A stretch of DNA of 64,000 nt, from NCBI GenBank assembly GCA_944386675.1, contig CALXBY010000003.1, positions 17,689 through 81,688 on the forward strand, in the 5' to 3' direction. Positions within the stretch are counted from its first letter, which is position 1. The number at the start of each line of letters is the position of its first letter. Source of the DNA: an uncultured Clostridia bacterium. Its GTDB lineage: Bacteria > Bacillota > Clostridia > TANB77 > CAG-508. Shown piece by piece: positions 1-64,000 of this stretch. Under the pieces are notes generated by a model. That model had not been told where the DNA came from. It made no database searches and saw only the letters and a list, made by a program, of their open reading frames with translations. A program made the translations under genes and the position numbers.

Positions 1-565
1 CTAATAATTTTGAAATCTCTTCTCCTTCTTTTATATAAATAGAATATCTACTTTTTGTAATCAACTCTTTTGTGTGAACACCCATTTCGTTTAATATCTC
101 TTGTAAAATCCTCAAATTATTTTCACTTGATACCACAAATTCTAAATGATATGCATTTTCAGGATTATTAATCGAACCTGCACCTAAAAACGTTCCCCTA
201 ATAAAAGCTCTTTTCCTTTCTTCCGCCTTTGAATCATTTCCTATGTGTTTTATTTCTTCTTTCAAAAATATTTCATTTTCTATTATTTCTAGAAATGTTA
301 GTTTTGTTATATCTAATGCTTTTGTAACAATATTGAATGTTTTTCCATTCACATCTATATCATGATTTATTTCTAAATTTGATAATAATTTTGAAAATCG
401 ATTGATATTATAATCACTTTCTGTTGAAAATCGAATATTTTTTCCTTTTGTCACACTGGTATTTGCAGATATAAAATAACCAATTAATTCAAATTTCACG
501 TTTTCCTTATTAGCTAGACTATTTGTTTTGTTTAATTCTTGCTTAATATCTGATGAAAAAGACAT
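1..565 (-). CDS. whiA: DNA-binding protein WhiA, N-terminal 188 aa (C-terminus runs off window start)
   Basis: Reverse translation from ATG at 565-563 gives MSFSSDIKQELNKTNSLANKENVKFELIGYF...RAFIRGTFLGAGSINNPENAYHLEFV, the WhiA N-terminus and LAGLIDADG-like motif; GGAGAG RBS 8 nt upstream; no stop before position 1. Confidence 0.8.
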   Translation of the reverse strand, partial: MSFSSDIKQELNKTNSLANKENVKFELIGYFISANTSVTKGKNIRFSTESDYNINRFSKLLSNLEINHDIDVNGKTFNIVTKALDITKLTFLEIIENEIFLKEEIKHIGNDSKAEERKRAFIRGTFLGAGSINNPENAYHLEFVVSSENNLRILQEILNEMGVHTKELITKSRYSIYIKEGEEISKLL

Positions 566-580
566 ATTTTTCTCTCCTTT

Positions 581-703
581 TAGGGACGTGCCAAATCGTT
601 TCAAAATGAAACCAAAAGGGACAGACCCCATTACTTATTAATCTCTTAAACATTTAGGTCTGTCCCTTTTGGTTTCATTTTGAAACGATTTGGCACGTCC
701 CTA
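581..703. mobile_element. MITE-like element, family 1, minimal copy: two perfect 45-bp inverted arms (GGGACGTGCCAAATCGTTTCAAAATGAAACCAAAAGGGACAGACC) around a 29-bp spacer, flanked by TA
   Basis: Arms 583-627 and 657-701 are exact reverse complements; TA at 581-582 and 702-703; lies exactly between prmC stop (704) and whiA RBS. Confidence 0.8.
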
Positions 704-1558
704 TTAGTTCAATTTTGTTACGATGACTCTGTCATTATCATATAAATCTTTTTTGCAGTATGTTCCAACATATTGTTTTTTATCTTCTATAATTTTTATA
801 ACTTCTTCTTTTTGATCATATCCTATTTCTAAACAAATATATCCTCCATATTTTAAATATTGATAGCCTTGGTCTATGATTTTTCTATAAAATTCTAATC
901 CGTCTTTTCCTCCATCTAATGCTACTTTTGGTTCTCTTTTTACTTCTTTATCTAATTTTTCAATCTCTTCACTTCTTATATAAGGAGGATTTGAAACAAT
1001 GATATCATATTTTTCTTGTGCTAAATCTTGAAATAAATTAGATTCTACAAATGTAATTCTATCTTGTACATGATTATTTTTTGCATTTGCAATAGCTATA
1101 TCTAATGCTTTTCCACTAATATCTAAAGCTGTTAACTGTACATTTTCTAAATATTTTGCCAGAGAAATAGCAATTGCCCCACTACCTGTACATAAATCTA
1201 ATATCTTTTTTGCTTTTATTTTTTTTGCTATTTGAATTACTTCTTCTACTAAAACTTCTGTATCTTGTCTTGGTATTAATACATTTTCATCTACATAAAA
1301 ATTCAGTTTCATAAATTCTTTTTGATGTGTTATATGCTCTATTGGCTCTCCTTGTTTTAATAATTCAATATATTCTAAATATTCCTGTTCCTGCATCTGT
1401 GTTAATTTTTGGTTATCATATACAATTAAATATTGTCTTGGCTTTTTTAAAACATATTGCAATAATAATCTTGCTTTTAATTTGGGTGATGTTATTTTCT
1501 CTAATTTTAATAATGTTACTCCTTTTATCATCGCTTGTTTAATTGTCATATGATACAC
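704..1558 (-). CDS. prmC: release factor glutamine N5-methyltransferase PrmC/HemK
   Basis: 284 aa; LDLCTGSGAIAISL SAM motif and NPPY catalytic motif. Confidence 0.9.
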   Translation of the reverse strand: MYHMTIKQAMIKGVTLLKLEKITSPKLKARLLLQYVLKKPRQYLIVYDNQKLTQMQEQEYLEYIELLKQGEPIEHITHQKEFMKLNFYVDENVLIPRQDTEVLVEEVIQIAKKIKAKKILDLCTGSGAIAISLAKYLENVQLTALDISGKALDIAIANAKNNHVQDRITFVESNLFQDLAQEKYDIIVSNPPYIRSEEIEKLDKEVKREPKVALDGGKDGLEFYRKIIDQGYQYLKYGGYICLEIGYDQKEEVIKIIEDKKQYVGTYCKKDLYDNDRVIVTKLN

Positions 1559-1687
1559 CTTCTTTCATAAAGAATCCCTCTTTTTTGTTTCGTTTACTGT
1601 AATTATTCTATCATTATGTATATAAAAAAACAAGGACAAATCTCGTTTTTTATTGTATAGGAAATTACTTTTATATAATAAAAAAAA

Positions 1688-1900
1688 GCCCCGCCTTAGC
1701 CGTCAGCTTTTTAATTTTTAAGGACCTGCTCCTAAAAACAGGTGGGTGCCTACCTAAATACTTATGGGCTTCTCACTTTTATAATGTGAGCTTGCACGCC
1801 ATATTCCAGAGATCAGCCCCTCTTAAAATTTGTTGGTTCTAAAAATTATGCTCTTACGTACTATGCAGGGATTTCATGTAATCCTTATTAGATTATCTAT
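1688..1900 (-). ncRNA. GC-rich island (~210 nt) in AT-rich non-coding DNA; candidate structured RNA of unassigned class, strand uncertain
   Basis: No ORF in 1559-2104; local GC far above surroundings; on the minus strand the segment ends in GGCGGGGC followed by a T9 run (terminator-like) ~100 nt upstream of prmC; several short hairpins (GGATTtcatgtAATCC, CTCACttttataaTGTGAG). Confidence 0.25.
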
Positions 1901-2104
1901 ATATTAACATATCTAAATACTTTTTACAACTGCCTTTTTCTTTTTTAATTATACCTTTTCTTTATTTATATTATTTTATCTCACTTTTTCATATTTATTC
2001 TCTTTTTCTTTCCTTTTTCTTAACTTGATTTTAAACATAAATTATGTTAAAATATATTTATATTTGTGAGTATTTGGAGGCTTTGATGCCTTCTTTTTTT
2101 GTTC

Positions 2105-2780
2105 TTACATGACATATAATAATATGCAGAAAAATTGTAATATGCTACCTAATAATATAAACATATGAAAAATAGAATGCATCCATTTATGTTTTTTTCC
2201 AACACCATAAAGAATCGCTCCTATAGAATAAGCAATTCCTCCTGCTAATAATAGGCTAAATCCTGCTATTCCTAATAATGATGGTAATAAATTTATTTTT
2301 ACAATAATACACCATCCCATGACCAAATAACATATCATTGAAAACTTTTTATATTTCTTTATATCAATTGAATTTAAAATAATTCCTAATATCGCCATAG
2401 CCCATATAATTCCAAATATCGTCCATCCGGGTTGCTGTATCATATTCTCTTAAAGTACATAATGCAAATGGTGTATAAGAACCTGCTATTAGCAAAAATA
2501 TAGAGCAATGGTCTAGCACCTGAAATACTCTTTTAGAATATCTCTTTGGACTTAGTCCATGATAAATACTAGACATAGTATATAATATAATCATTGTAGC
2601 ACCATAAATTGCACCACTAACTACTCCATATGCATTTCCTCTAATTGCTGCAAATACAATACACAAAACTGTTGCAACAATTCCTAAAGCTGCACCTACA
2701 ATATGTGAAGTCATATTAAATATTTCTTCACCTTTTGTATATTGGGGTAATATTCTATCTTTTAATTTGATTCTATTCAT
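2105..2780 (-). pseudogene. hemolysin III / PAQR family membrane protein, apparently frameshifted (two overlapping ORFs 2364-2780 and 2105-2443)
   Basis: N-terminal ORF MNRIKLKDR...YTPFALCTLRE and C-terminal ORF ...QQPGWTIFGIIWAMAILGI together match HlyIII topology; frame change near 2440-2460. Confidence 0.5.
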
Positions 2781-2970
2781 ATTTTTCTCCTATATTTTAA
2801 TCATATTCTTAAATATAATTTGTACACATTTTTTATATTTACAATTTATAGTTTTTTGTCATTTCTATATCTGTTGCTATTATAACATTTTCATACATGT
2901 AAGTAAATAAATATATAATAATTACTCTTCGCAGTTTTTTCTATATTATGACATTCTTTTTTATTTATAA

Positions 2971-3846
2971 TTATATATCTATGTCCTTATATGTTGTTAC
3001 TATCTTAGCTCCCTGCTTTATTAAATCATTTGTTCCTACTGAATTTATCTCATCAATATTTCCTGGTACTACATATACATCTCTTCCTTGTTCTAATGCA
3101 AAATCCACAGTAATTAAAGTTCCACTTTTCTTTTTGGCTTCAATGACTATAATTCCTTTACTCATTCCACTAATAATTCTATTTCTAGCTGGAAAATTCA
3201 TCTTAGCAGGCTCTACTCCTAATGGATATTCAGATAAAATTGCCCCATTTTCTCCTATTATTTTATCATACAAATATTGATTTTCTTTAGGATATACAAT
3301 ATCTAATCCACTTCCAATAACCCCCACTGTTATTCCTTTGGCTTTTATTGTACCTATATGTGACCAACTATCAATTCCTTTTGCTAATCCACTAATGATA
3401 TTAATATCTTTTTTAGCTAAATTATATGAAAAATATTGTGCCATTTTTATTCCATATTGGCTTGCATCTCTACAACCAACAATCCCTATTGACTGATTAT
3501 TTAATATTTTTAGGTTTCCTTTTATATACAAAGATATGGGATAATCATATATATTTTTTAAAATTTGCGGATATTCTACATCTTCAACTGTTATTATATT
3601 CACATTTTGTTTTTTCATTTTTTCTATATATTTATCTATTTTTTCTCTTTCTTCTTTATTTAATATATTATCTGCTATTATCCCATTAAATCCTTTTATT
3701 TTTATAATTTCCTCTTTTTTTAGATTATATATTTTCTCTGGCGTTTTATATATTTCCAATAATTTTTGTTTTCTTTTACTTCCTAATCCTTTTACTAAAG
3801 ATAGCCAAATCCAATATTTTTTGTTCTTCAAATTTTCTATATTCAT
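2971..3846 (-). CDS. dprA: DNA processing protein DprA/Smf
   Basis: 291 aa; IVGCRDASQYG...GLAKGIDSWSH...GVIGSGLDIVYP...FPARNRIISG Rossmann-like DprA motifs. Confidence 0.85.
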   Translation of the reverse strand: MNIENLKNKKYWIWLSLVKGLGSKRKQKLLEIYKTPEKIYNLKKEEIIKIKGFNGIIADNILNKEEREKIDKYIEKMKKQNVNIITVEDVEYPQILKNIYDYPISLYIKGNLKILNNQSIGIVGCRDASQYGIKMAQYFSYNLAKKDINIISGLAKGIDSWSHIGTIKAKGITVGVIGSGLDIVYPKENQYLYDKIIGENGAILSEYPLGVEPAKMNFPARNRIISGMSKGIIVIEAKKKSGTLITVDFALEQGRDVYVVPGNIDEINSVGTNDLIKQGAKIVTTYKDIDI

Positions 3847-3854
3847 TCCTCCTA

Positions 3855-3890
3855 AAAACCCAAAAAGACACTTTTAAAAGTGCCCCTTTA
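3855..3890 (-). terminator. putative rho-independent terminator after folD
   Basis: minus-strand GGCACTTTTAAAAGTGTC hairpin followed by TTTTTGGGTTTTT. Confidence 0.4.
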
Positions 3891-3894
3891 TTTT

Positions 3895-4743
3895 TTATTT
3901 ATTTTGATTTATTGTTGCTTTTATAACATTATTCATAAGCATTGCTACTGTCATTGGTCCCACTCCCCCTGGAACTGGCGTAATATAGCTTGCTTTTTCC
4001 TTTACATTTTCAAAATCTACATCTCCTGTTATTTTTTTATCTGTGCCTCTATTAATTCCAACATCTATAACAACTGCTCCTTCTTTTACCATATCAGCTG
4101 TTACAAAATTTGGTTTCCCAATAGCAGCTACTAATATATCTGCATTTCTTGTTTTTTCCTTTAAATCTTTCGTTCTTGAATGACAGATTGTTACAGTTGC
4201 ATGCTTATTTAAGCAGCATGCCATAAGTGGTTTTCCTACAATGTTACTTCTTCCTATAATTACTAAGTTTTTTCCTTCTAAATCTATATTATACTCTTCA
4301 AACATTTTCATAATGCCATATGGTGTACAAGATATAAATGTATCTTGATTTAATAATAACTTTCCTACATTTACTGGATTAAATCCGTCAACATCTTTTT
4401 CATATGAAATTTCTCTAAAAGCTTCATCTATATCTAAATGTTTTGGAATAGGACTTTGTAATAAAATTCCATTTACAGTTTTATCTTCATTTAAGGTATG
4501 TATTAATTCAATTAATTCTTTTTGCGTAATATTTTCATTTAATATATGTTCTTCATATTTTACACCAATTTCATCACATGCTTTACTTTTATTTCTAACA
4601 TATACCTTTGATGCTGGATCATCTCCTACCATGATGACAGCAAATTTAGGTATGATTCCTTTTGCCTTTAAATTTTCACATTCTATTTTTAAATTTTCTC
4701 TTACGTTTTTTGCTAATGTTTTTCCATCTATTATTACAGCCAT
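3895..4743 (-). CDS. folD: bifunctional methylenetetrahydrofolate dehydrogenase/cyclohydrolase FolD
   Basis: MAVIIDGK...VGDDPASKVYVRNK...IIGRSNIVGKP...TPVPGGVGPMT; start taken at internal Met 8 of the track ORF. Confidence 0.9.
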   Translation of the reverse strand: MAVIIDGKTLAKNVRENLKIECENLKAKGIIPKFAVIMVGDDPASKVYVRNKSKACDEIGVKYEEHILNENITQKELIELIHTLNEDKTVNGILLQSPIPKHLDIDEAFREISYEKDVDGFNPVNVGKLLLNQDTFISCTPYGIMKMFEEYNIDLEGKNLVIIGRSNIVGKPLMACCLNKHATVTICHSRTKDLKEKTRNADILVAAIGKPNFVTADMVKEGAVVIDVGINRGTDKKITGDVDFENVKEKASYITPVPGGVGPMTVAMLMNNVIKATINQNK

Positions 4744-5069
4744 TTTTTCTATTTTACAGAGCATATATTTACACTCTATATCTCCTTTCTTTTTTTCTTA
4801 ACTGATTATATACTAACACATTTCTTTTTGCAAGAACAAATCTTGTATCTTCAAAAATTCTTTTCTAAATTTTAAATCACATACTTTATTTTAATTTTTG
4901 AAAGTGGTATAAGAACTTATCCATATAAAAAGCTATCCTGTTTTTATTTATTTTAACAGAATAGCCTTTGAAAAAAAGGGGATGTTTATGATTATTAATA
5001 TACTATCTGTATATGGATTATTCTTGCATGAAATGTGAATTATATGTGAATTCCCCTTTGTTTTATTTT

Positions 5070-5786
5070 TTATTCATCTATAACATTTTCATTACTATCT
5101 TTTATTATATAACCAGTTAAATCTGGTAATGTAACCTCCTCTTTGGTAAGTGCATTAAATTGATAATGATATGTTGAAATATTGCTATACATATTTTTAT
5201 CTTCATCTGATGAAACACCATTCATTGTTCCTATCATTCGATAATTTTCTTTATCTACCCATATAGAATGTTCTTCAGAATCCAAAAAGTTGAATGAAAT
5301 TTTATAGGCTTTTTCATCATTCCATCTAGTACTGCTAATACTTGTTAGCATAGATAATTGTATCAATGGCCATATATCATTACTTGATGGCAGTCCTGTA
5401 GCAACTCCAGCATTTGGAATCAATATAGCATCTTCATTATATTCTATTTTCGTTGCTATTTTTTCTCCATTAATATCTGTGATAATCCATGTTTCTTGTT
5501 CCTTATCATCTATGTAGATGCTTCTTTTCGCTAATTGTTCTTTTTCTAAAGAAGTATATGTCAACATTTTTCTTTCTCCACATATCCATAGTTCTGTAAT
5601 TCCATCGACTATATTATATGTTTTAGAATAATAATTTGTACTTTTTCTATCTTCTTCTTCTTGAATTGCAATTTGTCTTAGGATTAAAAATTTTCGAAAC
5701 GTGATTAATAAAAATATAAATAATAAAATTAATACAATAATTAAAATTTTCACACTTAATTTCATCTTTTTCTTTTCCATATTCAT
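5070..5786 (-). CDS. hypothetical membrane-anchored protein (N-terminal TM helix, no recognised domain)
   Basis: 238 aa ORF; KLSVKILIIVLILLFIFLLITF hydrophobic anchor; long-loop hairpin plus T-run 4985-5063 downstream. Confidence 0.5.
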   Translation of the reverse strand: MNMEKKKMKLSVKILIIVLILLFIFLLITFRKFLILRQIAIQEEEDRKSTNYYSKTYNIVDGITELWICGERKMLTYTSLEKEQLAKRSIYIDDKEQETWIITDINGEKIATKIEYNEDAILIPNAGVATGLPSSNDIWPLIQLSMLTSISSTRWNDEKAYKISFNFLDSEEHSIWVDKENYRMIGTMNGVSSDEDKNMYSNISTYHYQFNALTKEEVTLPDLTGYIIKDSNENVIDE

Positions 5787-5823
5787 TCCCCTTTTATCAT
5801 TATTCTCTTATTAAAATATTTTT

Positions 5824-6441
5824 CTAAATTTCTATTTTATATTCTTTTAATAATGTTAAAACATCTTGACTATCATTCGGCTTTACTTTTCTTCCTAGTA
5901 TTCCTAGTCTATTTGCCGTTTCAAAGCTTTTTCCTGTGTCATCATCATCAATAAATAAACATTCTTCCGCTTTTAAATGATATTTATTTAGTAATGTCTT
6001 AAATATTTTTTCATCTGGCTTTACTAGATGTTCATAAGCCGATATGATAATTCCATTACATAATTTAAAGAAATCAATTTCTTGAAAATATTCATATGTA
6101 AATGCTGCCATATTAGATAAAACATATATATGATATCCCTTTTCTTTTAATTTCTTTGCGATTTCTATAGTATCTTCATTTACTATTAAATATTTACATC
6201 TTTTATCCATAACATCTTTAATAAGTTTACTATATTCCTTTGGTGCTTTTTCTTGCATTCTAATTATTGCTTCTTCTTTACTTATATTTCCTAAATCTAA
6301 TAATTTCCACTCTTCTGTTTTAAATATATATTCTTTCAATTCTTTTGATATTTTTTCATTCTTTGTAAAATGCATTAATGTTTCAATACTTGAACCTTTT
6401 ATAATCACATTTCCTAAATCAAATATTATATTTTTTATCAT
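5824..6441 (-). CDS. HAD-superfamily hydrolase
   Basis: IIFDLGNVI motif I, VLSN motif II, FIDDDD motif IV. Confidence 0.7.
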   Translation of the reverse strand: MIKNIIFDLGNVIIKGSSIETLMHFTKNEKISKELKEYIFKTEEWKLLDLGNISKEEAIIRMQEKAPKEYSKLIKDVMDKRCKYLIVNEDTIEIAKKLKEKGYHIYVLSNMAAFTYEYFQEIDFFKLCNGIIISAYEHLVKPDEKIFKTLLNKYHLKAEECLFIDDDDTGKSFETANRLGILGRKVKPNDSQDVLTLLKEYKIEI

Positions 6442-6465
6442 TTTTTCATCCCTTCTTATTCTTTT

Positions 6466-6720
6466 TTATTGCTCTTCATCAGATATTCCTATACGATACT
6501 CAATATTTTCCATATGTGGAAACATTTCCTTCACCCTTTTTAAAGTAAGCATTGTCATCTTAGGTTGTGGATTTTTAGGATTTGTTGATAATAATTTTTG
6601 CGTATAGCAATTAGATGCTGTTTTAAATAATAAATATCGATTTCTTACATAGGTATAGTAAATTTGATACCCATCATCTAAATCTTCCCACATCATTTCA
6701 AATGTATAATTTTTGTCCAT
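6466..6720 (-). CDS. small hypothetical protein (84 aa)
   Basis: ORF with AAAGGAGG RBS at 6724-6731; no recognisable motif. Confidence 0.4.
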   Translation of the reverse strand: MDKNYTFEMMWEDLDDGYQIYYTYVRNRYLLFKTASNCYTQKLLSTNPKNPQPKMTMLTLKRVKEMFPHMENIEYRIGISDEEQ

Positions 6721-6735
6721 TTTTCCTCCTTTTGT

Positions 6736-6953
6736 CCAATTGAGAGATTTTGAGGGATTTTGGGGACGGACTCATTTTTCCCTTTTTTAGTTTAAAAAAT
6801 CGATTATATATAAGTTCTGTATATGTAAATTTAACTTAAAAAAACAAGTTCGTTATACATAAAACCATCTAATGATATTATGTTTCTATACTTATTAATA
6901 CAAAAAGGGAAAAATGAGTCCGTCCCCAAAATCCCTCAAAATGCCTCAATTGG
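6736..6953. mobile_element. MITE-like element, family 3: ~47-bp near-perfect terminal inverted repeats (CCAATTGAG[a/g]GATTTTGAGGGATTTTGGGGACGGACTCATTTTTCCC) around a 123-bp AT-rich core
   Basis: 6736-6782 versus reverse complement of 6907-6953 differ only at 6745-6748 (GAGAGATT vs GAGGCATT); sits between ligA stop (6958) and the RBS of the 84-aa ORF. Confidence 0.75.
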
Positions 6954-6957
6954 ATAT

Positions 6958-8976
<2,019 letters not shown>

Positions 8977-9061
8977 TTATTCATTTAGGGTCCATCGGGG
9001 ACGTTTCTTTTTGGACATTTTTTGTATTTTTTCTTTCTTATTATATACAAATGGAATAAAA

Positions 9062-9093
9062 AAATAAAGGAATTTTTGTAAATTCCTTTATTT
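9062..9093 (-). terminator. perfect 14-bp palindromic hairpin terminator after the pilin-like gene
   Basis: AAATAAAGGAATTT TTGT AAATTCCTTTATTT. Confidence 0.6.
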
Positions 9094-9156
9094 AAAATTA
9101 CAAATTATTTTTTTATTCCTTCACTTTTTTATTCATGGCTAATATTATCTTAAAGC

Positions 9157-11214
9157 TTACGGACAAAACACTGCACGGAACGATTCGTTGCCAACACTGT
9201 TACCAAGACTACCTGTAGAGCAAAACACGCCTGCACCGTTATTGCTAGTATAATCTCCTCCGCGTCCGAAAAATGGACCACTCGTATATGCAAAATAAGA
9301 ATTGTCACTAAACCATGCTACTGCACTACTATTGTTAGTACGTACTTCTTTTATGGCATCTCCTATTTTACAGATAGCATATGCATTATTCATTGACGAA
9401 TTTGAACTATTACTATATGTTGTTATATATTTAGTACTGATATAATTTCCTTCTCCGTCTTTTGCTTCTCGTGTCATTTTTAGTCCATAACTAAAATTAG
9501 CAAGATATGAACTTGATCCTAATTTATTAAAGTCTGCTGTTCTCTCATGTGTTCCTCCCGCCATATCATATATTCCATATATATTTCCGGTTGTACTTGC
9601 CTTTGCTCCTATTTCTGTATTATATGCATTTGCTGTTCCTGAAACGGAACTTACATCTCCGCCAACAGCTCCACCGCCATTTCCTGTTATAAAGCTTCTA
9701 CTATTATTCGTATCGATCTCATTTCCATTTCTTCCATATTGACTTTGTGTTAAATATGCCACTGCTCCCCATTCACTATTTTTTGCTAAATGGCTATCCA
9801 TAAAACTTGTATGGTTGTATTCTGTTCCTCCTGACGTGATTGTGTTTTGAGTTCCTGTATATCCATACGTTGCATTTCTTGCCTCTACATATTGATCTCC
9901 TATTGGCTCATTTCTTAAACTTGCTATATCAGGTACACTTTGTAAATTTGATGAATTTCCACTCATCTCATATTTTGCAAACCAAAATCCTGCTAAGTCT
10001 TCATCCCATTCTCCATTTACATATCCATTACTGCTTCCATCACAAAATGCTGGATGTACGATATATTTATTTCCATTGTAATCCACTGTTTCAATTCCTT
10101 CATCTAATTTATATTTTAATGTTCCATCATTTTTCCACATTCCCCATCCATCATAAAATCCTGTGGGTTCTGTCGAACTCGTAGCATCATAATATGTAAT
10201 CCTATATGCATATCTTGGTATCCATACAAAATAACTTCCATTTGCTGTTTTTGCATTTGCCCATTTACTTGTCGTATTGTCTATTGGTCCATTTTCATCT
10301 CTGTTCGATACAGGATTATAGTTATACCAATTTGATATATCTGCTGTTTCATCTTCTGTCCATGTTTGCGAATTTTCATCATAACTCCATGTCACTGGTG
10401 TCATTGTTTCATTATTTGCACTTAATACTGGTGCATTAGGTTCACTTGATACTTGGTTCTCTTCTGTTAGCCATATTACATCTATTGTTCCATAACTTGT
10501 TGAAAAGCTTATTCCTGCATTTGGCTCACTGTCTTCTGTTGGCGTTGTTACAACTGTTACTATACATTCTGCTGTATACTCTCCATAATTTACCGTTATT
10601 TTTGCTGTTTTTCCTGCCGCATTTCCTGCTTTTAACTCAATTATGTTTTCTCTTATTTCTTCTACTTTTACAACACTTTCATTTGAAGATATAGCAGTTA
10701 ATATATTTCCTTCTGAATCCTCTATATTTGTTGGTTCTCTTGATACAATAATTCCATTATCTGTCATTGTCATTAAATAGTATTTTCCTCTGACCACTGC
10801 ATAATATTGCATTCCATCTGCATTTCCTTCATAAGTTACCGTTATACTTATTGTTGCACCTTTTTCTACAGTTAAACTATTACTATCTAATTTTATACCG
10901 GTTATGTTATTTCCCACTGCTGTAGCAATTTCATATCCATCTGTTTGCAATTGATTTACGATGTCTTCCATCGTGATATCTGGTTGTGGATATGTATTTC
11001 CCATTAATTTAGAAGTATAAATTAAGTTTGCTGCTTCCTCTATTTCAGAAAGTTCTGTCTGAATAGCTGCATCATTTGCCTTTGTCAAAATTCCATTTTC
11101 TCCTGTTAATGTCGCAATTGTTACACCTGCAAGTATTAATAACACAATGATTGTGATGACTAACGCAATTAAGGTAATACCATTATTCTTTTTGTTTTTT
11201 AACTTTTCCCTCAT
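9157..11214 (-). CDS. large exported protein: prepilin-like N-terminal hydrophobic segment, Ig-like (Big_2-type) middle, C-terminal formylglycine-generating-enzyme (FGE/SUMF1)-like domain
   Basis: 685 aa; N-term KKNNGITLIALVITIIVLLILAGV (pilin-like but Ala at +5); C-term GIYDMAGGTHE...GPFFGRGGDY...SFRAVFCP resembles the FGE-sulfatase fold. Confidence 0.65.
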   Translation of the reverse strand: MREKLKNKKNNGITLIALVITIIVLLILAGVTIATLTGENGILTKANDAAIQTELSEIEEAANLIYTSKLMGNTYPQPDITMEDIVNQLQTDGYEIATAVGNNITGIKLDSNSLTVEKGATISITVTYEGNADGMQYYAVVRGKYYLMTMTDNGIIVSREPTNIEDSEGNILTAISSNESVVKVEEIRENIIELKAGNAAGKTAKITVNYGEYTAECIVTVVTTPTEDSEPNAGISFSTSYGTIDVIWLTEENQVSSEPNAPVLSANNETMTPVTWSYDENSQTWTEDETADISNWYNYNPVSNRDENGPIDNTTSKWANAKTANGSYFVWIPRYAYRITYYDATSSTEPTGFYDGWGMWKNDGTLKYKLDEGIETVDYNGNKYIVHPAFCDGSSNGYVNGEWDEDLAGFWFAKYEMSGNSSNLQSVPDIASLRNEPIGDQYVEARNATYGYTGTQNTITSGGTEYNHTSFMDSHLAKNSEWGAVAYLTQSQYGRNGNEIDTNNSRSFITGNGGGAVGGDVSSVSGTANAYNTEIGAKASTTGNIYGIYDMAGGTHERTADFNKLGSSSYLANFSYGLKMTREAKDGEGNYISTKYITTYSNSSNSSMNNAYAICKIGDAIKEVRTNNSSAVAWFSDNSYFAYTSGPFFGRGGDYTSNNGAGVFCSTGSLGNSVGNESFRAVFCP

Positions 11215-11368
11215 TTGTTTTCTCCTTTTTTTCTTAATTTATTTATATACTCTTAACATTAAAAACTTTTAAACGCAAAAAAGACAGCAATATAAACCTA
11301 AATTTTATAGGTTTATATCACTATCTTTTTTCTTATTTATATCAATTATTTTATTAACTAAACATATT

Positions 11369-11392
11369 GTGTGTGTGTGTGTGTGTGTGTGT
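11369..11392. repeat. (GT)12 dinucleotide microsatellite
   Basis: uninterrupted GTGT... run 11369-11392 in the intergenic region between the LbH gene stop (11554) and the pilin-like gene start (11214). Confidence 0.95.
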
Positions 11393-11553
11393 ACAGCCTC
11401 AAGGCTTACAGCTATTATTTTCATATGCTTTACTCCTCTTTTGTTCTCTTTATTTATATATCACTTTTAGTTAGATTTTGTCAATACTTTTCATTGATAC
11501 TATAATCATTTTTTTGTAATATTTATTTACAAATTATATCATTTTTTCATCAA

Positions 11554-12234
11554 TTATTTATCCTGTTTTTCTACTACTTCATTTTTATTTTTATAAATAC
11601 TATTTTCTGGAACCACACCTCTTACAGAAGATAATGGATAAATGTTAGAATTTCTTCCAACAACTGTTCCTGGATTTAATACAGAACCACAACCTACTTC
11701 TACATTATCTCCTAGCATAGCTCCTACTTTTTTTCTATTAGTTTCTATTGTTTCTTTTCCATTTTTGATAATAACTAATTTTTTATCTGACTTCACATTA
11801 GATGTGATAGAGCCTGCTCCCATATGTGCTTTATATCCTAAAATAGAATCTCCTACATAATTATAATGTGGAACTTGCACTTTATTAAATAAAATAACAT
11901 TTTTTAATTCTGTAGAATTTCCTACAACTGCACCTTCTCCGACAATTGCATTTCCTCTAATAAATGCACAATGTCTTACTTCTGCTTCTTTTCCAATAAT
12001 TGCTGGTCCATTAATATATGCTGTTGGTGCAACTTTGGCTGTTTTTGCAATCCACACATTTTCTCCTACTTTTTCATATTCTTCTTTGTCTAATTTTTCT
12101 CCTAAATCTAAAATGTAATCTCCTATATTAGGTAACACTTCCCATGGATATATACTTTTTTCTAATAATTCTTTTGCAATGGTTTCTTCTAAATTATATA
12201 AATTTTTAATTTTACATTCTTCCATTCTTTTCAT
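11554..12234 (-). CDS. left-handed beta-helix (hexapeptide-repeat) acyl/acetyltransferase-like protein
   Basis: 226 aa; repeated [LIV]G..xx[IV] hexapeptides (IIGKEAEVRHCAFIRGNAIVGEGAVVGNSTELKNVILF...). Confidence 0.65.
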   Translation of the reverse strand: MKRMEECKIKNLYNLEETIAKELLEKSIYPWEVLPNIGDYILDLGEKLDKEEYEKVGENVWIAKTAKVAPTAYINGPAIIGKEAEVRHCAFIRGNAIVGEGAVVGNSTELKNVILFNKVQVPHYNYVGDSILGYKAHMGAGSITSNVKSDKKLVIIKNGKETIETNRKKVGAMLGDNVEVGCGSVLNPGTVVGRNSNIYPLSSVRGVVPENSIYKNKNEVVEKQDK

Positions 12235-12330
12235 TCCTTTCTGAATGTTTTATAATTATCATTCTCTCTAAAATATGTACTCTATTTTAAGCATTATTTA
12301 TTATAAGATTCTCCATCTTTATTACCAAAG

Positions 12331-12364
12331 AATTGCCAAAATGGCCCGTCCCCTTTGGCAACTT
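12331..12364. repeat. family-2 palindromic repeat GTTGCCAAAATGGCCCGTCCCCTTTGGCAAC (REP-like hairpin), 2 bp after the stop of the UDP-sugar pyrophosphorylase gene
   Basis: 8-bp stem TTGCCAAA/TTTGGCAA with GGCCCGTCCCC loop; identical copies at 54173, 54243 and 61452. Confidence 0.8.
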
Positions 12365-12365
12365 T

Positions 12366-13613
12366 TTAGCTGTTCCTATTCCAATATTTTTCATATAATT
12401 CTTTCGCTGTTTTTGGGCTATCTTCTCCATCTTTATTTTTCACTGGAGCAAAATCATCTTCTCTTTTTCCTCTTAATATAGCTATATCATCAAATAATTC
12501 AAATGCATCAAAGATAAATGATTCGAATTTATATGAATTTGGCTCTGTTGGAATAACTTCTTTTCCTTCTTCATCTATGTATGAATTCTTTTTAAAAGCA
12601 CTATGATAAATTAGGGTTTCTTTACTAATTTTCTCTATTGCTTCTATTGTATATAAGTTACACATGATATGGGCTTCTCCATATTTTAGCTCTCCATCTT
12701 CATCCACTTCTTCTGCCATTTTTTCTGGTAATTCTGTATACTCAATAACTTTTGGATGTCCATTCATTTTTCCAAATACCCCAACTCTTTCATGTGCATT
12801 TGCTTTTACAATTGATTTTGAAGCAATTTGTACTTTTTTCTTAATTGCCATTCCTAATAAAATGGTATCTGCCATTTTTAGTAAAGCATTATCAACGCCT
12901 CCAATAAATACCCATTTGATTCCTTTTTCCTTCATTTCTGCCAATGCTCCACTTGCTCTTAATGAAGAATATGTTCCACCATTTCCATCAGATGCTTCTT
13001 TTATTTTCATATCTTTTCCAACTAATAATTTTCCATTTATATCTAACAAAGGTAATTCACTTTGTGCAAAAAATCTTACTGAATCTTTATCATATCCAAA
13101 ATAGTTGTTTTTTTCCATGAATTGTATTGTTTCTTCGTTGTTTTCTTTACTTGTCATTATATACCATGGAATTACTTTTTCATATTTTTGATTTGCTTCT
13201 TTTAAATTTTCTGCTAATATTTCAAATAAGTATTTTCCTTTTCCATATACATCTAATTTAAATGTCCCTTTAGGTCCTGAATGTCCTAATCTCGTTCCTT
13301 GCCCACCTGCCATTGTAACAACTGCATATTCACCTTTTCTTAGAACTTCTTCTCCTAATTTTTGAAATTCTTCTCTTTGTTCTTCTGATAATTTCTTCTT
13401 ATCCATATATGGTAATGGTTCTATTTTATTTTCCTTTATTACTATTTCTTTTTTTGTACTATCATATAATTCTTTTAGCTGATGAAAATCTATTTTACTA
13501 ATTTGCTCTATCAATTCTTGTTTTTTATCTTCGTCTAATTTTTCTAACAAATTTATAATATGTTCTTGATTATAAACTCTTAATAGGTCTATTGTATCTT
13601 GTACTTTATCCAT
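12366..13613 (-). CDS. UDP-sugar pyrophosphorylase, eukaryotic-type UDPGP family (UDP-GlcNAc/UDP-Glc pyrophosphorylase-like)
   Basis: 415 aa; MAGGQGTRLG nucleotide-binding signature of the UDPGP family. Confidence 0.75.
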   Translation of the reverse strand: MDKVQDTIDLLRVYNQEHIINLLEKLDEDKKQELIEQISKIDFHQLKELYDSTKKEIVIKENKIEPLPYMDKKKLSEEQREEFQKLGEEVLRKGEYAVVTMAGGQGTRLGHSGPKGTFKLDVYGKGKYLFEILAENLKEANQKYEKVIPWYIMTSKENNEETIQFMEKNNYFGYDKDSVRFFAQSELPLLDINGKLLVGKDMKIKEASDGNGGTYSSLRASGALAEMKEKGIKWVFIGGVDNALLKMADTILLGMAIKKKVQIASKSIVKANAHERVGVFGKMNGHPKVIEYTELPEKMAEEVDEDGELKYGEAHIMCNLYTIEAIEKISKETLIYHSAFKKNSYIDEEGKEVIPTEPNSYKFESFIFDAFELFDDIAILRGKREDDFAPVKNKDGEDSPKTAKELYEKYWNRNS

Positions 13614-13939
13614 TTTGTTTTCGCTCCTTTTAGCTAATATAGTATAGTATATGTTTTTATTTCAATATTGACATTTTATCACACTCCAATATTTTTATCA
13701 AGTTTTTCCTAAAACTTGTCATAAACCTAAGGAAAGTCCAATATACATTAAATAAAGTAATTTAGAACAGAAGCGACATGATTTAAAATCTTTGTCCTTT
13801 TTGTTAACTTACATGTCGCGTCTTTGTTCGTGTGCCAATTTTATGCAAGTAAAATTGTGTACAACGATTTTACTTTTAGAAAATATAATTTTCTAAAAGT
13901 ATACAAACATTTTGAAAGTGATTAGAAGGAGGTATATAG

Positions 13940-15418
13940 ATGGAAAATACAAGATTGTATCAAGACATCGCAAAAAGGACTGATGGGGATATTTATGTAG
14001 GTGTTGTTGGTCCTGTGAGAACTGGTAAATCTACTTTTATCAAAAGATTTATGGATTTACTAGTCATTCCAAATATTGATAATGAATACAAAAAAGAAAG
14101 AGCAAAAGATGAACTGCCACAAAGTGCTGGTGGCAGAACTATTATGACAACAGAGCCAAAGTTTGTTCCAAATGAGGCTATTGAAATTACTTTAAATGAT
14201 AATCTAAAATTTAAAACCAGGCTTGTTGATTGTGTTGGTTATTTAGTAGATAATGCAATTGGCTATTTAGAAGATGATATGCCTAGAATGGTTAAAACAC
14301 CTTGGTCTGAAGAAGAAATTCCTTTTGAAACTGCTGCTGAAATTGGAACAAAAAAAGTTATTGAGGAACATTCTACTATAGGTATCTTAGTTACTACTGA
14401 TGGAACAATTACTGACATTCCAAGAGAAGATTATATTAAAGCTGAAGAAAGAGTTGTAAATGAATTAAAAGCTTTAAACAAGCCTTTTATTATTTTACTA
14501 AATTCAAATGACCCTGATTCTGACTATACGAAAGAGCTTGCGGAAAACTTAAGCAAAAAATACAATACTTCTGTTATGCCTCTTAATTGTGAATATCTAA
14601 CCATTGAAGATATTAATACAATGTTTTCTAAAGTATTATATGAATTTCCTGTTGACCAAATTTGTATTAAATTTCCTAGATGGATTGATGGATTAGATAT
14701 ATCACATCCTCTAAAAACAGAATTATATAAAGAAATTAAAGATGCATTTTCTAATGTAAATGTTTTAAAAGAAATCTCAGGTTGTGTAGAAACTATCAAG
14801 CAAACAGAAATCATTTCAAAAACTTCTATAACAGACATTCAACTAGGAACTGGAAAAGTAAATGTTGAAATCACCTTAAAAGAAGAATTATTCTATCAAG
14901 TACTTTCAGAAATTACAGGTGTTACAGTTTCTAATGAAGGTGATTTATTTAGTATCATTTCTGAATTAGCTGATGTGAAAAAGAAATATGATAAAATTGC
15001 CTACGCCTTAGATGAAGTTAATAGAAAAGGTTATGGAATCGTTACACCTTCAATGGATGAATTAATTCTAGAGGAACCAGAAATGGTAAAACAAGGCTCT
15101 AAATTTGGAGTAAAACTAAAAGCAATGGCACCTTCTATTCATCTTATCAAAACAAATGTGGCAACAGAAGTATGCCCAATTGTTGGTTCTGAAAAACAAT
15201 CAGAAGAACTAGTAAATTATCTATTATCCGGATTTGAAAGTGACCCTCAAAAAATCTGGGAATCTAATATCTTTGGAAAGAGTCTACATGAATTGGTAAA
15301 TGAAGGTTTACAAACCAAACTTGCAAAAATGCCAGAAGAAGCTCAAATTAAACTACAAGAAACTTTAGAAAGAATTGTTAATGAAGGCAGTGGTGGACTA
15401 ATTTGCATTATCCTTTAG
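13940..15418 (+). CDS. spoIVA: stage IV sporulation protein A (spore-coat morphogenetic ATPase)
   Basis: 492 aa; GVVGPVRTGKSTF Walker A at N-terminus; length and composition typical of SpoIVA. Confidence 0.9.
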   Translation: MENTRLYQDIAKRTDGDIYVGVVGPVRTGKSTFIKRFMDLLVIPNIDNEYKKERAKDELPQSAGGRTIMTTEPKFVPNEAIEITLNDNLKFKTRLVDCVGYLVDNAIGYLEDDMPRMVKTPWSEEEIPFETAAEIGTKKVIEEHSTIGILVTTDGTITDIPREDYIKAEERVVNELKALNKPFIILLNSNDPDSDYTKELAENLSKKYNTSVMPLNCEYLTIEDINTMFSKVLYEFPVDQICIKFPRWIDGLDISHPLKTELYKEIKDAFSNVNVLKEISGCVETIKQTEIISKTSITDIQLGTGKVNVEITLKEELFYQVLSEITGVTVSNEGDLFSIISELADVKKKYDKIAYALDEVNRKGYGIVTPSMDELILEEPEMVKQGSKFGVKLKAMAPSIHLIKTNVATEVCPIVGSEKQSEELVNYLLSGFESDPQKIWESNIFGKSLHELVNEGLQTKLAKMPEEAQIKLQETLERIVNEGSGGLICIIL

Positions 15419-15423
15419 TCCGT

Positions 15424-15469
15424 TAGGGACGTGCCAAAATAGACATTTTTTGTCCCAAAGGGACACACC
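15424..15469. repeat. degenerate solo copy of family-1 arm (TA + GGGACGTGCCAAAAT...GTCCCAAAGGGACACACC), 5 bp after spoIVA stop
   Basis: first 17 nt and last 13 nt match the family-1 arm ends; internally deleted. Confidence 0.6.
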
Positions 15470-15543
15470 TTATCTCTATAAGTTAGAAAAAGTCAATTGT
15501 ACACATTATTTTTTCTAACTTATATGTAAGGCTACACTATAAA

Positions 15544-15584
15544 ACCAGGACTTAGAAAATAGTTTCTAAATCCTGGTTTTTTTA
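15544..15584. terminator. bidirectional rho-independent terminator between spoIVA and the convergent phosphatase gene
   Basis: ACCAGGACTTAGAAA...TTTCTAAATCCTGGT stem followed by T7. Confidence 0.7.
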
Positions 15585-15592
15585 TGTTTCTT

Positions 15593-16129
15593 TTATTTAG
15601 ATATTTCTAACATAAAATACTCTAAATTTTTCAACATGATATTCTCTGTTTTAATATTATACATTCTCTTTATTGTTCTCATAATACCATTACTTGTACA
15701 AACTAAAATTAGAGAATTATCTGGATAAGTTGCAAAAATCCTTTCAATTGTTTCTCTCACTCTTGCTTCTACTTCTTCATGTCTTTCACCATAAGGTGGT
15801 GTGTAAATTCCTTTCTGAAAATCTTTTCTTAAAGATTGATCTACGTTTTCTTTATTTTTTCCTTCCCAATCTCCAAGACTGATTTCTGTAAATCCATCCT
15901 CTTCAATGAATTCCTGATTTGGAAAGATAGCCTCTAAAGTCTGTTTCGTTCTTTTAAGAGGTGAACAATAAATTGCATCAAAATGATAATTTTTAAACGT
16001 TTTTCTCATTTTTTTAGCCTGATTTCTTCCCTCTTCTGTAATCCCTACATCTATTCTTCCACAAAACCTACCTTCTTCATTCATTTTCGTCTTTGCATGT
16101 CTTAGAAAAATAATTTGTTTCATATGCAC
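15593..16129 (-). CDS. histidine phosphatase (phosphoglycerate-mutase family) protein
   Basis: 178 aa; IIFLRHAKT RHG motif. Confidence 0.8.
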   Translation of the reverse strand: MHMKQIIFLRHAKTKMNEEGRFCGRIDVGITEEGRNQAKKMRKTFKNYHFDAIYCSPLKRTKQTLEAIFPNQEFIEEDGFTEISLGDWEGKNKENVDQSLRKDFQKGIYTPPYGERHEEVEARVRETIERIFATYPDNSLILVCTSNGIMRTIKRMYNIKTENIMLKNLEYFMLEISK

Positions 16130-16145
16130 TCTCCTAATATGTTAT

Positions 16146-16679
16146 TTAAAACTGAAAATTTTTTACCTCACAATTTTTGATACACAATTGTAAACATGCT
16201 CCATTTTGAGGCACTCCATTAAAATAGCAGTTAACAGCTATACTAACACCTCCATGAGTTACCAATAAAATATTCTTATCTTTATACTTCTTTTTTATTT
16301 CATCTAAAAATAAAAATATTCTATTAAAGAAAACACTGATATTTTCAGCTTTTTCATAAGTTACATTTTTCTCGTAATTCCAAAATGCCTGAAAATCAAA
16401 TTCATCTTTAGACATTCCTTCCATTTCTCCGAAATCTCTCTCAGAAATTCTTTCATCAAAGATAATGAAAACGTTTTTCTCTAAATTAATAATTTCAGCT
16501 GTCTGTCTTGCTCTTTTTAAGGGGGAACAGATAATCAAATCAATGTTTTCTTCTTTTAACTTTTCCATTGTTTCTTTTGCCTGTTCTATTCCCTTAGCAT
16601 TTAACTCAATATTTGCTTTTCCTTGTACTTTTCCATACAAGTTCCAGTCTGTTTCTCCATGTCTTGTTACATATAACAT
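16146..16679 (-). CDS. histidine phosphatase (phosphoglycerate-mutase family) protein, second tandem paralogue
   Basis: MLYVTRHGETDWN...LLVTHGG; start moved to internal Met so that it abuts the upstream gene stop (16681) without overlap. Confidence 0.8.
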   Translation of the reverse strand: MLYVTRHGETDWNLYGKVQGKANIELNAKGIEQAKETMEKLKEENIDLIICSPLKRARQTAEIINLEKNVFIIFDERISERDFGEMEGMSKDEFDFQAFWNYEKNVTYEKAENISVFFNRIFLFLDEIKKKYKDKNILLVTHGGVSIAVNCYFNGVPQNGACLQLCIKNCEVKNFQF

Positions 16680-16680
16680 A

Positions 16681-17766
16681 TCAACCTCTCCATACTTGAA
16701 ATCCATTCGCAGAAAATGAACAAATCTGTTTTAATTCTGCACAAATTTCTAATTCATTAATCTCTGCTATTTTTCTGACATACTTTCTTAAATTTTCATC
16801 AGTTTCAGGAAAGCTATGCCGACTAATCGCATCCTCTCCAATGGTAATACTTCCAGAACAAAATTTCTTTTCACCTATTTGTATAGCATTTTTATGATAA
16901 GTGAAATCACTTTTTTCTGGTAGTTCTAATCCAAAACCATGTGGTATATAGTTGTTCTTAGCATTTTCCATTTTCTTCACTATATACACATTTTTTCCCG
17001 AACTTGTGAGCAATGTTGCAAGTCCTTCAGTCTTCTGAACACCAATTAATACTTCATGCACTGTTGGCATACCATAATGAGCCACATTTAAAACCTCTTT
17101 TCCCATTTCAGTCTTCAAAACCCTTTGGCAAAAAGTATAATTTCTTTCAGCATTAAAGGTCTTAAGCATTTCTGCAATTTTATAAAACTTTTCTGCTTTT
17201 TTACCTTCAATATACCTTAGATACCGGCAATCATCAACTCTTCCTGTCTTGATATCTTGGTGATACCAGTTTCCTACTGTCGGATACAGTTGCTCCTTAT
17301 ACTCACATGCTGATGCATGAACGAGCATATAATACCCTTTCTTCATTCCTATGTGATTATCATCATTTTCCAGATGACACAAAGAAATAAAGTGGTTACC
17401 ATTGGTAAAATTCCAGTTATACTTTGATGTATCTGATAAAACCTTCTCACACTTTTTCTTGAATTCACTTACCTGCATATCGAAATTTATCCAATACAAA
17501 GCCGTACCACAAACATTTATTGTAGCATCTACAGGAATGAACGGAATGTCTGAATGTTCCCATTTATACACAGCTCCTGTAAAGAAACCACCTTTCATTC
17601 TTGTAACATTATGTGCAATCCCTAAATCAGACATTGCATAAATATCACATGTTTTCTGTGTTGATGAAAGTTTTGTCGCAACCTTTGAAATTAGCTTTTC
17701 TGTTGTTTCTAATTCCCGAAGCAAAATCTTTTGTGTTCTGTCATTTAATGTTAAATTATAAATCAT
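16681..17766 (-). CDS. divergent RtcB-family (3'-phosphate/5'-OH RNA ligase-like) protein
   Basis: 361 aa; by-eye motif alignment to RtcB: AMSDLGIAHN ~ MPDVHLGKG, PVDATINVCG ~ VGVDIGCG, NFTNGNHFISLC ~ GTLGTGNHFIEIC, MLVHASAC ~ MLHSGSRG, NVAHYG ~ NCHHNY, IPHGFG ~ SHGAGR. Confidence 0.55.
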   Translation of the reverse strand: MIYNLTLNDRTQKILLRELETTEKLISKVATKLSSTQKTCDIYAMSDLGIAHNVTRMKGGFFTGAVYKWEHSDIPFIPVDATINVCGTALYWINFDMQVSEFKKKCEKVLSDTSKYNWNFTNGNHFISLCHLENDDNHIGMKKGYYMLVHASACEYKEQLYPTVGNWYHQDIKTGRVDDCRYLRYIEGKKAEKFYKIAEMLKTFNAERNYTFCQRVLKTEMGKEVLNVAHYGMPTVHEVLIGVQKTEGLATLLTSSGKNVYIVKKMENAKNNYIPHGFGLELPEKSDFTYHKNAIQIGEKKFCSGSITIGEDAISRHSFPETDENLRKYVRKIAEINELEICAELKQICSFSANGFQVWRG

Positions 17767-18035
17767 ATTGTTTCCTCCTTTTTGTCACATTAAATGTTTT
17801 TTGTTACAATTCCTTTACTATAAAGAATCAAGTTTCGCATTTTAAGCATTTATTTTTTTGCTTAATATCTGCCCTGTTTTATTTTATGTTAATCTCAATC
17901 GTTAAACTTTTCAAAATACAGTTTTTCAAAATTGATAAAAAAAATATCAAATTTCATTTTCTTTATGGAGATATTCCCTTCTATCCTTGTACTTTTATGT
18001 AACATAATGGTATAATAAAGATAGATTTTGTTATT

Positions 18036-20339
18036 ATGGAGGAACTTATGGAACAAGATATCTTAAAAACAAATAGAGCAAAATTATTATCTGATTTTAT
18101 TAATGAAATGAAACTATCTATTAAAAAACATAATATAAAAGGAGAATTACCTAGTAAAACATATATCTATACAAGAATTGCAGATTATACACATTATGCA
18201 GAAGTAAGTATCCGAAAATTTTTAACTGGTAGTATTCCAAAAGACATTCCTAGTTTTCTTCAAGGAATTTTAGAATATGCAAAATTGATACAAGTAGATG
18301 ATTCTAAAATTGATGCATTTGCTAAAAATTATTTATCTGCTACGAATACAGTTGTTTTTCAGGATGCAACTATCCAAACAAAAAACAACCTAATTCCTCA
18401 AGACTTAAGCAAAATTATTCGATCTCAAAAACTAACTTCGTTTTTAGATGATTTTATCAATCATCCTATTAATATTGCTTATATTTATGGATATAAATTA
18501 GGTGGAAAATCAAAATCTGTTATGGCATATATGTATGATTTGAGCTTAAAAAATAAATTTGAAAATATGATTTGGATCAATCTAAAAAAGGAAAATCAGC
18601 TATCTACTATTTTAGATACCATTTTGCTTTTCAATTTAGAAAATAAAGCAGAAATCAAACCTGAAGAAAAACAAGATACTTGTCTTGAGTTTATAAAAAG
18701 CACGAAATCTATCCTTATATTAGATTTTGATGATGACATTATCCAAGATGAAACCTTTACATTTGTAAAAAACTTTTCTAAATTTTCAAAAATAGTAATG
18801 ATTACTTCTGTCCCTTATTATCAATATGAAAATCAGTTAGATACCTATTGTTCTAGTTTCTGTATTAATGACTTCATTTCTAAGGAAGAATTAAAAGCTA
18901 TGCTTCATACAACAGAAAATTTTAGAAAAATTATAGATATGCAACCTTCATTAGTTGATACATTATATTCCATTACTGGTGGCATTCCATTTGCCTCTAT
19001 CTATCTAATGAAAAAAATTGTAAGTGTCAATAAACTAGGCGTTTCTTTAGAAAATGCCATTTCTAAATATACAAAAACAAATGAAGATTATAAAATCATG
19101 TCAGAAAAAATCATTCATGATATATGGAAAGAATTAAGTCCAATCGCAAAAAAAATACTCATCATTTGTGCAAATTTTAAATATACCATCTCGATTGAAC
19201 TTGTTTCCTACATATTACATTTAGATATATTATCTAATGAGTGGCAAGAAGCAATTACAGAATGTTATACAAATGATTTATTGATACCTATTATCCAAAA
19301 TCATCCAAGACTTGATATGCACAATTTAATAAGAACACTTGTCTTAGTAAATGCATCTGAAGAAGATTTTAATAAAGAAACATTTTTAAAACAATTAGCA
19401 AAGTTTTATATAGATAAGTCTGCCTATGTGGGTGAATGTTATAATGATATTTCTAAATTAAAATTATTTGATGAGTTAGATGAATGGAACATTACAAAAC
19501 AAGTATTAAATATGTTAGAAGAAAATAAATTATATAAAGAATATATTACGATAATTAGAAATTTAAAATACTACATTTATGTTAGAGGTATGTGGGAAAA
19601 AGGAGAAGATTCTCCACATTTAAAAAGAGCAAAAATGGCAAATATGATTGAAGATAAAAATGAAGAATTAGAAGCTTTGTGTGATTATATTAATATTATG
19701 TCTAAATCACAAAATCAAGAAGAAGCAAAAAAATATTTAGATATTGCTTCAAAAATTATTGAAAAAGAAAAAGATTCTTTAGAAAAACGTATTGTTTGCT
19801 TATTTTATCATGTAAAAGCTCTGTACACTTGTAACTGTTTAAAAAATTACAAAGAAAGTTATGACATATGGATCAATATTAAAGAAAACTATTTTCCTTA
19901 TATTAATGAATATAGAAAATTGGTAACAGATTTATGGATTACCAGATGCTATTTAAAAATTGAAAATGATTTTAAAGCAAAATATGATATGCTAGTTAAT
20001 CGTCTAAAAGATGCAAAAACAGCAAACTTTACTCGTGGTCAAGCAGATTATCATCTTTTACTCATCTCGCTTCTATTAGAACATTTTTCTATCACGCAAG
20101 ATGTAAAATTCTTAAAAATGGCAAATACAAAATTACATACTTGTGAACAATTTTTAAAAGATAATGATTCTTATGATATTCGAAATGAAGCTTTATATTA
20201 TCGTCTAAGAGCTATTTATTATACATACAACAATGATTTTACACAAGCTCAAGAAGTTGCTCAAAAAGCAATTAAAGATTACCAAATAATGAATTGCAAA
20301 AAAGATATTGAGAGTTTACTTGAAATTTTAGATAAATGA
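18036..20339 (+). CDS. STAND-class NTPase: N-terminal XRE-like HTH, NB-ARC-type P-loop module, C-terminal TPR-like helical repeats
   Basis: 767 aa; Walker A GYKLGGKS, Walker B ILILDFDDD; N-term ...LPSKTYIYTRIADYTHYAEVSIRKFLTGS HTH-like; start may be Met5 at 18048 (GGAGG 6 nt upstream). Confidence 0.6.
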   Translation: MEELMEQDILKTNRAKLLSDFINEMKLSIKKHNIKGELPSKTYIYTRIADYTHYAEVSIRKFLTGSIPKDIPSFLQGILEYAKLIQVDDSKIDAFAKNYLSATNTVVFQDATIQTKNNLIPQDLSKIIRSQKLTSFLDDFINHPINIAYIYGYKLGGKSKSVMAYMYDLSLKNKFENMIWINLKKENQLSTILDTILLFNLENKAEIKPEEKQDTCLEFIKSTKSILILDFDDDIIQDETFTFVKNFSKFSKIVMITSVPYYQYENQLDTYCSSFCINDFISKEELKAMLHTTENFRKIIDMQPSLVDTLYSITGGIPFASIYLMKKIVSVNKLGVSLENAISKYTKTNEDYKIMSEKIIHDIWKELSPIAKKILIICANFKYTISIELVSYILHLDILSNEWQEAITECYTNDLLIPIIQNHPRLDMHNLIRTLVLVNASEEDFNKETFLKQLAKFYIDKSAYVGECYNDISKLKLFDELDEWNITKQVLNMLEENKLYKEYITIIRNLKYYIYVRGMWEKGEDSPHLKRAKMANMIEDKNEELEALCDYINIMSKSQNQEEAKKYLDIASKIIEKEKDSLEKRIVCLFYHVKALYTCNCLKNYKESYDIWINIKENYFPYINEYRKLVTDLWITRCYLKIENDFKAKYDMLVNRLKDAKTANFTRGQADYHLLLISLLLEHFSITQDVKFLKMANTKLHTCEQFLKDNDSYDIRNEALYYRLRAIYYTYNNDFTQAQEVAQKAIKDYQIMNCKKDIESLLEILDK

Positions 20340-20375
20340 TTTTTAAGTAAAAACAATGTAACATTTCTAGTATTC

Positions 20376-20407
20376 GCAAAAACCCGAAGGGTAATTCCCT
20401 TCGGGTT
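20376..20407. terminator. GC-rich hairpin terminator shared by the convergent STAND gene and the orphan gene
   Basis: AACCCGAAGGG TAATT CCCTTCGGGTT; T-run on the minus-strand reading. Confidence 0.7.
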
Positions 20408-20409
20408 GC

Positions 20410-21495
20410 TTAATTGTATGTTTCCACGGGTTCAGCTGGTTCCACTAAGATTTTTATCAGCTGAAGCCTATTTTCAATTGATTCTTCCAAATCTTCATTA
20501 TTAGATCTGGAAATTTGGAGAGCGTCTCCTTTATATTTGGCTAAAATCTTTATTTTATTATTATCATCAAATTTTGCCAAAAATAAATTACCTTTTCGAT
20601 CTCCGATTTCATAATAAGCAATATTACCAACGCTTCCCAAGCACGTAAGTCTGCTTCCAGGAATTGAATATATTATGGGTTTTCCATTTGATGTTGACAG
20701 GGGTAGTTCCAATATTTCTCCAGTGTCCTTGCCTTTTATTGTAGCTATATATACATTTGCTACTTCATCAATCGGCTCAACATTATCCCATTCGCCCAGC
20801 CACTCTATAATGCCACTTTCTTTTGTGACTTCGTAAATTTTCCATTTACCATTGTTCAGTGGTTTATTTACTTGAAATCGGTTGGGAATACTTGACGAAA
20901 TATCCTGCTTATAGCCCTCAAATCTTTTTTGAAATGGCTCAGAAATAACTATTTTCTCATCTCTAAGGTACACATATTTAAAGCCTTTCCCGTCAAGCAT
21001 TTCTATTCCAGCATTCATAACTGGGTGGCCCCACTTCTCAAAAGGTCGAATGCTTCCATCAATTTCAGATATTTTCCCTGAAGAAATCCATAACATTTTA
21101 CTATACATGTTTCTCCTATTCTCTTGGAATAGGAGACCTTCTGTTCCATAAGACTGAAACCAATGGAAACCTGCTAATTCTTGAATTTCAACAACTTCAG
21201 ATTTGTTTTTCCATTTTTTAAACACCTTGTCACCGGTAGAAATTAGCAGATATTCTTCATTTTGTCCAGTTTTTATTACTTCATAATGAAATTTGGGATC
21301 TTTACGAAATGGTGCCAACAACATTTCTTTCTCTTCATCAATTATGGTCTCCTCTAATTCATCAGATTCGTTTTGCCTCTGCACAATAGAAATACCATAT
21401 TCCTTAAGAAGCTCATCTTTGTTATACCAATACCCTCCTAAATTTTCCATCCGCAGATACTTACAAGATTTTCCTTTTACCTTTTTTAATAACAT
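20410..21495 (-). CDS. hypothetical protein, no recognised domain, compositionally GC-shifted relative to neighbours
   Basis: 361 aa from ATG at 21495 (AGAGGA RBS); the track ORF starts at an upstream TTG; local GC visibly higher (CCACGGGTTCAGCTGG, GGGTGGCCCCACTTC). Confidence 0.5.
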   Translation of the reverse strand: MLLKKVKGKSCKYLRMENLGGYWYNKDELLKEYGISIVQRQNESDELEETIIDEEKEMLLAPFRKDPKFHYEVIKTGQNEEYLLISTGDKVFKKWKNKSEVVEIQELAGFHWFQSYGTEGLLFQENRRNMYSKMLWISSGKISEIDGSIRPFEKWGHPVMNAGIEMLDGKGFKYVYLRDEKIVISEPFQKRFEGYKQDISSSIPNRFQVNKPLNNGKWKIYEVTKESGIIEWLGEWDNVEPIDEVANVYIATIKGKDTGEILELPLSTSNGKPIIYSIPGSRLTCLGSVGNIAYYEIGDRKGNLFLAKFDDNNKIKILAKYKGDALQISRSNNEDLEESIENRLQLIKILVEPAEPVETYN

Positions 21496-21596
21496 ACTTT
21501 TTCCTCTCTTTCTCGCCAAATAGGCTTAAAATTGGTTACAGTTCTTAACTTGCGCTAGTATATCATAAAAATAACTCTTTTTCAATCTTATGTAAC

Positions 21597-22616
21597 TTAA
21601 AGATTCTTTCTCCTTAATTGCCCACATGCAGCATCAATATCTGATCCTAGTTCTCTTCGAATGGTCGCAACAATTCCATGGTCATTTAAATAATCTCTAA
21701 ATTTCATGATGTTTTCATTTGAGCTTTTGGTATAAGTTCCATTTTCTATTTTGTTAATTGGAATTAAATTTACATGACAAAGCATTCCTTTTAGTAGTTT
21801 TACTAATCTTTTTGCATCTTCTAAATTATCATTATTTTCTTTTGCTAAGGCATATTCAAAAGAAATTCTTCTATGTGTTTTTTCTATGTAATCCTTGCAT
21901 GCTTGTAATAATTCTTCTATATTATATGTATTATTTACTGGCATCATTTTACTTCTTTGTTCATCTGTTGTTGCATGCAAAGAAATAGACAAAGTACATT
22001 GTATATTTTCTTCTGCCAATTGATATATTTTAGGTACTAAACCACTTGTAGATATACTAATATGTCTAGCACCTATATTTAATCCTTTAGGATGATTGAT
22101 AATTCGAATTGCTTTTACGACATTATCATAATTGTCTAATGGTTCTCCTATTCCCATAAATACAATATTAGAAATTCTAACACCTGAATCTCTTTCTACT
22201 GCCATAATTTGTTCTATAATTTCTCCTGTACTTAAATTTCTGGCAAATGGAATTCCTGTTGAGGCACAAAATTTACATCCCATTTTGCATCCAATTTGTG
22301 AAGAAACACAAATACTATATCCATGATGATATTGCATCAATACAGTTTCAATTGCATTTCCATCTAATACATCAAATAAATATTTTTTTGTTCCGTCTGA
22401 TGCAACTTGTTTTTTTAATATTTTAAATTCTTTAATTTCATAGACTTGTTTTAATTTTTCTCTTAATTCTAATGATAGATTTGTCATATCATCAAAATCA
22501 GATACTCTTGCTTCATAAATCCATTTATAAATTTGTTCTGCTCTAAATGGTTTTTCTCCGATTTCTTTTAGTTCTTCTTTTAATTCATCTAATGCATAGT
22601 CTTTGATATTTTTCAT
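21597..22616 (-). CDS. rlmN: 23S rRNA/tRNA adenine C2-methyltransferase RlmN (radical SAM)
   Basis: 339 aa; CKMGCKFCAS radical-SAM CxxxCxxC, C-terminal ...DIDAACGQL. Confidence 0.9.
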   Translation of the reverse strand: MKNIKDYALDELKEELKEIGEKPFRAEQIYKWIYEARVSDFDDMTNLSLELREKLKQVYEIKEFKILKKQVASDGTKKYLFDVLDGNAIETVLMQYHHGYSICVSSQIGCKMGCKFCASTGIPFARNLSTGEIIEQIMAVERDSGVRISNIVFMGIGEPLDNYDNVVKAIRIINHPKGLNIGARHISISTSGLVPKIYQLAEENIQCTLSISLHATTDEQRSKMMPVNNTYNIEELLQACKDYIEKTHRRISFEYALAKENNDNLEDAKRLVKLLKGMLCHVNLIPINKIENGTYTKSSNENIMKFRDYLNDHGIVATIRRELGSDIDAACGQLRRKNL

Positions 22617-22692
22617 TATTTTTCCTCACTTATATCTTTAATCATTATTCTATTTTTCAATTATTACATATTCTATTATATCATCTTTCTTC

Positions 22693-23667
22693 CTAATTCA
22701 AATACTGTATATTTTGATTTTTTGGTAATTCATATATTTCCAAATTCTCTTCGTTCTTATTTTTTTCATTTAATGAAACTGCATTTATTTGATTATTGTA
22801 ATAGGTTTTAAAATAATATATGCCTTTACTTGCATTCATACAAGAAGAATATGTTGTCATATCATAATTATTTTCTTTAGTTATAACACTTCCCTTTATC
22901 ATTGAAACAGAATCTAATATATGAAAAAATTGAGAGATAGAACTTTCTTCATCCTCATCTGTAATTGAGTTAAGCTTATAAAATGCTGTTCTTACAAATC
23001 TAGAAGTTGGTGTTACATCTCCTGGTAATCCCATCATTCCCATTCCTTGTCCATATGGCTTCAAATCAATTTCTTCTGAAAATGTATTAGTTGGAAATTT
23101 AGCTGATACATTCATATAATTGTTCATATTCATGTCATGATAATAAAAAGGAGGATTGTTTGTTAAAACTCCATAGGGATTATCATAAATTTGTAATCCA
23201 TATTTCGTTTGTTCTAATACAATACATTCTTTTTCATCACTTATCATCCAATGTAACTCAGCATTTGGCATATTCTCTGAGAACGCTTGATTTGTTATAT
23301 TTATCTTTTCTAAATCTTTCCTTAATTCTGCTATATTTGAATAGTTTCCCAAACACCATGGAATAAGTTCAAATGATGCTATATTTAAGTAACTTTCTTT
23401 TTCTTTATAATACACTGCATTTCCAGGGAAATATAATCCAGCAATACATAATCCTTTTTCATTAACTGCATCTGCATATAATGGATAACTGTCTATTACT
23501 GTTGCCATTCCTATCATAGCATACTTAGTTTGAAAACTGTTTTTGTTTTTTAGTTCAAATTTATACTTTCTAGGTGTAATTATTACTTTTTCTCCAAAGT
23601 TATATTCTAAATCCAAATTTCTTCCAAAGTAGAAATCTTTTGTTTTAAAATTAATACATGTACACAT
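22693..23667 (-). CDS. choloylglycine hydrolase family protein (bile salt hydrolase / linear amide C-N hydrolase, Ntn-hydrolase)
   Basis: 324 aa; N-terminal MCTCINF with Cys2 nucleophile typical of the BSH/PVA family. Confidence 0.75.
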   Translation of the reverse strand: MCTCINFKTKDFYFGRNLDLEYNFGEKVIITPRKYKFELKNKNSFQTKYAMIGMATVIDSYPLYADAVNEKGLCIAGLYFPGNAVYYKEKESYLNIASFELIPWCLGNYSNIAELRKDLEKINITNQAFSENMPNAELHWMISDEKECIVLEQTKYGLQIYDNPYGVLTNNPPFYYHDMNMNNYMNVSAKFPTNTFSEEIDLKPYGQGMGMMGLPGDVTPTSRFVRTAFYKLNSITDEDEESSISQFFHILDSVSMIKGSVITKENNYDMTTYSSCMNASKGIYYFKTYYNNQINAVSLNEKNKNEENLEIYELPKNQNIQYLN

Positions 23668-24083
23668 TTTATCACCTATATTTTTATCTCTTACAGATTT
23701 TTCATTTCTCTCGGAATGATAATATTTCTTGGTCTATTTACTTTTATTAATTGTTGGTAATTCTCAAATATTTTATAATCCTTTCCGTAAAAAAACATCA
23801 TCAGACCTCTTCTTATTTTATCAAATTTTGTATGTTTTATTACAATTAATCCTGTTTCCATTTTTTTATGTGACATAAAAATCACCAACCTTATCTAATT
23901 AAGGAGGTTTCTTTTTGAGATTTCCCCTATTGGACAATATTATATCATTATACCTATTTATATACAAGAAAAAATTTTTTTGATTTTTACTATTACATCC
24001 AATTTTCAAATATGATATAATAAATAAGTATGTAAACGTGTAGCTTTAATGGCGTAAATCCAGTTTAGCTACGCGTTCTTTTT

Positions 24084-24605
24084 ATGATGAAAGGAGGGAA
24101 TCTTATGCCAACAAACAAAAAAGAAGGAATTATTTTTGGAATTAGTATGTGTTTCATTATGGTATTTTTTATGGGACTTTTAAATATCTCTATTCATTTA
24201 GGTGGATTTAATTTAAATTCTATAAAAACTACATTAGTTGCTTTTCCTATAACATTTATTATTGTATTTATTTTAGAAAATGTAATTATTGGAAAAATCA
24301 ATCACAAATTATTAGAAAAATTTGTTGATAAATCTGATAGTAAAAATGCACATATTCTTTTCAATTGTTTCTTTATTGTAACATTAATGTCTTTAATCAT
24401 GACTATTATTGGCGGTTTTTTAGGTGGAGATAACGCACAAACTATTTTTAGTGAATTCTTTATTAGATGGCCTAGAAATTTCTGTGCAGCATTTTTCTTA
24501 AATATCCTAGTTGCTGGTCCTATTAGTAGAGCAATTTTAAGAGCAATTCAATCTAAAAACAGCACAATAAATGATTCTGTTTTAGCTAATCAAAATAATG
24601 ATTAG
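24084..24605 (+). CDS. small polytopic membrane protein (hypothetical)
   Basis: 173 aa, 4 predicted hydrophobic helices; AAAGGAGGG RBS; preceded by a 9-bp stem-loop plus U-run in the leader. Confidence 0.5.
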   Translation: MMKGGNLMPTNKKEGIIFGISMCFIMVFFMGLLNISIHLGGFNLNSIKTTLVAFPITFIIVFILENVIIGKINHKLLEKFVDKSDSKNAHILFNCFFIVTLMSLIMTIIGGFLGGDNAQTIFSEFFIRWPRNFCAAFFLNILVAGPISRAILRAIQSKNSTINDSVLANQNND

Positions 24606-24703
24606 TCATTCTATATTTCAAAAAATGACGATTTGGAAATCAATTCCTTTATGGAATTCTCCTAATCGTCATTTTTTCTCTTATTTTTGTAATAACAATT
24701 TTA

Positions 24704-25891
24704 TTAACATGTCTCATTTAGAAACGTCCCCAATTGGACATCTGCCATTTTTTCCATTTGTGCTATATTTTCATCACTCATTGTTGATTTTATTGTTATT
24801 ATTGGGTCAATCATATTTATATTTTTCATTTCTTCTAATATTCCCTTCATACATTTCCCAGCTGAAGGTGCCCATGAACCATTTTCTATAATTCCTACTG
24901 TTCTATTTTGATAATTTCTTTCTTTTAAATGTTCTAAAAATTGTTTCATTGGTGGGAATAATCCCGCATTATAGCTAGAAGATGCAACAATTAAATGTGA
25001 ATATTTAAAAGCTTCTCCTACCGCCTCTGCCCAATCTTTTTTAGTTAAATCTGCTAAAACAACCTTTTTTGCACCTTTTTCTTTTAAAATTTCTTCCATC
25101 TTTTTAGCCGCTTTTAAGGTATTTCCATAGATAGAACTACAAGCTATATAAATTCCTTCTTCTTCTGGCTTGTAACTACTCCATGTATTATATTTTTCTA
25201 TATAATATCCTAAATTTTCTTTTAAAATTGGTCCATGTAAAGGGCATATCATTTCAATGTCTAAAGTTGCTGCCTTTTTTAATAATGCTTGTACTTGCAT
25301 TCCATATTTTCCGACAATTCCAAAATAATATCTTCTTGCTTCTTCATTCCATTCTTCATCTACATCTAGTGCACCAAATTTTCCAAATCCATCTGCTGAA
25401 AATAGTATTTTTTCTGTTTGTTCATATGTTACCATAACTTCTGGCCAGTGTACCATTGGTGCCATAAAGAATTGTAGTTTATGGTTTCCAATATCTAATA
25501 CATCACCTTCCATAACAACAAATTTTCTATTAGAAAAATCAATTTCTTTGAAGAAATTTGCAAGCATATTAAAGGTAAGTTGATTTCCGACCACCTTCAT
25601 ATCTGGATATTTTTTCGCTAATATTCCTATATTATATGCATGGTCTGGCTCCATATGAGAAACAATTAAATAATCTGGTTTTTCTCCATCTAATGCTTTT
25701 TCTAAATTTTCTAACCATTTGTCTGTTAATTTTTCATCAATTGTGTCTAGCACTACATTTTTCTCATCTTTTATTACATATGAATTGTAACTCATTCCGT
25801 TTTTTAATACATATTGATTTTCAAATATTTTAAGATTTTTATCACTTGCTCCTATATGGATAATATCCTTTGAAATTGTCATATCTGCCAT
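24704..25891 (-). CDS. flavodiiron protein (FprA-type; metallo-beta-lactamase-like diiron domain + flavodoxin domain), O2/NO detoxification
   Basis: 395 aa; HxExDH-type diiron motif LIVSHMEPDHAYN, C-terminal flavodoxin-like segment. Confidence 0.85.
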   Translation of the reverse strand: MADMTISKDIIHIGASDKNLKIFENQYVLKNGMSYNSYVIKDEKNVVLDTIDEKLTDKWLENLEKALDGEKPDYLIVSHMEPDHAYNIGILAKKYPDMKVVGNQLTFNMLANFFKEIDFSNRKFVVMEGDVLDIGNHKLQFFMAPMVHWPEVMVTYEQTEKILFSADGFGKFGALDVDEEWNEEARRYYFGIVGKYGMQVQALLKKAATLDIEMICPLHGPILKENLGYYIEKYNTWSSYKPEEEGIYIACSSIYGNTLKAAKKMEEILKEKGAKKVVLADLTKKDWAEAVGEAFKYSHLIVASSSYNAGLFPPMKQFLEHLKERNYQNRTVGIIENGSWAPSAGKCMKGILEEMKNINMIDPIITIKSTMSDENIAQMEKMADVQLGTFLNETC

Positions 25892-25925
25892 TTTTCATTC
25901 TCCCTTTCTAAAACTCTCTAATATT

Positions 25926-27629
25926 TTATATTTCTGTAATAATGATTTCATGAATTAAACCATTTTCATTATAGTTCATTTCTATGTTGTATCTTGAAGT
26001 TGTACTGATATCATCAGTTGATACACTTGTTTCATCTCTATCTAGTGTAATAACTCCACTTATACTTATTTTTCTTTCTTCGTCTTCTTGTGATATATTA
26101 TTTGTAAGAACTGCTTGTATCAAAACTTTCGTAGCTGTTCCTCTTTGCTCTCCTTCGTATTGTATAAACTTTTGGTTAAAGCTTTCTTTTTCTATTTCAC
26201 TCATAGAATTATCTTCTACAACATTTGTTGCTTGGTTATACATCATTAATGAAAGTGATGTTAATGGAAAAGCATATAACATTGGATTTCCATATTCACT
26301 AAATCCGATTTCTTCCATTTGCATTGTATTAACTTGTCCTATTCTTTCTCCAATTGCTGATAATAGTGTGGCTATTTGTTCACCATTATATTCATTTAAT
26401 AATTGTATTTCCTCTTCTGCATAGTCTTCTATGTTTATATTGTCTTTAAATGTATCTGTACAGTTTAAATTATATACTAGTTTTTGTTCTTCTCCATTAA
26501 CTGTTATAATAGCTCCGATTTGATAAGTTTCATTAACACTACTTAATTGTTCTAATCCCTGGTAACTTGCACTCATAAAATATCTCATATTATCTTGTGT
26601 TTCTGTATCTTTGCTGTTAAATTCTACTGTATATGTTAAAACTCCTTGGGTACTTGATTTTGTTAAACTTATCTCTGTTTCTTCTGATTTTATAGTTATT
26701 CCTGATAATTTTCTGTCTGTTTGAGATACCATGATTGATATATTTCCATTTTGAATCTCTGCATCATTTAAATTATCAATTGATTCTTGGATAATATCTT
26801 GAATCGTTACTTCTTCAGTAGAATTTTGATTCATTAATTCTAATGTTTCTTTTGACATTTCTTCTATTCTAGGTAACAAAATCTGATTATTTTTTAAATC
26901 TTCTAACACTGCTATTATTATATCTTTTAATTCTTGGTTAGTTAATTCTACAGCGTAGGTTGTTGTTTCAACATTTTGCGTTTTTGTAAATTCTTTTCCT
27001 TCTAGTTTTGTTTGTAGAATTGTTTTATATGTTTCTTTTAACTGTTCTTTTTCCTCATCTGTAAAGTTACGTGTTTGGTTATTTATATTCTCAAATAAAT
27101 CTATTTTATCTGGGATTTCTGCTGTATCTGTTATTCCAAATTTTTCAGCAAATTCTTTTAAATTTTCATTTTGTATTCCTATATATTTGCTAGAAACATA
27201 ATTAGTTTGTAATCCTAATGTTTCATTAGCATATTTATACTTTATTGGAAAATTTACATCATCTGAATAATTAATTGCTATTTCTTGCTCATTTTTTCTT
27301 GCTGTATTATCTATTTTTCCTGAATATTCTATATTAAAATCATTAATTGTCTGTAATACGTCTGCATCTAGACCTGTCATATTAATATCTACATAAAACT
27401 TACCACTATCTTCATATTTTCCGGTATATTTCTTATTTGAATATTCACTTAGTCTATTATCTATAAAGCCATCTTCTTGTTCTACCATTTGTCCTAAATA
27501 TTGAAAAAATAATTGTTTATTTGTTTTTAATAAATCCGTTCCAAAATATAGGTATGCAAAAACACCACCTAAAATAGCTATTAAAATGATTAATATAATG
27601 ATAATTCTTCCTATAACTTTTGTCTTCAT
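25926..27629 (-). CDS. hypothetical membrane-anchored extracellular protein
   Basis: 567 aa; single N-terminal TM (IIIILIILIAILGGVFAYLYF) then acidic/Thr-rich ectodomain. Confidence 0.5.
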   Translation of the reverse strand: MKTKVIGRIIIILIILIAILGGVFAYLYFGTDLLKTNKQLFFQYLGQMVEQEDGFIDNRLSEYSNKKYTGKYEDSGKFYVDINMTGLDADVLQTINDFNIEYSGKIDNTARKNEQEIAINYSDDVNFPIKYKYANETLGLQTNYVSSKYIGIQNENLKEFAEKFGITDTAEIPDKIDLFENINNQTRNFTDEEKEQLKETYKTILQTKLEGKEFTKTQNVETTTYAVELTNQELKDIIIAVLEDLKNNQILLPRIEEMSKETLELMNQNSTEEVTIQDIIQESIDNLNDAEIQNGNISIMVSQTDRKLSGITIKSEETEISLTKSSTQGVLTYTVEFNSKDTETQDNMRYFMSASYQGLEQLSSVNETYQIGAIITVNGEEQKLVYNLNCTDTFKDNINIEDYAEEEIQLLNEYNGEQIATLLSAIGERIGQVNTMQMEEIGFSEYGNPMLYAFPLTSLSLMMYNQATNVVEDNSMSEIEKESFNQKFIQYEGEQRGTATKVLIQAVLTNNISQEDEERKISISGVITLDRDETSVSTDDISTTSRYNIEMNYNENGLIHEIIITEI

Positions 27630-27751
27630 TTGTTATTTTCCCCCTTTTTATTTTCCTTTTCAAATTTTATCATAATAATTTATTTTTGTACACCTTTTGT
27701 TGTTTTTTATTGTATAGAAAAAAAATGAACTTTAAGGACTGTCCCTAAAGT

Positions 27752-29614
27752 TCAATCAATTTCAATTGCTCCTGTGTATAATCCATAATATGTTCCTTTT
27801 TTGGCAATTAATTCATTATGGTTTCCTCTTTCGATGATTCTTCCATGATCTAATACCATGATTAAATCAGAATTTTTAATAGTAGAAAGTCTGTGTGCAA
27901 TAACAAATACAGTTCTTCCTTTCATTAATTTATCCATTCCTTCTTGAACAATTTTTTCTGTTCTAGTATCGATACTTGATGTTGCTTCATCCAAGATCAA
28001 TACTGGTGGATTATTTAATGCTGCTCTTGCAATAGATAATAATTGTCTTTGTCCTTGTGACAAACCTTCTCCATTACCAGTTATCATCGTATCATATCCA
28101 TGTGGTAAGTGTTTAATAAATTTATCTGCATTTGAAAGTTTTGCAGCTGCTTCAACCTCCTCATCTGTTGCATTTAGCTTTCCATAACGAATATTGTCTC
28201 TTATGGTTCCTGTAAATAAACTCGTATCTTGAAGAACCATTCCTAATGATCTTCTTAAATCATCTTTCTTTATTTTTCTAATATTAATTCTATCATAACG
28301 AATTTTTCCGTCTTGAATATCATAAAATCTGTTGATTAGATTTGTAATCGTTGTTTTTCCTGCTCCTGTTGCTCCAACAAAAGATACTTTTTGCCCTTCT
28401 TTAGCTGCTAAAGTAATATCATGTAAAATTCTTTTCTTTTTCTCGTATCCGAATTGTACATCTTCAAATTCTACTTGACCACGAAGTCTTGTATAGGTGA
28501 TTCTTCCATCTTTATGTGGATGTTTCCATGCCCACATTCCTGTTCTTTCTTCTGATTCAACAATTTTTCCATTTTCCATTTTTGCATTAACTAGTGTTAC
28601 ATATCCTTCATCAACCTCTTCTTCTTGGTCAATTAAGTCAAAGATTCTTTCAGCACCTGCTAATGCCATAATAATAGAGTTCATTTGTTGTGATACTTGA
28701 CCTAATGGATTTGTAAAGGCTTTTACATATTGTAAAAAGGCTGCAATACTTCCTATTGTTAAGATACCATTAACTGATAAAATACCACCAATAACAGCAA
28801 CTAATACATATCCTAAGTTTCCAATATTCATAATACATGGCATTAAGATATTGGCATACATATTGGCTTTTGTCATACTATCACATAATTGTTCATTTAA
28901 CTCATCAAATCTTGCTTTTGAATCTTCCTCATAGTTAAATACTTTGACAACTTTTTGTCCTTCCATCATTTCTTCAATATATCCATTAACTTTTCCAATA
29001 TCTTCTTGTTGTTTAACGAAAAATCTTGAACTATTTCCACCTAAATATCTTGATACAAATATCATTAATATTACCATTGCTAATACCACTAATGTTAAGT
29101 AAAAATTTGTTGCAAACATAGCAATTAATACGGCTACCATAGAAACACAAGCTGAAAATACTTGTGGGATACTTTGGCTAAGCATTTGTCTTAATGTATC
29201 TACGTCATTTGTATAAGTACTCATAATCTCACCATGTGAACGACTATCAAAATATCTAATTGGTAGTTTTTGCATATGATTAAACATTTGCTCACGAATT
29301 TTATTTAGAACACCTTGTGATATATTAACCATTAATCTGTTATATGTAAATGTACAAATCACACCTACTAAATAGATAAGTGCCATTATCATAATCACAT
29401 TTAATAATGCTGAATAATCTGGAGACTTGTTTCCTAAAAGTGGTGTTATAACATCATCAATTAAGTATTTAATAAATTGTGTACCAATAACACCTACTAA
29501 AGCACTAATAATGATACTTACTAAAACAACTACTAGTTGTAATTTATATCCTTCTGTTACATATTTTAATAGTCTTTTAATTGTTTTTCTTTTCTTCCCC
29601 TTACTTTTAAGCAT
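27752..29614 (-). CDS. ABC transporter, fused permease/ATP-binding protein (type I exporter)
   Basis: 620 aa; 6-TM domain then GATGAGKTT Walker A, LSQGQRQLLSIARA signature, ILILDEATS Walker B. Confidence 0.9.
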   Translation of the reverse strand: MLKSKGKKRKTIKRLLKYVTEGYKLQLVVVLVSIIISALVGVIGTQFIKYLIDDVITPLLGNKSPDYSALLNVIMIMALIYLVGVICTFTYNRLMVNISQGVLNKIREQMFNHMQKLPIRYFDSRSHGEIMSTYTNDVDTLRQMLSQSIPQVFSACVSMVAVLIAMFATNFYLTLVVLAMVILMIFVSRYLGGNSSRFFVKQQEDIGKVNGYIEEMMEGQKVVKVFNYEEDSKARFDELNEQLCDSMTKANMYANILMPCIMNIGNLGYVLVAVIGGILSVNGILTIGSIAAFLQYVKAFTNPLGQVSQQMNSIIMALAGAERIFDLIDQEEEVDEGYVTLVNAKMENGKIVESEERTGMWAWKHPHKDGRITYTRLRGQVEFEDVQFGYEKKKRILHDITLAAKEGQKVSFVGATGAGKTTITNLINRFYDIQDGKIRYDRINIRKIKKDDLRRSLGMVLQDTSLFTGTIRDNIRYGKLNATDEEVEAAAKLSNADKFIKHLPHGYDTMITGNGEGLSQGQRQLLSIARAALNNPPVLILDEATSSIDTRTEKIVQEGMDKLMKGRTVFVIAHRLSTIKNSDLIMVLDHGRIIERGNHNELIAKKGTYYGLYTGAIEID

Positions 29615-31347
29615 CTTCGTCTCCTCCTTTCATCTGTGATTCATATACTTCTCTATAAATTTCGTTTGTTTTTAGTAATTCTTCTGATGTTCCAATTCCA
29701 TCTATTTTTCCTTCATTTAAAACAATAATTTTATCGGCATCTTCTATTGAAGAAACTCTTTGTGCAATAATAATTTTAGTTGTATTTGGAATTTCTTCTC
29801 TAAATGCTTTTCGAATTAATGCATCTGTTTTTGTATCTACTGCACTTGTTGAATCATCTAAGATTAATATTTTAGGTTTCTTTAGCATTGCTCTTGCAAT
29901 ACATATTCTTTGCTTTTGTCCTCCTGAAACATTTGTGCCACCTTGATCTAGTACAGTTTCATATTTACTTGGGAATTCTTTAATGAATCCATCTGCTTGT
30001 GCTAATTTACAAGCCTCTTCCAATTCTTCTTGATCTGCCTCTTTATCTCCCCATCTTAAGTTTTCTGCAATTGTTCCAGAAAATAGGACATTTTTTTGTA
30101 ATACCATAGCTACTGCATCTCTTAAAGTATGAATTTCATAATTTTTAACATCAACGCCTCCAACTTTAATACTTCCTTTTGTAACATCATATAATCTTGG
30201 AATTAATTGTACAAGTGTTGATTTTGAACTTCCTGTTCCTCCAATAATTCCTATGGTTTCTCCAGCTTTAATATCTAAATTAATATTTTTCAGAGCAAAC
30301 TTATCCTCGTTTTGCTCGTCACTATATTGGAAACTTACATTTTCAAATTTAATAGAACCATCCTTTACTTCTGTTACTGGATTTTCTTTATCTTTTATGG
30401 TTGGTTCTTCATCAATTACTTCAATAATTCTTTCTGCTGATGATTGTGCCATGATAATCATAACAAATACAAATGATAGCATCATAAGACTTGCAAGAAT
30501 TTGCCATGCATATGTAATAATACTTGATAATTGACCTGTTCCGCATTTCTCCACCAACAATTAGCTTTGTACCAATCCATGAAATTAATAAAATACAAGT
30601 ATAAATGGTAAATTGCATAACCGGTCCATTAAAAGCAACAATTTTTTCAGCTTTTTTGAATTTTTCATATACTTCGTCATTTACTTCTTTAAACTTCTTT
30701 TCTTCGAAAGATTCTCTAACATAAGCTTTTACAACTCTAATAGCTGATACATTCTCTTGCACTACTCTATTTAATTTATCGTATTTTTTAAATACGCTTT
30801 CAAAATTAGGATGTGCTTTTATAGCTATATAAAATAAAATAGCTCCTAAAACTGGTATTGCTATAAAAAAGACTGCTGACAACTTCAAACTGATAGACAT
30901 TACCATTAATAAAGCAAATACCATCATAATTGGTCCTCTAGCCAAAATTCTGATAATCATTTGAAATGCCATTTGTACATTAGTAACATCTGTTGTCATA
31001 CGAGTTACTAAACTTGATGTTGAAAATTTGTCTATATTTTCAAATGAATAATCTTGAATTTTATGGAACATTGCTTTTCTTAAATTTTTAGCATATCCTG
31101 CTGATGCTTTTGCTGCAAATCTTCCTGATAACATTCCAAATGTTAAAGATAATATAGCAGAAACAATTAGTAATGCTCCCATTTCTAGGATATAGTGTAC
31201 ATCTCCATTTTGAATTCCTACATCAATAATTTTTGCCATTAATAATGGAATAACAACTTCCATAACAACTTCTAAAACAACAAAAATAGGTGTTAATATG
31301 GTATCTTTCTTATATTCTTTTATATAACTTGCTAATTTTTTTAACAT
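29607..31347 (-). pseudogene. ABC transporter fused permease/ATP-binding protein (exporter partner), interrupted by a single-base frameshift near 30545-30550
   Basis: TMD ORF 30421-31347 and NBD ORF 29607-30560 overlap in different frames; junction ...LIVGGEM|...TGQLSSIITYAWQIL with a 4-nt CGGA where 3 nt are expected; NBD has GGTGSSKST, SGGQKQRICIARA. Confidence 0.6.
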
Positions 31348-31402
31348 ATCTCTCTCCTTTCTTTTATATTGTTTTTAGAAACAGATTTTTTTATCTAAAA
31401 TC

Positions 31403-31855
31403 TCATATTTCCTTATTTTTTTCATCCATATTACATAAACTATATGAGGCTTTTTTTAACAATTTTAAAAAGATTTCCTGTTCTTCCTTTGTCATTTCTT
31501 TAACCATTTCTTTTTCTGTCGTGTCTATCTGCTTTTTAGCAATTTTTTCTATTTGTAATGCTTTTGGTGTTAAAACAATGCTTTTTAATCTGCAATCTCC
31601 TTGTTTTGCTTTTCTTATTATAAGACCATTGTTTTCCATTAATTGAACAATTCCTGCAACGCTTGCTTTTCTCATTTCAAATTCTTCTTCAATATCTTTT
31701 GCAAAGACTTCTCCTTTTTTAGATTTTTTATAGATATATCCTATAATCATAGATTGTACACCTGTAACACTGTAACCATTTAATGTTTCATCCATATTTC
31801 TTTTTAATTGTCTGGAAACAATTTGAATATATTTTCCAATTTCATTTTTCCCCAT
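31403..31855 (-). CDS. MarR-family transcriptional regulator (likely regulator of the downstream ABC exporter pair)
   Basis: 150 aa; winged-helix MarR pattern ...SVTGVQSMIIGYI...GLIIRK...D.R. Confidence 0.8.
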   Translation of the reverse strand: MGKNEIGKYIQIVSRQLKRNMDETLNGYSVTGVQSMIIGYIYKKSKKGEVFAKDIEEEFEMRKASVAGIVQLMENNGLIIRKAKQGDCRLKSIVLTPKALQIEKIAKKQIDTTEKEMVKEMTKEEQEIFLKLLKKASYSLCNMDEKNKEI

Positions 31856-32001
31856 ATCAACACCTCTTTTAGTTCGTTGCCTAACTATTTTAATACGTCA
31901 TTTTTTATTTGTCAAGTACATATTCTATTTCATTTCCATTTATTTTTATTGTATAAATATTATATTTTGTTTTTATTAGGAAATACTAATAAATATGAAA
32001 A

Positions 32002-32736
32002 ATGACTGGAGGATTTAAAATGAATCAAATTATAAATATTGATTTAAATAAAAACATTGACACTTCAGAAAATTTAAATAGTTCTGAATCTTTAAATATA
32101 ATAAATAAAAAATCCTTACACACAAAAAATCAAAAAAAAATCTTTAGTATTCAATTTTTTCTCTCTATTACTGCTATTTTAGTTATTATCACATTATTTA
32201 TATATTCTAAAATCTCATTAAGTAACAAAGAAAGTTTTTCTGACCTTCTTATTAATAATTATAGTATAACCAAATTATATTCAAATGATAACAATAATAC
32301 TATTAATGAAAATCTTCCTTTAAACCCTGATACCATTATTGGGGTTATAGAAATTCCTTCTTTAAACATCTCTTATCCTGTTTTTAATGAATTAAATGAT
32401 GAATTGTTAAAAACCTCTCCTTGTCGATTTTATGGAAACTTTCCAACTATGTACAAAAATTCTTCAAATACAAATTTATGTATTGCAGGACATAATTATG
32501 ACAATGGTAAATTTTTTAGTAAAATTAAAAATTTAAAAATCAATGACAGTATTTTTTTATATGACACCTTTGACAAAAAATATATATATTCTGTTATAAA
32601 AAATTATGAAGTAAAATCTGATGATCTATCTCCAGTATATAATACTATTAGTGATTCTTTTGAACTAACATTAGTAACTTGTAATAATTTCAATGGTAAC
32701 AGAATTATTATAAAAGCAAAAATTGAAGATGGTTAA
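32002..32736 (+). CDS. sortase (class A/B-like transpeptidase)
   Basis: 244 aa; N-terminal TM, LCIAGHNY and TLVTCN (TLxTC catalytic Cys) motifs. Confidence 0.8.
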   Translation: MTGGFKMNQIINIDLNKNIDTSENLNSSESLNIINKKSLHTKNQKKIFSIQFFLSITAILVIITLFIYSKISLSNKESFSDLLINNYSITKLYSNDNNNTINENLPLNPDTIIGVIEIPSLNISYPVFNELNDELLKTSPCRFYGNFPTMYKNSSNTNLCIAGHNYDNGKFFSKIKNLKINDSIFLYDTFDKKYIYSVIKNYEVKSDDLSPVYNTISDSFELTLVTCNNFNGNRIIIKAKIEDG

Positions 32737-32763
32737 CATCTTCAATTCTATATTCATTTTATA

Positions 32764-33150
32764 TTAATCTATATTTCTATAATCTTTTATCTTTTTATAT
32801 GCATAAATTGCTGAAATTGCAAATACAACAACTAATAATACAGTTGGTAAAGAATCTTGTATACCTGTTTTTGGTAATGTATTAGATGTTTTGTTTACTC
32901 CATTACTTGTATTTCTTAATGCATTTAAATTTTGTACATTAGAATTTGTGTTGGCACTATTGCTATTTGTATTAGCATTATTTGATGCATTATTAGATGT
33001 ATTGTCATCTGTTAACATATCTGTAAATCCTTCATCTTCTGGTGATGATGGTGTTGCTGTTGTAGCATATACTGCTGATGTTGAAAATACAACCATTGCA
33101 CTAACTAAAATTACTAAAAAACTTTTTAAAATAATTGATTTTTTCATATT
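32764..33150 (-). CDS. small LPXTG cell-wall-anchored protein (Asn/Thr-rich)
   Basis: start at MKKSIILKSF signal peptide; C-terminal LPKTG + hydrophobic stretch + KKIKDYR tail. Confidence 0.7.
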   Translation of the reverse strand, partial: NMKKSIILKSFLVILVSAMVVFSTSAVYATTATPSSPEDEGFTDMLTDDNTSNNASNNANTNSNSANTNSNVQNLNALRNTSNGVNKTSNTLPKTGIQDSLPTVLLVVVFAISAIYAYKKIKDYRNID

Positions 33151-33334
33151 ACCTCTCCTTACTTCAAATAGTATATTTTCTGATTCCTCTATAAACAATT
33201 ATTATTATAGCACGTTTTTTTAATAATTGCAAGTTTACAAACACACTATTATCTTTTGTTTACATCACAAATATAATATACTTATTTTATTTTTTAGTCA
33301 ATAGGTTTTTTGTTACATTTTTATTACAAAAAAA

Positions 33335-34426
33335 TTACACATTAAATTTAAATAAAACAATATCTCCATCTTGCATTATATATTCTTTTCCTTCAGACCT
33401 AACAAGTCCTTTTTCTTTGGCTGCAACCATAGATCCTTGTTCTACTAAATCTTTAAATGATACAACTTCTGCTTTTATAAATCCTCTTTCTATGTCTGAA
33501 TGAATTTTTCCTGCTGCTTGTGGAGCTTTTGTTCCTTTTTTTATTGTCCATGCTCTAACTTCTGGCTCTCCTGCTGTTAAAAATGACATTAAGCCAAGTA
33601 AGTCATAGCTTTTCTTTATAACTTTATCTAACCCAGACTCTTCTAACCCTAGCATGTCTAACATTTCCTTTTTATCATTATCATCTAATCCTGATAATTC
33701 TTCTTCTACTTTTACACATAAAGGAATTACTTCTGCTTTTTCTTTTGCAGCATACTCTTTTACTTTTTTAACCATCGGGTCATTTTCTGCATCACTTAAT
33801 TGCTCTTCAGAAACATTTGCAATATATAATATTGGTTTTGTAGTTAATAGAAACATTTCTTTTACTAAAGCTTGTTCATCCTCATTAAAATCTATTGCCC
33901 TTGCTGATATTCCATTTTCCAAACTTTCTTTTATTTTCTCTAATACATCAATCTCTTCTTGATATTTTTTATCTGCTTTTAAATTTTTCTTTGCCTTGTC
34001 TAGTCTTTTATTAACTGTTTCTATATCAGCAAAAATTAATTCTAAATTGATTGTTTCAATATCTCTTATTGGGTCTATACTTCCATCAACATGCACAATA
34101 TTTGAGTCTTCAAAACATCTAACAACTTCACATATGGCATCTGTTTCACGTATATGTGATAAAAATTTATTTCCTAGTCCTTCACCTTTGCTTGCTCCCT
34201 TTACCAATCCTGCTATATCTACAAATTCAATAACTGCATGTGTTGTTTTTTGTGGATGATACATATTGGTTAATACATCTAATCTTTCATCTGGAACAGG
34301 TACAACACCTACATTTGGCTCTATTGTACAAAATGGATAATTTGCACATTCAGCACCTGCTTTTGTTATACTATTAAATAATGTACTTTTTCCTACATTT
34401 GGTAATCCAACAATTCCTAATTTCAT
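33335..34426 (-). CDS. ychF: ribosome-binding ATPase YchF (Obg-family GTPase/ATPase)
   Basis: 363 aa; MKLGIVGLPNVGKSTLFN, C-terminal TGS domain. Confidence 0.95.
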   Translation of the reverse strand: MKLGIVGLPNVGKSTLFNSITKAGAECANYPFCTIEPNVGVVPVPDERLDVLTNMYHPQKTTHAVIEFVDIAGLVKGASKGEGLGNKFLSHIRETDAICEVVRCFEDSNIVHVDGSIDPIRDIETINLELIFADIETVNKRLDKAKKNLKADKKYQEEIDVLEKIKESLENGISARAIDFNEDEQALVKEMFLLTTKPILYIANVSEEQLSDAENDPMVKKVKEYAAKEKAEVIPLCVKVEEELSGLDDNDKKEMLDMLGLEESGLDKVIKKSYDLLGLMSFLTAGEPEVRAWTIKKGTKAPQAAGKIHSDIERGFIKAEVVSFKDLVEQGSMVAAKEKGLVRSEGKEYIMQDGDIVLFKFNV

Positions 34427-34560
34427 TTTTTCATTCCTTCTTCTTTTATTATTCTTAATCTCACTGTAACAATTTTTATTATTTCATAATTTATCTTTTT
34501 AATTTGCTGTAAGTATTGCTACCAAACTATTTTATCATACATATATTTCTTAGTCAATTA

Positions 34561-35379
34561 TTATTTGATATAAATTGATGGGTCCTCTTGTACTGAATTT
34601 TTTAATATTTCAAAATGTAAATGTGGTTCATCTGCTATTTCAAATACAGCACTATTACCAACTGTTCCTATAGATTGTCCTTTTTCTACTGTTTCACCCT
34701 CAACTACAAATTCAGATGTTAATAAATTAGAATATACTGTTTGATATACATCATCATGTTCTATAACAATTGTTAAACCATATCTTGGGTCATTCTTTAT
34801 TGATTTCACAATACCTGCTTCTGCTGCTTTTACGACTGTTGTTTTATCTGCTTTTATATCAATTCCATTATGTGTCACCCATTCTTCTAAAGTTTCTGAA
34901 TATACAAGATTATCTTGGGCAAATTCTCTTACAATTTCTCCTTCAACTGGTTTTTGAAAACTTAATTCTTTTACTTCTTGTGTTTCGGTTTGATTACTAG
35001 TTGTATTTTGAGTATTAGTTGTAACATTATTTGTATTTACACTACTTGTTTCTATGTCATTATTTAAAGTTGTATTTTGTATCTCTTCTACTTGTGTATT
35101 TTGTTTTTCAAGCGTTTCTTGGCTTTCTTCTACCGTTTTTCCTATGTCTGTACTTGCACTTTCTGTTTCCTCTTCAACATCGTCTGTTTCACCAATTATA
35201 TTAGTCATTTGTTCTAATGACATAGTTTCATCTTTTACATCATCATTAATTTTTTGACTATATAATAATAATGAAATAATAATGATAGCCACAACAATTG
35301 CTCCCATAACAACATAAGAAATTATTTTATCATTTATATTTTTGTCCCCAACATTTTTTAAATTCATACTTCTTTTCAT
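34561..35379 (-). CDS. M23/LytM-family metallopeptidase with N-terminal membrane anchor (sporulation-cluster context; SpoIIQ-like position but catalytic His retained)
   Basis: start at Met21 with AGGAGG RBS; C-terminal HLHFEI zinc-binding motif. Confidence 0.75.
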   Translation of the reverse strand: MKRSMNLKNVGDKNINDKIISYVVMGAIVVAIIIISLLLYSQKINDDVKDETMSLEQMTNIIGETDDVEEETESASTDIGKTVEESQETLEKQNTQVEEIQNTTLNNDIETSSVNTNNVTTNTQNTTSNQTETQEVKELSFQKPVEGEIVREFAQDNLVYSETLEEWVTHNGIDIKADKTTVVKAAEAGIVKSIKNDPRYGLTIVIEHDDVYQTVYSNLLTSEFVVEGETVEKGQSIGTVGNSAVFEIADEPHLHFEILKNSVQEDPSIYIK

Positions 35380-35466
35380 ATAATCCTCCTTAAATACTTT
35401 GTTATTACAAGTATTTCCTTTTTTAAAAAGATTATACATTTTTTAAAATAATTTTTTGATTATTAT

Positions 35467-35676
35467 AAAATCGTGATTTTTCTAAAGACATACTATATAT
35501 TTTATGAAATTACGAATGTGAATGAAATTATATTAGAAATTATTAAGATAGCTAATAGGAGAATCTCAAACTTGCTTTGAGAGGTGCCTATTAGCTATCT
35601 TTAAAATTTCTTTATGATGTAATGTTAACCGAGTAATAAATAAAATATATAGTATGTCTTTAGAAAAATCACGATT
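35467..35676. mobile_element. MITE-like element with 32-bp perfect terminal inverted repeats (AATCGTGATTTTTCTAAAGACATACTATATAT) and an internal ~48-bp hairpin; right arm overlaps the spoIID stop codon
   Basis: 35467-35500 versus reverse complement of 35645-35676; internal ~150 bp homologous (inverted) to 56904-57139 inside family-1 copy B, including the CTAATAGGAGAATCTCAAA...TTTGAGAGGTGCCTATTAG hairpin. Confidence 0.7.
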
Positions 35677-36682
35677 ACAGAGAATTAACTTCCTTAATCT
35701 CTACTCCAACATAAAAATGTTGAATAATATCTTCTGCTGTACTTCCACTTTTTGCCATACTATCTGCTCCTGTTTGACTCATACCAACACCATGACCATA
35801 TCCTTTTACCGTAAATTTTATTTTTCCTTCATTTTTTGATATATCAAAATTTGTAGCTCGTAATCCAAATATATTTCTAGCTTCTGTTCCCGAAATTTCA
35901 TGATTTCCGAATTTTATTGTTTTTACTCTTCCACTACTTGTATATTCTAATATTTTAATATCATCATCATTATTAAAATCGATTTGAATATCTGTGTATT
36001 TTGCTTTTAATTTTTCTAAAAGTTCTTCATTTGTTAACTCTACTTCTGAATTGTATTGAGAATATGCATCTTCTCCTGATGTTTCTACTACCTGGAGATA
36101 TGGCATATTGCTTCCCCCTCCCCAAACATCTACTGGTAATTCCGTTTTTCCACCACTATTAGAATGAAAAAATGCATTAATTGGTTGATTATTATATGTT
36201 ATTATTTTTCCTTTTGTTTCATTTACACATTCTTCTATTTTGCTCCATTTTGCTTCTTTATCTCCATCCCATCTTGCTAATCTATCCTCTTTTGAAATCC
36301 ATGCTTGACAGCATGTAGAATCATCACAAACATCCGCATTTTCATGTTTTTTATTGTTAACTTTATAAATTGTATATGTTCTTGCGACAATTGCTTGTGC
36401 TTTTAATGCTTCCTTTTCGAAATCTACTGGCATTTCTGCTGATACCACATTGCAAAGATAGTTATCTAAAGCTACTTCCTCTACTGTATTTGTATCTGTA
36501 TGTAATAATTTTATGGTTCCATATTGATTATATATATATTCACTTTCTGAATGTTCTTCTTTAATTTCCACTATTCCATCATCTGTCTCTGAAGATGTTT
36601 GCATATTACTTTTTGTTAATAATGCTGGTAAAAAAAAGCAAATAAACAAAAAGGCAAAAAAATAGATAAAAACTTTTCGCAA
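35675..36682 (-). CDS. spoIID: stage II sporulation protein D (SpoIID, lytic transglycosylase-like)
   Basis: 335 aa; signal peptide, SpoIID/LytB domain (AQAIVARTYT...). Confidence 0.8.
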   Translation of the reverse strand: MRKVFIYFFAFLFICFFLPALLTKSNMQTSSETDDGIVEIKEEHSESEYIYNQYGTIKLLHTDTNTVEEVALDNYLCNVVSAEMPVDFEKEALKAQAIVARTYTIYKVNNKKHENADVCDDSTCCQAWISKEDRLARWDGDKEAKWSKIEECVNETKGKIITYNNQPINAFFHSNSGGKTELPVDVWGGGSNMPYLQVVETSGEDAYSQYNSEVELTNEELLEKLKAKYTDIQIDFNNDDDIKILEYTSSGRVKTIKFGNHEISGTEARNIFGLRATNFDISKNEGKIKFTVKGYGHGVGMSQTGADSMAKSGSTAEDIIQHFYVGVEIKEVNSL

Positions 36683-36695
36683 TTTATCACCCTCT

Positions 36696-37424
36696 TTAAG
36701 AAATTAACTTCATTTTCATATTTTCTAAAATTTTTCTTTCTAATCTCGATACTTGTACTTGCGTAATTCCAAGAATTTTTGCTACTTGTGACTGTGTTTT
36801 GTCTTTATAAAATCTAAGTAATATAATTTCTTTATCTCTATCTTCTAATTCTTCTATTAATTGTTTAATTGCTAATTTATTTGTGATAAATTCTTCTTCA
36901 TTTTTATCTGATGAAATCTTTTCTATTAAGCAAATGCTATTCCCATCTTTATTATCTGTATAAAATTTTCCATCTATAGACTCGACTGTATTACTTGCTT
37001 CCAATGCTAAATTGATGTCTTCCTTTGAAATTTTCAACTCCTTTTCTAACTCTTCTATACTTAATTCTTTTCCTTTTTTATTGATACTTTCTTTTTGTAG
37101 CTCTCTAATTTTCATTCCTAATTCTTTAATTCCTCTACTTACCTTTATCGGTCCATCATCTCTTATATATCTTTTTATTTCTCCAATCATATAAGGAACC
37201 GCATATGTAGATAATTTCACATCATAATTGGTATCAAATCTTTTAATTGATTTTATAAAGCCCATACAACCAATCTGGTATAAATCTTCTAAATCATATC
37301 CTCTTCCATTAAATCTTTTAACTATACTCCATATAAGTCCATTATTATCTCGAATCATTCTTTCTAATTCGTATTTATCACCAGATTGCGCTTTTTTGAT
37401 TGCTTCCACACTGTTTTCAAACAT
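36696..37424 (-). CDS. sigF: sporulation sigma factor SigF
   Basis: 242 aa sigma-70 family, immediately downstream of spoIIAB; region 2.x/4 motifs. Confidence 0.9.
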   Translation of the reverse strand: MFENSVEAIKKAQSGDKYELERMIRDNNGLIWSIVKRFNGRGYDLEDLYQIGCMGFIKSIKRFDTNYDVKLSTYAVPYMIGEIKRYIRDDGPIKVSRGIKELGMKIRELQKESINKKGKELSIEELEKELKISKEDINLALEASNTVESIDGKFYTDNKDGNSICLIEKISSDKNEEEFITNKLAIKQLIEELEDRDKEIILLRFYKDKTQSQVAKILGITQVQVSRLERKILENMKMKLIS

Positions 37425-37433
37425 AGTATACCT

Positions 37434-37916
37434 CTATTCTTTTGTAATCATTTCAAACTCATCATCTGACTCTTCATTTTCCACTTTATTTTTTATAACT
37501 TTACGCATCGTAACTTTTGTCCCTAGTCCTACAACAGATTCCACATCTACTTTATCCATAAAGCTTTCCATAATTGTAAATCCCATTCCTGACCTCTCTA
37601 AATTTGGTTTTGTTGTATACAATGGCTCTTTTGCTATATCAATATTTTCTATTCCCTTTCCTTTATCTGATATTTCTATAATAATTTCATTTTCTGTTAG
37701 TCTTGCAAAAATTTTAACAATTCCTTGTTTCTTGTCATATCCATGAATGATGCAGTTTGTAACTGCTTCTGAAACTGCTGTTTTTATATCGGCTAACTCT
37801 TCTATTGTTGGATCCAATTGAGAAGCAAAGGCTGCAACTGTAATTCTTGCAAATGCTTCATTTGCAGATTTGCTAATAAATTCTAACTTCATTTCATTTT
37901 CGATTTCACTTTTCAT
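37434..37916 (-). CDS. spoIIAB: anti-sigma F factor SpoIIAB (serine protein kinase)
   Basis: 160 aa; GHKL ATPase motifs (N-box [11 protein letters not shown]-box GMGFTIM). Confidence 0.9.
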
Positions 37917-37993
37917 TTTTCTTTCCTTTAATATATATATTTAGGTTTTTTTAGGGTATACCTATAAATCCCCATAATTTTAAGTATATCTGT

Positions 37994-38314
37994 TTATGAA
38001 ACTTCTAAATTCGTTATTGGAATTAATCTCAATATTCCACTCATTTCAAATATTTTTCTAATACTACTTGTTAAATTGGCAAGTTCAACAGTTCCTCCTA
38101 GCATTTTTACAAATTTATATCTTCCAATAATCAAACCTATCCCTGCGCTATCCATGAATGTAACACTATTAAAATCAAATATAACTTTTTTAGGCATATA
38201 TCTTTCAATTTCATAATCCGCCTTCCTCCTTATCTTTTGAACACTAAAATCATCAATTTCATCAGTTATTTTAAAAATTAATAACTTGTCCTCTTCGTAA
38301 AATTTTGATTCCAT
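37994..38314 (-). CDS. spoIIAA: anti-sigma F factor antagonist SpoIIAA (STAS domain)
   Basis: start at internal MESKFYEED; FMDSAGIGLIIGRYK STAS phosphorylation-site region; the track ORF's 42-aa N-terminal extension runs into the repeat and is rejected. Confidence 0.8.
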   Translation of the reverse strand: MESKFYEEDKLLIFKITDEIDDFSVQKIRRKADYEIERYMPKKVIFDFNSVTFMDSAGIGLIIGRYKFVKMLGGTVELANLTSSIRKIFEMSGILRLIPITNLEVS

Positions 38315-38428
38315 TATAGCCTCCTTTAAAATTCTTCTTGTATTATATTTCTTTTTCCAATATTTTCCAAGAGTAAAAAATAAGAAGTTTTGTCGTTTTA
38401 TAAGAAGTTTTCGACAAATGAAACAATT

Positions 38429-38491
38429 GGGACGTGTCAAATCATTTCAAAACGAAACAAAAAGGACAGGCATCCTGCCTGTCCCTTTTGG
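38429..38491. repeat. family-1 element remnant: one diverged arm (GGGACGTGTCAAATCATTTCAAAACGAAACAAAAAGGACAGG) plus the first 16 nt of the opposite arm
   Basis: alignment to the 45-bp family-1 arm; lies between GH13 stop (38520) and spoIIAA start. Confidence 0.7.
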
Positions 38492-38519
38492 ATTAAAAAG
38501 TACAAAAGATATTTTGAAT

Positions 38520-40412
38520 TTATTTTTTATCTTTTCTTAAAATGAGTGTTCCATATTCTCCTACTTTATCTTTTGTACTATTTTCGGTAAATACAACTTC
38601 ATAATTCCTAAAATTGTCATTAAAAATAACTTTGTCGGTTCTATTGGAATATAAAACTATATTTCCTTTCTCTGAATACATTTCTAATAGCATGCATCCT
38701 TCATCAATCTCTCTCAGCCTTGGTTCGCCATCACCTAAAATATCTATATTACTCTTTCGATAATGGTTTAATTTTGTTACATAAGTTTGCATATCCAGCT
38801 TAGGATTCTCCCAATCCATATCTTTTCGGCAAAATGGATCTTTATATCCCATGACACAATTCTCCGTTCCCTGAAGCATACTGGGATTTCCTGGCAAAGT
38901 ATAAAAGATTGGTAATGCATTCTTTTCATTCCTTCTTGCCACAATTCTCTGCTCTTCCGGTAATTGATCATGACTTGCCGAATAACTTCTAAAGCCAAAT
39001 ATCTCAAACTCAGCGTCTATATGCCTCCAAGGACCTTCAATATCATCCAGTTTTTTATATGGGTCTGGATTCATGAGTTCTCCAACCAAAGATGTCATCA
39101 AGGTCACCGTATCATGCGTAGATATAACATTCATCAGAATATCTGACACAGATTTTGGATATTCTCTATAAACTTTTTCAAAGTTATATCGAAAATGCTC
39201 ATGCAATCCCCATCTCACCCAACGGATAATCGCATCTCTTATTGGATAATTCATCAATGAATTTGCCTGTCCATCAAAGATTTGTGGATTTTCTCGCTCG
39301 GTTGCAATGTCCCACATCTCATTAATGAAAATAATCTGTGGATAATCCTTTTGAATATCTTTTACAATTGCCAAAAGAAATTCTTTGGGTAATATATCTC
39401 CCAAGTCCATTCTAAAGGCATCTACTCCTACACTGATATATTTCTTTAGGATTTTAATGCATTCCTTTTGCACTTCTGGATTTTGTTTATTGAGTTCTGG
39501 CATATTGGTATAACCATACCATGTAACTGGTTTTCCATCTTTGAAAATGTAAAATTTTCTATAAGGAGAATTTACATCAGATATTGCTGATTTAAAATAT
39601 TCATGTTCATCTGATGTATGGTTAAATGCCATATCGCATATAACCTTTATTCCCAGTTTCTTTGCTTCTATGCAAAGTTCCTCCAAATCTTTCCAAGTCC
39701 CCAGCATAGGATCTATCTGCCAGAAATCTTCTGCCTCATAATGATGATAATTTCTACTTTTACAGATTGGATTCATATATATTGCATTAAATCCAAGTGC
39801 TTTTATATATGGCAATTTTTCTTTTATGCCTTGTAAATTACCACCATAAAAATATTCGTTCCGATAGATTCCATCAGAATCTGGTTTCCAGTCTGGCATT
39901 CTATCATTCCAATCTTTGTTTTTTCTTCCTTCAACTGGAATAATCCCATTACTACCAATTGCAAACCTATCTGGTATGATTTGATAAATCATCCGTCCTT
40001 TCCATTCTGGATATTCTTTCAAAGTCGCATCTTTTACTTCAAGTTTCCAGCAGTACTCATTTGGATATGCTTTTGTGTTTTTCTGTGTTGTCAAAAATTC
40101 TTCATTTTGATATACATAGTACAGTTGTCCCTCTATAAAGAGAGTAAAGTAGAACCAGTATATCCCTGATTTACCAAGTGAAAATTCAGCCAAATAAACA
40201 CTTCTGGTTATACCTGTTTCTCTTTCCTCTTTTCCTTCGTACGGTATGCTCACTTTTTTCACTATCCTATCAAATTGATAGAACATTATCTGAAGTTTTT
40301 CTACAAATCCTTTATCCAGGATTTTTACTTGAACTTTTACCTTGTTTTTGGTTGTACATTTTTCTGGCTTTATAAGCCGGAATTCAAAATACTCTTCTCT
40401 CCTTTTTAACAT
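38520..40412 (-). CDS. GH13 alpha-amylase-family glycosidase (neopullulanase/cyclomaltodextrinase-like, intracellular)
   Basis: 630 aa; GH13 regions II-IV GFRMDLGD, EMWD, SHDT; no signal peptide. Confidence 0.85.
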   Translation of the reverse strand: MLKRREEYFEFRLIKPEKCTTKNKVKVQVKILDKGFVEKLQIMFYQFDRIVKKVSIPYEGKEERETGITRSVYLAEFSLGKSGIYWFYFTLFIEGQLYYVYQNEEFLTTQKNTKAYPNEYCWKLEVKDATLKEYPEWKGRMIYQIIPDRFAIGSNGIIPVEGRKNKDWNDRMPDWKPDSDGIYRNEYFYGGNLQGIKEKLPYIKALGFNAIYMNPICKSRNYHHYEAEDFWQIDPMLGTWKDLEELCIEAKKLGIKVICDMAFNHTSDEHEYFKSAISDVNSPYRKFYIFKDGKPVTWYGYTNMPELNKQNPEVQKECIKILKKYISVGVDAFRMDLGDILPKEFLLAIVKDIQKDYPQIIFINEMWDIATERENPQIFDGQANSLMNYPIRDAIIRWVRWGLHEHFRYNFEKVYREYPKSVSDILMNVISTHDTVTLMTSLVGELMNPDPYKKLDDIEGPWRHIDAEFEIFGFRSYSASHDQLPEEQRIVARRNEKNALPIFYTLPGNPSMLQGTENCVMGYKDPFCRKDMDWENPKLDMQTYVTKLNHYRKSNIDILGDGEPRLREIDEGCMLLEMYSEKGNIVLYSNRTDKVIFNDNFRNYEVVFTENSTKDKVGEYGTLILRKDKK

Positions 40413-40634
40413 TTTTTCTCCATCCTTTCTATTTATAATACATGAATTTTTATCTATCGTAAAAAGCCATTTGGCTTATAAGTTCACTTTACTATTTTCC
40501 TTTCCATTTGTCAATGTCATTTTCTGTAAATCCTTGCTATTTCTTTATACTTTTTTAATAAATTTGTAAATAAAAATCTTAGCTTTATATAAAAAATAAA
40601 CCTTAGATACAATAATTATAGAAATTGTATCTAA

Positions 40635-40681
40635 GGTCTGTCCCTTTTGGTATCATTTTGAAACGATTTGGCACGTCCCTA
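40635..40681. repeat. family-1 solo right arm (45 bp, 43/45 identical to consensus) + TA, ending 4 bp before the ytfJ stop codon
   Basis: GGTCTGTCCCTTTTGGTATCATTTTGAAACGATTTGGCACGTCCC TA. Confidence 0.8.
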
Positions 40682-40685
40682 TTGT

Positions 40686-41330
40686 TCACTCATCATCTAA
40701 TGTTTCATCATATTCATACTCATAAGTAATTTCTTCTTCTATTGGTTTCTTTGTTTTTTCAATTCTTTCTTTCATATGTCTACTTTCTTCTAAATCACTT
40801 TCAATTTTATCTTTATCCATCTTTACTTTTTCTGATTTTTTCTTTTCTAGATTTTTTGGATCTTCTTTTTCAGTTGTTTTTTCTTTTGCTTTTTGCATAC
40901 ATTTATTTATCATATTATTTGTTTTATCTAATACATCTGGAATATAATCTAAAAGCTTGTCTATTGAAGAACTATAATTAACTGGCATTAGCTTTACATT
41001 TTCTCCTTGTATCACCAAAAAAGCAATTGGATTAATTGTAACACCTGCTCCTGAACCTCCTCCAAATGGTAATCTGTATTGTACCTCTTCTTCTTTTTCT
41101 TTCTTCTTATATTCATCAACTGTTTCTCCTTTAAATTCACTTCCTCCTGCTGCAAATCCAAAAGATACTTTTGATATGGGAATAATCACAATATTATTAG
41201 AAGTTTCAATTGGTTCTCCTATAATGGTATTCACATCTATCATATCTTGAATACTATTCATAGCTGTAGTCATAAGACCTTCTATTGGATGTTCGCTCAT
41301 CTTTTTTTCCTCCTTTTTTATTAAATACAT
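40686..41330 (-). CDS. ytfJ: sporulation protein YtfJ/GerW family
   Basis: IIPISKVSFGFAAGGSEF core of the GerW/YtfJ family; acidic Lys/Glu-rich tail; true start probably an internal Met (41300 or 41273). Confidence 0.75.
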   Translation of the reverse strand: MYLIKKEEKKMSEHPIEGLMTTAMNSIQDMIDVNTIIGEPIETSNNIVIIPISKVSFGFAAGGSEFKGETVDEYKKKEKEEEVQYRLPFGGGSGAGVTINPIAFLVIQGENVKLMPVNYSSSIDKLLDYIPDVLDKTNNMINKCMQKAKEKTTEKEDPKNLEKKKSEKVKMDKDKIESDLEESRHMKERIEKTKKPIEEEITYEYEYDETLDDE

Positions 41331-41889
41331 ATATGATATTTATAATATGTATCAGTTTTATTTGAAATATACCAGAAATGACAATTTTTATGAAATTTTG
41401 GTCAATATATATTGGCTTTACTTGATACTTTATACTATTCTTTCTTACATACATATTAGAAATTCCTATGGATAAAATGCTTGAAAAAATTGCTACTAAC
41501 ATAGCTGTTAAAAATGCATTTTCTGTTCCAAATTGCATCTCTAAATTTAATTTTTTTATATACATACTTTTTCTCAATTCTTTTACCATATCTATAAATT
41601 TAAAATCTATCTTATCTTTATTATTCAAAATATCTTTTTCTAATTTCTTTATCTTTTCATTCATCTGAAATCTTTTCTGCATTTTGATTAATTTTTTCTT
41701 CGTTATTTTGAATTTTATGATTGGTAACTTTTCTAATATATTCAGTTTTAAAATTATTTCATATTTATCATTTATATGATTATTACTTTGTGTGTTTATG
41801 ACTAGATTTATGATTTTTATTTCTATTTTAGCCGTCATAAAGATTATGATTAGTAAAAGAATCACCAATAAAATAAAAGAAAAAACCAA
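41254..41889 (-). CDS. DUF2953/YtfI-like membrane protein
   Basis: 211 aa, N-terminal TM, positioned upstream of ytfJ as in the Bacillus ytfI-ytfJ operon. Confidence 0.5.
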   Translation of the reverse strand: MVFSFILLVILLLIIIFMTAKIEIKIINLVINTQSNNHINDKYEIILKLNILEKLPIIKFKITKKKLIKMQKRFQMNEKIKKLEKDILNNKDKIDFKFIDMVKELRKSMYIKKLNLEMQFGTENAFLTAMLVAIFSSILSIGISNMYVRKNSIKYQVKPIYIDQNFIKIVISGIFQIKLIHIINIIYVFNKKGGKKDERTSNRRSYDYSYE

Positions 41890-41967
41890 TTACATCACCT
41901 TATTTCAAGTTCTGTAATTAGTTTTCCCATCTTTTTGTAATTTAAACAATAATAGCAAAATTATTAC

Positions 41968-42717
41968 TTAAGCTCTTTTGGTTTTCTCCACAGTAATATC
42001 ACCAAATAATTCTTCTTGCGTTGTTTCTACTTTTTTTCTTCTTGACATTTCTAATAATCCACTAAATGCTGTTACTACTTCTTGTTTATTATGTTTATTT
42101 AAAGAGAATAATTTATTAAATACAAATCTTTTTTGTTTTACTAAAACTTTAAACATTTCTTTTACTTTACTAGCTACTGTATATGTTTCTACTAATGCAA
42201 TTTTCTCAATATTTTTTGCATTTTGATTAATTTTTACACGATTTCTTTCCATTAAGTCTTTATATATATTTGGAATCATTGTATTATCGTAATTTTTTTC
42301 CAATTTTTGTTTTGGAAGTGTAATCTCTTCTTGTATTTTATAATATCGATTTCCATTTTCTATATAATTTTGTTTTAATACTTTACTAATTTCTTTAAAC
42401 TTTTTATATTCTATAATTCTTCTAATTAATTCTTCCTCTGTTAATTCTTCTTCCTCTTCTTCCTGTTTTGGAAGTAATTTTTTGGATTTCAAATATAACA
42501 AAGTAGATGCCATTACCACAAATTCACTAGCAATTTCTAAATTCATCTCTTCCATTTCATTTAAATATTGTATATATTGATCTGATATTTCATTTAAATT
42601 AATATCATATATACTCATTTTATTTTTTTCTATCAAATGGCATAATAAATCAAGAGGACCTTCAAAGTTCTCTATTTTTATAGCATATTTTTTTGTTTCT
42701 AATGTTAATATTGACAT
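41968..42717 (-). CDS. scpA: segregation and condensation protein A (kleisin ScpA)
   Basis: 249 aa; N-terminal FEGPLDLLLHLI and C-terminal winged-helix. Confidence 0.85.
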   Translation of the reverse strand: MSILTLETKKYAIKIENFEGPLDLLCHLIEKNKMSIYDINLNEISDQYIQYLNEMEEMNLEIASEFVVMASTLLYLKSKKLLPKQEEEEEELTEEELIRRIIEYKKFKEISKVLKQNYIENGNRYYKIQEEITLPKQKLEKNYDNTMIPNIYKDLMERNRVKINQNAKNIEKIALVETYTVASKVKEMFKVLVKQKRFVFNKLFSLNKHNKQEVVTAFSGLLEMSRRKKVETTQEELFGDITVEKTKRA

Positions 42718-42737
42718 ACATATCTCCTCTTATATTT

Positions 42738-43184
42738 TTATACATCTTCTAATGCTGTATTAATATTCTCTTTTTTATATCCTTTTTTTAATAAATATTG
42801 TTTTATTTCTTCTATTTCCAATGAAGTCATTTTTTTACTTACAATATTTCTTGCAGATTTTATTTCATATTCATTCAATTCTTCTTTATTTTGATAGATA
42901 TAATCTTCTATATCTTCTTTTCTAATTCCTTTACCATATAACTTATATTCTATTTCTCGAATAGATAAATTTTTTAGCGCTATAAAATTATTAACTGTTT
43001 TTCTAATATATTCTTTATCATCAATGTATTTTGCTTCTTTTAAATATTCTATAACATCTTCTAATAAATTTGGTTCTATCTCATTTTCAAATTTTCTTCT
43101 TATTTCATTTTCGCTTCTCTTTTTATATAACACATATTTTAACACTTTCGTTTTTTCTTTATCAAATTCTTCTATTGTATACAT
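42738..43184 (-). CDS. RecX-like regulatory protein
   Basis: 148 aa of three-helix repeats (YIDDKEYIRKTV...KKGYKKENINTALE); assignment by pattern only. Confidence 0.45.
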   Translation of the reverse strand: MYTIEEFDKEKTKVLKYVLYKKRSENEIRRKFENEIEPNLLEDVIEYLKEAKYIDDKEYIRKTVNNFIALKNLSIREIEYKLYGKGIRKEDIEDYIYQNKEELNEYEIKSARNIVSKKMTSLEIEEIKQYLLKKGYKKENINTALEDV

Positions 43185-43194
43185 GTTTTCTCCT

Positions 43195-44049
43195 TTATAA
43201 CTCTATAAATTTATAAACTGCTTCTGCAAATCCTCCTGTTTTTACTGTATTTTTTGTCACATAAGAAGCTGCTTTTTCTACGACTTTGTAACTTCCTCCT
43301 ATTGCTACTCCCACTCCTGCATGTTTTATCATCTCTATATCATTAATATTGTCTCCTACAGCCATGACTTCTTCATTTGAAATTTTTAAATATTTGCTTA
43401 ATTCTTTAATGGCATCATATTTGGTTACATGTCTTGGAACAATATCTAAATATTCATATTCTTGTCCTATAATCTTATCCATATATTGACCATATTTCTT
43501 AATTTGTATGGCTGTTAACTCTTCTTCTTTCTCAATTTCCGTTTTAATTTCTTTTAAATCTGTTTCTCCTGATATTACCAATTTTAAGATGTTTGGATTT
43601 TGTTCTTGAATGTAATTTTCTAAAGAATCTACTGTTTCGAACTGTACCTGATTTTTATACAATATATAATTTCTATACGCCATGTATTGTAAACTTCCTT
43701 GTGTAATAATTTGACTATCTGTATAAATATGTACATGTAGGTGATAATTTTTAGCAATCTTTAAACAATCAATTGCTTTATTATTGGGTACAACATTTCT
43801 GCCGATTTCTTCTCCAGTCTTTAAATTTATAATTTGTGTTCCATTACCAAAAATCCCATAAGTAGGATTTAACTTATGGCACAAATCTTTTGTCATTGCA
43901 TAGGTTTTCCCAGTACAAATTGCAAAATTAACAGTTGTTGAAGTTTGTAATTTATGAATTACATTTAAATCATCATTTGTTACTTGATTTTGATTATCAA
44001 TAATGGTTCCATCTAAATCACTGGCTAATAATTTTATCATAACATCCAC
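43195..44049 (-). CDS. Cof-type HAD-IIB phosphatase
   Basis: 284 aa; SDLDGTI motif I, VAVGDNINDIEM motif IV. Confidence 0.8.
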   Translation of the reverse strand: MDVMIKLLASDLDGTIIDNQNQVTNDDLNVIHKLQTSTTVNFAICTGKTYAMTKDLCHKLNPTYGIFGNGTQIINLKTGEEIGRNVVPNNKAIDCLKIAKNYHLHVHIYTDSQIITQGSLQYMAYRNYILYKNQVQFETVDSLENYIQEQNPNILKLVISGETDLKEIKTEIEKEEELTAIQIKKYGQYMDKIIGQEYEYLDIVPRHVTKYDAIKELSKYLKISNEEVMAVGDNINDIEMIKHAGVGVAIGGSYKVVEKAASYVTKNTVKTGGFAEAVYKFIEL

Positions 44050-44051
44050 CT

Positions 44052-44522
44052 TTACTTTTGTTTTTCTTCATCCCATCCGAATTCACTATAGGGTATTTTA
44101 TGTATGTAATTATAAATCGCTTCCTTTCTATCATCTACTAGATTTTCTGGAAGATGATGAATATCAAACCATTTTATTTCTTCGTTCTTTTCTGGTTCAC
44201 CTATTTTAGGTTCATTTTTCCATTTTGTTGTCTTAAAATATCCATTATAATAAATCGTATCTTTTCCATTTATTTTATGGACTAATGACACAAATTCTAA
44301 ATCTTTTATATCAATATCAATTAATAACTCTTCTTTTGCTTCTCTTTTCATTGCCATTTTCATGCTTTCCATATTTTCTACATGACCACTTGCTGAATAA
44401 TCCCAATAGCCATCCATATATCCTGTATTTTTTCTTTTTTGTAATAGGATTTCTTCTACTCCATTTTTTTCTCTAATTAACATCAGCATAACAGCTGATA
44501 ATGTTCTATATCTCTCTTTCAT
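44052..44522 (-). CDS. NUDIX hydrolase
   Basis: 156 aa; Nudix box GHVENMESMKMAMKREAKEELLI. Confidence 0.8.
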   Translation of the reverse strand: MKERYRTLSAVMLMLIREKNGVEEILLQKRKNTGYMDGYWDYSASGHVENMESMKMAMKREAKEELLIDIDIKDLEFVSLVHKINGKDTIYYNGYFKTTKWKNEPKIGEPEKNEEIKWFDIHHLPENLVDDRKEAIYNYIHKIPYSEFGWDEEKQK

Positions 44523-44614
44523 ATTTTTACCCCCTTTCTATTTTACTATAATCAATTGGAAATAGCAACCATAAAAAGAAAGAAGATACATATCTTCATG
44601 TATCTCCCCCTTTT

Positions 44615-45670
44615 TTATTCTTCTTCGTCATCATCCATATCAATTTCAGGTATTTCTTCTCCTAAACTTTCTTCAAATACTTTTTCAAAGTCTTGTCTTA
44701 CTTTTCCTTCTATTTCTTCTAACATTTTTGGATTTTCTTTTAAGTATTTCTTAACATTTTCTCTTCCCTGTCCAATTCTTTCTCCATTATAGCTAAACCA
44801 AGAACCTGCTTTTTCTACAATATCTAAATTAACAGCCATATCTAGAATATTACCCTCTTTTGAAATTCCTTCACCATAGATAATGTCAAACTCTGCTTCT
44901 CTAAATGGAGGTGCTACTTTATTTTTTATAACTTTTACTCTTACTCTATTTCCCTTTACTTCTCCATCTTGTTTAATATTCTCTATTTTTCTAATGTCCA
45001 TTCTAACAGATGCGTAGAATTTTAGTGCTCTACCACCAGTTGTTGTTTCTGGATTTCCAAACATAACTCCTATTTTTTCTCTTAATTGGTTAATAAAAAT
45101 TAAAACCGTTTTAGATTTATTGATTGCTCCCGCTAATTTTCTTAAAGCTTGTGACATAAGTCTTGCTTGTAATCCCATGTGTGAATCTCCCATATCACCA
45201 TCAATTTCAGCTTTTGGGACTAATGCTGCTACAGAATCCACTACAATAACATCTAAGGCTCCACTTCTAACCAAGCTTTCTGTTATTTCTAATGCTTGCT
45301 CTCCAGTATCTGGTTGAGATACAATTAAATTATCTATATCTACACCTAATTTTTTTGCATACACTGGGTCTAATGCATGTTCTGCATCTATAAATGCTGC
45401 TTCTCCTCCTATTTTTTGTGCCTCTGCAATAATATGTAAGGCTAATGTTGTTTTACCTGAAGATTCTGGTCCAAATACTTCTATGATTCTTCCTCTTGGT
45501 ACTCCTCCAATTCCTAATGCAATATCCAAACTCAAAGCACCTGTTGGAATTGCTTCTATTTCCATGGCTTTAAATTCTCCTAATTTCATAACAGAACCTT
45601 TACCAAATTGTTTTTCTATCTGACTCATTGCTGCTTCTAATGCCTTCTTTTTTTCTGCATTTTCACTCAT
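44615..45670 (-). CDS. recA: recombinase RecA
   Basis: 351 aa; GPESSGKTT Walker A, canonical RecA core. Confidence 0.95.
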
Positions 45671-45791
45671 AATTTTCCTCCTTATTTTTTGAACTTTTGT
45701 TTGATATTGTTATTATATATCAAAAATTTGTTTTGTCAATACTTATTTTAAAAAAATTTTAAAGCTGTTTTATCCTATACTATTTATTTGC

Positions 45792-47373
45792 TTATTTATA
45801 CCATGTTTCTATGCCACAAAATGGGTTGAACCAATTTGAGTTGATTTCTCCTACTAATTCTGTATTATATGCAATAGTATGTTTATTCGTATATAAACTA
45901 ATATATGGTATCTCTGTCTTATAAATTTCTGCAAGTCTTGTATAATCATTTTTTATAATTTGCTCATCCGTTGTATTTTTTACTTCATTCATTAAATTAG
46001 TAACTTCTTCATTATTATAATTTGCTAAATTTCCATCTCCAAAGAATAAAGACATATCTGGAGCTGGTGATAAATTCACACTACACAAAATCATATCGTA
46101 AGATTTATTTTGTATTGCAATATTGTACTGCTCATTAGAATATTGTTGAATATTGACTCTAATTCCTTGGTTAGCTAATTGTGTTCTTATATTTTCAGCT
46201 ACTGCAACTTGTGTACTATTTGATGCTTTTACAATTAAATTTAATTCAATTCTCCTTGTTCTATAATCTATTGTTTTTTGCCAATAACCATTTCTATAGC
46301 TCCATCCATTTTCTGATAATAATTGATTTGCTTGTTCAGGATTGTATCCAGAGCTTACATCTTGTTCTTGGTATACCCAATTCCCATAATCTAATGGGAA
46401 ACTTGACGTATAATATTTATTTTGAAAAACATCAGATACAATATTATTTTTATCTATTGAATAAGATATTGCTTTTCTTACTTCTTGATTAGCTAGTAAT
46501 TCATTTTGTGTATTTAAAACAATAAAATCATGTTCTCTTCCTTTTATTTCTTTTGTATTATATCCGAATAGTTCCTATATAATCTTGTATATTGGTATTA
46601 TTGGTACTTACTAAATCCACATTTCCCAATTTGAATGCATTATATAGCTCACCTACTGAGTCATATACATTAACATTTATTTTCTCTATCGTAATTTCTG
46701 TATCTCTCTCCCACCAATTTGTATTTTTTGTAAGCGTTATATAATTTTCTTGTACACTATCTACTTTATACTTTCCAGTTCCTACTGGTACAATTCCTGT
46801 ATTATAATAATCTTGTGTATCATAAAAAGTCTTAGATAATATAGGAAATGTTAGATAATATTCAAAAAATGGTACTTCTTGGTCTAAATACATTTTCACT
46901 GTATAGTCATCTACGATTTCTAACATTGTAACATGTTCCAGATTACTAGAATATATTGAAGAATTTTCTTTTAGCTTATCATATGTAAACTGAACATCTG
47001 CTGAAGTAAATCTTTCTCCATCTGACCATTTTACATTTTCTCTCAATTTTATAATATAGGTTGTTGCATCTTGTTTTGCCCATTCTGTAGCTAACATTGG
47101 TGTTGCTTTATAATCTGAAGATATATCAACTAATGGTTCATAAATTAATTTTGTTATATCTTGAACATTTTTATTAGTCGTTAATAATGGATTTAATGTA
47201 TCACACTGTGCAATTCCTAATCTGATTTCTTTTACAATTTCTTGATTTTCTGTAGCTATCGTTTCTTCTTCTGTTTCCCCATTATTTTCATTATTTCTTA
47301 TAACAAAAAAAGCAATAACTACAATTATAATAACAAATATAATAAATATATATTTAAAAATATTAGATTTCAT
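45792..47373 (-). pseudogene. ABC transporter family-5 (Opp/Dpp-like) substrate-binding protein, one frameshift near 46560-46575
   Basis: N-terminal 271-aa ORF (signal/TM, ...TPMLATEWAKQD...) stops at 46558; translation continues in another frame (GYNTKEIKGREHDFIVLNTQNE... to ...ETWYK) without further interruption. Confidence 0.6.
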
Positions 47374-47408
47374 CTCTCACCTCTAGCTTAAATTATTCTT
47401 TCTAGATT

Positions 47409-47897
47409 TTATAATGCTCTAATTTCTTCTTCTGTTAAATTTGTTACCTCTTTTATAAATTCAATATCTGTACCTTTTTCCTTCATCTTTTTTGCAGTTT
47501 CTTTTATGCCTTCTTTTCTTCCTTCTTTTTTTCCTTCTTCTCTTCCTTCTTCTCTTCCTTCTCTCATTGCAAACCTTTTAATTGCTTTTTCATCCATAAT
47601 AGCTTTTTCTCTCAGTTCTGCAAGCTTTTGCATTTTTTCATCCTCGCTCATAATCTTTAATTTTTCTTTTGCTTCTTTCATTTCTTGATTATCTTTCATA
47701 TATTCCCCCACCTTTTCACTTTCTGGATTTTCTATGAAATATATCCATTTCATTAATTCTTCTTCTCTTTTTGCTCCTTTTATTCTATATACCTTTGGCA
47801 TTTCAATTATATGTATTTCTAAATCTTCTGTCAATATATGTTTTCGATATTTTTCCTCGATTATCTTCCATTTACTATGATATTCTAGCTCCTTCAA
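47409..47897 (-). pseudogene. C-terminal remnant of an Rpn-family (YhgA-like, transposase_31/PD-(D/E)XK) recombination-promoting nuclease; N-terminal nuclease domain absent
   Basis: ...EIHIIEMPKV... followed by the family-typical REGREEGREEGKKEGRKEGIKE repeat and ...LTEEEIRAL tail; only TTG start; upstream 370 bp is non-coding. Confidence 0.55.
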
Positions 47898-48267
47898 TTC
47901 TTTTATTTCAAAATTTACTATTAATACCTCTATGTTTTTTTTTCAAATTCACATAGTCATTTCCAGATTTTAAATTTTTTGTATAAATTCTTGCCCAATA
48001 ATATAAATTTGTTTTGATTCAATAATTGTTTATAATTAAATTGCTTTTTTGAATTTTTAAGATTTTAAAATTTTGCTTATAAAATAATTGATATAAAAAA
48101 ACTAAATGAAAATTTCTAGTAATAAAAACTATTATATATAACAAAATAAAATTATGTTAATAATATATCACGAAATTTTAAAGTTAGCAAGTATTGTATA
48201 TAAAAAATTGAGCCCTACATCCAATAAGACTCAATTTTTTTCCTTCTATTTTTTTACTAATTACCAT

Positions 48268-48831
48268 TTACATATGAAATTTCCTTATAATAGTTTCTTT
48301 TACATCTCTTGCTGAAAGGATAATTGTAAGTATAAAATTTACAATAGAAATTCCAATAGCCACATAGCTTAAAATATAGTTATCAATTAGCTCTTTTTGT
48401 ATAAAATAAATTGGTAATAGGCTATAAATGCAAATAACTAATTGATATATAGCATATCTCATATATTTCCTATGACTAACGATAGTTAATACTAACATCG
48501 TCATATTCGCTATCATGATAATAATAGGAATTGAAATTTCTAAAGACCAACCTTTAAATCCTAAGTTATAATCTATATAAGTTGTTAACAGTGAAATAGC
48601 AATTGCTTGTATCATAACATGACCTGCAATATTGGTTCTTTTATTAATCGAATATCTTACCGTTATCCATGCATATATAATTCCACTATTGGCAAGTGCT
48701 GCCCAATGAATTTCTGGCGTTGTTAACTTATTAATAATTGTTAATATAATAGCTATTAACAATGAAACCCCCAATAATATTTTTATCAATAAATTACTCT
48801 TTTTACTACTTAATTTTTTAGGATATAACAT
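48268..48831 (-). CDS. hypothetical polytopic membrane protein
   Basis: 187 aa, ~5 TM helices. Confidence 0.5.
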   Translation of the reverse strand: MLYPKKLSSKKSNLLIKILLGVSLLIAIILTIINKLTTPEIHWAALANSGIIYAWITVRYSINKRTNIAGHVMIQAIAISLLTTYIDYNLGFKGWSLEISIPIIIMIANMTMLVLTIVSHRKYMRYAIYQLVICIYSLLPIYFIQKELIDNYILSYVAIGISIVNFILTIILSARDVKETIIRKFHM

Positions 48832-48878
48832 ATATGATTCCTTTCTATTTCTATCTTCTTTTTAATTACTTTAGCTTT

Positions 48879-50165
48879 CTATGATTTGTTAATGTCTAAA
48901 ATTTCATTACTTTCAATGGTCACATGAATCTTTCTTTTTGTTAGAAATTCATAAAATGCTTTTTCAATATGACAATCATCTAAAATAGAAGTAAATGTAA
49001 ATACAATATGATTTTCAAAAGAGCATGCTGAACATTTAATCTTTTCTACTGGTTCAGGTGCAATTAACATTAAAAAATCTTGTATATATTTTTGATACTT
49101 ACCTATGATACCAATTCTTCCTATATTAGAAAAAGTTGTTGTTGTATATTTTCTAATTTCTAAATAACTTAATCGAACAATTGGCTTTTTTAGGACCAAT
49201 GGTATCATTTTTATAAATAAATTTGTTCCTAATTTTACATTACCAGACATTGTTTTTTGTATTTCTTCTGGTGTCAACTTTTTTTCAAAATCTTCCTTTA
49301 CAAATGCTAATATTTTATCAAATGTATCTAAATTATCTTTTTGCATTTGAGCTTCTACAGTTATATATGAAAAGAAATTAGAAATTGTATTAGAAGGAAA
49401 ATATTTTTTTAAGTTAACTGGTATACATACTTTTATTGGTTTTTTTCCTTTATTTTTTAAATAATTTGCTTGATAAATAGCATAAATTAAAACTGCTGTT
49501 AAGTATTGCGTAATCGTTGCATTATTATTTTTTGCTTCTTGTTTTAACTCATTTAAGTCAATAATTTCATGTATAGCTGAAATGGCTCCTAACTTTATCT
49601 TTCTACCTGCTAATTTATATGCTTTTTTAGAAGAATTATTTCCTTTGGCTTTTTTATCATAATTTCTTATATAACTATCTTCTGTGGATAAGTCAATCTT
49701 TCTTTTTATTCTCAATTCTTCTTGAAATTCTTCTTTATGTGATAGTTCTATATAATTATAGACAATTTCTCTAAAAAACATGACACCACTATTTCCGTCT
49801 GTTAATGAATGAAAAATGTCAATATTTATCTTTTTATCAAAATAAGTAACTTTAAACAAATAATTGTTATTTTCTCTTGGTTCTATATATTTACAAGGAT
49901 ATTCTTTTTCTAGCTCTATAATTGGTCTTTTAGGATTATATTCTAAGTAATTCCAAAAAAATCCATTTTTTAATCGAACTCTAAAGAATTCATATTGCTC
50001 TAATGCTTTTTCTACAGCTATTTCTAATATATCTGGTTGTATTTTTTCTTTTAAAACTGCTGATAATCTAAAGACTGTACTATATTTTTTTCCAGCAGAA
50101 ATAGGAAATATTTTTGCTGAATTATCTAATTTTCTCCAATATAATTTTTCTTTTTTATCACTCAT
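48879..50165 (-). CDS. condensation-domain-like acyltransferase (HxxxDG motif; WS/DGAT- or alcohol-acetyltransferase-like)
   Basis: 428 aa; DIFHSLTDGNSG ~ HHxxxDG catalytic motif. Confidence 0.55.
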   Translation of the reverse strand: MSDKKEKLYWRKLDNSAKIFPISAGKKYSTVFRLSAVLKEKIQPDILEIAVEKALEQYEFFRVRLKNGFFWNYLEYNPKRPIIELEKEYPCKYIEPRENNNYLFKVTYFDKKINIDIFHSLTDGNSGVMFFREIVYNYIELSHKEEFQEELRIKRKIDLSTEDSYIRNYDKKAKGNNSSKKAYKLAGRKIKLGAISAIHEIIDLNELKQEAKNNNATITQYLTAVLIYAIYQANYLKNKGKKPIKVCIPVNLKKYFPSNTISNFFSYITVEAQMQKDNLDTFDKILAFVKEDFEKKLTPEEIQKTMSGNVKLGTNLFIKMIPLVLKKPIVRLSYLEIRKYTTTTFSNIGRIGIIGKYQKYIQDFLMLIAPEPVEKIKCSACSFENHIVFTFTSILDDCHIEKAFYEFLTKRKIHVTIESNEILDINKS

Positions 50166-50175
50166 GATTTACTCC

Positions 50176-51078
50176 TTAGTTATTTTTTAATTCTCTTACT
50201 ACATCATTATATGCTTGCTTTGTTACATCTTCTCCTGAATTATTATCAATAATCCAAATATGTTTTGCATCCTTATATTCTTTTATTTCTACATCACCAC
50301 TTACACTTTCTGCTTTTTCTTTTAGTAATTGACAATCTGGATTTAATATGTCTTCTGTTCCAATAAAGATTTTTATGTTTTTTAGTGTTGATAAATTTCC
50401 ATCTATTGGATTTACTAAATAGCTATTAATTCCATCATTTCCTGCATAAGCAATTCCTGCTACCCTTAATGCCTCTTTATTTAGAATGGTATCTTTTTTC
50501 TCTATTTTACGTATATTTTCATTTTGTAATCTTACGTCTAACCATGGAGATATTAAAATTGTTTTTGAAGGAAGCATAATTTCTTCTTCTGCCATTTTTT
50601 CATATAATCCAAGTGCTAAACCGCCTCCTGCAGAATCTCCCATTATAATTAAATTTTCATTTCCTACCTTTTCTATGATTTTTTTATATAATGGTCCTAC
50701 CATATTATATACATCCTTATAATGATATTTTGGAGTTAATGGATAATCTGGCATAATCACGGTATATCCTGTATCTTTTACAATATTTTCTAAAAAGTTC
50801 CAATGATTTTGAGTTGCTTCTGCAACATAAGAACCACCATGAAAATACAATATATATTTTTGTGCATTACTTTCTGCTTCATTTTTCTTTGTAATTGTAA
50901 ATATATTCCTTTCTTCATATTTATATGTATTTATTTCACAATCTTCAATAACTTGTTTTGGCTTTCTTGTTTCAATATCTGTATTAAAAAAGTATGCTAT
51001 TGTTAATGCTAAAATAATACTACACAATAATATGCTTACTACCATTATTTTTAATATTAATGATTTCATTTTTTCCAC
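50176..51078 (-). CDS. alpha/beta-hydrolase fold esterase/lipase (HSL-like)
   Basis: 300 aa; YFHGGSY oxyanion motif, GDSAGG nucleophile elbow; N-terminal TM. Confidence 0.8.
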   Translation of the reverse strand: MEKMKSLILKIMVVSILLCSIILALTIAYFFNTDIETRKPKQVIEDCEINTYKYEERNIFTITKKNEAESNAQKYILYFHGGSYVAEATQNHWNFLENIVKDTGYTVIMPDYPLTPKYHYKDVYNMVGPLYKKIIEKVGNENLIIMGDSAGGGLALGLYEKMAEEEIMLPSKTILISPWLDVRLQNENIRKIEKKDTILNKEALRVAGIAYAGNDGINSYLVNPIDGNLSTLKNIKIFIGTEDILNPDCQLLKEKAESVSGDVEIKEYKDAKHIWIIDNNSGEDVTKQAYNDVVRELKNN

Positions 51079-51210
51079 CTTTTCATTTTTTCATCTTTTA
51101 TTTTTCATGAGTAATATTTTACCATATTTTCTATTTAAAGTACAAGTATTTTCTATTTCAAAGACAAAAAAACAGCTATTTATATAATAGCTGTTAATTC
51201 ATTTTATTTT

Positions 51211-52092
51211 TTATGCTCTTGGATGTGCTTTTCTATAAATATCTCTTAATCCTTCATCTTGGAATTGCATATATACTTGTGTTGATGATATATCTGAATG
51301 TCCAAGCATTGTTTGAATTGCTTTTAAATCTGCACCATTTTGTAATAAATGTGTTGCAAACGAATGTCTTAATACATGTGGTGTTATATCTTTCGTTATA
51401 TGTGCTTGTTCTTTATAATATTTTATAATTTTCCAGAAACCTTGTCTTGTTAGTCTTCCACCATTTATATTAACAAATAGGGCTTTTTCATCCTCATTTT
51501 TGATTAAGATTCCCCTTGCTTCTTCTATATATTCTTTTAATGCCTTTAATGACATTGTACCTAATGGTATAATCCTTTGTTTGTTTCCATTTTTACAAAT
51601 AACGTAGGCTTCTTCTAAATTAACATCATCTATATCTAATGAAATAATTTCTGTAACTCTCATTCCTGTAGCATATGCAAACTCTAGCATTGCCTTATCT
51701 CTTATTCCTTTTAAATCAACATCATCTGGTTGTTTTAATAATAATTCTACTTCTTTTGCTGTTAATACACTTGGTGTTCTCTTTTCTATTTTTGGAGATT
51801 GGATATTTGCTGTTGGATCAGCTTTTATCTTTTTATTTTTTAATATAAATTGATAAAATGATCTAATAGATGCTATACATCTAGAAATACTTGAGGCTTT
51901 TTTTCCATTTTCTTGCAATTGGTTAATGTAATCTTGAATATCTTCTTCTTTCACTCTATTGTAATGAATACCATTTTCCTCTAGATATTTTCTAAATTGT
52001 TTTAAATCTCTTTTGTATGATTGTAATGTATTTTCTGATAATTTCTTATCATTTTCTAAAAAGTTAAAAAAGAATTTTAATTGTCTCTCCAT
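51211..52092 (-). CDS. xerD: tyrosine site-specific recombinase XerD
   Basis: 293 aa; C-terminal HVLRHSFATHLL...LGHSDISSTQVY with catalytic Tyr; adjacent to spoIIM as in Bacillus. Confidence 0.75.
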   Translation of the reverse strand: MERQLKFFFNFLENDKKLSENTLQSYKRDLKQFRKYLEENGIHYNRVKEEDIQDYINQLQENGKKASSISRCIASIRSFYQFILKNKKIKADPTANIQSPKIEKRTPSVLTAKEVELLLKQPDDVDLKGIRDKAMLEFAYATGMRVTEIISLDIDDVNLEEAYVICKNGNKQRIIPLGTMSLKALKEYIEEARGILIKNEDEKALFVNINGGRLTRQGFWKIIKYYKEQAHITKDITPHVLRHSFATHLLQNGADLKAIQTMLGHSDISSTQVYMQFQDEGLRDIYRKAHPRA

Positions 52093-52192
52093 TTTATTCC
52101 CCTACCTCTATATATTTTGAATTATATTTACATAAACTATATATGTTATATCAAACAATTTTAAAATTGTAAATACATTTTTTCATATTTTT

Positions 52193-52831
52193 TTAAAAAT
52201 ATTTAATTACAAGCTTTAGCAAATTAGTAGACATAAATATCTCTACCACAGATGCTATTAGTAGTACAATTAACATAATAATTGAAAATACAGTATGTCT
52301 TAATATCTCTAATTTTATATTTTCTTTTCTTTTATCTTTTACAATAGATTTATATAATTTGATTCCACTCACAGCTAAAGCTAGAATTGCAGGAATTAAT
52401 AATATGTTTTGCAGAAGTAATGTAACTAACACAAAATTAATTCCTTTTCCTAGCCCCATTATGGTTATACATAATGATATCGTATATCCTAAACAAAATC
52501 CTCTATATATGATAATACCAAATACAATTGGAATACCTATTACTGTTGTTCCAAAAAACCAGATTGTAATTGCTAATATCACGTTTTGCATAATTGAATT
52601 TTTTAATAATTCTATACTATTAATTTTTTCTAGTCCTTTAAATTTTTCTACAAATTGATTTAAATAATTGATTATTTCTGTTTTAGGCTCTTCTTGTATA
52701 TTGTTAATAAAAAAGACTCCACTAAATATGCCAACAACAAATATTAAAAATACAATTGCATATTCTTTTTTATTATTTATGACATGTTCTTTTATTATTT
52801 TTAATACTTTAAATTCTTTTCTTTCTCTCAT
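52193..52831 (-). CDS. spoIIM: stage II sporulation protein M
   Basis: 212 aa polytopic membrane protein of SpoIIM size and topology. Confidence 0.7.
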   Translation of the reverse strand: MRERKEFKVLKIIKEHVINNKKEYAIVFLIFVVGIFSGVFFINNIQEEPKTEIINYLNQFVEKFKGLEKINSIELLKNSIMQNVILAITIWFFGTTVIGIPIVFGIIIYRGFCLGYTISLCITIMGLGKGINFVLVTLLLQNILLIPAILALAVSGIKLYKSIVKDKRKENIKLEILRHTVFSIIMLIVLLIASVVEIFMSTNLLKLVIKYF

Positions 52832-52962
52832 AAAAATCTCCTTATCGTTTATACATAATGTGTATTCGATAAGAAGATTTATAGAACTATAATTTTTGCA
52901 TTATAGAAAATTCTCATAAATTATAAATATGTATATGTTGTTTTTATAATAAAACATTATTT

Positions 52963-54150
52963 TTAAACTACTTTTCCGTAATTTCCTCCACCACCAGATT
53001 GGACTTTACATTCTCCGTTTCTTGCTCTTTCAATTGTATCCGCAATTTTTTCTCCTACAACCGCTTCTATATCATCTTTTGATAATTTATGAAGAATATT
53101 CATTTCTGTATCAAAATTATCTAACAATTTGGTAATTGTTTTTCCGCCAACTCCTGGTATAAATCCTAACGGAATTTGATACACATATGGTGGTCTATTT
53201 TCTGGACTTCTTGATTCTTGTTTATCTCTAATTAATTCAATTCTGTCAAAAACACCAAATGTAACATTTTTCCCTCCACAATATGGACAAACTTCTACAG
53301 GTTCTTTTGTTTCAATTGCTTTTTCACAATCATCACAATATGTTCTATGATATTTTCCAAGCTTAGGGTCTAATCCATAATTGCTAATTACTTTTCTTCC
53401 ATCTTCATTTTTTAATGCTTTAACAATTTCTTTAAAAGATATGTCTTCAACTTGCATCTTGTTATACTCTCTTGCAATTTTAGGTAAAGAATGCGCATCT
53501 GAATTAGTAACAAATGTCTTATTTTCTAATTCTGAAATCATATCTGCTAAATATGTATCTGAACTTAATCCTAATTCAACAGCAAATATTTTATCATATT
53601 TTTCTTTAAATATATATTGTAATCTATCTGTACAATTTCCATAATAACTTTTATGTGGTGTAAAAATATGTGCTGGAATTAATATACCATGATATCTTTC
53701 TACCATATCAATTAAATCATATCCTGATAAATCTGACCTTTGTGTACTTAATGTAATATTTTTTAAATGATGACTCAATTCGCTTGAAAAACCTTTAATA
53801 TCTGTTAAATGTGGAAAGAAACAAATATTATGTGCTGCACCCTTTTTTCCATTTCTTCCTTCTTCTGAAGTTTCTACCTCACTTCCTAAAAGAATACAAA
53901 CTTTATCTTTATAGATAATTCCACCATCCTCTAATTCATAAGCATCTCCTGTTTTTAAGAATCTTTCTATATCTTCTATTACATATGGTGATGCACAATC
54001 AATAATTCCTACAACATTGATTCCTTTTCTATCTGCACATTCTTTTGCAATGTTTGCAAAATTTAAAGATCTGGCAGCTGTTATTTTAATTGGTTTTCCA
54101 TTCTCACTTCTTCCTATGTGTACATGTAAATCCGCAAATATTTCGTACAT
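52963..54150 (-). CDS. PHP-domain endonuclease Q-like protein (TIGR00375 family)
   Basis: start at MYEIFADLHVHIG (PHP His motif); C-terminal CPYCGG zinc ribbon; the track's TTG-extended start is rejected. Confidence 0.55.
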   Translation of the reverse strand: MYEIFADLHVHIGRSENGKPIKITAARSLNFANIAKECADRKGINVVGIIDCASPYVIEDIERFLKTGDAYELEDGGIIYKDKVCILLGSEVETSEEGRNGKKGAAHNICFFPHLTDIKGFSSELSHHLKNITLSTQRSDLSGYDLIDMVERYHGILIPAHIFTPHKSYYGNCTDRLQYIFKEKYDKIFAVELGLSSDTYLADMISELENKTFVTNSDAHSLPKIAREYNKMQVEDISFKEIVKALKNEDGRKVISNYGLDPKLGKYHRTYCDDCEKAIETKEPVEVCPYCGGKNVTFGVFDRIELIRDKQESRSPENRPPYVYQIPLGFIPGVGGKTITKLLDNFDTEMNILHKLSKDDIEAVVGEKIADTIERARNGECKVQSGGGGNYGKVV

Positions 54151-54172
54151 TTTTTGTTCCTCTTTTCTAAAA

Positions 54173-54203
54173 GTTGCCAAAAGGGACGGGCCATTTTGGC
54201 AAC
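54173..54203. repeat. family-2 palindromic repeat (inverted orientation) in the 5' leader of the EndoQ-like gene
   Basis: GTTGCCAAAAGGGACGGGCCATTTTGGCAAC. Confidence 0.8.
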
Positions 54204-54242
54204 TTTCTTTCTATAATTAACTAATAATTTTTCCTAAAAAAA

Positions 54243-54283
54243 ATTGCCATTTTAGCCCGTCCCCTTTGGCAACTTTTGGCAAC
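54243..54283. repeat. family-2 palindromic repeat with duplicated 3' half (TTTTGGCAAC x2), terminator-like for the 54289 gene
   Basis: TTGCCATTTTAGCCCGTCCCCTTTGGCAACTTTTGGCAAC followed by T7. Confidence 0.8.
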
Positions 54284-54288
54284 TTTTT

Positions 54289-55092
54289 TTAATTGTTTTC
54301 CTTTTTTAATTTCTCACCTTGTATATTCTCTTCTGCTATATGTGCTAATATTTTTCTTGTTGTTTCTTCACTAAATAATGGCCTATTAGAATCTTTAAAC
54401 ATTTCTTTTTTTATTTCATTTCTGTATTTTTGAACAGCTTTATCTACTTTAGATTCATATTCATAACATACTTTTTTTATGAATTCTTTTATATTTTCTG
54501 ATTCATTATGTATTTTTACTAAACGTCTTAAAGATTTCATTGATGTTAAATCACTTAGTTCTACTTGTTCCATCATTTGAACAAATTCTCCAAATGTGTG
54601 TAAAAATCGATTATACTGTCCTTTCAAATTTCTGTGTTCTAATAATACCATAGCTTCATCTGGCTGAAATCCTATTCTTTCTGGTCTATCTAATAGCATT
54701 CCTCCAAATTGGTCTACTAACTCTAAGACGTCACTTTCTCTTTCTCTTGGATTGCTATTACTATATCTGTTAATTTCTTCACACATTTTACAAAACTTAC
54801 GGTCAAATCCTAATGTTAATAAATAATCTGCTCCTTCTTTTGCATATGAATGAATTTTTTCTAAATCTTGTGCATTGTCTACTTTTTTACAATTACATAA
54901 TAGACATGCTGTTAATACTAAGTTTTTGTCTACATCTATTTTCATGTAGTCTATAAACATTCTGGCAATTTCTGTTTTGAAAATAACAGATTTGTCAAAA
55001 AATATTCTTGTCTTTTTTGCTAAATAATAGGTGATTTCCATTTTAGCTGCTAAATCTTGTTCATCTAAAATGTAATTAGCAAATGTATCCAT
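54289..55092 (-). CDS. hypothetical protein (Cys-rich helical; no confident assignment)
   Basis: ORF 276 aa, probable start at MDTFANY. Confidence 0.4.
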   Translation of the reverse strand: MDTFANYILDEQDLAAKMEITYYLAKKTRIFFDKSVIFKTEIARMFIDYMKIDVDKNLVLTACLLCNCKKVDNAQDLEKIHSYAKEGADYLLTLGFDRKFCKMCEEINRYSNSNPRERESDVLELVDQFGGMLLDRPERIGFQPDEAMVLLEHRNLKGQYNRFLHTFGEFVQMMEQVELSDLTSMKSLRRLVKIHNESENIKEFIKKVCYEYESKVDKAVQKYRNEIKKEMFKDSNRPLFSEETTRKILAHIAEENIQGEKLKKENN

Positions 55093-55259
55093 ATGCTTCC
55101 TCCTTTGTTCAAGTTTCATACAATTTTATTATATATGAATAAAGGAGTTTTTTCAATATTTTTTTTGAATGTAATGGAAATGTAATATAATTTTTTAATT
55201 GTATTTTCCTGTAATATATAGTATAATACTATTTGAAAATATTCATTTAGAGGTATATT

Positions 55260-55724
55260 ATGAAACAATTAAAAATCACAACAAACAATGAAAAAGAAAC
55301 TTTAAACTTTGGAAAAAAATTAGGTAGTTTCTTAAAAAAAGGAGATACGGTTGTTCTATCTGGAGATTTAGGCTCTGGAAAGACAAAACTAACAGAAGGT
55401 ATCTTAACTTATTATGGTCTAGAAGATGAAATATCTAGTCCTACTTTTACAATTGTCAATGAATATGTAAAAGATGATATTAAACTTTTTCATTTTGATG
55501 TCTATCGATTAGAAGATTCTTCTGAATTCTATGCTATTGGAGGAGAAGAATATTTTGAAAATGGAATTTGTATTATTGAATGGGGAGAAATTATTGAAGA
55601 TGCCCTTCCAACAGAATATATACACATTCGATTTGAAAGAGATGAATCAGATGATAATTTAAGAGTTTTAAATATCATTTCTTATGGTGAAAAATATGAT
55701 GAACTATTAAATAAACTTATATAA
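55260..55724 (+). CDS. tsaE: tRNA threonylcarbamoyladenosine biosynthesis ATPase TsaE
   Basis: 154 aa; GDLGSGKTKLTEG Walker A. Confidence 0.9.
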   Translation: MKQLKITTNNEKETLNFGKKLGSFLKKGDTVVLSGDLGSGKTKLTEGILTYYGLEDEISSPTFTIVNEYVKDDIKLFHFDVYRLEDSSEFYAIGGEEYFENGICIIEWGEIIEDALPTEYIHIRFERDESDDNLRVLNIISYGEKYDELLNKLI

Positions 55725-55748
55725 ATAATTATGTATTGGAGGATCACA

Positions 55749-56885
55749 TTGAAAATATTAAGTATAGAAACTTCTAGTAAAATATGTAGTGTCGCAATAT
55801 TAGAAGATAAAAATTTAGTAAAAAAAATTGAATTAAATAATGGATTAACACATTCAGAAACATTAATGCCACTCATTAAACAAATATTAAATGAAACAAA
55901 TTTAAATTTATCTGACATGAATTTACTCGTTTGTGATATTGGACCAGGTTCTTTTACTGGTATTCGAATTGGTGTTGCAACAGTAAAAGCTTTCACTGAT
56001 AGTTTGCAAATTCCTTCTGTTGGCATTAGTTCTCTTGAAGGATTAGCTTATAATATTAAAGATGATGGTCTTATCTGTAGTATTATCGATTGTAAAAACA
56101 ACAATTGTTATTATGCTTTATATGAATTAAAAAATGATACATATACATTATTAGAAGCACCTAAAGCAGATAGCGTCCAAAATTGTTTAAATTTTTTTAA
56201 TTATAAATATGCAAATTCTAAAATCACTTTTGTTGGAGATGGCTCTATTATTTACAAAAATGTAATAGAAAATATATCTTCAAACTTTGTTTTTGCTAAT
56301 ACAAATTTTCCAGATAATGAACTTAATATGATTGATGTATATAATTTAGGAATTGCTGGAATGAATAAATATACCAAATATGGAGCAGATGAAAATCTAC
56401 TACCTCTTTACTTAAAAAAGCCTCAAGCACAAAGACAGCTAGAAGAAAAAAATATTGTTATAAAAGATATGAACATTTCTGATTTAGAAAATTTAGACAT
56501 TTCTAAATTTGATGATTTCTGGAATATCGATATTTTAAAAGATGAATTAAATAGTGAAAATTCTAAATTTGTCTGTGCCAAACTAGAAAATACAGTTATT
56601 GGTTTTGCTGGTATTAAAATTATTTTAGACGAAGCTGATATTATGAATATAGCTGTTATGAAAAATTACAGAAGACAAGGTGTTGCAACTTTACTCCTAA
56701 ATCATATCTTTAATATTTGCAAAGAAAAAAATATTGAAACCCTAAATCTTGAAGTTAATGAAGAAAATTTTTCTGCCATCTCTTTATATCAAAAATTCGG
56801 TTTTAAAGAATGTGGCAGAAGAAAAAAATATTATGATAACAAATATGATGCGATTTTAGGGACGTGCCAAATCGTTTCAAAATGA
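55749..56885 (+). CDS. TsaB (t6A biosynthesis, inactive Kae1 paralogue) fused in one frame to a RimI-type GNAT acetyltransferase; last 9 codons and stop supplied by the family-1 repeat
   Basis: TTG start with GGAGG 6 nt upstream; N-term LKILSIETSS...CDIGPGSFTGIRIG (TsaB); C-term ...AGIKIILDEADIMNIAVMKNYRRQGVATLLL... (GNAT motif A); terminal ...AIL|GTCQIVSK* read from repeat sequence. Confidence 0.75.
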   Translation: MKILSIETSSKICSVAILEDKNLVKKIELNNGLTHSETLMPLIKQILNETNLNLSDMNLLVCDIGPGSFTGIRIGVATVKAFTDSLQIPSVGISSLEGLAYNIKDDGLICSIIDCKNNNCYYALYELKNDTYTLLEAPKADSVQNCLNFFNYKYANSKITFVGDGSIIYKNVIENISSNFVFANTNFPDNELNMIDVYNLGIAGMNKYTKYGADENLLPLYLKKPQAQRQLEEKNIVIKDMNISDLENLDISKFDDFWNIDILKDELNSENSKFVCAKLENTVIGFAGIKIILDEADIMNIAVMKNYRRQGVATLLLNHIFNICKEKNIETLNLEVNEENFSAISLYQKFGFKECGRRKKYYDNKYDAILGTCQIVSK

Positions 56886-57186
56886 GACCAAAAGGGACAG
56901 ACCTATTTATATAGAAGTATAACAAAATTAAAATATTATATTTCTTAATTTATTACATTCCTCGGCTAACATTGCATCATAAAGAAAAACTAAAAGTATC
57001 TAATAGGCACCGCTCAAAATCAAGTTTTGAGATTCTCCTATTAGATACTTTAATTTTTTCTAATATGATTTCATTTGCATTCGTCATTTTATAAATTAAG
57101 AAATATAATATTTTTAATAATTTTTCTTTCTTCTAAACAGGTCTGTCCCTTTTGGTCTCATTTTGAAACGATTTGGCACGTCCCTA
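56857..57186. mobile_element. MITE-like element, family 1, full copy (~330 bp): TA + 45-bp arm ... 236-bp core with internal hairpin ... 45-bp arm + TA
   Basis: arms 56859-56903 and 57140-57184 are reverse complements (one G/A difference from copy A); TA at 56857-58 and 57185-86; right end forms the TAG stop of the S4-domain gene. Confidence 0.85.
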
Positions 57187-57987
57187 AACGTATTTTTCAA
57201 TTAATACAACTGTTCTTCCACTTCTTGTTGTTCCTGTGAATTCTTTTATAATAAATCTGCCTTTTCCTCTAATTGTAATGACATCTCCTAATTTTACTGT
57301 TTTTGAATTTTTGGTTTCATTTTGTCCGTTTATAAATACTCTTTCTTGTGCAATAATTTCTGATGCTTTACTTCTAGAGGTTCTTGCTAAATCTGATACG
57401 ATGTTATCTAATCTTAGTGATGGTACTATGATTGTTACTTCTTCTATTTTTAGTTCTAATTTTCTAACATTTTGTATTTCTTCTATTTCGATTTTAGCAT
57501 TTTCAAATCTTGTAAGAGATGGTAATTGTGTTTTTAATACATCTGCAAATTCATTTAATGTTATAATGTCTGCCCCATCTTCTCCTACGATAATATCTCC
57601 TACTTTTTCTCTTTTTAATCCTAATTTCACAATTCCACCTAAATAGTTTCTATGTGAATATTTTCCTTTTTCTTCTTCTGGTAATATGATTCTTACTACT
57701 TTTAAAATTTTGTCATAGTTTTTTTCTAACATTTTATCATCAAATTTTTCAGGATATAGTATACATATTTTTCTTTCTGCATCTTCATATCCACCATATA
57801 GTTTATAATTTTTATATTGTAGTTTTCTTAAAAAATTTTCTACTAATGATACTTGATACATATCTAAAAAATCTGTATGCTCTATCTTTTCTCTTTTTGA
57901 TGATATTTCTATTTTATCTAATACTTGTGATAAGCATAATTTATCATCTTGTTTTTTATAGTCTTTTAATAAGTCTTGTTTATTCAT
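57184..57987 (-). CDS. YlmH-like S4-domain RNA-binding protein
   Basis: 267 aa; TDFLDMYQ N-terminal motif, C-terminal S4 fold (RLDNIVSDLARTSRSKASEII); 4-nt ATGA overlap with dxs. Confidence 0.6.
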   Translation of the reverse strand: MNKQDLLKDYKKQDDKLCLSQVLDKIEISSKREKIEHTDFLDMYQVSLVENFLRKLQYKNYKLYGGYEDAERKICILYPEKFDDKMLEKNYDKILKVVRIILPEEEKGKYSHRNYLGGIVKLGLKREKVGDIIVGEDGADIITLNEFADVLKTQLPSLTRFENAKIEIEEIQNVRKLELKIEEVTIIVPSLRLDNIVSDLARTSRSKASEIIAQERVFINGQNETKNSKTVKLGDVITIRGKGRFIIKEFTGTTRSGRTVVLIEKYV

Positions 57988-59858
57988 TTTAAAGTTTCTC
58001 TCTCCTCTTCATTTTCTAACAAATCCTTTATAATGCTTTCTTCATCTAGATGATATATTTTTTCTAATTCATCAACACTTCCATGTTGAATAAATTTATC
58101 TGGATAAGCATATGCTTTTATTTTTACATCTTCTATGTTTTCATCTACTATCAATTCTTTTATAGTTGTTCCTAGTCCATTTATAATTGTTCCATCTTCT
58201 ATTGTAATTACATTTTTTGTTTTTTCAATTGATTTTTTTATTGTTTCTTTATCTAATGGCTTTAAAAATCTTATATTAATTATTTCAGCATCTATATCTT
58301 TTTCCTTTAGTTTTTTTGCTATTTTCATACCTCTTGCTACTGTTTTTCCTATTGCAAATATAGATATGTCTTTTCCTTCCTTCAATATTTCAGCTTTTCC
58401 TTCTTCTATTTTTTCATGTTTTTCAAATTTTTCCTTATCTTCTCCACCTCTTGGGTATCGAATAACAACTGGCTTTTTCAAATTTACTGCAAATTCTAAC
58501 ATATCTTCTAATTCTTGAAAATCTTTTGGTGCTAATATAACCAAGTTTGGTACTAACCTAAAAAATGCCATATCTAATATACCTTGATGTGTTTCTCCAT
58601 CTGCTCCAACAATTCCTGCTCTATCTACACACATAATGACATGTAAATTTTGAAGTGCTATATCGTGAATTACTTGGTCATATGCTCTTTGATAGAAAGA
58701 TGAATATATTGGTACAACTGGAATTATTCCATCTATTGCCATTCCTGCTGCTAAACCTAATGCATGTTGTTCTGCAATTCCTATATCAAAAAATCGTTCA
58801 GAAAATTCTTTACTAAATTTGGTAAGTCCTGTTCCATCTTTCATTGAAGCTGTTATTGCAACAATTTTTTCGTTTTTCTTTGCTAGTTCTACCAATTTAT
58901 CTCCAAATACTTTGGAATAATCTTTTCCTTTTTCTTTTTTGCCTTTTCCTGTTTCAATGTCAAAAGGTCCTGTTGCATGAAATTTATCTGGATTTTTTTC
59001 TGCAATTTCATATCCTTTTCCTTTTTTGGTTAATACATGAATTAATACAGGATTATCTATTTGTTTACTTAGTGTTAATATACTTTGTAATTCTTCTATA
59101 TTATGCCCATCAACCGGTCCTAAATACGTAAATCCAATATCTTCAAAAAACATTTTAGGAATAATTAACTGTTTTATACTTCTTTTTACTGCTTGTACAA
59201 ATTTTACAGTTGGTTTTCCTACAACAGGTATTTTACTAATTCGTTTTTTCATAATAATATTTGATCTCGTATACATCTTTTTAGCTCTTAATTTACTAAG
59301 TAGCATATTTAACCCACCAATATTTGGTGAAATACTCATTTCATTATCATTTAATATAATTGTCATTTTTGTCTTGCTATAGCCCACATCATTTAATGCT
59401 TCTAATGCCATTCCGCCAGTTAAAGCACCATCTCCTATTACTGCTAATACAGAATAGTTTCCATTTTTTAAATCTCTTGCTCTTGCCATTCCTAATGCTG
59501 CTGATATAGAGGTACTACTATGTCCTGTATTAAAAAAATCATATTCTGATTCATTTGTTTTTGGAAAACCGGCTATTCCATTTAGTTTTCTCAATGTTTT
59601 TAACTTTTCTTTTCTTCCTGTTAATATTTTATGCACATATGTTTGATGTCCTACATCCCATACTATTTTATCAGTTTTAAAATCAAATACACTATGTAAT
59701 GCAATTGTTAGCTCTACCACTCCTAGGTTAGATGCTAAATGTCCTCCATTTTCAGATACAATTTCCAATATATATTTTCTTATTTCATCTGCTAATTTTT
59801 GTTTTTCTAAAATACTTAATTTTTTCAAGTCATTTGGAAAATTTATATTTTCTAACAT
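57984..59858 (-). CDS. dxs: 1-deoxy-D-xylulose-5-phosphate synthase
   Basis: 624 aa; TPP-binding GDGALTGGMALEALN, transketolase-like domains. Confidence 0.95.
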   Translation of the reverse strand: MLENINFPNDLKKLSILEKQKLADEIRKYILEIVSENGGHLASNLGVVELTIALHSVFDFKTDKIVWDVGHQTYVHKILTGRKEKLKTLRKLNGIAGFPKTNESEYDFFNTGHSSTSISAALGMARARDLKNGNYSVLAVIGDGALTGGMALEALNDVGYSKTKMTIILNDNEMSISPNIGGLNMLLSKLRAKKMYTRSNIIMKKRISKIPVVGKPTVKFVQAVKRSIKQLIIPKMFFEDIGFTYLGPVDGHNIEELQSILTLSKQIDNPVLIHVLTKKGKGYEIAEKNPDKFHATGPFDIETGKGKKEKGKDYSKVFGDKLVELAKKNEKIVAITASMKDGTGLTKFSKEFSERFFDIGIAEQHALGLAAGMAIDGIIPVVPIYSSFYQRAYDQVIHDIALQNLHVIMCVDRAGIVGADGETHQGILDMAFFRLVPNLVILAPKDFQELEDMLEFAVNLKKPVVIRYPRGGEDKEKFEKHEKIEEGKAEILKEGKDISIFAIGKTVARGMKIAKKLKEKDIDAEIINIRFLKPLDKETIKKSIEKTKNVITIEDGTIINGLGTTIKELIVDENIEDVKIKAYAYPDKFIQHGSVDELEKIYHLDEESIIKDLLENEEERETLK

Positions 59859-59990
59859 TTTATCACCTTTTTATACCAATTTGTGTATTCCATTTTATCA
59901 CATTTCTATGTTTTTTTCTACAAATTTGTTGTATTTTTTATATCTTGTGTTAAAATATATATGAAATCAAATTATGGGAGGAATTTATAT

Positions 59991-61343
59991 ATGAAAAAAA
60001 GTGTTTTAGTTACATTATTTTTAGTTCTAATTTTAATCGCAAACCTATCTTTTGCAACTTATGAAACAGTTACAATGGAAGTTGTTGAAGAACCTGTTTG
60101 CACAATAGAAATTGGAGAAAATTCAAAATTTGAAAAAAGACTAATCGAAAAGAATTTAAATAATAAAGAAGTTACACTTCAATTACAAGTAACCAATGAA
60201 GAAACAGCTCTGCAACCTACTGGTGAAATCATGTTAGTTATTGACAACTCAAAAAGTATGGAAGATATTGTTAGTGGAACAACTACCAGAGAAGATTTGG
60301 TTGTAGAATCCGCCAAAACTTTAGTAAATACAATTTTAGATGGAAATGAAAACTTAAGAGTAGGAGTTGTTAGTTTCTCTACAAATGAGGAAGTTTCCAA
60401 AGAAGGAACAATTGAAGATGCTACATTAGTTTCTGATTTGTCTACTGATTCACAAGCATTAGTATCTGCCATTTCTAATATACAATACACTGGACCTAGA
60501 ACAGATTTAGAATCAGGATTAAGCTTAGCTAGCCAATACTTTACAGAAGAAGATAATAATAAATATGTTATTGTTTTAACAGATGGTGTTCCAAATGTTG
60601 CTTTAAATTATGACAAAGTTTATTATTCAGATGATGTTATTAATAAAACAAAAGCACAATTACAAGCTCTAGACACTGCTGGATATGATGTTATCACAAT
60701 GCTTACAGGTATTTCTAATGCTGATGATGTTCCTGCAACTAGAGATGATGATAAAACTTATGGTGACATTATAGAAGAAATTTTTGGAACTGAAACAAAT
60801 CCAACAGTTGGTAAATTCTACTATGTACAAGATAGTGAAATTGAACAAACAATCACAGAAGATATTTATAATGACTTGTTACCAATTGAAAAAGTTTTAA
60901 CAAATATTACAGTTACAGATTATTTCCCACAAGAAATTATTGATAACTTTGAATTTGCTTATGTTTCAGAAGCCAATATCGGAACAATATCAGCCCAAGT
61001 TAATCCAGAAGATAATTCTATTACTTGGACAATCCCAGAACTAAATCCTGGAGAAACCGCAACTGTTCAATATACATTAAAATTAAAAGAAGATTTTGAT
61101 AGTAGCATTGTTGGTAAACTTCTAGATACAAACGAGAAAGTAGATATTACTTACACAGATTTTGATGGTGAACAAGTTTCTGATACCTCAGATGTTACTC
61201 CAAAATTAAGACTTACAGAACCACCAGTTGAATTACCTAAAGCTGGTACACCAATTATGATAGCTTTATTTACAGTTGGTATTGGATTATTTATTTATTC
61301 ATTTGTAAAATTAACAATAACAAATAAAAATATGAAACATTAA
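59991..61343 (+). CDS. von Willebrand factor A-domain surface protein with C-terminal LPKAG sortase-type anchor
   Basis: start at MKKSVLV (GGGAGG RBS); MIDAS VIDNSKSM (DxSxS)...LTDGVP; C-term ELPKAGTPIMIALFTVGIGLFIY...KNMKH. Confidence 0.75.
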   Translation: MKKSVLVTLFLVLILIANLSFATYETVTMEVVEEPVCTIEIGENSKFEKRLIEKNLNNKEVTLQLQVTNEETALQPTGEIMLVIDNSKSMEDIVSGTTTREDLVVESAKTLVNTILDGNENLRVGVVSFSTNEEVSKEGTIEDATLVSDLSTDSQALVSAISNIQYTGPRTDLESGLSLASQYFTEEDNNKYVIVLTDGVPNVALNYDKVYYSDDVINKTKAQLQALDTAGYDVITMLTGISNADDVPATRDDDKTYGDIIEEIFGTETNPTVGKFYYVQDSEIEQTITEDIYNDLLPIEKVLTNITVTDYFPQEIIDNFEFAYVSEANIGTISAQVNPEDNSITWTIPELNPGETATVQYTLKLKEDFDSSIVGKLLDTNEKVDITYTDFDGEQVSDTSDVTPKLRLTEPPVELPKAGTPIMIALFTVGIGLFIYSFVKLTITNKNMKH

Positions 61344-61361
61344 TAAATCTTACAAGAAAAC

Positions 61362-61424
61362 AAGGTATTTAATAAAAATTTCAAAATCAAATTTGAAAAA
61401 TATTTATTAAATACCTTATTTTTG
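61362..61424 (+). terminator. long-stem terminator after the VWA gene
   Basis: AAGGTATTTAATAAA ... TTTATTAAATACCTT then ATTTTTG. Confidence 0.5.
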
Positions 61425-61451
61425 TATATAGAAAAACTTATTTTATTAAAG

Positions 61452-61482
61452 GTTGCCAAAATGGCCCGTCCCCTTTGGCAAC
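61452..61482. repeat. family-2 palindromic repeat, 3 bp after the enolase stop codon
   Basis: GTTGCCAAAATGGCCCGTCCCCTTTGGCAAC, identical to the copy at 12333. Confidence 0.85.
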
Positions 61483-61485
61483 TAA

Positions 61486-62859
<1,374 letters not shown>

Positions 62860-62902
62860 TTATTAAACTTATTTCCGTCTAATAAATTAGGTTACTTAAA
62901 TT

Positions 62903-64000
62903 TTAACTTGCTTTTTTATTTCTTAATTCATACGCATATTTTAAAGTAACTTCATTAATTTCTCCTGAAGAAATTCTTGCAATTTCTTCTATAACTTCAT
63001 TTTCTTTTAATAATTTTATTTGTGTTTTAGTTCTATCTTCTTTTACGTTTTTACTAATAAAATAGTTGTAATCTGCAATTGCTGCAATATTTGGCAAATG
63101 AGATATACACATTACCTGGTGTTTATTTGCTATTGCTTTTAATTTTGTTGCTACTGCATTTGCTGCTTTTCCACTAATTCCTGTATCAATTTCATCAAAT
63201 ACTAATACTGGTATACTATCTGTATCAGCTAATACTTTCTTTATAGCTAACATCGTTCTTGACATTTCTCCACCAGAAGCAATTTTTGATAATTCTTTTT
63301 CATCTTCTCCTAAGTTTGTTGTGATATAAAATTTAACAATATCTTTTCCTGTTTTGAAAAATTCATTTTCTATATATTCTACTTTTACATTGATTTTTGC
63401 ATTTTTCATTTCTAAATCAATTAATTCTTGATTAATGTTATCACTTAACTTACTTGCATATTGGGTTCTTATAAGATTAATCTTTTTGCCTATCATATTC
63501 ATAGATTTTTCTATCTTTTTTAGTTCTGCCTTTAATTTGTTATTATATTCTTCTAGATTTTCTATATGATTAATCTCTTCTTTTATTTGTTCATTATATG
63601 CTAATATTTCTTTTATACTATTTCCATATTTTCTTTTTAATGAATATATAATATCCAATCTTTCTTCTATTTGATTTCTTTCTTCTCCATCAAAATACAC
63701 ATCTTCTTTATAATTACTAATATCTCTTGCTAACTCTTGTAGCTCATAATATGAACTCTTTAAACTATTACTTGCTTTCTCATATTTTTTATCTATATCT
63801 TCAATCTTTTCCAATGCTCGAATTGCCATACTTAAACTATCTATTGTATTTTCTGATAACAAACTATCTGCTTCATTTAAATTTTCTACAATTTTTTCTG
63901 AATTCAAGAATAATTTTCTTTTTTCTTCTAATGCCTCTTCTTCATTTTCTTTTAATTTTGCTTCTTCGATTTCCTCTGTTTGATATCTTAATAAATCTAA
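62903..64000 (-). CDS. recN: DNA repair protein RecN, C-terminal ~365 aa (N-terminus beyond window end)
   Basis: coiled-coil region then SMC-type signature LSKIASGGEMSRTMLAIK and Walker B VLVFDEIDTGISG; open frame continues to 64000. Confidence 0.85.
   Translation of the reverse strand, partial: LDLLRYQTEEIEEAKLKENEEEALEEKRKLFLNSEKIVENLNEADSLLSENTIDSLSMAIRALEKIEDIDKKYEKASNSLKSSYYELQELARDISNYKEDVYFDGEERNQIEERLDIIYSLKRKYGNSIKEILAYNEQIKEEINHIENLEEYNNKLKAELKKIEKSMNMIGKKINLIRTQYASKLSDNINQELIDLEMKNAKINVKVEYIENEFFKTGKDIVKFYITTNLGEDEKELSKIASGGEMSRTMLAIKKVLADTDSIPVLVFDEIDTGISGKAANAVATKLKAIANKHQVMCISHLPNIAAIADYNYFISKNVKEDRTKTQIKLLKENEVIEEIARISSGEINEVTLKYAYELRNKKAS

Follow-up and report, generated by a model that had tools for sequence, protein, structure and literature searches.

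GGGAC-box repeats on or beside stop codons in uncultured Clostridia are probable REPIN-type elements linked to a RAYT-like transposase family

What puts short G-rich repeats at the ends of so many genes in one stretch of a clostridial chromosome? The stretch analysed here (the window) is 64,000 nt from an uncultured Clostridia bacterium. An initial annotation held that all of its repeat families share a GGGAC(G/A) core, crowd gene 3′ ends and suggest one DNA-binding or transposing protein that recognises GGGAC. Every copy that it named was found in place, and the motif is in clear excess: GGGACR has 31 matches in the window, against 11.08 ± 2.94 in shuffled sequence (0 of 100 shuffles reach 31), and 21 of the 31 are non-coding, a density of 2.27/kb against 0.18/kb in coding DNA. 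Four repeat families, F1, F2, F3 and F6, have a (G)GGGAC(G/A) box and contribute 15 arms in the 64 kb. The common core holds for these four; a further element, F4, found at the end of spoIID (35469-35676), is without the box, so the claim for all families was a little too broad. The names of the window genes whose stops adjoin repeats were checked.

The F1 arm as delimited here is 47 nt long (TAGGGACGTGCCAAATCGTTTCAAAATGAAACCAAAAGGGACAGACC). Arms at 581-627 (+) and 657-703 (-) form a perfect 47-nt inverted doublet around a 29-nt spacer, with a predicted fold of -89.4 kcal/mol (z = -18.6). The second of these is proximal to prmC, whose stop TAA (704-706) lies within the arm's 10-nt outer extension TGAACTAATA; the distal arm abuts the RBS of the next gene (start at 564, - strand). 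A variant arm at 15424-15470 (+) reaches 15416 with its outer extension TAGTCCGTTA, whose first triplet is the TAG stop of spoIVA; locus L057, in a related genome, has the orthologous copy. A solo arm at 40635-40681 (-) lies just past ytfJ/gerW, the TGA of that gene being the first triplet of the extension TGAACAATA, and a distinct terminator hairpin follows. Another inverted doublet (56857-56903, +, and 57140-57186, -) sits between convergent genes, is orthologous in L090 and L026, and holds in its spacer a nested, unrelated palindromic element of F4 type (56913-57131). The tsaB-rimI ORF stops at a TGA inside its left arm and the S4-domain gene at the TAG of TAGGGACG in its right arm. Lastly, a degenerate arm at 38427-38473 (+) has a truncated inverted partner (the pair spans 38427-38491), and the box-2 parts of this pair make a terminator-like hairpin (38458-38490) for an amylase-family gene.

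In the remaining boxed families the box occupies the loop of an A/T-rich hairpin. An F2 solo at 12333-12366 (-), GTTGCCAAA-GGGGACGGGCC-ATTTTGGCAA, shares 1 nt with the TAA that ends the UDPGP gene; at this site the syntenic locus L057 has just a 15-nt spacer. Two F2 arms (54169-54202, +, and 54243-54277, -) form an inverted doublet that folds at -61.6 kcal/mol, and an extra partial copy (54278-54287) extends as far as the stop codon of the 54289-55119 gene. A further F2 solo (61450-61483, -) lies past the stop of enolase (eno), upstream of a bidirectional terminator common to eno and the convergent gene. F3 has the core hairpin AGGGAtttt-GGGGACGGACTC-atttTTCCCT; within a 220-bp element its distal arm is at 6735-6787 (+), and the arm at 6902-6954 (-) lies near the ligA stop. 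The same gene end has F1 in place of F3 in the related locus L073. F6 follows the pattern TGTCCAATTG-GGGACGTTTCT-GTTTGGGACA, with about 20 copies in related loci and the window. One of them, at 8981-9016 (+; GGGTCCATCG-GGGACGTTTCT-TTTTGGACA), had been taken for a weak solo and is a genuine member of this fourth family; it runs antisense to its neighbour genes and stands 22 nt upstream of where ligA starts. The second window copy (24710-24740, -) lies in frame within the final 11 codons of the gene for a metallo-beta-lactamase-fold protein (24704-25891), a frame derived from the sequence.

One more hairpin bears part of the motif. At 27727-27753 (-), TGAACTTTAGGGAC/GTCCTTAAAGTTCA followed by T8 is an intrinsic-terminator hairpin with GGGACAG, and its first triplet is the TGA stop of an ABC-transporter gene (27752). 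It may be an F1 derivative, its family membership being uncertain. Like the hairpin at 38458-38490, which also contains GGGACAG, it suggests that the repeats might be ordinary intrinsic terminators sharing a G-rich stem segment by chance, as do the T runs that follow F2 and F3 hairpins. We give this explanation next to no probability for the repeats as a set. Solo F1 arms fold weakly as RNA (z = -0.47) and have no T tract, several copies have separate terminators behind them, and some F1 arms, within operons, abut the RBS of the following gene. At least 25 species share near-identical sequences of 45-55 nt, and the box lies in the loop, not in the stem; the loops of F2 and F3 are 11-13 nt long. 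As intrinsic terminators only the hairpins at 27727-27753 and 38458-38490 qualify.

Related genomes show what the families have in common. A search with the F1 pattern gave over 106 matching stretches, spread across 25 or more MAGs of related uncultured Clostridia; L067, at 85-91% nt identity, is among the closest relatives of the window found. F1 has two boxes, one on each side of an internal hairpin. This hairpin is retained while its stem takes six or more forms (GTTTCA/TGAAAC, TGGACA/TGTCCA, GTTCAA/TTGAAC, GTACAA/TTGTAC and others), so that paired positions have changed in a compensatory way. F3, F5 (L104) and F6 have the common layout of stem, GGGGACG-containing loop and stem, and in some MAGs the F2 loop is GGGGACGTGCC, a 10-mer identical to F1 box 1. 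The related loci compared yielded no insertion that was recent and had clean junctions.

Doublets are predominantly head-out, the usual spacer being about 28 nt; those at 581-703 (F1) and 54169-54277 (F2) are window examples. Such doublets could be read as MITEs of the classical kind, mobilised by an IS630/Tc1-like DDE transposase, with the TA on either side of GGGACG...CGTCCC as target-site duplications. TA does stand on both sides of the doublets at 581-703 and 56857-57186, and a T at position -2 is conserved at 99%, but conservation extends to -10. In 17 of 18 doublets the two arms agree at position -1 (A or G), TTG/TTG being as frequent as TTA/TTA, so that this position is part of the inverted repeat and not a duplicated target. 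Single arms are moreover as common as doublets, and between arms no DDE transposase was found, the only arm-bracketed transposase gene found being of the Y1 type. With no direct target duplication and a TTA/TTG that covaries as a palindrome, DDE-type mobility is largely refuted, and we regard it as extremely improbable.

The Y1 gene answers the initial suggestion that a co-occurring transposase be sought. In three related MAGs (L007, L065, L055), of which L065 is from the same MAG as L067, an ORF of about 250 aa lies between inverted F1 arms, at a location between ileS and an ABC transporter. Its product matches Pfam Y1_Tnp (36 bits; cutoff 23). Among NCBIfam models the top match is to REP-associated tyrosine transposase (E = 4.7e-17), but at 62 bits it does not reach the curated cutoff of 80, which makes the protein RAYT-like without being an equivalog. 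Across 20 homologues the HUH motif (NHxH) and Y-x-x-N-N-P-V (YIxNNPV) do not vary, E. coli TnpA-REP is the top match of known structure (4ER8, E = 8e-4), and a C-terminal HTH is indicated by HTH_11 (28.5 bits; cutoff 25) and, more weakly, by HTH_24 and HTH_3 at residues 216-251. The gene occurs once per locus among housekeeping neighbours and without tnpB; at the ileS-ABC locus its orthologues range from 100% to 46% identity with GGGAC-box repeats still flanking them. The window itself has no RAYT gene, and its link to the enzyme runs through the related species at 85-92% nt identity.

The association extends beyond F1. Among 53 metagenomic loci with relatives of the transposase, forward GGGACR lies upstream in 36 (7 in a reversed control) and its complement downstream in 43 (6 in the control); 33 loci have the box on both flanks, against 4 in the control. 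The flank logo reads G(0.74)-GGGAC-G(0.79)-G-T-T-C, with position 7 G 0.79 or A 0.21, then G 0.62. Elsewhere paralogues are flanked by different stems around the same box, F2-like in L116, L118 and L122 and F3-like in L147; these cognates of F2 and F3 come from other organisms only, with stems that are related but not identical, and among related loci no cognate enzyme was found for F6. The idea of a transposing protein that recognises GGGAC is thus supported, by genomic association: transposase genes are bracketed by box repeats. In place of one protein, these genes appear to be a paralogous family in which each member would have its own hairpin family. The repeats are very probably non-autonomous elements of REP/REPIN type, the box being the signature of hairpins that bracket a clade of RAYT-like Y1 (HUH) transposases with a C-terminal HTH. 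Judged by sequence, the flanked genes are a putative domesticated RAYT-like family in related gut Clostridia.

Much in this arrangement recalls the gammaproteobacterial REP/REPIN-RAYT systems (E. coli REP/BIME with TnpA-REP; Pseudomonas REPINs): numerous short extragenic palindromes, head-out inverted doublets, several families per genome, and a syntenic Y1/HUH gene bracketed by inverted copies. There, too, elements lie downstream of genes, and the GTAG termini of REPs frequently give TAG to the flanking ORF (PMC3733652). Classical REPs, however, have a conserved GTAG at the 5′ stem foot, which is absent here, where the conserved box, GGGGACG, occupies the loop; the host lineage, within Clostridia, is AT-rich and forms spores; and the enzyme has a C-terminal HTH and falls under the NCBI RAYT equivalog cutoff.

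Another known system close to this one is the TIRYT/TIRtron type (Di Nocera 2013); RAYT Group 1 (Bertels 2017) and TnpA-Y1 subclass 2.1 (Quentin 2018) are probably the same group. TIRYT genes have inverted-repeat flanks with a GGGGWSAS motif (PMC3733652), RAYT subclass 2.1 has C-terminal HTH domains (PMC6006769), and Clostridia contain Group 1 RAYTs (PMC5581495). Shared with TIRYTs are the RAYT-like enzyme, its HTH, the flanking inverted repeats related to GGGGWSAS, and repeats of which some form moderately abundant dispersed families and occur as dimers. The commonest box here, GGGGACGG, differs from GGGGWSAS at one position, position 7 being G in 79% and not A; the minority form GGGGACAG and F1 box 2 (AGGGACAG) fit it. 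No example of the repeats from Firmicutes or Clostridia is named in the papers on TIRYTs, Group 1 and subclass 2.1, and whereas Quentin reported no REP-like hairpins beside subclass 2.1 genes, box-in-loop hairpins occur here at 33/53 loci. This appears to be a REPIN/RAYT system of TIRYT type whose majority box departs from the motif at that one position.

IS200/IS605 elements (IS608, ISDra2) likewise have a Y1 HUH enzyme with Pfam Y1_Tnp and a short conserved sequence next to a hairpin, whose recognition in single-stranded DNA would be a further likeness. Those elements are multicopy, often have tnpB, and carry subterminal hairpins on the same strand with no inverted ends, whereas the flanks here are inverted; tnpB is absent, and the gene is apparently single, syntenic and outnumbered by hundreds of non-coding copies. 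With one gene per locus among housekeeping neighbours, membership of IS200/IS605 was rejected. The GACG in the box reads CGTC on the other strand, as in CGTC-tagged REPs; there the tag is unpaired at one stem end, and no transposase is associated. CGTC REPs, Rickettsia RPEs and bacterial MITEs (Correia/NEMIS, RUP, ERIC; cited in PMC3733652) also lie against or inside ORF ends and form doublets that make long hairpins in the transcript, and the in-frame copy at 24710-24740 resembles Rickettsia RPEs. Bacterial MITEs differ by DDE-type terminal repeats and target duplications. The repeats here suit neither the CGTC-REP nor the MITE description.

The adjacency of the repeats to stop codons is far above chance. 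In the window the distance from element to stop is 0 nt at prmC, 3 at ligA, -1 at the UDPGP gene, 5 at spoIVA, 4 at ytfJ/gerW, 2 at eno, -3 at the S4-domain gene, -29 at the tsaB-rimI fusion (TGA inside F1), 11 at the 54289 gene (about 1 if the partial copy 54278-54287 is counted), -2 at the ABC gene at 27752 and -2 at spoIID (F4). Across related genomes a stop lies within 5 nt of F1, or inside it, at 70 of 101 sites, with 22.3 ± 2.4 expected under uniform placement. The crowding at gene 3′ ends persists when orthologous sites are collapsed (51/72 independent sites; 16.8 expected). It is not due to short spacers, since sites with at least 60 nt of other spacer are stop-adjacent in 34 of 49 cases against 2.4 expected. 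This fusion to stops is much stronger than in E. coli, where about 11% of REPs lie within 15 nt of a stop (RepRanger, PMC12306157).

Usually the stop is the element's own TAG or TGA; the TAG of TTAGGGACG supplies it in 37 of 130 arms and the first triplet of the extension in 18 of 130. The outer 10 nt of F1 with the first box G (TGAAACGTTA, then G) offer TGA/TAG in two frames, and the third frame meets a TGA 27 nt in. We propose that, because stops are supplied in all frames, the element could replace the last one to three codons of a gene harmlessly, which would explain why the stop codon is so often inside it.

The repeats might instead be functional 3′-UTR RNA modules, spread and positioned by selection as sites for RNA-binding proteins, mRNA stabilisers, modulators of translation termination or targets of RNase III; the link with the transposase would then be secondary. 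Copies lie between stop codon and terminator and so are transcribed, 35 of 47 solo F1 arms are in sense orientation, doublets would yield very long double-stranded RNA, and in E. coli REPs closer to the stop codon than 16 nt reduce translation (PMC12306157); stem covariation suits RNA and DNA hairpins equally. An mRNA function would not predict, however, a box inverted around transposase genes in loci of 24-54% GC. Some of the solo arms, and the distal ones, are antisense. No Rfam family matched; the long hairpins gave nothing beyond miRNA-like hits below threshold. As a replacement for the transposase explanation we consider RNA modules quite improbable; the two may be compatible, with RNA function accounting for retention at stop codons.

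Under the REPIN/RAYT explanation, each paralogous enzyme would bind its own hairpin in single-stranded DNA, reading the variable stem for specificity, with the GGGGACG loop as a common determinant of binding or cleavage; that the enzyme binds or cleaves the GGGAC repeats at all, and that the elements are mobile now, we infer. It would copy arms to new sites, singly or as inverted doublets in head-out arrangement, and copies would persist in the transcribed stretch from stop codon to terminator or next RBS. Whether attachment to stops goes beyond such passive tolerance is doubtful, although an active cause, either direction of the single-strand-specific transposase to the end of a translated ORF, or to the first nucleotides past it, or the keeping of stop-adjacent copies for a function, has some likelihood. 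For targeting, the non-template strand could perhaps be exposed where the ribosome-free transcript begins, or homology to the outer TGAAAC-GTTA segment could guide insertion; for retention, stop-adjacent copies could tune termination, ribosome release or 3′-end stability. Whichever of these holds, the same gene ends are occupied again and again by independent families. A REPIN/RAYT system of TIRYT type, as the sequences suggest, would be new for Clostridia.

The window has 27% G+C, a strongly negative GC skew and the majority of its genes on the - strand. It is a segment of a Clostridia chromosome, carrying sporulation and housekeeping genes that include spoIVA, spoIID, a spoIIAA-like gene, ytfJ/gerW, prmC, ligA, eno, a UDPGP gene and a tsaB-rimI fusion. 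The repeat copies listed in the initial annotation are all present in place. Their box, written GGGACR, occurs 31 times in the window against 11.08 +/- 2.94 in dinucleotide shuffles, and 21 of the 31 are non-coding (2.27 per kb of non-coding DNA versus 0.18 per kb of coding DNA). The proposal that all families share a GGGAC core holds for F1, F2, F3 and F6 and fails for F4, the spoIID element at 35469-35676, which has no such box. The copy at 8981-9016, previously taken as a weak solo (a lone repeat unit, or arm), does carry the box and belongs to a fourth boxed family, F6 (TGTCCAATTG-GGGACGTTTCT-GTTTGGGACA), with ~20 copies across related loci and the window. The second F6 copy in the window (24710-24740, - strand) is an intragenic REP like those reported for Rickettsia RPEs: it falls inside the final 11 codons of a metallo-beta-lactamase-fold gene and is in frame with it (C-terminus ...VQLGTFLNETC*). 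F4, which is separate from the boxed families, is a palindromic element of ~210 bp (35469-35676 and 56913-57131) that ends in perfect 37-nt inverted repeats and contains an inner hairpin around CTAATAGG; the first copy has a 2-nt overlap with the spoIID stop codon, and the other, diverged, is nested in the spacer of an F1 doublet (two inverted arms). Searching Rfam at gathering and permissive thresholds returned a 6S RNA gene (1684-1874, - strand; RF00013, 91 bits) immediately downstream of prmC and away from the repeats, and otherwise only spurious miRNA-like matches on long hairpins.

F2 is a hairpin, GTTGCCAAA[GGGGACGKGCC]aTTTTGGCAAC, and the F3 core, AGGGAttt[tGGGGACGGACTC]atttTTCCCT, and the F6 architecture follow the same plan. 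In some relatives the F2 loop is GGGGACGTGCC, a 10-mer identical to the first box of F1. The layout of F1 differs, with boxes GGGACGTGCC and GGGACAGACC flanking an internal hairpin whose stem varies while its pairing is kept (GTTTCA/TGAAAC, TGGACA/TGTCCA, GTTCAA/TTGAAC, GTACAA/TTGTAC, GTTCCA/TGGAAC). Single arms and head-out inverted doublets both occur, the latter most commonly with a spacer of ~28 nt; doublets have predicted folds of -89 and -62 kcal/mol, and a solo F1 arm has no notable structure. Outward of the first box lies a conserved 10-nt extension (consensus TGRAMCRTTR; 99% of copies have T at -2). Reading F1 as an F2-like stem-box-stem, through pairing of the extension with the internal hairpin, was discarded because the pairing is inconsistent, occurring in some copies only. 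The outer boundary of F1, as read from sequence, stays fuzzy. On the side of the element, the extension is also found on distal arms adjoining ribosome-binding sites (RBSs) and, in 8 of 18 doublets, matches between the two arms at 8-10 of its 10 positions; on the side of the target, it is replaced in other doublets, and in filled/empty pairs it partly matches native coding sequence (TTGAAA at gatB, ATTTA at L101). A TA-duplicating MITE was rejected, since the flanking base covaries between arms. Distal doublet arms often merge straight into the Shine-Dalgarno of the next gene, CGTCCC-[C/T]AAAGGAGG (window 573-582; L002, L043, L056 and other loci from related genomes), and there the repeat occupies the entire stop-to-RBS spacer within operons.

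At eleven loci in the window the distances from element to stop codon are 0, 3, -1, 5, 4, 2, -3, -29, 11, -2 and -2 nt. Among 130 exact-pattern F1 arms, the stop of the co-directional upstream ORF is the TAG of TTAGGGACG in 37, is the extension's opening triplet (TGA, TAG or TAA) in 18, and lies within 15 nt in 81. For comparison with random placement, each cluster was treated as one site and positioned uniformly in the remaining spacer, and sites were counted if a stop fell within 5 nt of the element or inside it. This held for 70 of 101 F1 sites (22.3 expected, sd 2.4), and, among the subset of sites offering 60 nt or more of other spacer, for 47 of 70 (3.3 expected). With orthologues collapsed, the crowding of repeats at gene 3' ends noted initially is again far above the model, at 51 of 72 independent sites (16.8 expected), or 34 of 49 in the corresponding subset with 60 nt or more (2.4 expected). 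Between co-directional genes the median gap from F1 is -0.5 nt to the stop and 78 nt to the start. F2 behaves similarly, with a stop within 11 nt at 11/12 sites. Solo F1 arms are sense-oriented in 35 of 47 cases; attached solo arms number 43 on the leading and 4 on the lagging strand, a bias inseparable from gene orientation given that 79% of genes are leading.

F1 supplies a stop in each of the three frames (TGA at -10, TAG at -2 and TGA 27 nt in), so landing within the last codons of a gene would be harmless. The bias is too large for such passive tolerance to explain by itself; some contribution must come from preferential insertion, from turnover at sites already holding a REP, or from selection acting on a 3'-end function. 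Copies lie upstream of separate terminators and are therefore transcribed. GTAG REP termini have been reported to provide TAG for flanking ORFs (PMC3733652), and Escherichia coli REPs less than 16 nt from a stop to reduce translation (PMC12306157). In filled/empty pairs the protein terminus is preserved to within about two codons; clean junctions were not found in these comparisons because the downstream spacers have diverged. One gene end can hold different families in different species: at ligA the window has F3 where L073 has F1, at gatB L077 has F1 where L104 has the hairpin family F5, and further ends alternate between F1 and F2 or F6, or between F1 and F3. The tsaB-rimI fusion ORF (55731-56885, + strand) extends 29 nt into an F1 arm, so that its final nine residues (LGTCQIVSK) are repeat-encoded. 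Separately, the TTG listed as start codon for the spoIIAA-like ORF (37994-38440, - strand) falls within a degenerate F1 arm; the family match starts at residue 46, so the real start is probably ~130-140 nt further downstream.

Scanning the two-box F1 pattern against one genome per species, which gives lower bounds, found more than 106 stretches in at least ~25 uncultured Clostridia/Eubacteriales MAGs, all of 25-34% G+C among the matches listed. F2, F3 and F6 are also present in the flanks of F1-matching loci. No locus identical to the window was found among those compared; the nearest (L057, L067 and L090) are syntenic at 85-92% nucleotide identity, 88-92% for the best, and the ytfJ ORF product had no exact protein match. 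Orthologues exist for the copy at 15424 (in L057) and for the doublet at 56857-57186 (in L090 and L026); other copies differ. Two window genes, encoding a 369-aa ORF without Pfam match and a DUF6583 protein (sites 20330-21602 and 25910-27753), are absent from L067, which has an F1 doublet in place of the gene at 20330-21602. Several synteny breaks fall at repeat sites, also at 12240-12378 relative to L057 and 61345-61496 relative to L064 and L070.

Genes were sought between inverted F1 arms in the F1-bearing loci. In three related MAGs (L007, L065, L055) such arms bracket a ~250-aa ORF flanked by ileS and an ABC-transporter gene, bearing out the suggestion of a co-occurring transposase in repeat-carrying genomes; L065 comes from the same MAG as L067. 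The product matches Pfam Y1_Tnp above cutoff and has a C-terminal HTH. Its top NCBIfam model is the REP-associated tyrosine transposase (RAYT), at E = 4.7e-17 and 62 bits, below the cutoff of 80. The HUH and Y-x-x-N-N-P-V motifs are invariant in 20 homologues. A single-sequence search against PDB gave no match, and a profile of the homologues gave E. coli TnpA-REP (4ER8) as best solved structure. Orthologues as low as 46% identical still occupy the ileS locus with GGGAC-box repeats flanking, and paralogues elsewhere (folD-dprA, HSP20-CBAH, beside uvrB) have flanking hairpins that keep the loop box on unrelated stems; one such hairpin is F2-like (TGCCAAAG-GGGACG-TAGCAC-TTTGGCA). Upstream of another RAYT paralogue (L109, 5850-5900), CGCACATCG-GGGACG occurs three times in tandem and is followed by a hairpin, a putative small recognition-box array.

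The flanks were compared at 53 usable metagenomic loci whose encoded relatives have 25-55% identity (24-54% G+C), with a reversed control. GGGACR occurs in forward orientation within 350 nt upstream at 36 loci (control 7), its complement downstream at 43 (control 6) and both at 33 (control 4). The flanks have the form [variable stem]-(G)GGGACG-GTTC...-[complementary stem]. The shared core thus marks the hairpins accompanying this enzyme clade, as expected from the early proposal tying it to one transposing or DNA-binding protein. We infer that the enzyme binds and cleaves the repeats, which may still be mobile today.

To our knowledge, REPIN-RAYT work has been confined almost wholly to Proteobacteria. 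Among RAYTs, Group 1 (subclass 2.1) is the largest, and among TnpA-Y1 subclasses it ranks second in size. In the account of Di Nocera et al., RAYT-like genes named TIRYT have flanking inverted repeats sharing GGGGWSAS, some forming dispersed families, and Firmicutes go unmentioned (PMC3733652). Quentin et al. placed TIRYT, with C-terminal HTH domains, and Bertels' Group 1 in subclass 2.1, and did not find REP-like hairpins near its genes (PMC6006769); Bertels et al. reported Group 1 in Clostridia with flanking words of low abundance only (PMC5581495). The Clostridia system matches these in enzyme architecture and nearly in motif (in the transposase flanks the box is GGGGACGG in 79% and GGGGACAG in 21%), and adds clear hairpins whose loop holds the box, several abundant REPIN-like families within one lineage and an unusually tight fusion to stop codons. 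Unlike classical REPs, its repeats fail the GTAG criterion. An IS200/IS605 element, a DDE-type MITE and a plain terminator were each rejected as the identity of the repeats.

The initial observation is confirmed and its interpretation supported. Because the repeats rewrite final codons and stops of housekeeping genes, gene calling and 3'-end annotation are affected in such MAGs. Several abundant families, each combining a variable stem with a constant GGGGACG loop, coexist in one Clostridia lineage, and the same stem-loop design around enzyme relatives in very different genomes provides a concrete candidate recognition motif for the enzyme clade. Vertically inherited repeat-transposase partnerships would thereby extend to Gram-positive gut anaerobes.

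Follow-up and report, generated by a model that had tools for sequence, protein, structure and literature searches.

A very divergent RtcB-superfamily protein encoded beside histidine phosphatases looks like part of a new two-enzyme module acting on phosphate ends

Within a 64-kb stretch of DNA from an uncultured Clostridia bacterium (64,000 nucleotides, hereafter the window), a protein of 361 amino acids is encoded directly ahead of two histidine phosphatases, an arrangement that raises the question of whether this protein belongs with the RNA ligase RtcB and, if so, what such an enzyme does in the company of phosphatases. In RtcB, a Cys, three His and an Asp hold two metals and a fourth His accepts GMP; in the human enzyme, the metal ligands are C122, H227, H259 and H353, the Asp of metal B is D119, and the guanine is contacted by E230 and K504 (PMC8668186). 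The first-pass annotation of the locus, made by eye, had proposed that a divergent RtcB-like ligase and its two phosphatases form an RNA end-healing and sealing cassette. The open reading frames (ORFs) were as it had described them and all of the genes are real; no canonical RtcB was found within the 64-kb window. The features of the locus are as follows.

16681-17766, minus strand: RtcB-like gene, 361 aa (ORF)
16146-16679, minus strand: HP1, a His_Phos_1 histidine phosphatase of 177 aa (PF00300 match, motifs, junction sequence)
15593-16123, minus strand: HP2, a His_Phos_1 histidine phosphatase of 176 aa from the ATG at 16123 (PF00300, BLASTP, motifs, ribosome-binding site [RBS])
15541-15580, minus strand: intrinsic-terminator hairpin (RNA fold compared with shuffles)
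17767-18035, no strand: intergenic region of 269 nt separating the operon from the divergent STAND gene (sequence)
18036-20339, plus strand: putative NB-ARC/STAND-type P-loop NTPase, 767 aa (sub-cut-off NB-ARC score, PF00931 in homologues)

Positions 15593-17766 (minus strand) form a single operon in the order RtcB-like gene, HP1, HP2, terminator. The RtcB-like gene has an AGGAGG RBS 7 nt ahead of its ATG and ends in a TGA stop (16683-16681), after which a single base precedes the HP1 ATG at 16679, so that the junction sequence agrees with the 1-nt spacing reported earlier. The HP1 RBS (GGAGAGG) sits within the 3' end of the RtcB-like gene, and HP1 is translationally coupled to that gene via the 1-nt gap. 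For HP2, the ATG at 16123 is the most likely start (176 aa, RBS AGGAGA), with a GTG at 16129 as the alternative (178 aa). The operon is closed, facing the spoIVA end, by a terminator with an 18-bp stem and a U run ending the 3' arm (-26 kcal/mol, z = -7.95; 0 of 200 shuffles equally good); this hairpin was not picked up by a consensus scanner. The 17767-18035 region presumably holds the promoter and operator, and a promoter search there returned consensus-level promoter-like matches only, in a number close to chance expectation. The locus keeps its place between spoIVA and rlmN by stable vertical descent across at least 15 related MAG species, and is not a variable island. An ORF of 369 aa at 20410-21519 was dropped as a system component because it is present at only two related loci.

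The 361-aa protein stands on a very remote branch of the RtcB superfamily that has yet to be catalogued. It had zero matches to Pfam, NCBIfam, PADLOC and PHROG models, including PF01139, the RtcB HMM, which returned nothing even at E ≤ 1; whether the single sequence or profile A1 served as the query, searches of PDB sequences yielded chance matches only, and none of the 120 homologues listed for it carried a precomputed Pfam domain. Homologues were numerous (289 at E ≤ 1e-3 in a set of 5.8 billion proteins), and the RtcB-like family comprised 333 cluster representatives in a set of 1.84 billion proteins. The protein is predicted to have the RtcB three-dimensional fold: with its AlphaFold (AF2) model (pLDDT 92.5, pTM 0.90) as the Foldseek query, the top 10 PDB matches were all RtcB (human, P. 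horikoshii and T. thermophilus; prob 1.00, E 5e-7 to 2e-5) at ~10-12% identity and a TM of 0.39-0.52 normalised to the query, and the next fold appeared only at E 0.3. Using hhalign, a 101-sequence family profile matched RtcB profiles at E 5e-5 (prob 67%) and E 1e-3 (prob 19%), modest probabilities from alignments that are collinear across almost the full length; local mode and profiles on both sides were needed, as the probability against the lone E. coli RtcB sequence was 3.8% and global mode was meaningless. The family HMM scored 16-18 bits on E. coli-type RtcBs (E ~1e-6, 23-sequence set).

Together, the profile and HMM alignments pair the GNHF, H-S/A, HH/HY and HG.G motifs of the family with the catalytic motifs of RtcB (by HMM, GNHF/GNHF, lHSsa/LHSGSR, hHYgMp/CHHNY, PHGlG/SHGAGR and lkQi/LRQV), and the GNHFI first spotted by eye is present at residues 123-127. 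Relative to RtcB (PF01139; E. coli, P. horikoshii 4DWQ/1UC2, human 8BTT), the motif order is thus collinear and the predicted fold the same. The proposed kinship with RtcB holds by fold and collinear profiles, and no search placed the protein in a non-RtcB family, but it does not extend to membership of the curated RtcB family, outside which these proteins form a separate, internally well-conserved clade. Members are common in human and animal gut Firmicutes and every one is labelled hypothetical; the literature covered, on RtcB-like proteins and on RtcB with histidine phosphatases, TIR, STAND or anti-phage functions, in which the Burroughs & Aravind 2016 survey of RNA repair was not included, contained nothing on the family.

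Residue conservation was counted over 101 representatives sharing <50% identity. The key residues of the 361-aa protein are D47, N84, C86, N124-H125-F126, H150, H230, H276-G-x-G279 and R316, and eight positions (H125, H150, H230, H276, N124, F126, G277 and G279) are 100% invariant in the 101 representatives. By the sequence-profile alignment from which equivalences to RtcB were taken, the four invariant histidines would be the counterparts of the four essential histidines of RtcB, with C86, H125, H150 and H230 aligning with the Cys and three His metal ligands and P-H276-G-x-G279 aligning with SHGAGR, the putative equivalent loop of the nucleotidyl-accepting His (Ph H404 / Ec H337). At the C86 position, 86 of the 101 have Cys and the other 15 have Asp, both metal-ligand types.

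Unlike this probable core, the residues with which RtcB holds metal B and reads its substrates are not kept. The metal-B Asp (human D119 / Ph D95) aligns with N84, an Asn in 96% of the family, although an invariant D80 four residues upstream might stand in for it. The Arg position of SHGAGR is occupied by Q, K, V or L, and the window protein has A153 and L280 at the positions of the phosphate-binding Arg residues Ec R189 and R341, which vary within the family, as do the two guanine-contact positions (human E230 and K504; S128 and S352 here). The window protein, at 361 aa compared to 408-481 aa for RtcB, is also missing the greater part of the insert that separates the Cys motif from GNHF. The choice of nucleotide and the binding of phosphate ends are not simply transferable from RtcB because the Asp, the HSGSR/HGAGR Arg and the guanine Glu/Lys have been lost; with the metal-B Asp, Arg and guanine contacts gone, it is by inference that ligase chemistry (in RtcB, the GTP/Mn2+-dependent joining of 3'-P or 2',3'>P to 5'-OH RNA) and an RNA substrate are assigned.

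Two readings of the protein bear on this residue pattern. An ordinary RtcB repair ligase, as a fast-evolving orthologue doing an RtcBA-type job beside coincidental phosphatases, would share the fold and the histidine set; it is highly improbable given the silence of PF01139, the low identity, a length 120 residues short of PhRtcB, the lost Arg and Asp residues, and a separate clade whose 333 representatives have invariant residues of their own (R56, D80 and R316). The opposite reading, in which the RtcB-fold domain has lost catalysis and serves as a scaffold or for binding, leaving the phosphatase as the sole enzyme, fits the missing RtcB Asp and Arg residues. It also fits one fusion protein (P0145; similarity weak, collinear) in which the RtcB-like domain lies at the C-terminus of a STAND protein, the usual site of a sensor or of repeats in such proteins. 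However, the 100% invariance of the four His, N124 and the G-x-G loop in 101 sequences, with Cys/Asp interchange at the metal site, argues for an active site and not a scaffold, and leaves a dead protein very unlikely.

Both phosphatases match PF00300 far over the cut-off of 21.7 bits (HP1, E 7e-45, 153.5 bits; HP2, E 9e-40, 136.9 bits), as had been expected of them. HP1 has the complete canonical branch-1 set (RHG...R...E...HG); HP2 carries RHA/R/D and has Ser at the position of the second catalytic His, so that of the earlier description as two paralogous RHG phosphatases the paralogy stands and the RHG motif applies to HP1 only. They share 28% identity (BLASTP) and are therefore old paralogues, not a recent duplication. 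The want of a second catalytic His in HP2 runs counter to the sealing model. Relative to the branch-1 phosphatases CobC, PspA, GpmB and SixA, HP1 and HP2 are clear PF00300 members, short at 176-177 aa, and under every NCBIfam equivalog cut-off; the best equivalog was TIGR03162 CobC (122 bits for HP1 and 100 bits for HP2; cut-off, 162.9), with the SixA model far lower (27.5 and 19 bits; cut-off, 74.5). Across loci, the nucleophile His is present in 76 of the 77 partner phosphatases with a residue at that column.

Linkage of the two enzyme types is conserved well beyond the window. Of 78 testable stand-alone loci, 62 have a His_Phos_1 gene immediately downstream in the same orientation. The other 16, which count against the pairing, show no consistent substitute enzyme; they include a disrupted phosphatase gene (L054) and a recombinase insertion (L032). 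Coincidental phosphatases are disfavoured because the linkage is far too consistent, here and at the loci encoding longer forms (76 of 78, below). The tandem pair is restricted to the window's own close clade, so the trio does not survive as a unit; the conserved unit is one RtcB-like gene and one phosphatase. By ORF clustering of 80 genome loci, the only conserved neighbour families were His_Phos_1, LysR-type, STAND-type, flanking-synteny and mobile-element families. None of rtcA, rtcR, archease and prfH occurred among the Pfam-annotated loci or the conserved neighbours of these 80 loci, nor were the RNA-specific partners RtcA, archease, PrfH, RtcR and Ro found nearby; compared to RtcB, the family is never beside RtcA, RtcR, archease or PrfH and almost always beside a His phosphatase.

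Across the divergent intergenic region lies a gene that the first-pass annotation had overlooked, as it had the domain fusions with TIR, PLD-like, Metallophos and STAND described below. Its 767-aa product scores under the NB-ARC cut-off (E 4.6e-4, 19.9 bits; cut-off, 23.5), and several of its homologues (45-50% identity) carry a precomputed PF00931; Walker A (GGKSKS) and Walker B (hhhhDFDD) are visible, together with a domain of ~130 aa at the N-terminus and helical repeats of TPR-like type at the C-terminus. The P-loop, probable NB-ARC-like core and C-terminal helical repeats are shared with STAND/NB-ARC NTPases, both those of Avs-type defence and regulators of the MalT/GutR/AfsR type, though in contrast to Avs-type systems the protein matches no PADLOC model. 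An N-terminal HTH suspected by eye (RLADYTYYSEVSIRKFLTG) gained no support from Pfam, and the STAND protein has no PDB relative. The STAND family is narrow (120 proteins, all unnamed) and seems dedicated to the RtcB-like locus, its gene being divergent at 25 of the 65 loci with sufficient upstream DNA. Other lineages carry a LysR-type regulator directly upstream (32 of 80 loci; HTH_1 E 3e-18), and the LysR and STAND genes are mutually exclusive; the STAND protein may be either the operon's regulator or its sensor partner.

These regulators bear on a metabolic explanation, in which the pair handles a phosphorylated metabolite (for instance, 2',3'-cyclic or 3'-nucleotides released as RNA is turned over, or a compound of the glycerophosphodiester type), the RtcB-like enzyme activating or condensing the phosphate and the phosphatase freeing Pi under ligand-responsive control by LysR or a STAND protein of the GutR/MalT-like type. 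Consistent with it are the mutual exclusivity of LysR and STAND, His_Phos_1-GDPD fusions as partners at three loci (L086, L087, L090), an alpha/beta-hydrolase gene placed between the LysR and RtcB-like genes (L007), HIT and glycerate kinase neighbours of a remote family member (L105), and the best, if sub-cut-off, scores of the phosphatases on CobC and PspA-type small-molecule phosphatases. LysR regulators, the GDPD fusion and the alpha/beta-hydrolase neighbour would also be compatible with small-molecule chemistry. However, no transporter or pathway genes are conserved near the 80 genome loci, the STAND protein's HTH is unconfirmed by Pfam, TIR, STAND and PLD fusions in mobile-element settings are hard to square with metabolism, and we know of no RtcB-fold enzyme that acts on small molecules; we consider the metabolic explanation unlikely.

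In the long forms, a PLD-like domain in the middle and, at the N-terminus, a TIR, calcineurin-like phosphoesterase or STAND NTPase module are fused to the RtcB-like domain; which module stands at the N-terminus varies among 80 metagenome loci (25 of no recognised type, 17 Metallophos, 6 TIR). A His_Phos_1 gene follows directly downstream on the same strand at 76 of 78 testable loci, mostly with 4-nt overlaps, and likewise in four fusion types inspected by hand. The partner of the long forms is a phosphatase subtype with RH[A/L/F/C]...HN. This two-gene unit is self-contained, a third conserved gene being absent, and its surroundings feature IS66, IS21, IS256, an integrase, a serine recombinase, YoeB/YefM, a ResIII-REase helicase and a Metallophos-STAND protein. 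Apart from TIR, all catalytic domains associated with the family are phosphoesterases (His_Phos_1, His_Phos_1-GDPD, Metallophos, the PLD-like fold and a HIT neighbour).

Such fusions make a role in conflict or defence a serious rival to healing and sealing; the links to TIR, PLD-like, Metallophos and STAND domains favour it at least as much as plain repair. Under a conflict or anti-phage explanation, the RtcB-like domain and His phosphatase would form the conserved centre of a defence or toxin-antidote system not recognised so far, the first sensing or covalently modifying RNA or nucleotide phosphate ends at infection (a writer), the phosphatase acting as reset or antidote (an eraser), and TIR, Metallophos, PLD-like or a separate STAND protein serving as effector or sensor; its chemistry overlaps that of our best explanation, with abortive infection or immunity as the role instead of repair. 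Module swapping, the self-contained unit amid mobile elements, and the NB-ARC/TPR NTPase that adjoins the window operon and is fused to an RtcB-like domain in P0145 all speak for it. Against it, PADLOC-DB v2.0.0 gave zero matches for the four window proteins and matched long forms solely via their N-terminal TIR or Metallophos parts, never the RtcB-like domain; the window locus is vertically stable; LysR at 32 of 80 stand-alone loci is untypical of defence; and no members were found in plasmid records (tblastn) or IMG/VR contigs. The sole match from a tblastn search of phages, a faecal contig of 7 kb at 30% identity that is unannotated and unverified, is uninformative. On balance, an infection role of this kind is doubtful. 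Stated for the family, we would tentatively allow that the pair is the conserved core of an unrecognised family of prokaryotic conflict systems, in which an RtcB-fold enzyme that transfers nucleotidyl groups would read or write the phosphate ends of RNA or nucleotides, the phosphatase would oppose or reset it, and the TIR, PLD-like, Metallophos and STAND parts coupled to it would be interchangeable. The window would then contain a split version (STAND gene, enzyme and two phosphatases).

Overall, the RtcB-like protein and His phosphatase look like a new two-enzyme module acting on phosphate ends. The full reading, to which we attach about even weight, is of a three-gene operon encoding a competent, divergent RtcB member and phosphatases, which form a conserved phosphate-end module within a regulated accessory cassette. 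Its homology, catalytic-residue conservation, operon structure and gene linkage are shown by the results above; which nucleotide is used, on what substrate, in which direction the chemistry runs and what it does for the cell we infer, the following steps by analogy with RtcB. The first product would be a catalytically competent, very divergent RtcB-superfamily enzyme, with two divalent metals bound by C86, H125, H150 and H230 and N84 replacing the RtcB Asp. His276 of the invariant P-H-G-x-G loop would attack an NTP, giving a covalent enzyme-NMP, and the NMP would be transferred to the terminal phosphate of a substrate, in all likelihood the 3'-phosphate of an RNA or a 2',3'-cyclic phosphate that has been opened, before the activated end is joined to a hydroxyl. 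The co-translated phosphatase would strip a terminal phosphomonoester and may thereby make the hydroxyl acceptor or erase ends that are not to be sealed. RNA end healing and sealing by the cassette, as proposed at the outset, is plausible; the logic of the pairing is unexplained because RtcB-type sealing requires no phosphatase. The cassette would be a regulated accessory module (STAND here, LysR in other lineages) and not part of housekeeping tRNA splicing; its relatives are incorporated into conflict-type multidomain proteins.

The RtcBA/RtcR and RtcB2-PrfH operons have a similar layout: they are small and inducible, and an RtcB-fold enzyme is accompanied in them by another enzyme that processes ends and by a regulator of its own, encoded divergently or alongside. 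The partner here is a phosphomonoesterase (His_Phos_1) and theirs a cyclase or release factor, and in place of RtcR, a sigma54/CARF activator, stands an NB-ARC/TPR NTPase or LysR. Heal-and-seal systems (T4 Pnkp + Rnl1, bacterial Pnkp-Hen1, fungal Trl1) also pair an end-remodelling phosphoesterase with a nucleotidyl-transferring sealer. Their ligases are ATP-dependent, proceed via Lys-AMP and join 5'-P to 3'-OH, and their healing enzymes are of HAD, 2H or Metallophos types with a kinase, whereas here the sealing candidate has the predicted RtcB fold, the healing candidate is a His phosphatase and a kinase is absent.

As far as we know, RtcB ligases have been regarded as one family that carries out one reaction, the GTP-dependent ligation of 3'-P to 5'-OH RNA; in the libraries searched, PF01139 was the only family model for the RtcB fold and RtcB ligases were the only matching solved structures. 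The locus points to a second, sequence-invisible RtcB-fold family, in which the His/Cys core is kept, the substrate-binding residues are changed and a phosphatase is nearly always alongside. If active, the enzyme would broaden the RtcB-type activation of phosphate ends by a further substrate or nucleotide and, with its partner, define a new heal-and-seal (or write-and-erase) pair; and because fusions to TIR, PLD-like, Metallophos and STAND domains exist, a link between RNA-end chemistry and bacterial immunity becomes directly testable.

In low-GC DNA (about 27–32%) from a genome of the spore-forming Clostridia type, the RtcB-like gene and two His_Phos_1 histidine phosphatases downstream of it (HP1 and HP2) lie between spoIVA and rlmN.

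Features of the operon and its flanks (window coordinates)
13940–15418, + strand: SpoIVA, one flank of the operon region
15541–15580, − strand: terminator hairpin (18-bp stem, −26 kcal/mol, z = −7.95, 3′ arm finishing in a U run)
15593–16123, − strand: HP2 ORF, 176 aa (178 aa with an upstream GTG start)
16146–16679, − strand: HP1 ORF, 177 aa
16681–17766, − strand: RtcB-like ORF, 361 aa
18036–20339, divergent from the operon: 767-aa P-loop (STAND) NTPase; NB-ARC and TPR signals both weak
20410–21519, − strand: 369-aa ORF separating the STAND gene from rlmN
21597–22616, − strand: RlmN, the other flank

The RtcB-like gene possesses a ribosome-binding site (RBS; AGGAGG) 7 nt 5′ of its ATG, and 1 base separates its TGA stop from the ATG of HP1, whose RBS (GGAGAGG) lies inside the RtcB-like coding sequence. 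HP2 follows after a 22-nt gap with its own RBS (AGGAGA), and the hairpin closes the three-gene unit. Given this layout, the coordinates, sizes and 1-nt junction in the first-pass annotation were correct, and the RtcB-like operon with its histidine phosphatases is real. The spacer between the end of spoIVA and the operon terminator (15420–15540, viewed on the − strand) holds more inverted repeats, e.g. TTAGAAAAA...TTTTTCTAA and GTCCCTTTGGGAC, which may form a second terminator facing spoIVA. The 369-aa ORF had no family match in Pfam, NCBIfam or PADLOC and is present in only two related loci (L019 and L027), and is therefore a variable insertion outside the conserved module.

The reading of the 361-aa protein as RtcB-like was borne out by a structure model and profile alignments, but not as membership of PF01139: there were zero Pfam matches at E ≤ 1, and no match in NCBIfam, PADLOC, PHROG or, with the family profile included, PDB sequences. 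Among the matches listed for its 289 homologues, the sole source name was “hypothetical protein” and no Pfam domain occurred. The AlphaFold2 model (input alignment of 34 sequences) was confident (pLDDT 92.5, pTM 0.90), and its best ten Foldseek matches in the PDB were RtcB ligases without exception (human 8BTT, 8ODO, 8ORJ; P. horikoshii 1UC2, 4DWQ, 4DWR; T. thermophilus 2EPG; prob 1.00, E 5e-7 to 2e-5, TM 0.39–0.52, identity 10–12%), the best non-RtcB fold having an E of 0.3. RtcB reference profiles drew on E. coli rtcB and relatives, and on P. horikoshii, T. thermophilus and eukaryotic sequences out of PDB alignments. Against these, a 101-sequence family profile matched the E. coli-type (E 5e-5, prob 67%) and mixed RtcB profiles (E 1e-3, prob 19%), both alignments being collinear across almost the full length of the protein, and the family HMM scored 16–18 bits on E. 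coli-type RtcBs (E ~1e-6, 23-sequence set). No canonical RtcB was found in the 64-kb window. The 361-aa protein represents a new, uncurated branch of the RtcB superfamily.

RtcB binds two metals via one Cys, three His and one Asp and forms a covalent His-GMP (human residues C122, H227, H259, H353, D119 and H428, the last being P. horikoshii H404 and E. coli H337; PMC8668186). In the profile and HMM alignments, AM(S/P)D47 of the family pairs with RtcB MPD, N84 and C86 with the metal-binding Asp and Cys, G-N124-H125-F126 with GNHF, H150 (HASA) with HSGSR, H230 (HHY/HYGMP) with CHHNY, P-H276-G-x-G279 with HGAGR, and Q/P347 with the C-terminal-strand Pro (P. horikoshii) or Gln (E. coli). Among 101 representatives with <50% identity to one another, N124, H125, F126, H150, H230, H276, G277 and G279 were 100% invariant, D47, R56, D80 and R316 were at least 98% conserved, and position 86 held Cys (86 sequences) or Asp (15 sequences). 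As judged from these alignments, the active-site residues of the branch are firmly retained, a pattern predicted to represent a live metal-dependent active site. Unlike RtcB, the family has Asn in place of the metal-B Asp, does not keep the arginines of HSGSR and HGAGR or the guanine-reading Glu and Lys, and is shorter by about 65 residues in the stretch from the Cys motif to GNHF. These differences set it outside PF01139, as a family of its own within the RtcB superfamily, and it may also differ from RtcB in the nucleotide and substrate that it uses.

Both downstream proteins, annotated as histidine phosphatases, matched PF00300 far over threshold (E 7e-45 for HP1, 9e-40 for HP2) and missed every NCBIfam equivalog cut-off (best CobC-type, 122 and 100 bits compared to 162.9). 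With an identity of only 28%, they are old paralogues. The RHG motif ascribed to both is present in HP1, which has a canonical catalytic set (RHG/Arg/Glu/HG), but reads RHA in HP2, in which the second catalytic His has become Ser.

Scanning 185,579 species genomes gave 80 loci, each in a MAG of an uncultured gut member of the Clostridia or Bacilli. ORFs were called in these loci and then searched with the window proteins. Directly downstream of these stand-alone RtcB-like genes, on the same strand, a His_Phos_1 gene occurred at 62 of 78 testable loci. The 16 exceptions included one disrupted phosphatase gene and one recombinase insertion, and a search for a replacement enzyme in them found none. 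The HP1 and HP2 tandem was restricted to the close clade of the window (≥73% identity); 18 loci (L013–L030) held both phosphatases (n = 11), HP1 only (n = 2), HP2 only (n = 3), none (n = 1) or a contig-end cut (n = 1). Outside this clade, the partner was one phosphatase of either subtype. A His_Phos_1–GDPD phosphodiesterase fusion at L086:4697–6454, L087:3265–5022 and L090:3612–4481 is predicted to be a combined phosphodiesterase and monoesterase partner. Two contigs of MAG CAOKPI01 (L044 and L087) carry different family members, one with the His_Phos_1–GDPD partner, so paralogous cassettes can coexist. Signs of decay were seen at L030:8001–9084, where the RtcB-like gene is broken into two ORFs, and at L054:9160–10023, where a phosphatase with a normal start (FIRHAETVYN) continues as unrelated coiled-coil sequence. 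A remote stand-alone member (P0242, L105:2551–5948) has no recognisable phosphatase, with a HIT-domain gene upstream and, on the other side, genes for an unassigned 245-aa protein and a glycerate kinase. Nucleotide phosphoramidates are substrates of HIT hydrolases, an activity that fits His-NMP chemistry in this single case.

An exhaustive profile search gave 333 cluster representatives, many of 760–1060 aa with a C-terminal RtcB-like domain (long forms; L093–L185, e.g. L093:8001–10601). Their common middle domain was confidently modelled (pLDDT 88) with a PLD-like fold (matches to TrmBL2 C-domain, FAM83, vaccinia F13, PLD3 and NucT; E 1e-5 to 1e-3), its HxK motif keeping the His and missing the Lys. 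N-terminal to it are swappable modules (TIR, calcineurin-like phosphoesterase [Metallophos] or a helical domain without assigned identity); in the family protein P0145 a STAND NTPase replaces both module and PLD-like domain. Each individually inspected long form had a His_Phos_1 gene directly downstream, as did 76 of 78 testable among 80 metagenome loci, usually with a 4-nt overlap and with no third conserved gene. The proposed phosphatase linkage thus extends to other genomes, and the pair is conserved over roughly 150 loci of very different architectures. Long forms are surrounded by IS66, IS21 and IS256 elements, integrase, serine recombinase and YoeB/YefM, as well as a ResIII-REase helicase and a Metallophos-STAND protein. 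These mobile-element contexts and the domain fusions favour an immune or toxin-antidote function, one of three readings of the cassette. At least 15 related species share the window copy in a vertically stable position, with spoIVA and rlmN on either side, which is untypical of a defence island. Searches of plasmid records and IMG/VR contigs yielded no relatives. A 30%-identical relative (L103:4582–5448) lies on MT837290.1, a 7.2-kb human faecal contig labelled “Bacteriophage sp.” that is unverified and unannotated; as the sole phage-labelled match, with none in IMG/VR, its viral origin is doubtful.

Homologues of the 767-aa NTPase at 45–50% identity possess PF00931, and the divergent gene was present in 25 of the 65 loci having enough upstream DNA. 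At 32 of 80 loci a LysR-type regulator lies upstream on the same strand in its stead. The two are mutually exclusive across loci, consistent with the NTPase acting as a regulator. A physical partnership is equally possible, since P0145 naturally joins a STAND NTPase to the RtcB-like domain and has weak but collinear similarity to the 767-aa protein. An N-terminal HTH was looked for in the 767-aa protein and not confirmed. A role in small-molecule metabolism, suggested by the LysR, GDPD and some hydrolase neighbours, is the less likely reading.

Except for TIR, the catalytic domains associated with the family are phosphoesterases (His_Phos_1, GDPD, Metallophos, the putatively catalytic PLD-like domain and HIT), supporting phosphate-end processing in general. 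To that extent the suggested RNA end-healing and sealing cassette gains support; for the RtcB-like enzyme we infer the RNA substrate, ligation reaction and nucleotide choice, and repair after RNA damage would be the remaining reading of the cassette. The family had no description in curated libraries or the searchable literature, whose coverage excludes one key survey, and is relevant to specialists in RNA repair and phage defence.

Follow-up and report, generated by a model that had tools for sequence, protein, structure and literature searches.

A STAND NTPase and a divergent operon for an RtcB-like protein and histidine phosphatases: a candidate regulatory module in an uncultured Clostridia bacterium

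Genes and features of the locus

The analysed window is a stretch of 64,000 nucleotides from an uncultured Clostridia bacterium. Between spoIVA and rlmN it harbors an operon of three genes, a divergent gene for a STAND NTPase and, convergent with the latter, an orphan gene. The features are as follows:

15534..15587, no strand: terminator-like inverted repeat with 25-nt arms, followed by a plus-strand T-run, between the convergent spoIVA and last phosphatase genes
15593..16129, minus: histidine phosphatase B, third operon gene (His_Phos_1, Pfam E 9e-40; RHA motif at aa 8 counted from ATG 16123)
16146..16706, minus: histidine phosphatase A (His_Phos_1, Pfam E 7e-45; RHG motif at aa 15)
16681..17766, minus: compact, highly divergent RtcB-fold protein of 361 aa, first operon gene
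17817..17845, minus: promoter-like site of the RtcB-like operon, TTAAAA-17-TATAGT (consensus match only)
17908..17954, no strand: operator-like array TTTTCAAAA, N6, TTTTTCAAAATTGATA, A8, TATCAAATTT, the proposed binding site of the STAND protein
17932-17950, no strand: motif core TTGATA-N7-TATCAA
17987..18016, plus: promoter-like site of the STAND gene, TTGTAC, 18 nt, TGgTATAAT (extended -10), as read from the sequence
18036..20339, plus: STAND NTPase open reading frame, 767 aa
18036-18341, plus: conserved helical N-terminal domain (AlphaFold [AF2] model)
18162-18230, plus: invariant core of this domain, YxRxAxYTxYxEVSIRKFLTG
18426-18863, plus: nucleotide-binding domain (NBD)
18489-18512, plus: Walker A, GYKLGGKS (aa 152-159)
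18711-18737, plus: Walker B, ILILDFDDD (aa 226-234)
18882-19355, plus: helical and winged-helix part
19374-20333, plus: TPR-like helical repeats
20381..20407, no strand: GC-rich hairpin AACCCGAAGGG-TAATT-CCCTTCGGGTT, 11 pairs, about -21 kcal/mol
20410..21495, minus: orphan protein of 361 aa with a good ribosome-binding site, outside the STAND module
21557..21585, minus: promoter-like site of the orphan, TTGAAA-17-TATACT with an upstream TG (10 of 12), directly after the rlmN stop

The predicted structure identifies the 767-aa protein as a true STAND NTPase. Translation more likely begins with the ATG at 18048, 6 nt past GGAGG, which would give 763 aa, the length of most homologues. Both nucleotide-binding motifs named in the first-pass annotation are present, and G152, G157, K158 and D230 do not vary among 26 homologues with identities as low as 35%. 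The AF2 model (pLDDT 89) has 6mfv/PH0952 as its best PDB match in Foldseek (E 1e-12), followed by CED-4, Apaf-1 and plant NLRs. The NB-ARC assignment made earlier is established at the level of fold, but not by Pfam, where the score stays under the cut-off (19.9 versus 23.5 bits). Likewise, the helical-repeat region exists but spans about 320 aa (447-766) and not the 450 aa first estimated.

Conservation peaks in the N-terminal domain, where EVSIRKFLTG and PKD stay unchanged even in homologues of only 35% overall identity. This domain is small and helical, with no nuclease, SIR2, TIR, protease or known effector or adaptor. The XRE-like helix-turn-helix (HTH) initially reported there was not recovered by Pfam, PDB profile search or hhalign against XRE domains, nor did these yield any other HTH family; Pfam also gave no LuxR-type C-terminal HTH or SARP domain in the protein. 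DNA binding by the N-terminal domain is therefore inferred.

The first operon gene had been annotated as RtcB, which is correct at the level of fold. The AF2 model of its product reaches a pLDDT of 93.3, and the significant Foldseek matches are RtcB ligases only (9 in the PDB, 2 in BFVD). At the sequence level, the protein has no Pfam match, no PDB sequence match and no HMMER-detectable similarity to RtcB, and the profile-profile comparison (hhalign) of its family with E. coli RtcB is statistically weak (probability 4%). Candidate active-site residues D47, D80, C86, N124, H125, H150, H230 and H276 are invariant, and seven RtcB motifs are collinear. In E. coli RtcB, H337 is the nucleophile. The hhalign alignment places GNHF, H150 and H276 of the RtcB-like protein opposite N167/H168, H185 and the SHGAG histidine (H337) of the E. 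coli enzyme. With reference to the residue roles described for RtcB (PMC9745838), the modelled protein apparently keeps an intact active site, with candidates for all catalytic residues.

The two His_Phos_1 genes follow. Phosphatase A, whose gene overlaps the RtcB-like gene by 26 nt and has a GC3 of 0.241, is an extra copy that is missing in L001 and L024 (L numbers are locus labels of relatives), and phosphatase B is the type kept in distant relatives (42-48% identity). Most likely, the operon is an inducible system whose predicted enzymes heal and seal the ends of nucleic acids. This RtcB-like ligase/phosphatase operon next to the NTPase gene had not been recognised before.

Linkage of the NTPase to the RtcB-like operon and a shared motif

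Of 31 species-representative loci, 28 have the RtcB-like gene directly upstream of the NTPase gene and in the opposite orientation, and NTPase and operon recur together in unrelated chromosomal contexts. The NTPase gene is thus not an insertion between operons, as first described, but belongs with the RtcB-like/phosphatase operon. In close relatives, the 4.9-kb NTPase/RtcB-like/phosphatase block occurs as a whole or not at all, and L008-L010 are without it. The module adjoins spoIVA in two clades, and toxin-antitoxin or Abi genes (HicAB, ParE, PemK, AbiEii) lie near it in several lineages. In L006, a Spo0A_C-domain gene was observed beside the module.

Between the NTPase and RtcB-like genes sits a palindromic array, TCAAAATTGATA-A8-TATCAA, with the motif 86 bp before the annotated start of the NTPase gene. 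The pattern TTGATA-N6-9-TATCAA occurs once in the 64-kb window versus 0.17 times expected. It was found in 39 of the 40 NTPase-carrying loci examined, the fortieth (L029) having a one-mismatch variant, is absent from the four relatives without the NTPase and can be aligned across relatives at 44-90%. Less favourable to a role of the motif at the predicted RtcB-like promoter is its distance of ~70 bp upstream of the -35 element in the clade of the window, which exceeds that in distant relatives; these promoters are consensus matches only. An equivalent promoter of the STAND gene (TATAAT with a TTGMTA -35) is also kept in distant relatives. A TTCGACA element, which resembles the reverse complement of the Spo0A box, adjoins the motif in several distant relatives.

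Where the NTPase and RtcB-like genes are unlinked (L032), the motif is located ~110 bp upstream of the RtcB-like gene, and second copies precede other genes, e.g., a serine hydrolase gene in L027 and L037. In the 43% relatives the regulator is swapped: the RtcB-like and phosphatase pair is kept, a LysR-type regulator upstream replaces the NTPase and the motif is missing. It is present in L046/47 and gone from the LysR-linked L048/49.

The 767-aa protein is probably a signal-sensing STAND transcription factor of the neighbouring RtcB-like operon, with the orphan outside the module. Its order of domains would be a DNA-binding domain at the N terminus, an NB-ARC-type NOD and a TPR-like sensor, as in PH0952 and GutR, and a mechanism can be proposed by analogy with MalT, GutR and AfsR. 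The resting form would be bound to ADP, with the NOD kept closed by the TPR sensor, until a ligand on the TPR region promotes ATP binding and oligomerisation. The N-terminal domains of the oligomer would then bind the array of TCAA/TTGA half-sites at 17908-17954 and thereby control, probably activate, the divergent operon at 17766-15593, and probably also the promoter of the NTPase gene itself.

The absence of the block from L008-L010 and the nearby toxin-antitoxin genes would fit a conflict system as well. NTPase, RtcB-like protein and phosphatases might then form a conflict or abortive-infection module in which the STAND protein activates the enzymes by protein contact and the motif is incidental or autoregulatory. 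The all-or-none occurrence of the block in varied contexts and the Abi genes in its vicinity agree with this, defence and non-defence STAND clades are interspersed, and RtcB systems are linked to ribotoxin damage (PMC9223846, PMC7790460). We nevertheless consider such a module unlikely, since the motif stays with the RtcB-like gene when this is unlinked and also precedes other genes, and since a LysR transcription factor takes the place of the NTPase in some lineages. Furthermore, the small helical N-terminal domain is no known effector or adaptor, neither the NTPase nor the orphan has a PADLOC match at E<=1, and the dN/dS of the NTPase (0.13-0.15) is unremarkable.

The motif could also be bound by some other protein, such as a global or sporulation-linked regulator, in which case the STAND protein might be, for example, a non-DNA-binding scaffold or chaperone-like switch. 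The N-terminal domain without a recognisable HTH family is in line with this, as are the proximity of spoIVA in two clades, the Spo0A_C-domain gene of L006 and the Spo0A-box-like TTCGACA elements. A global regulator, however, would be expected to have sites elsewhere, while the motif is unique in the window; it tracks the NTPase in essentially every locus and is lost upon replacement by LysR, and the invariance of the N-terminal domain parallels that of the half-sites. Binding by another regulator thus appears quite improbable.

The orphan as a separate accessory gene

The 361-aa orphan protein was described at first as having no recognisable motif, and indeed it has no match in Pfam, NCBIfam, PADLOC, PHROGs or PDB sequences. 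Its family is tiny (9 matches at E<=0.001 in a search of 1.84 billion representative proteins), and few of the closely related genomes sampled carry the gene. The composition check confirmed its higher GC content, 0.344 versus 0.277 for the window, with a GC3 of 0.290 at the top of the 56 window ORFs (z=3.1). The gene evolves fast (dN/dS 0.29-0.30), and its synonymous divergence from the copy in L008 (dS 0.24 versus 0.60-0.81 for flanking genes) is compatible with exchange between relatives. To this extent, the suggestion of a compositionally shifted accessory gene is supported. High GC3, however, is a stable trait of the orphan family in five genomes, and in 8 of 9 genomes the RtcB-like gene shows it too; being family-wide, it is no evidence of recent arrival in this genome.

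The GC-rich hairpin lies between the two convergent genes but is not the shared terminator it was taken for. Its T-run is on the minus strand only, which makes it the terminator of the orphan, and it accompanies the orphan in relatives, being kept in L008, which lacks the NTPase. Also, rlmN was borne out as the downstream neighbour (Pfam). In L001-L003 and 12 further species the NTPase gene lies directly beside rlmN without the orphan; of the close relatives whose downstream sequence is long enough, 13 species have the NTPase and no orphan. Conversely, L008-L010 have the order rlmN-orphan-spoIVA and no NTPase. The indel boundaries of module and orphan are clean and independent, so the supposed two-gene block dissolves into parts that are gained and lost separately. 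Located downstream of rlmN and equipped with a promoter and terminator of its own, the orphan is an accessory gene in its own right.

Since the orphan is an unrelated accessory gene and the partner of the NTPase is the RtcB-like operon, the locus holds no two-gene defence islet of the kind the first-pass annotation envisaged. An Avs-type, horizontally acquired islet, with the STAND protein sensing a phage protein and the orphan as partner or effector, would account for convergent neighbours with a hairpin between them and for an orphan that is rare, fast-evolving and compositionally shifted, and many STAND NTPases are defence proteins (PMC13581612). We regard it as highly improbable because NTPase and orphan vary independently (L001-L003, L008-L010), PADLOC matches and an enzymatic effector domain are lacking, no phage or plasmid relatives were found and EfAvs5 is just rank 38 among the structural matches. 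A role of the orphan as an anti-activator of the STAND protein, comparable to that of MalY or MalK towards MalT and not needed in most lineages, is very doubtful: although the orphan family is confined to the spoIVA-rlmN interval and L024 has a 32%-identical paralogue across the module, at the RtcB-like operon's 3' end, L008-L010 retain the orphan without the NTPase, most NTPase-bearing species lack it and it has its own promoter and terminator. Overall, the first-pass observation is partly confirmed and its interpretation partly supported.

Comparison with known systems

As in Avs proteins, a STAND NOD is combined with a C-terminal helical-repeat sensor. In contrast to Avs, the NTPase described here has no PADLOC match and no nuclease, SIR2, TIR or protease effector, lies outside defence islands and comes with a conserved candidate operator and a conserved candidate target operon.

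The closest structural relative, PH0952 of Pyrococcus horikoshii, has effector, NOD, arm and TPR sensor in the same order; it has been predicted to act as a transcription factor, with DNA binding assigned to the effector domain at its N terminus (PMC6468293). It is archaeal and only 16% identical, and its N-terminal domain is described as ArsR-like, whereas that of the NTPase matches no known HTH family. PH0952 has no known targets or DNA site; here, a target operon and a candidate operator can be identified.

In GutR of Bacillus subtilis, an N-terminal HTH is combined with an NB-ARC-type NTPase and TPRs, and the protein activates an operon transcribed in the divergent direction. The likeness to GutR is one of described architecture. 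GutR, MalT of E. coli and AfsR of Streptomyces, which a 2026 STAND phylogeny places as non-immune proteins interspersed with defence clades (PMC13581612), resemble the proposed regulator as signal-dependent, ATP-binding, oligomerising proteins with a repeat sensor and arrays of sites near target promoters. MalT differs in its LuxR-type C-terminal HTH and AfsR in its SARP domain, and these proteins regulate sugar or antibiotic genes rather than an RtcB-like ligase and phosphatases.

In layout, the module is similar to RtcR-RtcBA of E. coli and Salmonella, where a signal-sensing, NTPase-type activator is combined with a divergent operon headed by an RtcB-fold ligase and including an RNA-end-modifying enzyme; inspection of the E. 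coli locus showed the regulator divergent from the operon. RtcR-RtcBA is regulated by damaged tRNAs (PMC7790460). RtcR is a sigma54 enhancer-binding protein with a CARF domain, unlike the STAND protein, and the partner enzyme is the cyclase RtcA instead of a histidine phosphatase.

Compared with canonical RtcB 3'-phosphate/5'-OH ligases, the RtcB-like protein is far outside Pfam's RtcB model: its identity to RtcB structures, solved or predicted, is 11-14%, and it has 361 aa versus 408-505, lacking ~50-140 residues of cellular RtcBs. The Asp/Cys spacing is D-x5-C, not D-x2-C, and in the first motif PDLG takes the place of PDxH. The fold is nonetheless common to both, the best viral match being a 370-aa phage RtcB (TM 0.6), and there are invariant, collinear candidates for the two-metal site (Asp, Cys and three His), the Asn-His pair (GNHF) and the nucleophilic His.

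The STAND NTPase and its N-terminal domain

Models and sequence comparison indicate that the locus encodes a STAND-type regulator with a candidate operator, coupled to a cryptic RtcB-fold ligase-like protein and to histidine phosphatases. The first-pass annotation had been mostly correct in what it observed here and right only in part in its interpretation. The two genes on which it centered are present and convergent as described:

18036-20339, plus strand: NTPase ORF, 767 amino acids (aa), convergent with the orphan
20381-20407: hairpin of 11 pairs, about -21 kcal/mol, with a T-run on the minus strand only
20410-21495, minus strand: orphan ORF, 361 aa from ATG; a TTG at 21519 would give 369 aa
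directly past the rlmN stop: promoter-like site of the orphan, TTGAAA-17-TGaTATACT, a consensus match

The window has a GC content of 27.7% and carries spoIVA at 13940-15418; its source is a spore-forming Clostridia bacterium. At least 120 full-length homologues of the NTPase (35-97% identity) were found, and the relatives are all uncultured Clostridia, Eubacteriales or Bacilli MAGs, with chicken, mouse and water-deer gut samples among them. An ATG at 18048 is the likelier NTPase start, because it lies 6 nt past a GGAGG and most homologues have 763 aa.

The AlphaFold (AF2) model of the NTPase has a pLDDT of 89. Its parts are listed here together with the nucleotide-binding motifs, for which invariance refers to an alignment of 26 homologues:

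aa 1-102: N-terminal helical domain, followed by a linker
aa 131-276: alpha/beta NBD
aa 152-159: Walker A, GYKLGGKS (G152, G157 and K158 invariant)
aa 226-234: Walker B, ILILDFDDD (D230 invariant)
aa 283-440: helical and winged-helix (WHD) part
aa 447-766: helix-pair repeats

In a Foldseek search of the PDB, the top match of this model was 6mfv (E 1e-12), the structure of the Pyrococcus horikoshii STAND-with-TPR protein PH0952, which has the same domain order. CED-4, plant NLRs and Apaf-1 came next, all of them, like 6mfv, with a Foldseek probability of 1.00, and EfAvs5 ranked 38th among the structural matches. At the sequence level, the Pfam NB-ARC model (PF00931) scored 19.9 bits on the NTPase, under its cut-off of 23.5, and was matched at E<=0.01 by 9 of 26 family members (best E-value, 2.4e-4); TPR_12 was matched by 2 of the 26, and the NTPase itself had no match in NCBIfam or PADLOC. 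The protein is thus too divergent for the curated NB-ARC model, and it is its motifs and predicted fold that place it in the STAND superfamily, with an NOD of the NB-ARC / AP-ATPase type. At this fold level, the initial NB-ARC and TPR calls were borne out.

The N-terminal domain is the best-conserved part of the NTPase family, with EVSIRKFLTG and PKD invariant down to 35% overall identity. The model shows a helix-turn-helix-like pair (H41-52 and H56-62), and searches with the domain gave no match to HTH families. Neither a Pfam search of residues 1-110 nor a PDB search with a profile of nine N-terminal domains found anything, and hhalign against a small, approximate XRE alignment returned a probability of 0.3%. 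The XRE-like HTH initially assigned to the protein was therefore left unconfirmed and was rejected as unproven. Furthermore, the ~100-aa helical N terminus had no family match to an enzymatic effector (nuclease, SIR2, TIR, protease etc.).

Independent variation of the orphan and the NTPase

Searches with the orphan in Pfam, NCBIfam, PADLOC, PHROGs and, by profile, PDB sequences gave no match beyond a spurious 13-bit Cas12a in PADLOC, in agreement with the earlier statement that it has no recognizable motif. A word-indexed search yielded five relatives, and 1.84 billion representatives were searched exhaustively with an HMMER profile, which yielded nine matches at E<=0.001, with three near-full-length ones besides the already known relative. 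Its dN/dS of 0.29-0.30 is 6-30x that of rlmN and spoIVA (0.009-0.046) and well under 1, which identifies it as a genuine coding gene. The hairpin downstream had been read as a GC-rich terminator shared by both genes; it is real, but since its T-run is restricted to the minus strand, it serves as terminator of the orphan only.

The composition of the orphan does differ from that of the window, as had been noticed: with a GC3 of 0.290 (z 3.1), it ranks first among the 56 window ORFs. A GC3 of 0.22-0.29 was found for it in all five genomes compared, and the RtcB-like gene has a GC3 of 0.23-0.27 in 8 of 9 genomes, some of them from relatives with only 43-50% protein identity. We rejected the GC shift as a sign of recent transfer into this genome because the orthologues are GC3-elevated in every genome examined. 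The dS of the orphan against its copy in the relative L008 is 0.24, compared with 0.60-0.81 for flanking genes, which may reflect recent exchange among relatives or codon constraint.

We compared loci of relatives (L001-L049) with the window. The term module is used for the NTPase, the RtcB-like gene and the histidine phosphatase(s).

Gene content between spoIVA and rlmN in relatives
L001-L003 (NTPase 82% identical): spoIVA, phosphatase, RtcB-like gene, divergent NTPase, rlmN adjoining; orphan missing
L008-L010 (orphan 85% identical): rlmN, orphan, spoIVA; without NTPase, RtcB-like gene and phosphatase
L011-L012 and L042: both NTPase and orphan present
L024: 32%-identical orphan paralogue on the opposite side of the module

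The blastn boundaries of the two units are clean and independent. Window positions 20330-21602 (orphan and hairpin) are replaced by 159 bp in L001, and positions 15418-20363 (two phosphatases, RtcB-like gene and NTPase) by ~100 bp in L008, where the hairpin is kept with the orphan although the NTPase is lacking. Among close relatives with sufficient downstream sequence, the NTPase adjoins rlmN without an orphan in 13 species, and the orphan is carried by 2 plus the window. It was this presence/absence comparison that separated the NTPase from the orphan and contradicted their description as paired genes: they are not a pair, and the orphan is an unrelated, lineage-restricted gene beside the STAND regulator.

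No mobile-element signatures were found at the orphan indel junctions. The orphan-less site of L001, in the NTPase-rlmN spacer, holds a 171-bp palindrome (9800-9970) that belongs to a genome-wide repeat family, has 69-nt perfectly complementary arms and starts with the TTAGGGACGTGTCAAAA element of the intergenic repeat described below. The L024 orphan paralogue (6425-7414, minus strand) is not beside rlmN; it is located at the 3' end of the RtcB-like operon, with spoIVA on one side and the phosphatase gene on the other.

The surroundings show further repeats and indels. The intergenic repeat TAGGGACGTGCCAAAT occurs in 7 copies in the window (0.02 expected), mostly as inverted pairs, and looks REP- or MITE-like:

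581-596, plus strand
688-703, minus strand
15424-15439, plus strand
38427-38442, plus strand
40666-40681, minus strand
56857-56872, plus strand
57171-57186, minus strand

One copy, directly past the spoIVA stop, borders the variable region. An alpha-amylase-family gene (38520-40412, minus strand) with the second-highest GC3 of the window (0.277) is bracketed by inverted TAGGGACGTG repeats at 38427 and 40666 and may be a mobilized cassette. Beside rlmN, a choloylglycine (bile-salt) hydrolase gene (22693-23667, minus strand) is missing from L001, L011, L021, L024 and L025; since this gene is variable too, the spoIVA-rlmN neighborhood is a multi-indel hotspot.

A cryptic RtcB-like family in a divergent phosphatase operon

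On the other side of the NTPase lie three genes of opposite orientation:

16681-17766, minus strand: RtcB-like gene, 361 aa
16146-16706, minus strand: phosphatase A (His_Phos_1)
15593-16129, minus strand: phosphatase B (His_Phos_1)

The RtcB-like gene and the first His_Phos_1 gene overlap by 26 nt, and the second follows next, which indicates an operon. In 28 of 31 species-representative loci, the RtcB-like gene precedes the NTPase in divergent orientation, the exceptions being L032, where it is unlinked, and L040 and L043, where it is missing; in L040 the phosphatases and the operator-like motif described below are there, and a full-length RtcB-like gene was not detected. The trio of NTPase, RtcB-like gene and phosphatase recurs in wholly different chromosomal surroundings. 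The RtcB-like family occurs widely among gut Clostridia (289 protein clusters at E<=0.001), and in every case a histidine phosphatase accompanies it.

Neither the RtcB-like protein nor 21 homologues matched the RtcB family in Pfam at E<=1, an hmmsearch of the PDB with the family profile had no match at E<=10, and the hhalign probability against E. coli RtcB was 4%. The AlphaFold model (pLDDT 93.3, pTM 0.91) had nine Foldseek matches in the PDB with E-values from 9e-8 to 1e-5, all of them RtcB ligases (next, E 0.2). Against the viral models of BFVD there were only two significant matches, both RtcB, the best being a 370-aa phage enzyme at a TM of ~0.6. Fold comparison alone thus settled the RtcB identity, which the sequence searches (PDB profile, hhalign) had not. 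Seven RtcB motifs are collinear between E. coli RtcB and the family, whose members all share the key residues.

Corresponding motifs (E. coli RtcB, then the RtcB-like family)
MPDVH: MPDLG
VDIGCG: VDxTxNVCG (D80, C86), with different Asp/Cys spacing
GNHF: GNHF (N124, H125)
LHSG: VHAS (H150)
CHHN: AHYG (H230)
SHGAG: PHGFG (H276)

In the low-probability hhalign alignment, GNHF, H150 and H276 fall on E. coli N167/H168, H185 and H337. In PhoRtcB, the metal ligands are Asp95, Cys98, His203, His234 and His329, accompanied by Asn202 and the nucleophile His404, and the E. coli ligands are Asp75, Cys78, His168, His185 and His281 (PMC9745838). D80, C86, N124/H125, H150, H230 and H276, all invariant and collinear, are candidates for the RtcB metal ligands, the Asn and the nucleophilic His. 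Because the model matches RtcB only and the motifs are collinear, the RtcB label first given to this gene is right at the level of fold and predicted active site; by sequence, the protein stands far apart and cannot be recognized as a member of the RtcB family.

Phosphatase A is itself an indel, missing from L001 and L024; it is ~30% identical to phosphatase B and has a GC3 of 0.24. L030 (1715-2840, minus strand) carries the RtcB-like gene as two ORFs of 294 and 121 aa, owing either to a frameshift that made it a pseudogene or to faulty assembly. In L032 (4063-6882, plus strand), the unlinked RtcB-like gene is preceded by an AAA_14/DUF4143 ATPase and a Schlafen-AlbA_2/HATPase_c_4/winged-HTH protein, types that are common in conflict-system neighborhoods.

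An operator-like motif and a regulatory model

When the intergenic regions were aligned across relatives with 44-90% protein identity, the sole surviving block consisted of (T/A)ATCAAA(A)TTGATA, a 7-8-nt A/T tract and TATCAATTT, with an extra copy of TATCAAAA or TTTCAAAA upstream. Distant relatives have an AAATTGMT element that coincides with the -35 of a TATAAT promoter of the NTPase gene. The 64 kb of the window contain a single copy of the core, TTGATA-N6-9-TATCAA (17932-17950; 0.17 expected), and no further operator copies above chance were found there.

The core motif is present in 39 of 40 NTPase-carrying loci, L029 having a one-mismatch variant, and was not found in four relatives without the NTPase. 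In L032 it lies ~110 bp upstream of the unlinked RtcB-like gene. L004 and L043 have two copies around an inserted HicAB cassette that displaced the operon, and in L046/L047 a 48%-identity NTPase in another neighborhood is accompanied by a perfect copy. In L048/L049, a LysR-type regulator replaces the NTPase upstream of the RtcB-like gene and phosphatase pair, and the motif was not found. The place of the NTPase in the genome can thus be filled by an ordinary transcription factor, and from its distribution the motif tracks the NTPase and marks its putative target promoters. STAND transcription regulators have repeated cognate sites at the promoters of adjacent target genes, and the conserved half-site array is the candidate counterpart here.

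L027 (7122-7140) and L037 (7527-7545) have a second motif copy ahead of a ~190-aa serine-hydrolase gene (Ser_hydrolase, PF06821), a hint of a small regulon that extends past the RtcB-like operon. At the displaced operons (L004, 6608-7919; L043, 6442-8027), where the NTPase is 51% identical, HicA/HicB and paralogous 115- and 119-aa genes stand in place of the RtcB-like operon, and L043 keeps a 47-aa phosphatase remnant. The LysR loci (L048, 4652-7446; L049, 1007-3801), from 43%-identity relatives, encode a 407-aa RtcB-like protein and a His_Phos_1 protein, and carry the inverted repeat TAAAGTATAAC-N5-GTTATACTTTA between the LysR and RtcB-like genes. Furthermore, a (T/A)TCGACA element is conserved beside the operator in L027, L028, L029, L031 and L034, 10-25 nt away in the direction of the RtcB-like gene; it resembles the Spo0A box, TGTCGAA, in reverse complement. 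A Spo0A_C-domain-only gene flanks the module in L006 (5541-6029), and the module adjoins spoIVA in two clades. Together, the element, the Spo0A_C gene and the spoIVA neighborhood may point to a link with sporulation.

MalT, GutR and AfsR are known to rest with a closed, ADP-bound NOD held by the sensor; once inducer binds, ATP binding and oligomerization follow, and arrays of sites are occupied cooperatively (PMC6468293; references in PMC13581612). Together with the predicted NTPase fold, the conserved partner and the candidate operator, this makes it most likely that the NTPase is a STAND transcription factor that controls the divergent RtcB-like/phosphatase operon; it would probably act on its own gene as well.

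Some observations would fit a conflict-related role of the module. The 4.9-kb module is variably present, being absent from L008-L010, TA or Abi genes are close to it in some lineages, and RtcB systems respond to ribotoxin damage, as stated in PMC9223846 and PMC7790460. The operator evidence favors transcriptional control with or without such a role. Against defense, the predicted N terminus offers no effector domain, and the module neighbors in the window are the housekeeping genes spoIVA and rlmN. PADLOC at E<=1 returned no family for the NTPase or the RtcB-like protein, and tblastn against 72,556 plasmids and 50,697 phages gave no match. An assignment to defense was rejected, since PADLOC, PHROGs and NCBIfam were empty for the NTPase, the orphan and the RtcB-like protein; a defense islet should not be the default reading of a STAND gene with a GC-shifted orphan nearby.

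By analogy with RtcR-RtcBA, the operon would heal and seal broken nucleic-acid ends. We tentatively propose a previously undescribed, inducible end-healing and -sealing system of gut Clostridia, possible though on balance rather doubtful, in which TPRs would sense a damage or attack signal and a STAND factor would act through TCAA-N-TTGA operator arrays, possibly on a small regulon, to provide a minimal cryptic RtcB-type ligase and end-preparing PGAM-type phosphatases; it would be an RtcR-RtcBA analogue with an unrelated regulator and unrelated end-processing parts.

With a target operon, a candidate operator and a promoter layout, an uncharacterized bacterial STAND clade gains a concrete, testable model; to our knowledge, few STAND transcription factors have all three. 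The analysis also uncovered an RtcB-fold family invisible to Pfam and HMMER, which, if active, would broaden what is known of RtcB-type chemistry and of how RNA repair operons are regulated. Neither RtcR (sigma54-dependent, with a CARF domain) nor the cyclase RtcA was found at the locus. Whereas RtcR-RtcBA combines a sigma54 activator with RtcA, the locus studied here has a putative STAND regulator and His_Phos_1 enzymes instead.

Follow-up and report, generated by a model that had tools for sequence, protein, structure and literature searches.

The 208-base palindrome lying directly after spoIID in the analysed window (the whole stretch of DNA, 64 kb), hereafter copy A, is probably, at a rough probability of 0.55, a member of a multi-copy, non-coding and non-autonomous foldback repeat family that spread through the chromosomes of gut Clostridia and that resembles REPINs and MITEs with their conservation pattern reversed. 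The centre is constant, and the arms differ among copy A, a second copy in the window (copy B) and more than 100 further copies. By an exact-pattern scan, among whose matches one locus (L073) was a false positive, the core occurs at at least 117 places in at least 42 species-representative genomes of uncultured Clostridia, with up to 12 core copies in one fragmented metagenome-assembled genome (MAG). All of the comparison sequences are metagenome assemblies, and the host lineage comprises AT-rich, spore-forming, uncultured gut Clostridia. The copies occupy unrelated intergenic contexts, mostly gene 3' ends, and the core is found inside many different palindromic contexts, often nested in REP-like GGGACG palindromes. 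Repeat copies were also seen to abut stop codons and even to supply them, including at sporulation genes, and the repeat family breaks MAG assemblies.

Copies A and B in the window

The perfect 37-nt arms of copy A enclose a spacer of 134 nt (Table 1). The first-pass annotation had described 32-bp perfect inverted repeats here, which are real, as the 32-mer AATCGTGATTTTTCTAAAGACATACTATATAT occurs exactly twice in the window (35469–35500 on the plus strand and 35645–35676 on the minus strand; 0.00 expected in shuffles), while its left coordinate was 2 nt too low and the full arms reach 37 nt. It had also placed the end of the right arm inside the spoIID stop codon, and this is confirmed: the arm terminates at 35676, and the TAA is the complement of 35675–35677. 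The outer ~20 nt of the arm are copy-specific, and the inner ~16 nt (ATACTATATATTTTAT) are similar to the family consensus. The folding energy of copy A is -91.6 kcal/mol on the plus strand (z = -15) and -82.8 kcal/mol on the minus strand.

The proposed homology between the interiors of copies A and B, in inverted orientation, holds at ~80–85% identity, well above the 60% that had been set as its floor. In a pairwise alignment, the interiors are continuously homologous from ~35501 to ~35640, and against the reverse complement of copy B the identity is 85% over 73 nt (35498–35570 versus 57026–57098) and 80% over 71 nt (35576–35646 versus 56948–57018). The 19-mer CTAATAGGAGAATCTCAAA is found solely at 35552–35570 (plus) and 57026–57044 (minus), with 0.01 occurrences expected. 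A covariance model of the core (R1), built from 105 copies, detected no third site in the window that scores comparably to copies A and B.

Copy B is enclosed by a family-1 shell (GGGACG-type) that is REP-like, its 47–48-nt units being 94–100% conserved and present as doublets and singlets. The left family-1 arm provides the final codons and the stop of the ORF at 55731–56885. Shell and core together show end-to-end homology with a copy in another species (L046), the flanks of the two being unrelated, and in copy B the composite of family-1 shell and core probably moves as a single unit. The TGACGAA of copy B was considered as a Spo0A box and rejected, because it is not conserved across copies. 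Two different sets of outer arms do enclose one shared module, as the first-pass annotation had recognized, while the arms of copy A do not represent a terminal inverted repeat type in the transposon sense, being the variable part of the family. Its idea of an independent structured element captured twice is likewise right about the element, which recurs in at least 42 species with co-varying helices, and too modest about the number, since a large repeat family has this module as its core.

Table 1. Coordinates of copy A, copy B and related features in the 64-kb window.
Feature	Position	Strand	Description
Core-less family-1 hairpin	581–703	none	47-nt perfect arms, 29-nt loop
Copy A left arm	35469–35505	none	37 nt, perfect complement of right arm
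Copy A core (~150 nt plus inner arm)	35491–35655	+	Covariance model R1, 157.6 bits; best minus-strand match 38.6 bits
Basal asymmetric internal loop, 5' strand (GAATGTGAATGAA)	35514–35526 (approximate)	+	Unpaired in the fold; family consensus CGAATGYGAWTGRA
Copy A apical hairpin	35552–35594	+	Stem CTAATAGG/CCTATTAG, inner stem TCTCAAA/TTTGAGA, loop CTTGC (35571–35575)
Basal asymmetric internal loop, 3' strand (TGTAATGTTAACCGA)	35618–35632 (approximate)	+	From fold and family alignment; consensus TGYAATGYYAGCCGAG
Copy A right arm	35640–35676	none	Final two bases supply the AA of spoIID's TAA
spoIID gene	35675–36682	-	Pfam PF08486 on identical protein; stop codon overlapped by copy A
Diverged solo family-1 unit	38424–38473	none	70% identical
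Solo family-1 unit	40634–40683	none	98% identical to reference copy
Decayed PD-(D/E)XK transposase remnant (PF12784)	47409–47897		Only transposase-like ORF (Pfam on 50 of 61 ORFs of the window)
Copy B left family-1 arm (GGGACG-type, REP-like), 48 nt	56857–56904	none	Encloses copy B
Copy B left intermediate arm	56913–56958	none	78% complementary to 57086–57131
Copy B conserved core	56939–57105	-	Model R1, 146.9 bits; pairwise alignment with copy A
Copy B right intermediate arm	57086–57131	none	Partner of 56913–56958
Copy B right family-1 arm	57140–57188	none	Overlaps stop of ORF 57184–57987 (-)

Structure and polarity of the conserved core

The core is an oriented hairpin module of ~150 nt in which two loops are kept, an apical one (AGAA/GGUG) and a basal one (UGYRAAUGRAA opposite UGYAAUGYYAGCC). 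In copy A, the apical hairpin contains a 4 x 4 internal loop, in which AGAA (35560–35563) faces GGTG (35583–35586), and the 3' strand of the basal loop is non-complementary to its 5' strand. Both loops are also kept in distant relatives, where the apex has the form ..GG ARAAU ... AGG(G)UG CC... The 21 invariant apex bases in the 105-copy alignment are a consequence of the search pattern; in the independent check, a metagenome scan anchored solely on the basal loop, the exact apex was recovered in seven of the eight matches and an apex with one substitution in the eighth.

The view of the element as a structured one is borne out across copies, which form a strong hairpin with compensatory, hairpin-maintaining changes at 23 of the 31 consensus pairs. 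In the core alignment, 96.7% of the cells at these pairs are paired, compared with 33–51% in a control with the partners slid, and 520 cells are changed on both sides, compared with 50–137 in the slid controls, with the reservation that shuffle statistics overstate the significance because the copies are related by descent.

The hairpin has a clear polarity. The pair adjoining the apical loop is U-A in 55 copies, U-G in 47 and C-G in two, with A-C in none, and over the paired columns G-U outnumbers A-C by 89 to 24. In 102 of 105 copies it is the AGGAGAAUCUC strand that forms the more stable fold, with a mean advantage of 8.6 kcal/mol under RNA parameters; the asymmetry is also present under DNA parameters, in 94 of 105 copies.

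Arm evolution, core inversion and empty sites

The arms evolve in concert and are not conserved terminal inverted repeats of the transposase type. A syntenic relative, in which L137 and L140 share a contig, has the 135-nt core turned around with respect to its flanks and with just five internal substitutions, and the arms of L137 and of the window differ by two doubly compensated changes, so that orthologous copies differ in their arm ends. The core is flipped in seven other between-species orthologous pairs, whose perfect arm runs of 9–37 nt are below the usual assembly k-mers. A single core orientation is present at copy A in ~10 assemblies from different samples with SpoIID 98–100% identical. 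One strain, at L130, carries a template-switch product: the apex has turned into a perfect palindrome with the loop inverted, one arm being the exact complement of the other. Three assemblies (L132, L141 and L142) have a 144-nt internal deletion in common. Template switching between the arms of inverted repeats yields arm homogenisation and spacer inversion (PMC8604942; PMC8794818).

In relatives with SpoIID 96%, 86% and 84% identical, spoIID is separated from the M23 peptidase gene by just 43–82 nt, with neither the hairpin nor a pre-existing palindrome. Since these close relatives are without the entire 208-nt element, copy A was gained or lost as a unit. More pairs of filled and empty sites were found at other copies, and the empty sites could be precise deletions instead of the ancestral state. 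The promoter of the M23 gene lies outside the element, in empty and filled sites alike, and copy A at this locus is most likely a tolerated passenger, placed between the spoIID stop codon and that promoter. The copy-specific arms could be explained if the module had inserted into hairpins or terminators that were already present, within their loops; this was rejected for copy A, because the empty sites are palindrome-free, and is possible for the shell-nested copies. In a search for target-site duplications, the longest direct repeats flanking 113 copies had the same distribution as a shuffled control, with repeats of at least 5 nt at 21 copies against ~17.6 expected, in a test that the fuzzy element boundaries make insensitive to repeats of 2–3 nt. 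The junctions of copy A are ambiguous, with nothing but an imperfect TRTAAT readable.

Genomic context and searches for partners

By the strands of the flanking genes, the core is located in 29 convergent, 59 co-directional and five divergent contexts. Where the flanking genes are co-directional, the strand that folds better runs antisense to them by 44 to 15, and read-through would therefore mostly yield the other strand. The orientation bias follows the GC skew associated with replication, in that the strand that folds better is the C-rich one at 33 loci and the G-rich one at 15, which is consistent with a DNA-level process. As to whether transcription or replication causes the bias, splitting GC skew by plus- and minus-strand genes gave 33:15 with the replication skew and 16:8 in convergent contexts, which is suggestive and noisy.

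No recurrent partner gene was detected in the gene neighbourhoods within 3 kb on either side of ~125 copies. The only enrichment there is that of sporulation sigma factors, which reflects orthologous loci. Viral contigs (exact 19-mer) as well as PLSDB plasmids and INPHARED phages (blastn) gave no match to the module. A Pfam analysis of 50 of the 61 ORFs in the window revealed no mobilising enzyme except the decayed remnant in Table 1. Across ~0.9 Mb of related loci, neither a mobilising enzyme nor an autonomous element whose arms match came to light, no insertion-sequence-like ORF in these loci is bracketed by inverted shell units, and no gene for a RAYT (Y1 HUH transposase) was seen in the window or in the 8-kb loci.

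At gathering thresholds, Rfam 15 matched only 6S RNA (1684–1874) in the window; an E-value scan of 35400–35750 returned weak miRNA- or snoRNA-like hairpin noise only, and eight other loci with the module or its diverged relatives had zero matches at E ≤ 0.05. A terminator scan of 35250–35900 found zero terminator-like sites and no G+C-rich stem with a T run. Nothing conserved emerged from a promoter scan and a search of the arms for -10/-35 or sporulation-sigma boxes, and no conserved small ORF lies behind the two Shine-Dalgarno-like tracts, given a variable apical loop and differing frames. A literature search on nested MITEs in Clostridia found nothing relevant.

Proposed mechanism and alternative explanations

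In a foldback repeat family of this kind, the part shared by copies A and B would be the conserved core, whose helices may vary freely so long as they are paired, and the arms would be the variable part of the palindrome rather than sequence-specific transposase sites. Template switching or recombination from arm to arm may keep the arms paired, sometimes invert the core, and make deletions. The core hairpin is often found at the centre of a second palindromic repeat type, the REP-like GGGACG family 1. We infer that the family's spread may rely on a factor acting in trans, encoded at some other place, to which the core is recognisable when folded in single-stranded nucleic acid. If only copies with intact loops were propagated, this would account for loop conservation despite the drive to a perfect palindrome. 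Two points weigh against this reading: apart from the decayed remnant, the searches of the window and of ~0.9 Mb of related loci yielded no mobilising enzyme, and loops that are conserved while helices co-vary classically mark a functional RNA and not transposon ends.

It is possible, if somewhat unlikely, that the core is a multi-copy gene for a structured non-coding RNA, with DNA mobility merely its vehicle. The conserved loops would then be RNA motifs and the variable closing stems ordinary RNA covariation, and the product might be a two-bubble hairpin that binds a protein or resembles 6S RNA, or might present two Shine-Dalgarno-like purine tracts; being absent from Rfam, the RNA family would be undescribed. 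The conserved loops and co-varying helices, the preference for G-U over A-C in the paired columns and beside the apical loop, the greater stability of the AGGAGAAUCUC strand in nearly all copies, and model scores of ~157 bits on one strand versus ~39 on the other all speak for an RNA gene. Compensated changes can, however, be created by template switching without selection on an RNA (PMC8794818). G-T is also the least destabilising mismatch in DNA hairpins, and DNA parameters show the asymmetry as well. An RNA gene also fits poorly with the lack of a conserved promoter or terminator in or beside the element, with a better-folding strand that is mostly antisense to co-directional neighbours, and with a core that flips between close relatives, while perfect outer arms of 37–85 nt, nesting, deletions and presence/absence are the behaviour of a DNA repeat. 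A broader proposal, which we consider unlikely, is that the ~150-nt two-loop hairpin is an undescribed functional nucleic-acid module. It would represent a structured, multi-copy RNA of a new class, or else the part recognised by a new mobilisation system that is unlinked to a transposase and acts on folded single strands. It would ride in interchangeable palindromic shells throughout a lineage of uncultured gut Clostridia, and its orientation, which flips over evolutionary time, would have consequences for nearby genes or for replication.

The composite or recombining MITE, one of the two readings offered by the first-pass annotation, in which two classical families defined by terminal inverted repeats and derived from insertion sequences with DDE transposases swapped their interiors by recombination, appears improbable. 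The copies are indeed short AT-rich intergenic elements without coding capacity that recur many times, carry long terminal inverted repeats and show presence/absence polymorphism, but the conserved part is central, the termini are unconserved among copies and differ in a compensated fashion even between orthologous copies, target-site duplication does not rise above the control or beyond the imperfect TRTAAT of copy A, and no autonomous element with arms of this kind turned up in the window or in the ~0.9 Mb of related loci. Flipping of the asymmetric core by a site-specific recombinase, as a programmed inverton altering the expression of flanking genes, is very improbable. Both orientations exist at orthologous sites, the strong asymmetry of the core means that orientation could matter, and the 134 nt between 37-nt inverted repeats resemble the geometry of the known Clostridioides difficile switches. 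Yet the two orientations are seen between lineages only (the window versus L137 and the seven species pairs), with one orientation among near-identical strains; moreover, the arms lack a conserved recombinase site and the copies a linked recombinase gene, the partial apex conversion at L130 and the shared deletion point to replication errors instead of site-specific recombination, and the M23 promoter stays outside the element. That the palindrome separating spoIID from its neighbour is just an unusually long bidirectional terminator, or arose by chance, is hardly credible: the hairpin is very stable and sits directly 3' of a stop codon, as most copies sit at gene 3' ends, but it lacks a G+C-rich stem with a trailing T run, and as a sufficient explanation this is refuted by the expectation of 0.01 for the shared 19-mer, by the recurrence of the core and by close relatives that have the same gene pair without the element. 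A terminator side-effect of copy A is possible.

Comparison with known systems

Among known systems, the foldback family shares a number of features with REPINs and the REP-RAYT system, being short, non-coding, multi-copy and extragenic, forming a long hairpin with frequent compensatory changes, being inherited within a lineage over many species, and having neither a transposase inside the element nor an evident target duplication; family 1 in addition occurs in the window as two singlets beside a doublet (Table 1). REPINs are described mainly in Proteobacteria and cyanobacteria, whereas the hosts here are AT-rich Clostridia. In REPINs, the two ends (REP 16-mers) are conserved and the central spacer is variable (Bertels and Rainey, 2011; PMC3116915). 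The Clostridia family, in contrast, has a constant centre and free ends, those of copy A being copy-specific, and its core is clearly polar and keeps two asymmetric internal loops; no RAYT gene was seen in the window and the 8-kb loci.

Bacterial MITEs such as Correia/NEMIS in Neisseria, RUP and BOX in Streptococcus pneumoniae, ERIC, and bcr1 in the Bacillus cereus group are non-coding, intergenic, hairpin-capable elements of ~100–200 bp with strain-polymorphic insertion sites, often at gene 3' ends or co-transcribed, and BOX is modular. They are defined by conserved terminal repeats and typical target duplications (TA for Correia). The Clostridia repeat differs in its variable termini, internal conserved module and lack of a detectable duplication.

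The C. difficile flgB and cwpV switches, which are reportedly flipped by RecV, resemble copy A in that ~130–200 bp of a Clostridia genome are enclosed by short inverted repeats and occur in both orientations. Unlike these switches, the repeat shows no heterogeneity in the ~10 assemblies, is multi-copy, lies at gene 3' ends rather than in 5' leaders and has no associated recombinase. In its predicted fold, the element also has the overall geometry of 6S RNA, a hairpin of ~180–200 nt with an asymmetric bubble of roughly 13 x 15 nt and a long closing stem; it differs in being multi-copy and mobile and in not matching the Rfam 6S model, and the genome has its genuine 6S gene elsewhere in the window.

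Quasipalindrome mutagenesis by template switching (PMC8604942; PMC7202029; PMC8794818) parallels the arms that are perfectly paired yet copy-specific, the doubly compensated arm changes and inverted core in orthologous copies, and the arm conversion with loop inversion at L130. It accounts for palindrome upkeep and flips, and not for how the element reaches new loci or how two asymmetric loops escape homogenisation.

Implications

Short palindromic repeats are usually identified by their ends, since it is the ends that a transposase recognises. In this Clostridia family it is the centre that is constrained, and the ends vary freely, which is the reverse of ordinary transposon-derived repeats. 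Two asymmetric loops survive although replication errors push the element to a perfect palindrome, and therefore something reads the folded centre; this reader could be a mobilising protein with hairpin DNA as its substrate or, for an RNA, a partner in the cell. The family also provides clean natural data for studying how palindromes are kept up, inverted and deleted, and its covariance model deserves a place in public libraries, so that these loci are no longer taken as unannotated or as spurious ORFs.

Copy A and its counterpart in the window

The palindrome that follows the spoIID stop codon (copy A) carries a 32-mer with exactly two occurrences in the window, where shuffled sequences give 0 expected. 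The first-pass annotation was right that exact inverted repeats flank an interior here, but the left one begins at 35469 and the arms reach 37 nt around a spacer of 134 nt. The interior had also been described as homologous, in inverted orientation, to that of copy B, which lies within REP-like family-1 arms. Pairwise alignment bears this out: copy A matches the reverse complement of the copy B centre at 85% over 73 nt and 80% over 71 nt, unbroken from ~35501 to ~35640, compared with the ~60% identity below which the homology was to be given up. The 19-mer CTAATAGGAGAATCTCAAA is common to both copies and found nowhere else in the window (0.01 expected). The right arm, as annotated, ends inside the spoIID TAA. 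The spoIID gene has sigF, spoIIAB and spoIIAA as upstream neighbours and an M23 peptidase gene and ychF downstream, and GC content is ~27%.

Repeats and genes of the window discussed in the text
Feature	Coordinates	Strand	Remarks
Copy A 32-mer	35469–35500	+	
Copy A 32-mer	35645–35676	−	
Copy A perfect inverted repeat	35469–35505 / 35640–35676		
Copy A core (model)	35491–35655	+	
spoIID ORF	35675–36682	−	copy A right arm ends at 35676
Copy B family-1 arms	56857–56904 / 57140–57188		48 nt each; enclose core
Copy B core	56939–57105	−	
TsaD-family/GNAT fusion ORF	55731–56885	+	last nine codons and stop from copy B family-1 arm
YlmH-like ORF	57184–57987	−	stop overlapped by copy B family-1 arm
Family-1 hairpin	581–703		without core interior
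Solo family-1 unit	38424–38473		diverged
Solo family-1 unit	40634–40683		98% identical
Alpha-amylase gene	38520–40412	−	
GGGAC(G) palindromic repeat	6735–6954		53-nt arms (6735–6787 / 6902–6954), 96% complementary
GGGAC(G) palindromic repeat	12328–12365		
GGGAC(G) palindromic repeat	54169–54276		
GGGAC(G) palindromic repeat	61448–61485		
6S RNA gene	1684–1874	−	Rfam RF00013, 91.2 bits, full length
WhiA mechanical ORF	1–631	−	real start MSFSS at ~565
Short ORF	45792–46094		
SBP_bac_5 ORF	46558–47373		truncated
Transposase-like ORF	47409–47897	−	162-aa C-terminal remnant; PF12784, PD-(D/E)XK nuclease family transposase

Distribution and structure of the core

The shared interior (the core) had been suggested to be an independent structured module captured twice. 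It is structured, but occurs far more than twice: a scan in which each species was represented by a single genome returned at least 117 stretches in at least 42 assemblies for the pattern AGGAGAATCTC-N8-20-GAGNGGTGCCT. Among the matches listed, up to 12 fall in a single fragmented MAG, and all but one belong to AT-rich MAGs named uncultured Clostridia, Clostridium sp., Eubacteriales or Bacillota; where names or titles tell, the sources are chicken, mouse (MGBC) and human (Hadza) guts. Several matches lie 40–250 nt from contig ends, as expected of an assembly-breaking repeat. No family in Rfam 15 resembles the core, and no match was found in viral contigs, plasmids or phages.

Folding and covariance analysis across copies, proposed in the first-pass annotation, yielded a consensus hairpin of 31 pairs from 105 distinct copies, 23 of them with compensatory changes (e.g., GC 49/AU 40/UA 15 and GC 47/UA 40/AU 7). 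Paired cells amount to 96.7% on this structure, compared with 33–51% for partners slid by 1–3 columns and 76.8% in shuffles, and changes on both sides affect 520 cells versus 50–137 in the slid controls. Two internal loops remain unpaired and keep their sequence on both strands, an apical 4 × 4 loop (AGAA opposite GGUG) and a basal loop of ~13 × 15 nt (UGYRAAUGRAA opposite UGYAAUGYYAGCC). The 21 invariant apex bases are fixed by the design of the search pattern; a metagenome scan anchored only on the basal loop recovered the exact apex in 7 of 8 matches, with the remaining one off by 1 base, and the apex is present in 49 of 51 base-pattern matches in all comparison sequence. Since template switching can homogenise arms, covariation alone is no proof of selection on RNA. 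That two asymmetric loops have nonetheless persisted in dozens of species despite such homogenisation speaks for selection on them.

With a covariance model built from this alignment, copies A and B are the sole matches in the window, and their opposite strands score ~110 bits lower, so the core has a definite polarity. Diverged relatives found by the model keep the architecture and loop sequences and have changed stems (e.g., UAUGG-AAAAU-GUUCAAA...UUUGAA-AGGGUG-CCAUA). One locus, L022 (2695–2856), joins the standard basal half to another apical hairpin (AAAAUCUGCGGUGCGCCAGCAAUUUU), indicating that the core is itself modular, or nested.

Genomic setting and mobility

Core copies sit between housekeeping genes near stop codons, at a median core-to-stop distance of ~119 nt that places the element edge within a few tens of bases of the stop. 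Flanking genes are co-directional at 59 copies, convergent at 29 and divergent at 5, and no recurrent protein family adjoins the copies. In assemblies with 98–100% identical SpoIID, copy A is present; most of these assemblies have it intact, and three have lost part of it. At L121 (SpoIID 96%), L122 (86%) and L123–L126 (84%), the spoIID–M23 gap is 43–82 nt and contains neither the hairpin nor an older palindrome, and these loci conserve the M23 promoter region. Gain or precise loss therefore involved all 208 nt of the element, including its arms. Over L121 936–1700, spoIID matches the window at 99.8–100% identity up to ~95 nt from its stop codon; beyond this point, the remainder of spoIID and the gene downstream of it diverge strongly (~75%), which places a recombination breakpoint beside the insertion site. 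In other species, the exact spoIID position holds a related element with oppositely oriented core (L058) or unrelated hairpins (L127).

Copy B, comprising family-1 arms, intermediate arms and core, is homologous end to end with a locus of another species (L046), the flanks being unrelated, so the composite moves as one unit; its ends read T(A/G)GGGACGTGCC...GGCACGTCCCTA. Its arms overlap both convergent ORF stops, and one of these ORFs takes its last nine codons from them; the repeats thus remodel C-termini and donate stops, as at spoIID. In many species, the core is central to one to three nested GGGGACG-type palindromic shells, whose arms can be perfect over >85 nt, and one orthologous site carries the core alone in one species and core plus shell in another. 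The GGGAC(G) repeats of the window, further palindromic families that include one of sequence AAAAGTTGCCAAAAGGGACGGGCCATTTTGGCAAC, are built from the kinds of units that make up these shells in other species. Inverted shell units do not bracket any insertion-sequence-like gene. A Pfam run on 50 of the 61 window ORFs gave as relevant genes only a decayed PD-(D/E)XK transposase remnant and a housekeeping XerD-like recombinase. The remnant, the sole transposase-like ORF in the window, adjoins the truncated SBP_bac_5 ORF, of which the short ORF may be the rest; no link between the remnant and the hairpin repeats was found.

The solo family-1 units stand inverted on either side of the alpha-amylase gene, which is absent from L123–L127 (ytfJ directly to spoIIAA) and present in L001, L002 and L122; it is apparently an accessory gene that was acquired or lost between the family-1 repeats. 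The mechanical WhiA ORF is extended upstream through a family-1 arm (...GSVPFGFILKRFGTSLKG...); its real start puts the repeat 5 nt from the ribosome-binding site.

Arm maintenance and inversion

In a close relative, L137 and L140, orthologous to copy A and copy B respectively, lie 21.7 kb apart on one 67.7-kb contig. The flanks of the copy A orthologue agree in orientation with those of copy A, whereas its 135-nt core is inverted, with only five substitutions; its arms differ at two positions, both compensated on the opposite arm. Across species, orthologous filled sites (flanks 85–97% identical) comprise seven flipped and 13 unflipped pairs. Perfect arm runs at the flipped pairs are 9–37 nt, shorter than usual assembly k-mers, making assembly artefacts unlikely. 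Among near-identical strains, L130 (2485–2810) has the copy A apex as a perfect palindrome with inverted loop. A common 144-nt internal deletion (..CGGTTAAC|AAATCACG..) occurs in three independent assemblies from three samples (L132, L141, L142), and in L131 and L143 one arm has two substitutions that the other arm does not compensate. In published work, template switches between the arms of an inverted repeat homogenise these arms, invert spacers and turn quasi-palindromes into perfect ones (PMC8604942, PMC7202029, PMC8794818), which explains arms that are copy-specific yet perfect.

Nature of the element

The AGGAGAAUCUC strand folds better in 102 of 105 copies under RNA parameters, differing by −8.6 kcal/mol on average. 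Under DNA parameters, the corresponding values are 94 of 105 and −2.1 kcal/mol. Paired columns hold 89 G-U versus 24 A-C, and 47 of the G-U belong to the closing pair of the apical loop (U-A 55, U-G 47, C-G 2). A multi-copy structured RNA gene is a possible but clearly less probable reading; no conserved promoter or terminator accompanies the core copies, and the better-folding strand is antisense to flanking co-directional gene pairs by 44:15. When GC skew was divided into replication and transcription parts at 58 loci with genes on both strands, this strand was, in a noisy signal, the C-rich (lagging-sequence) one at 33 loci and the G-rich one at 15 (16:8 in convergent contexts, likewise noisy). 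This skew-linked bias fits a DNA-level explanation. Trinh and Sinden reportedly found in 1991 that asymmetric quasi-palindromes are deleted more readily if it is the lagging-strand template that forms the more stable hairpin; core flipping with differential loss would then produce an orientation bias along GC skew.

The composite or recombining MITEs suggested by one interior in two types of arms are improbable: conserved termini are absent, and target-site duplication in 113 copies is no better than in a shuffled control, with at most an imperfect TRTAAT readable at the copy A junctions. The flipped orthologues recall C. difficile-type invertible switches, yet a programmed inverton is still less probable, as population heterogeneity is lacking among about ten near-identical assemblies, none of them flipped at copy A. 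A terminator, which would have another anatomy and distribution, or a chance palindrome is scarcely credible. The overall geometry is similar to 6S RNA, whose genuine gene sits elsewhere. REPINs (features from PMC3116915) are the closest known system, sharing extragenic multi-copy hairpins, compensatory changes, singlets and doublets, lack of an internal transposase and lineage-long persistence; however, REPINs have conserved ends and a variable spacer, whereas the core family has a conserved centre and variable ends.

The best reading, with a probability of about 0.55, is a non-autonomous hairpin repeat, in which a trans-acting function would read the folded core and propagate the repeat, and template switching between the arms would keep them paired. 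The initial observation is real and more general than was visible from sequence alone: copy A belongs to a large, previously undescribed foldback-repeat family with a conserved structured core, and was either gained recently or retained specifically in this lineage.
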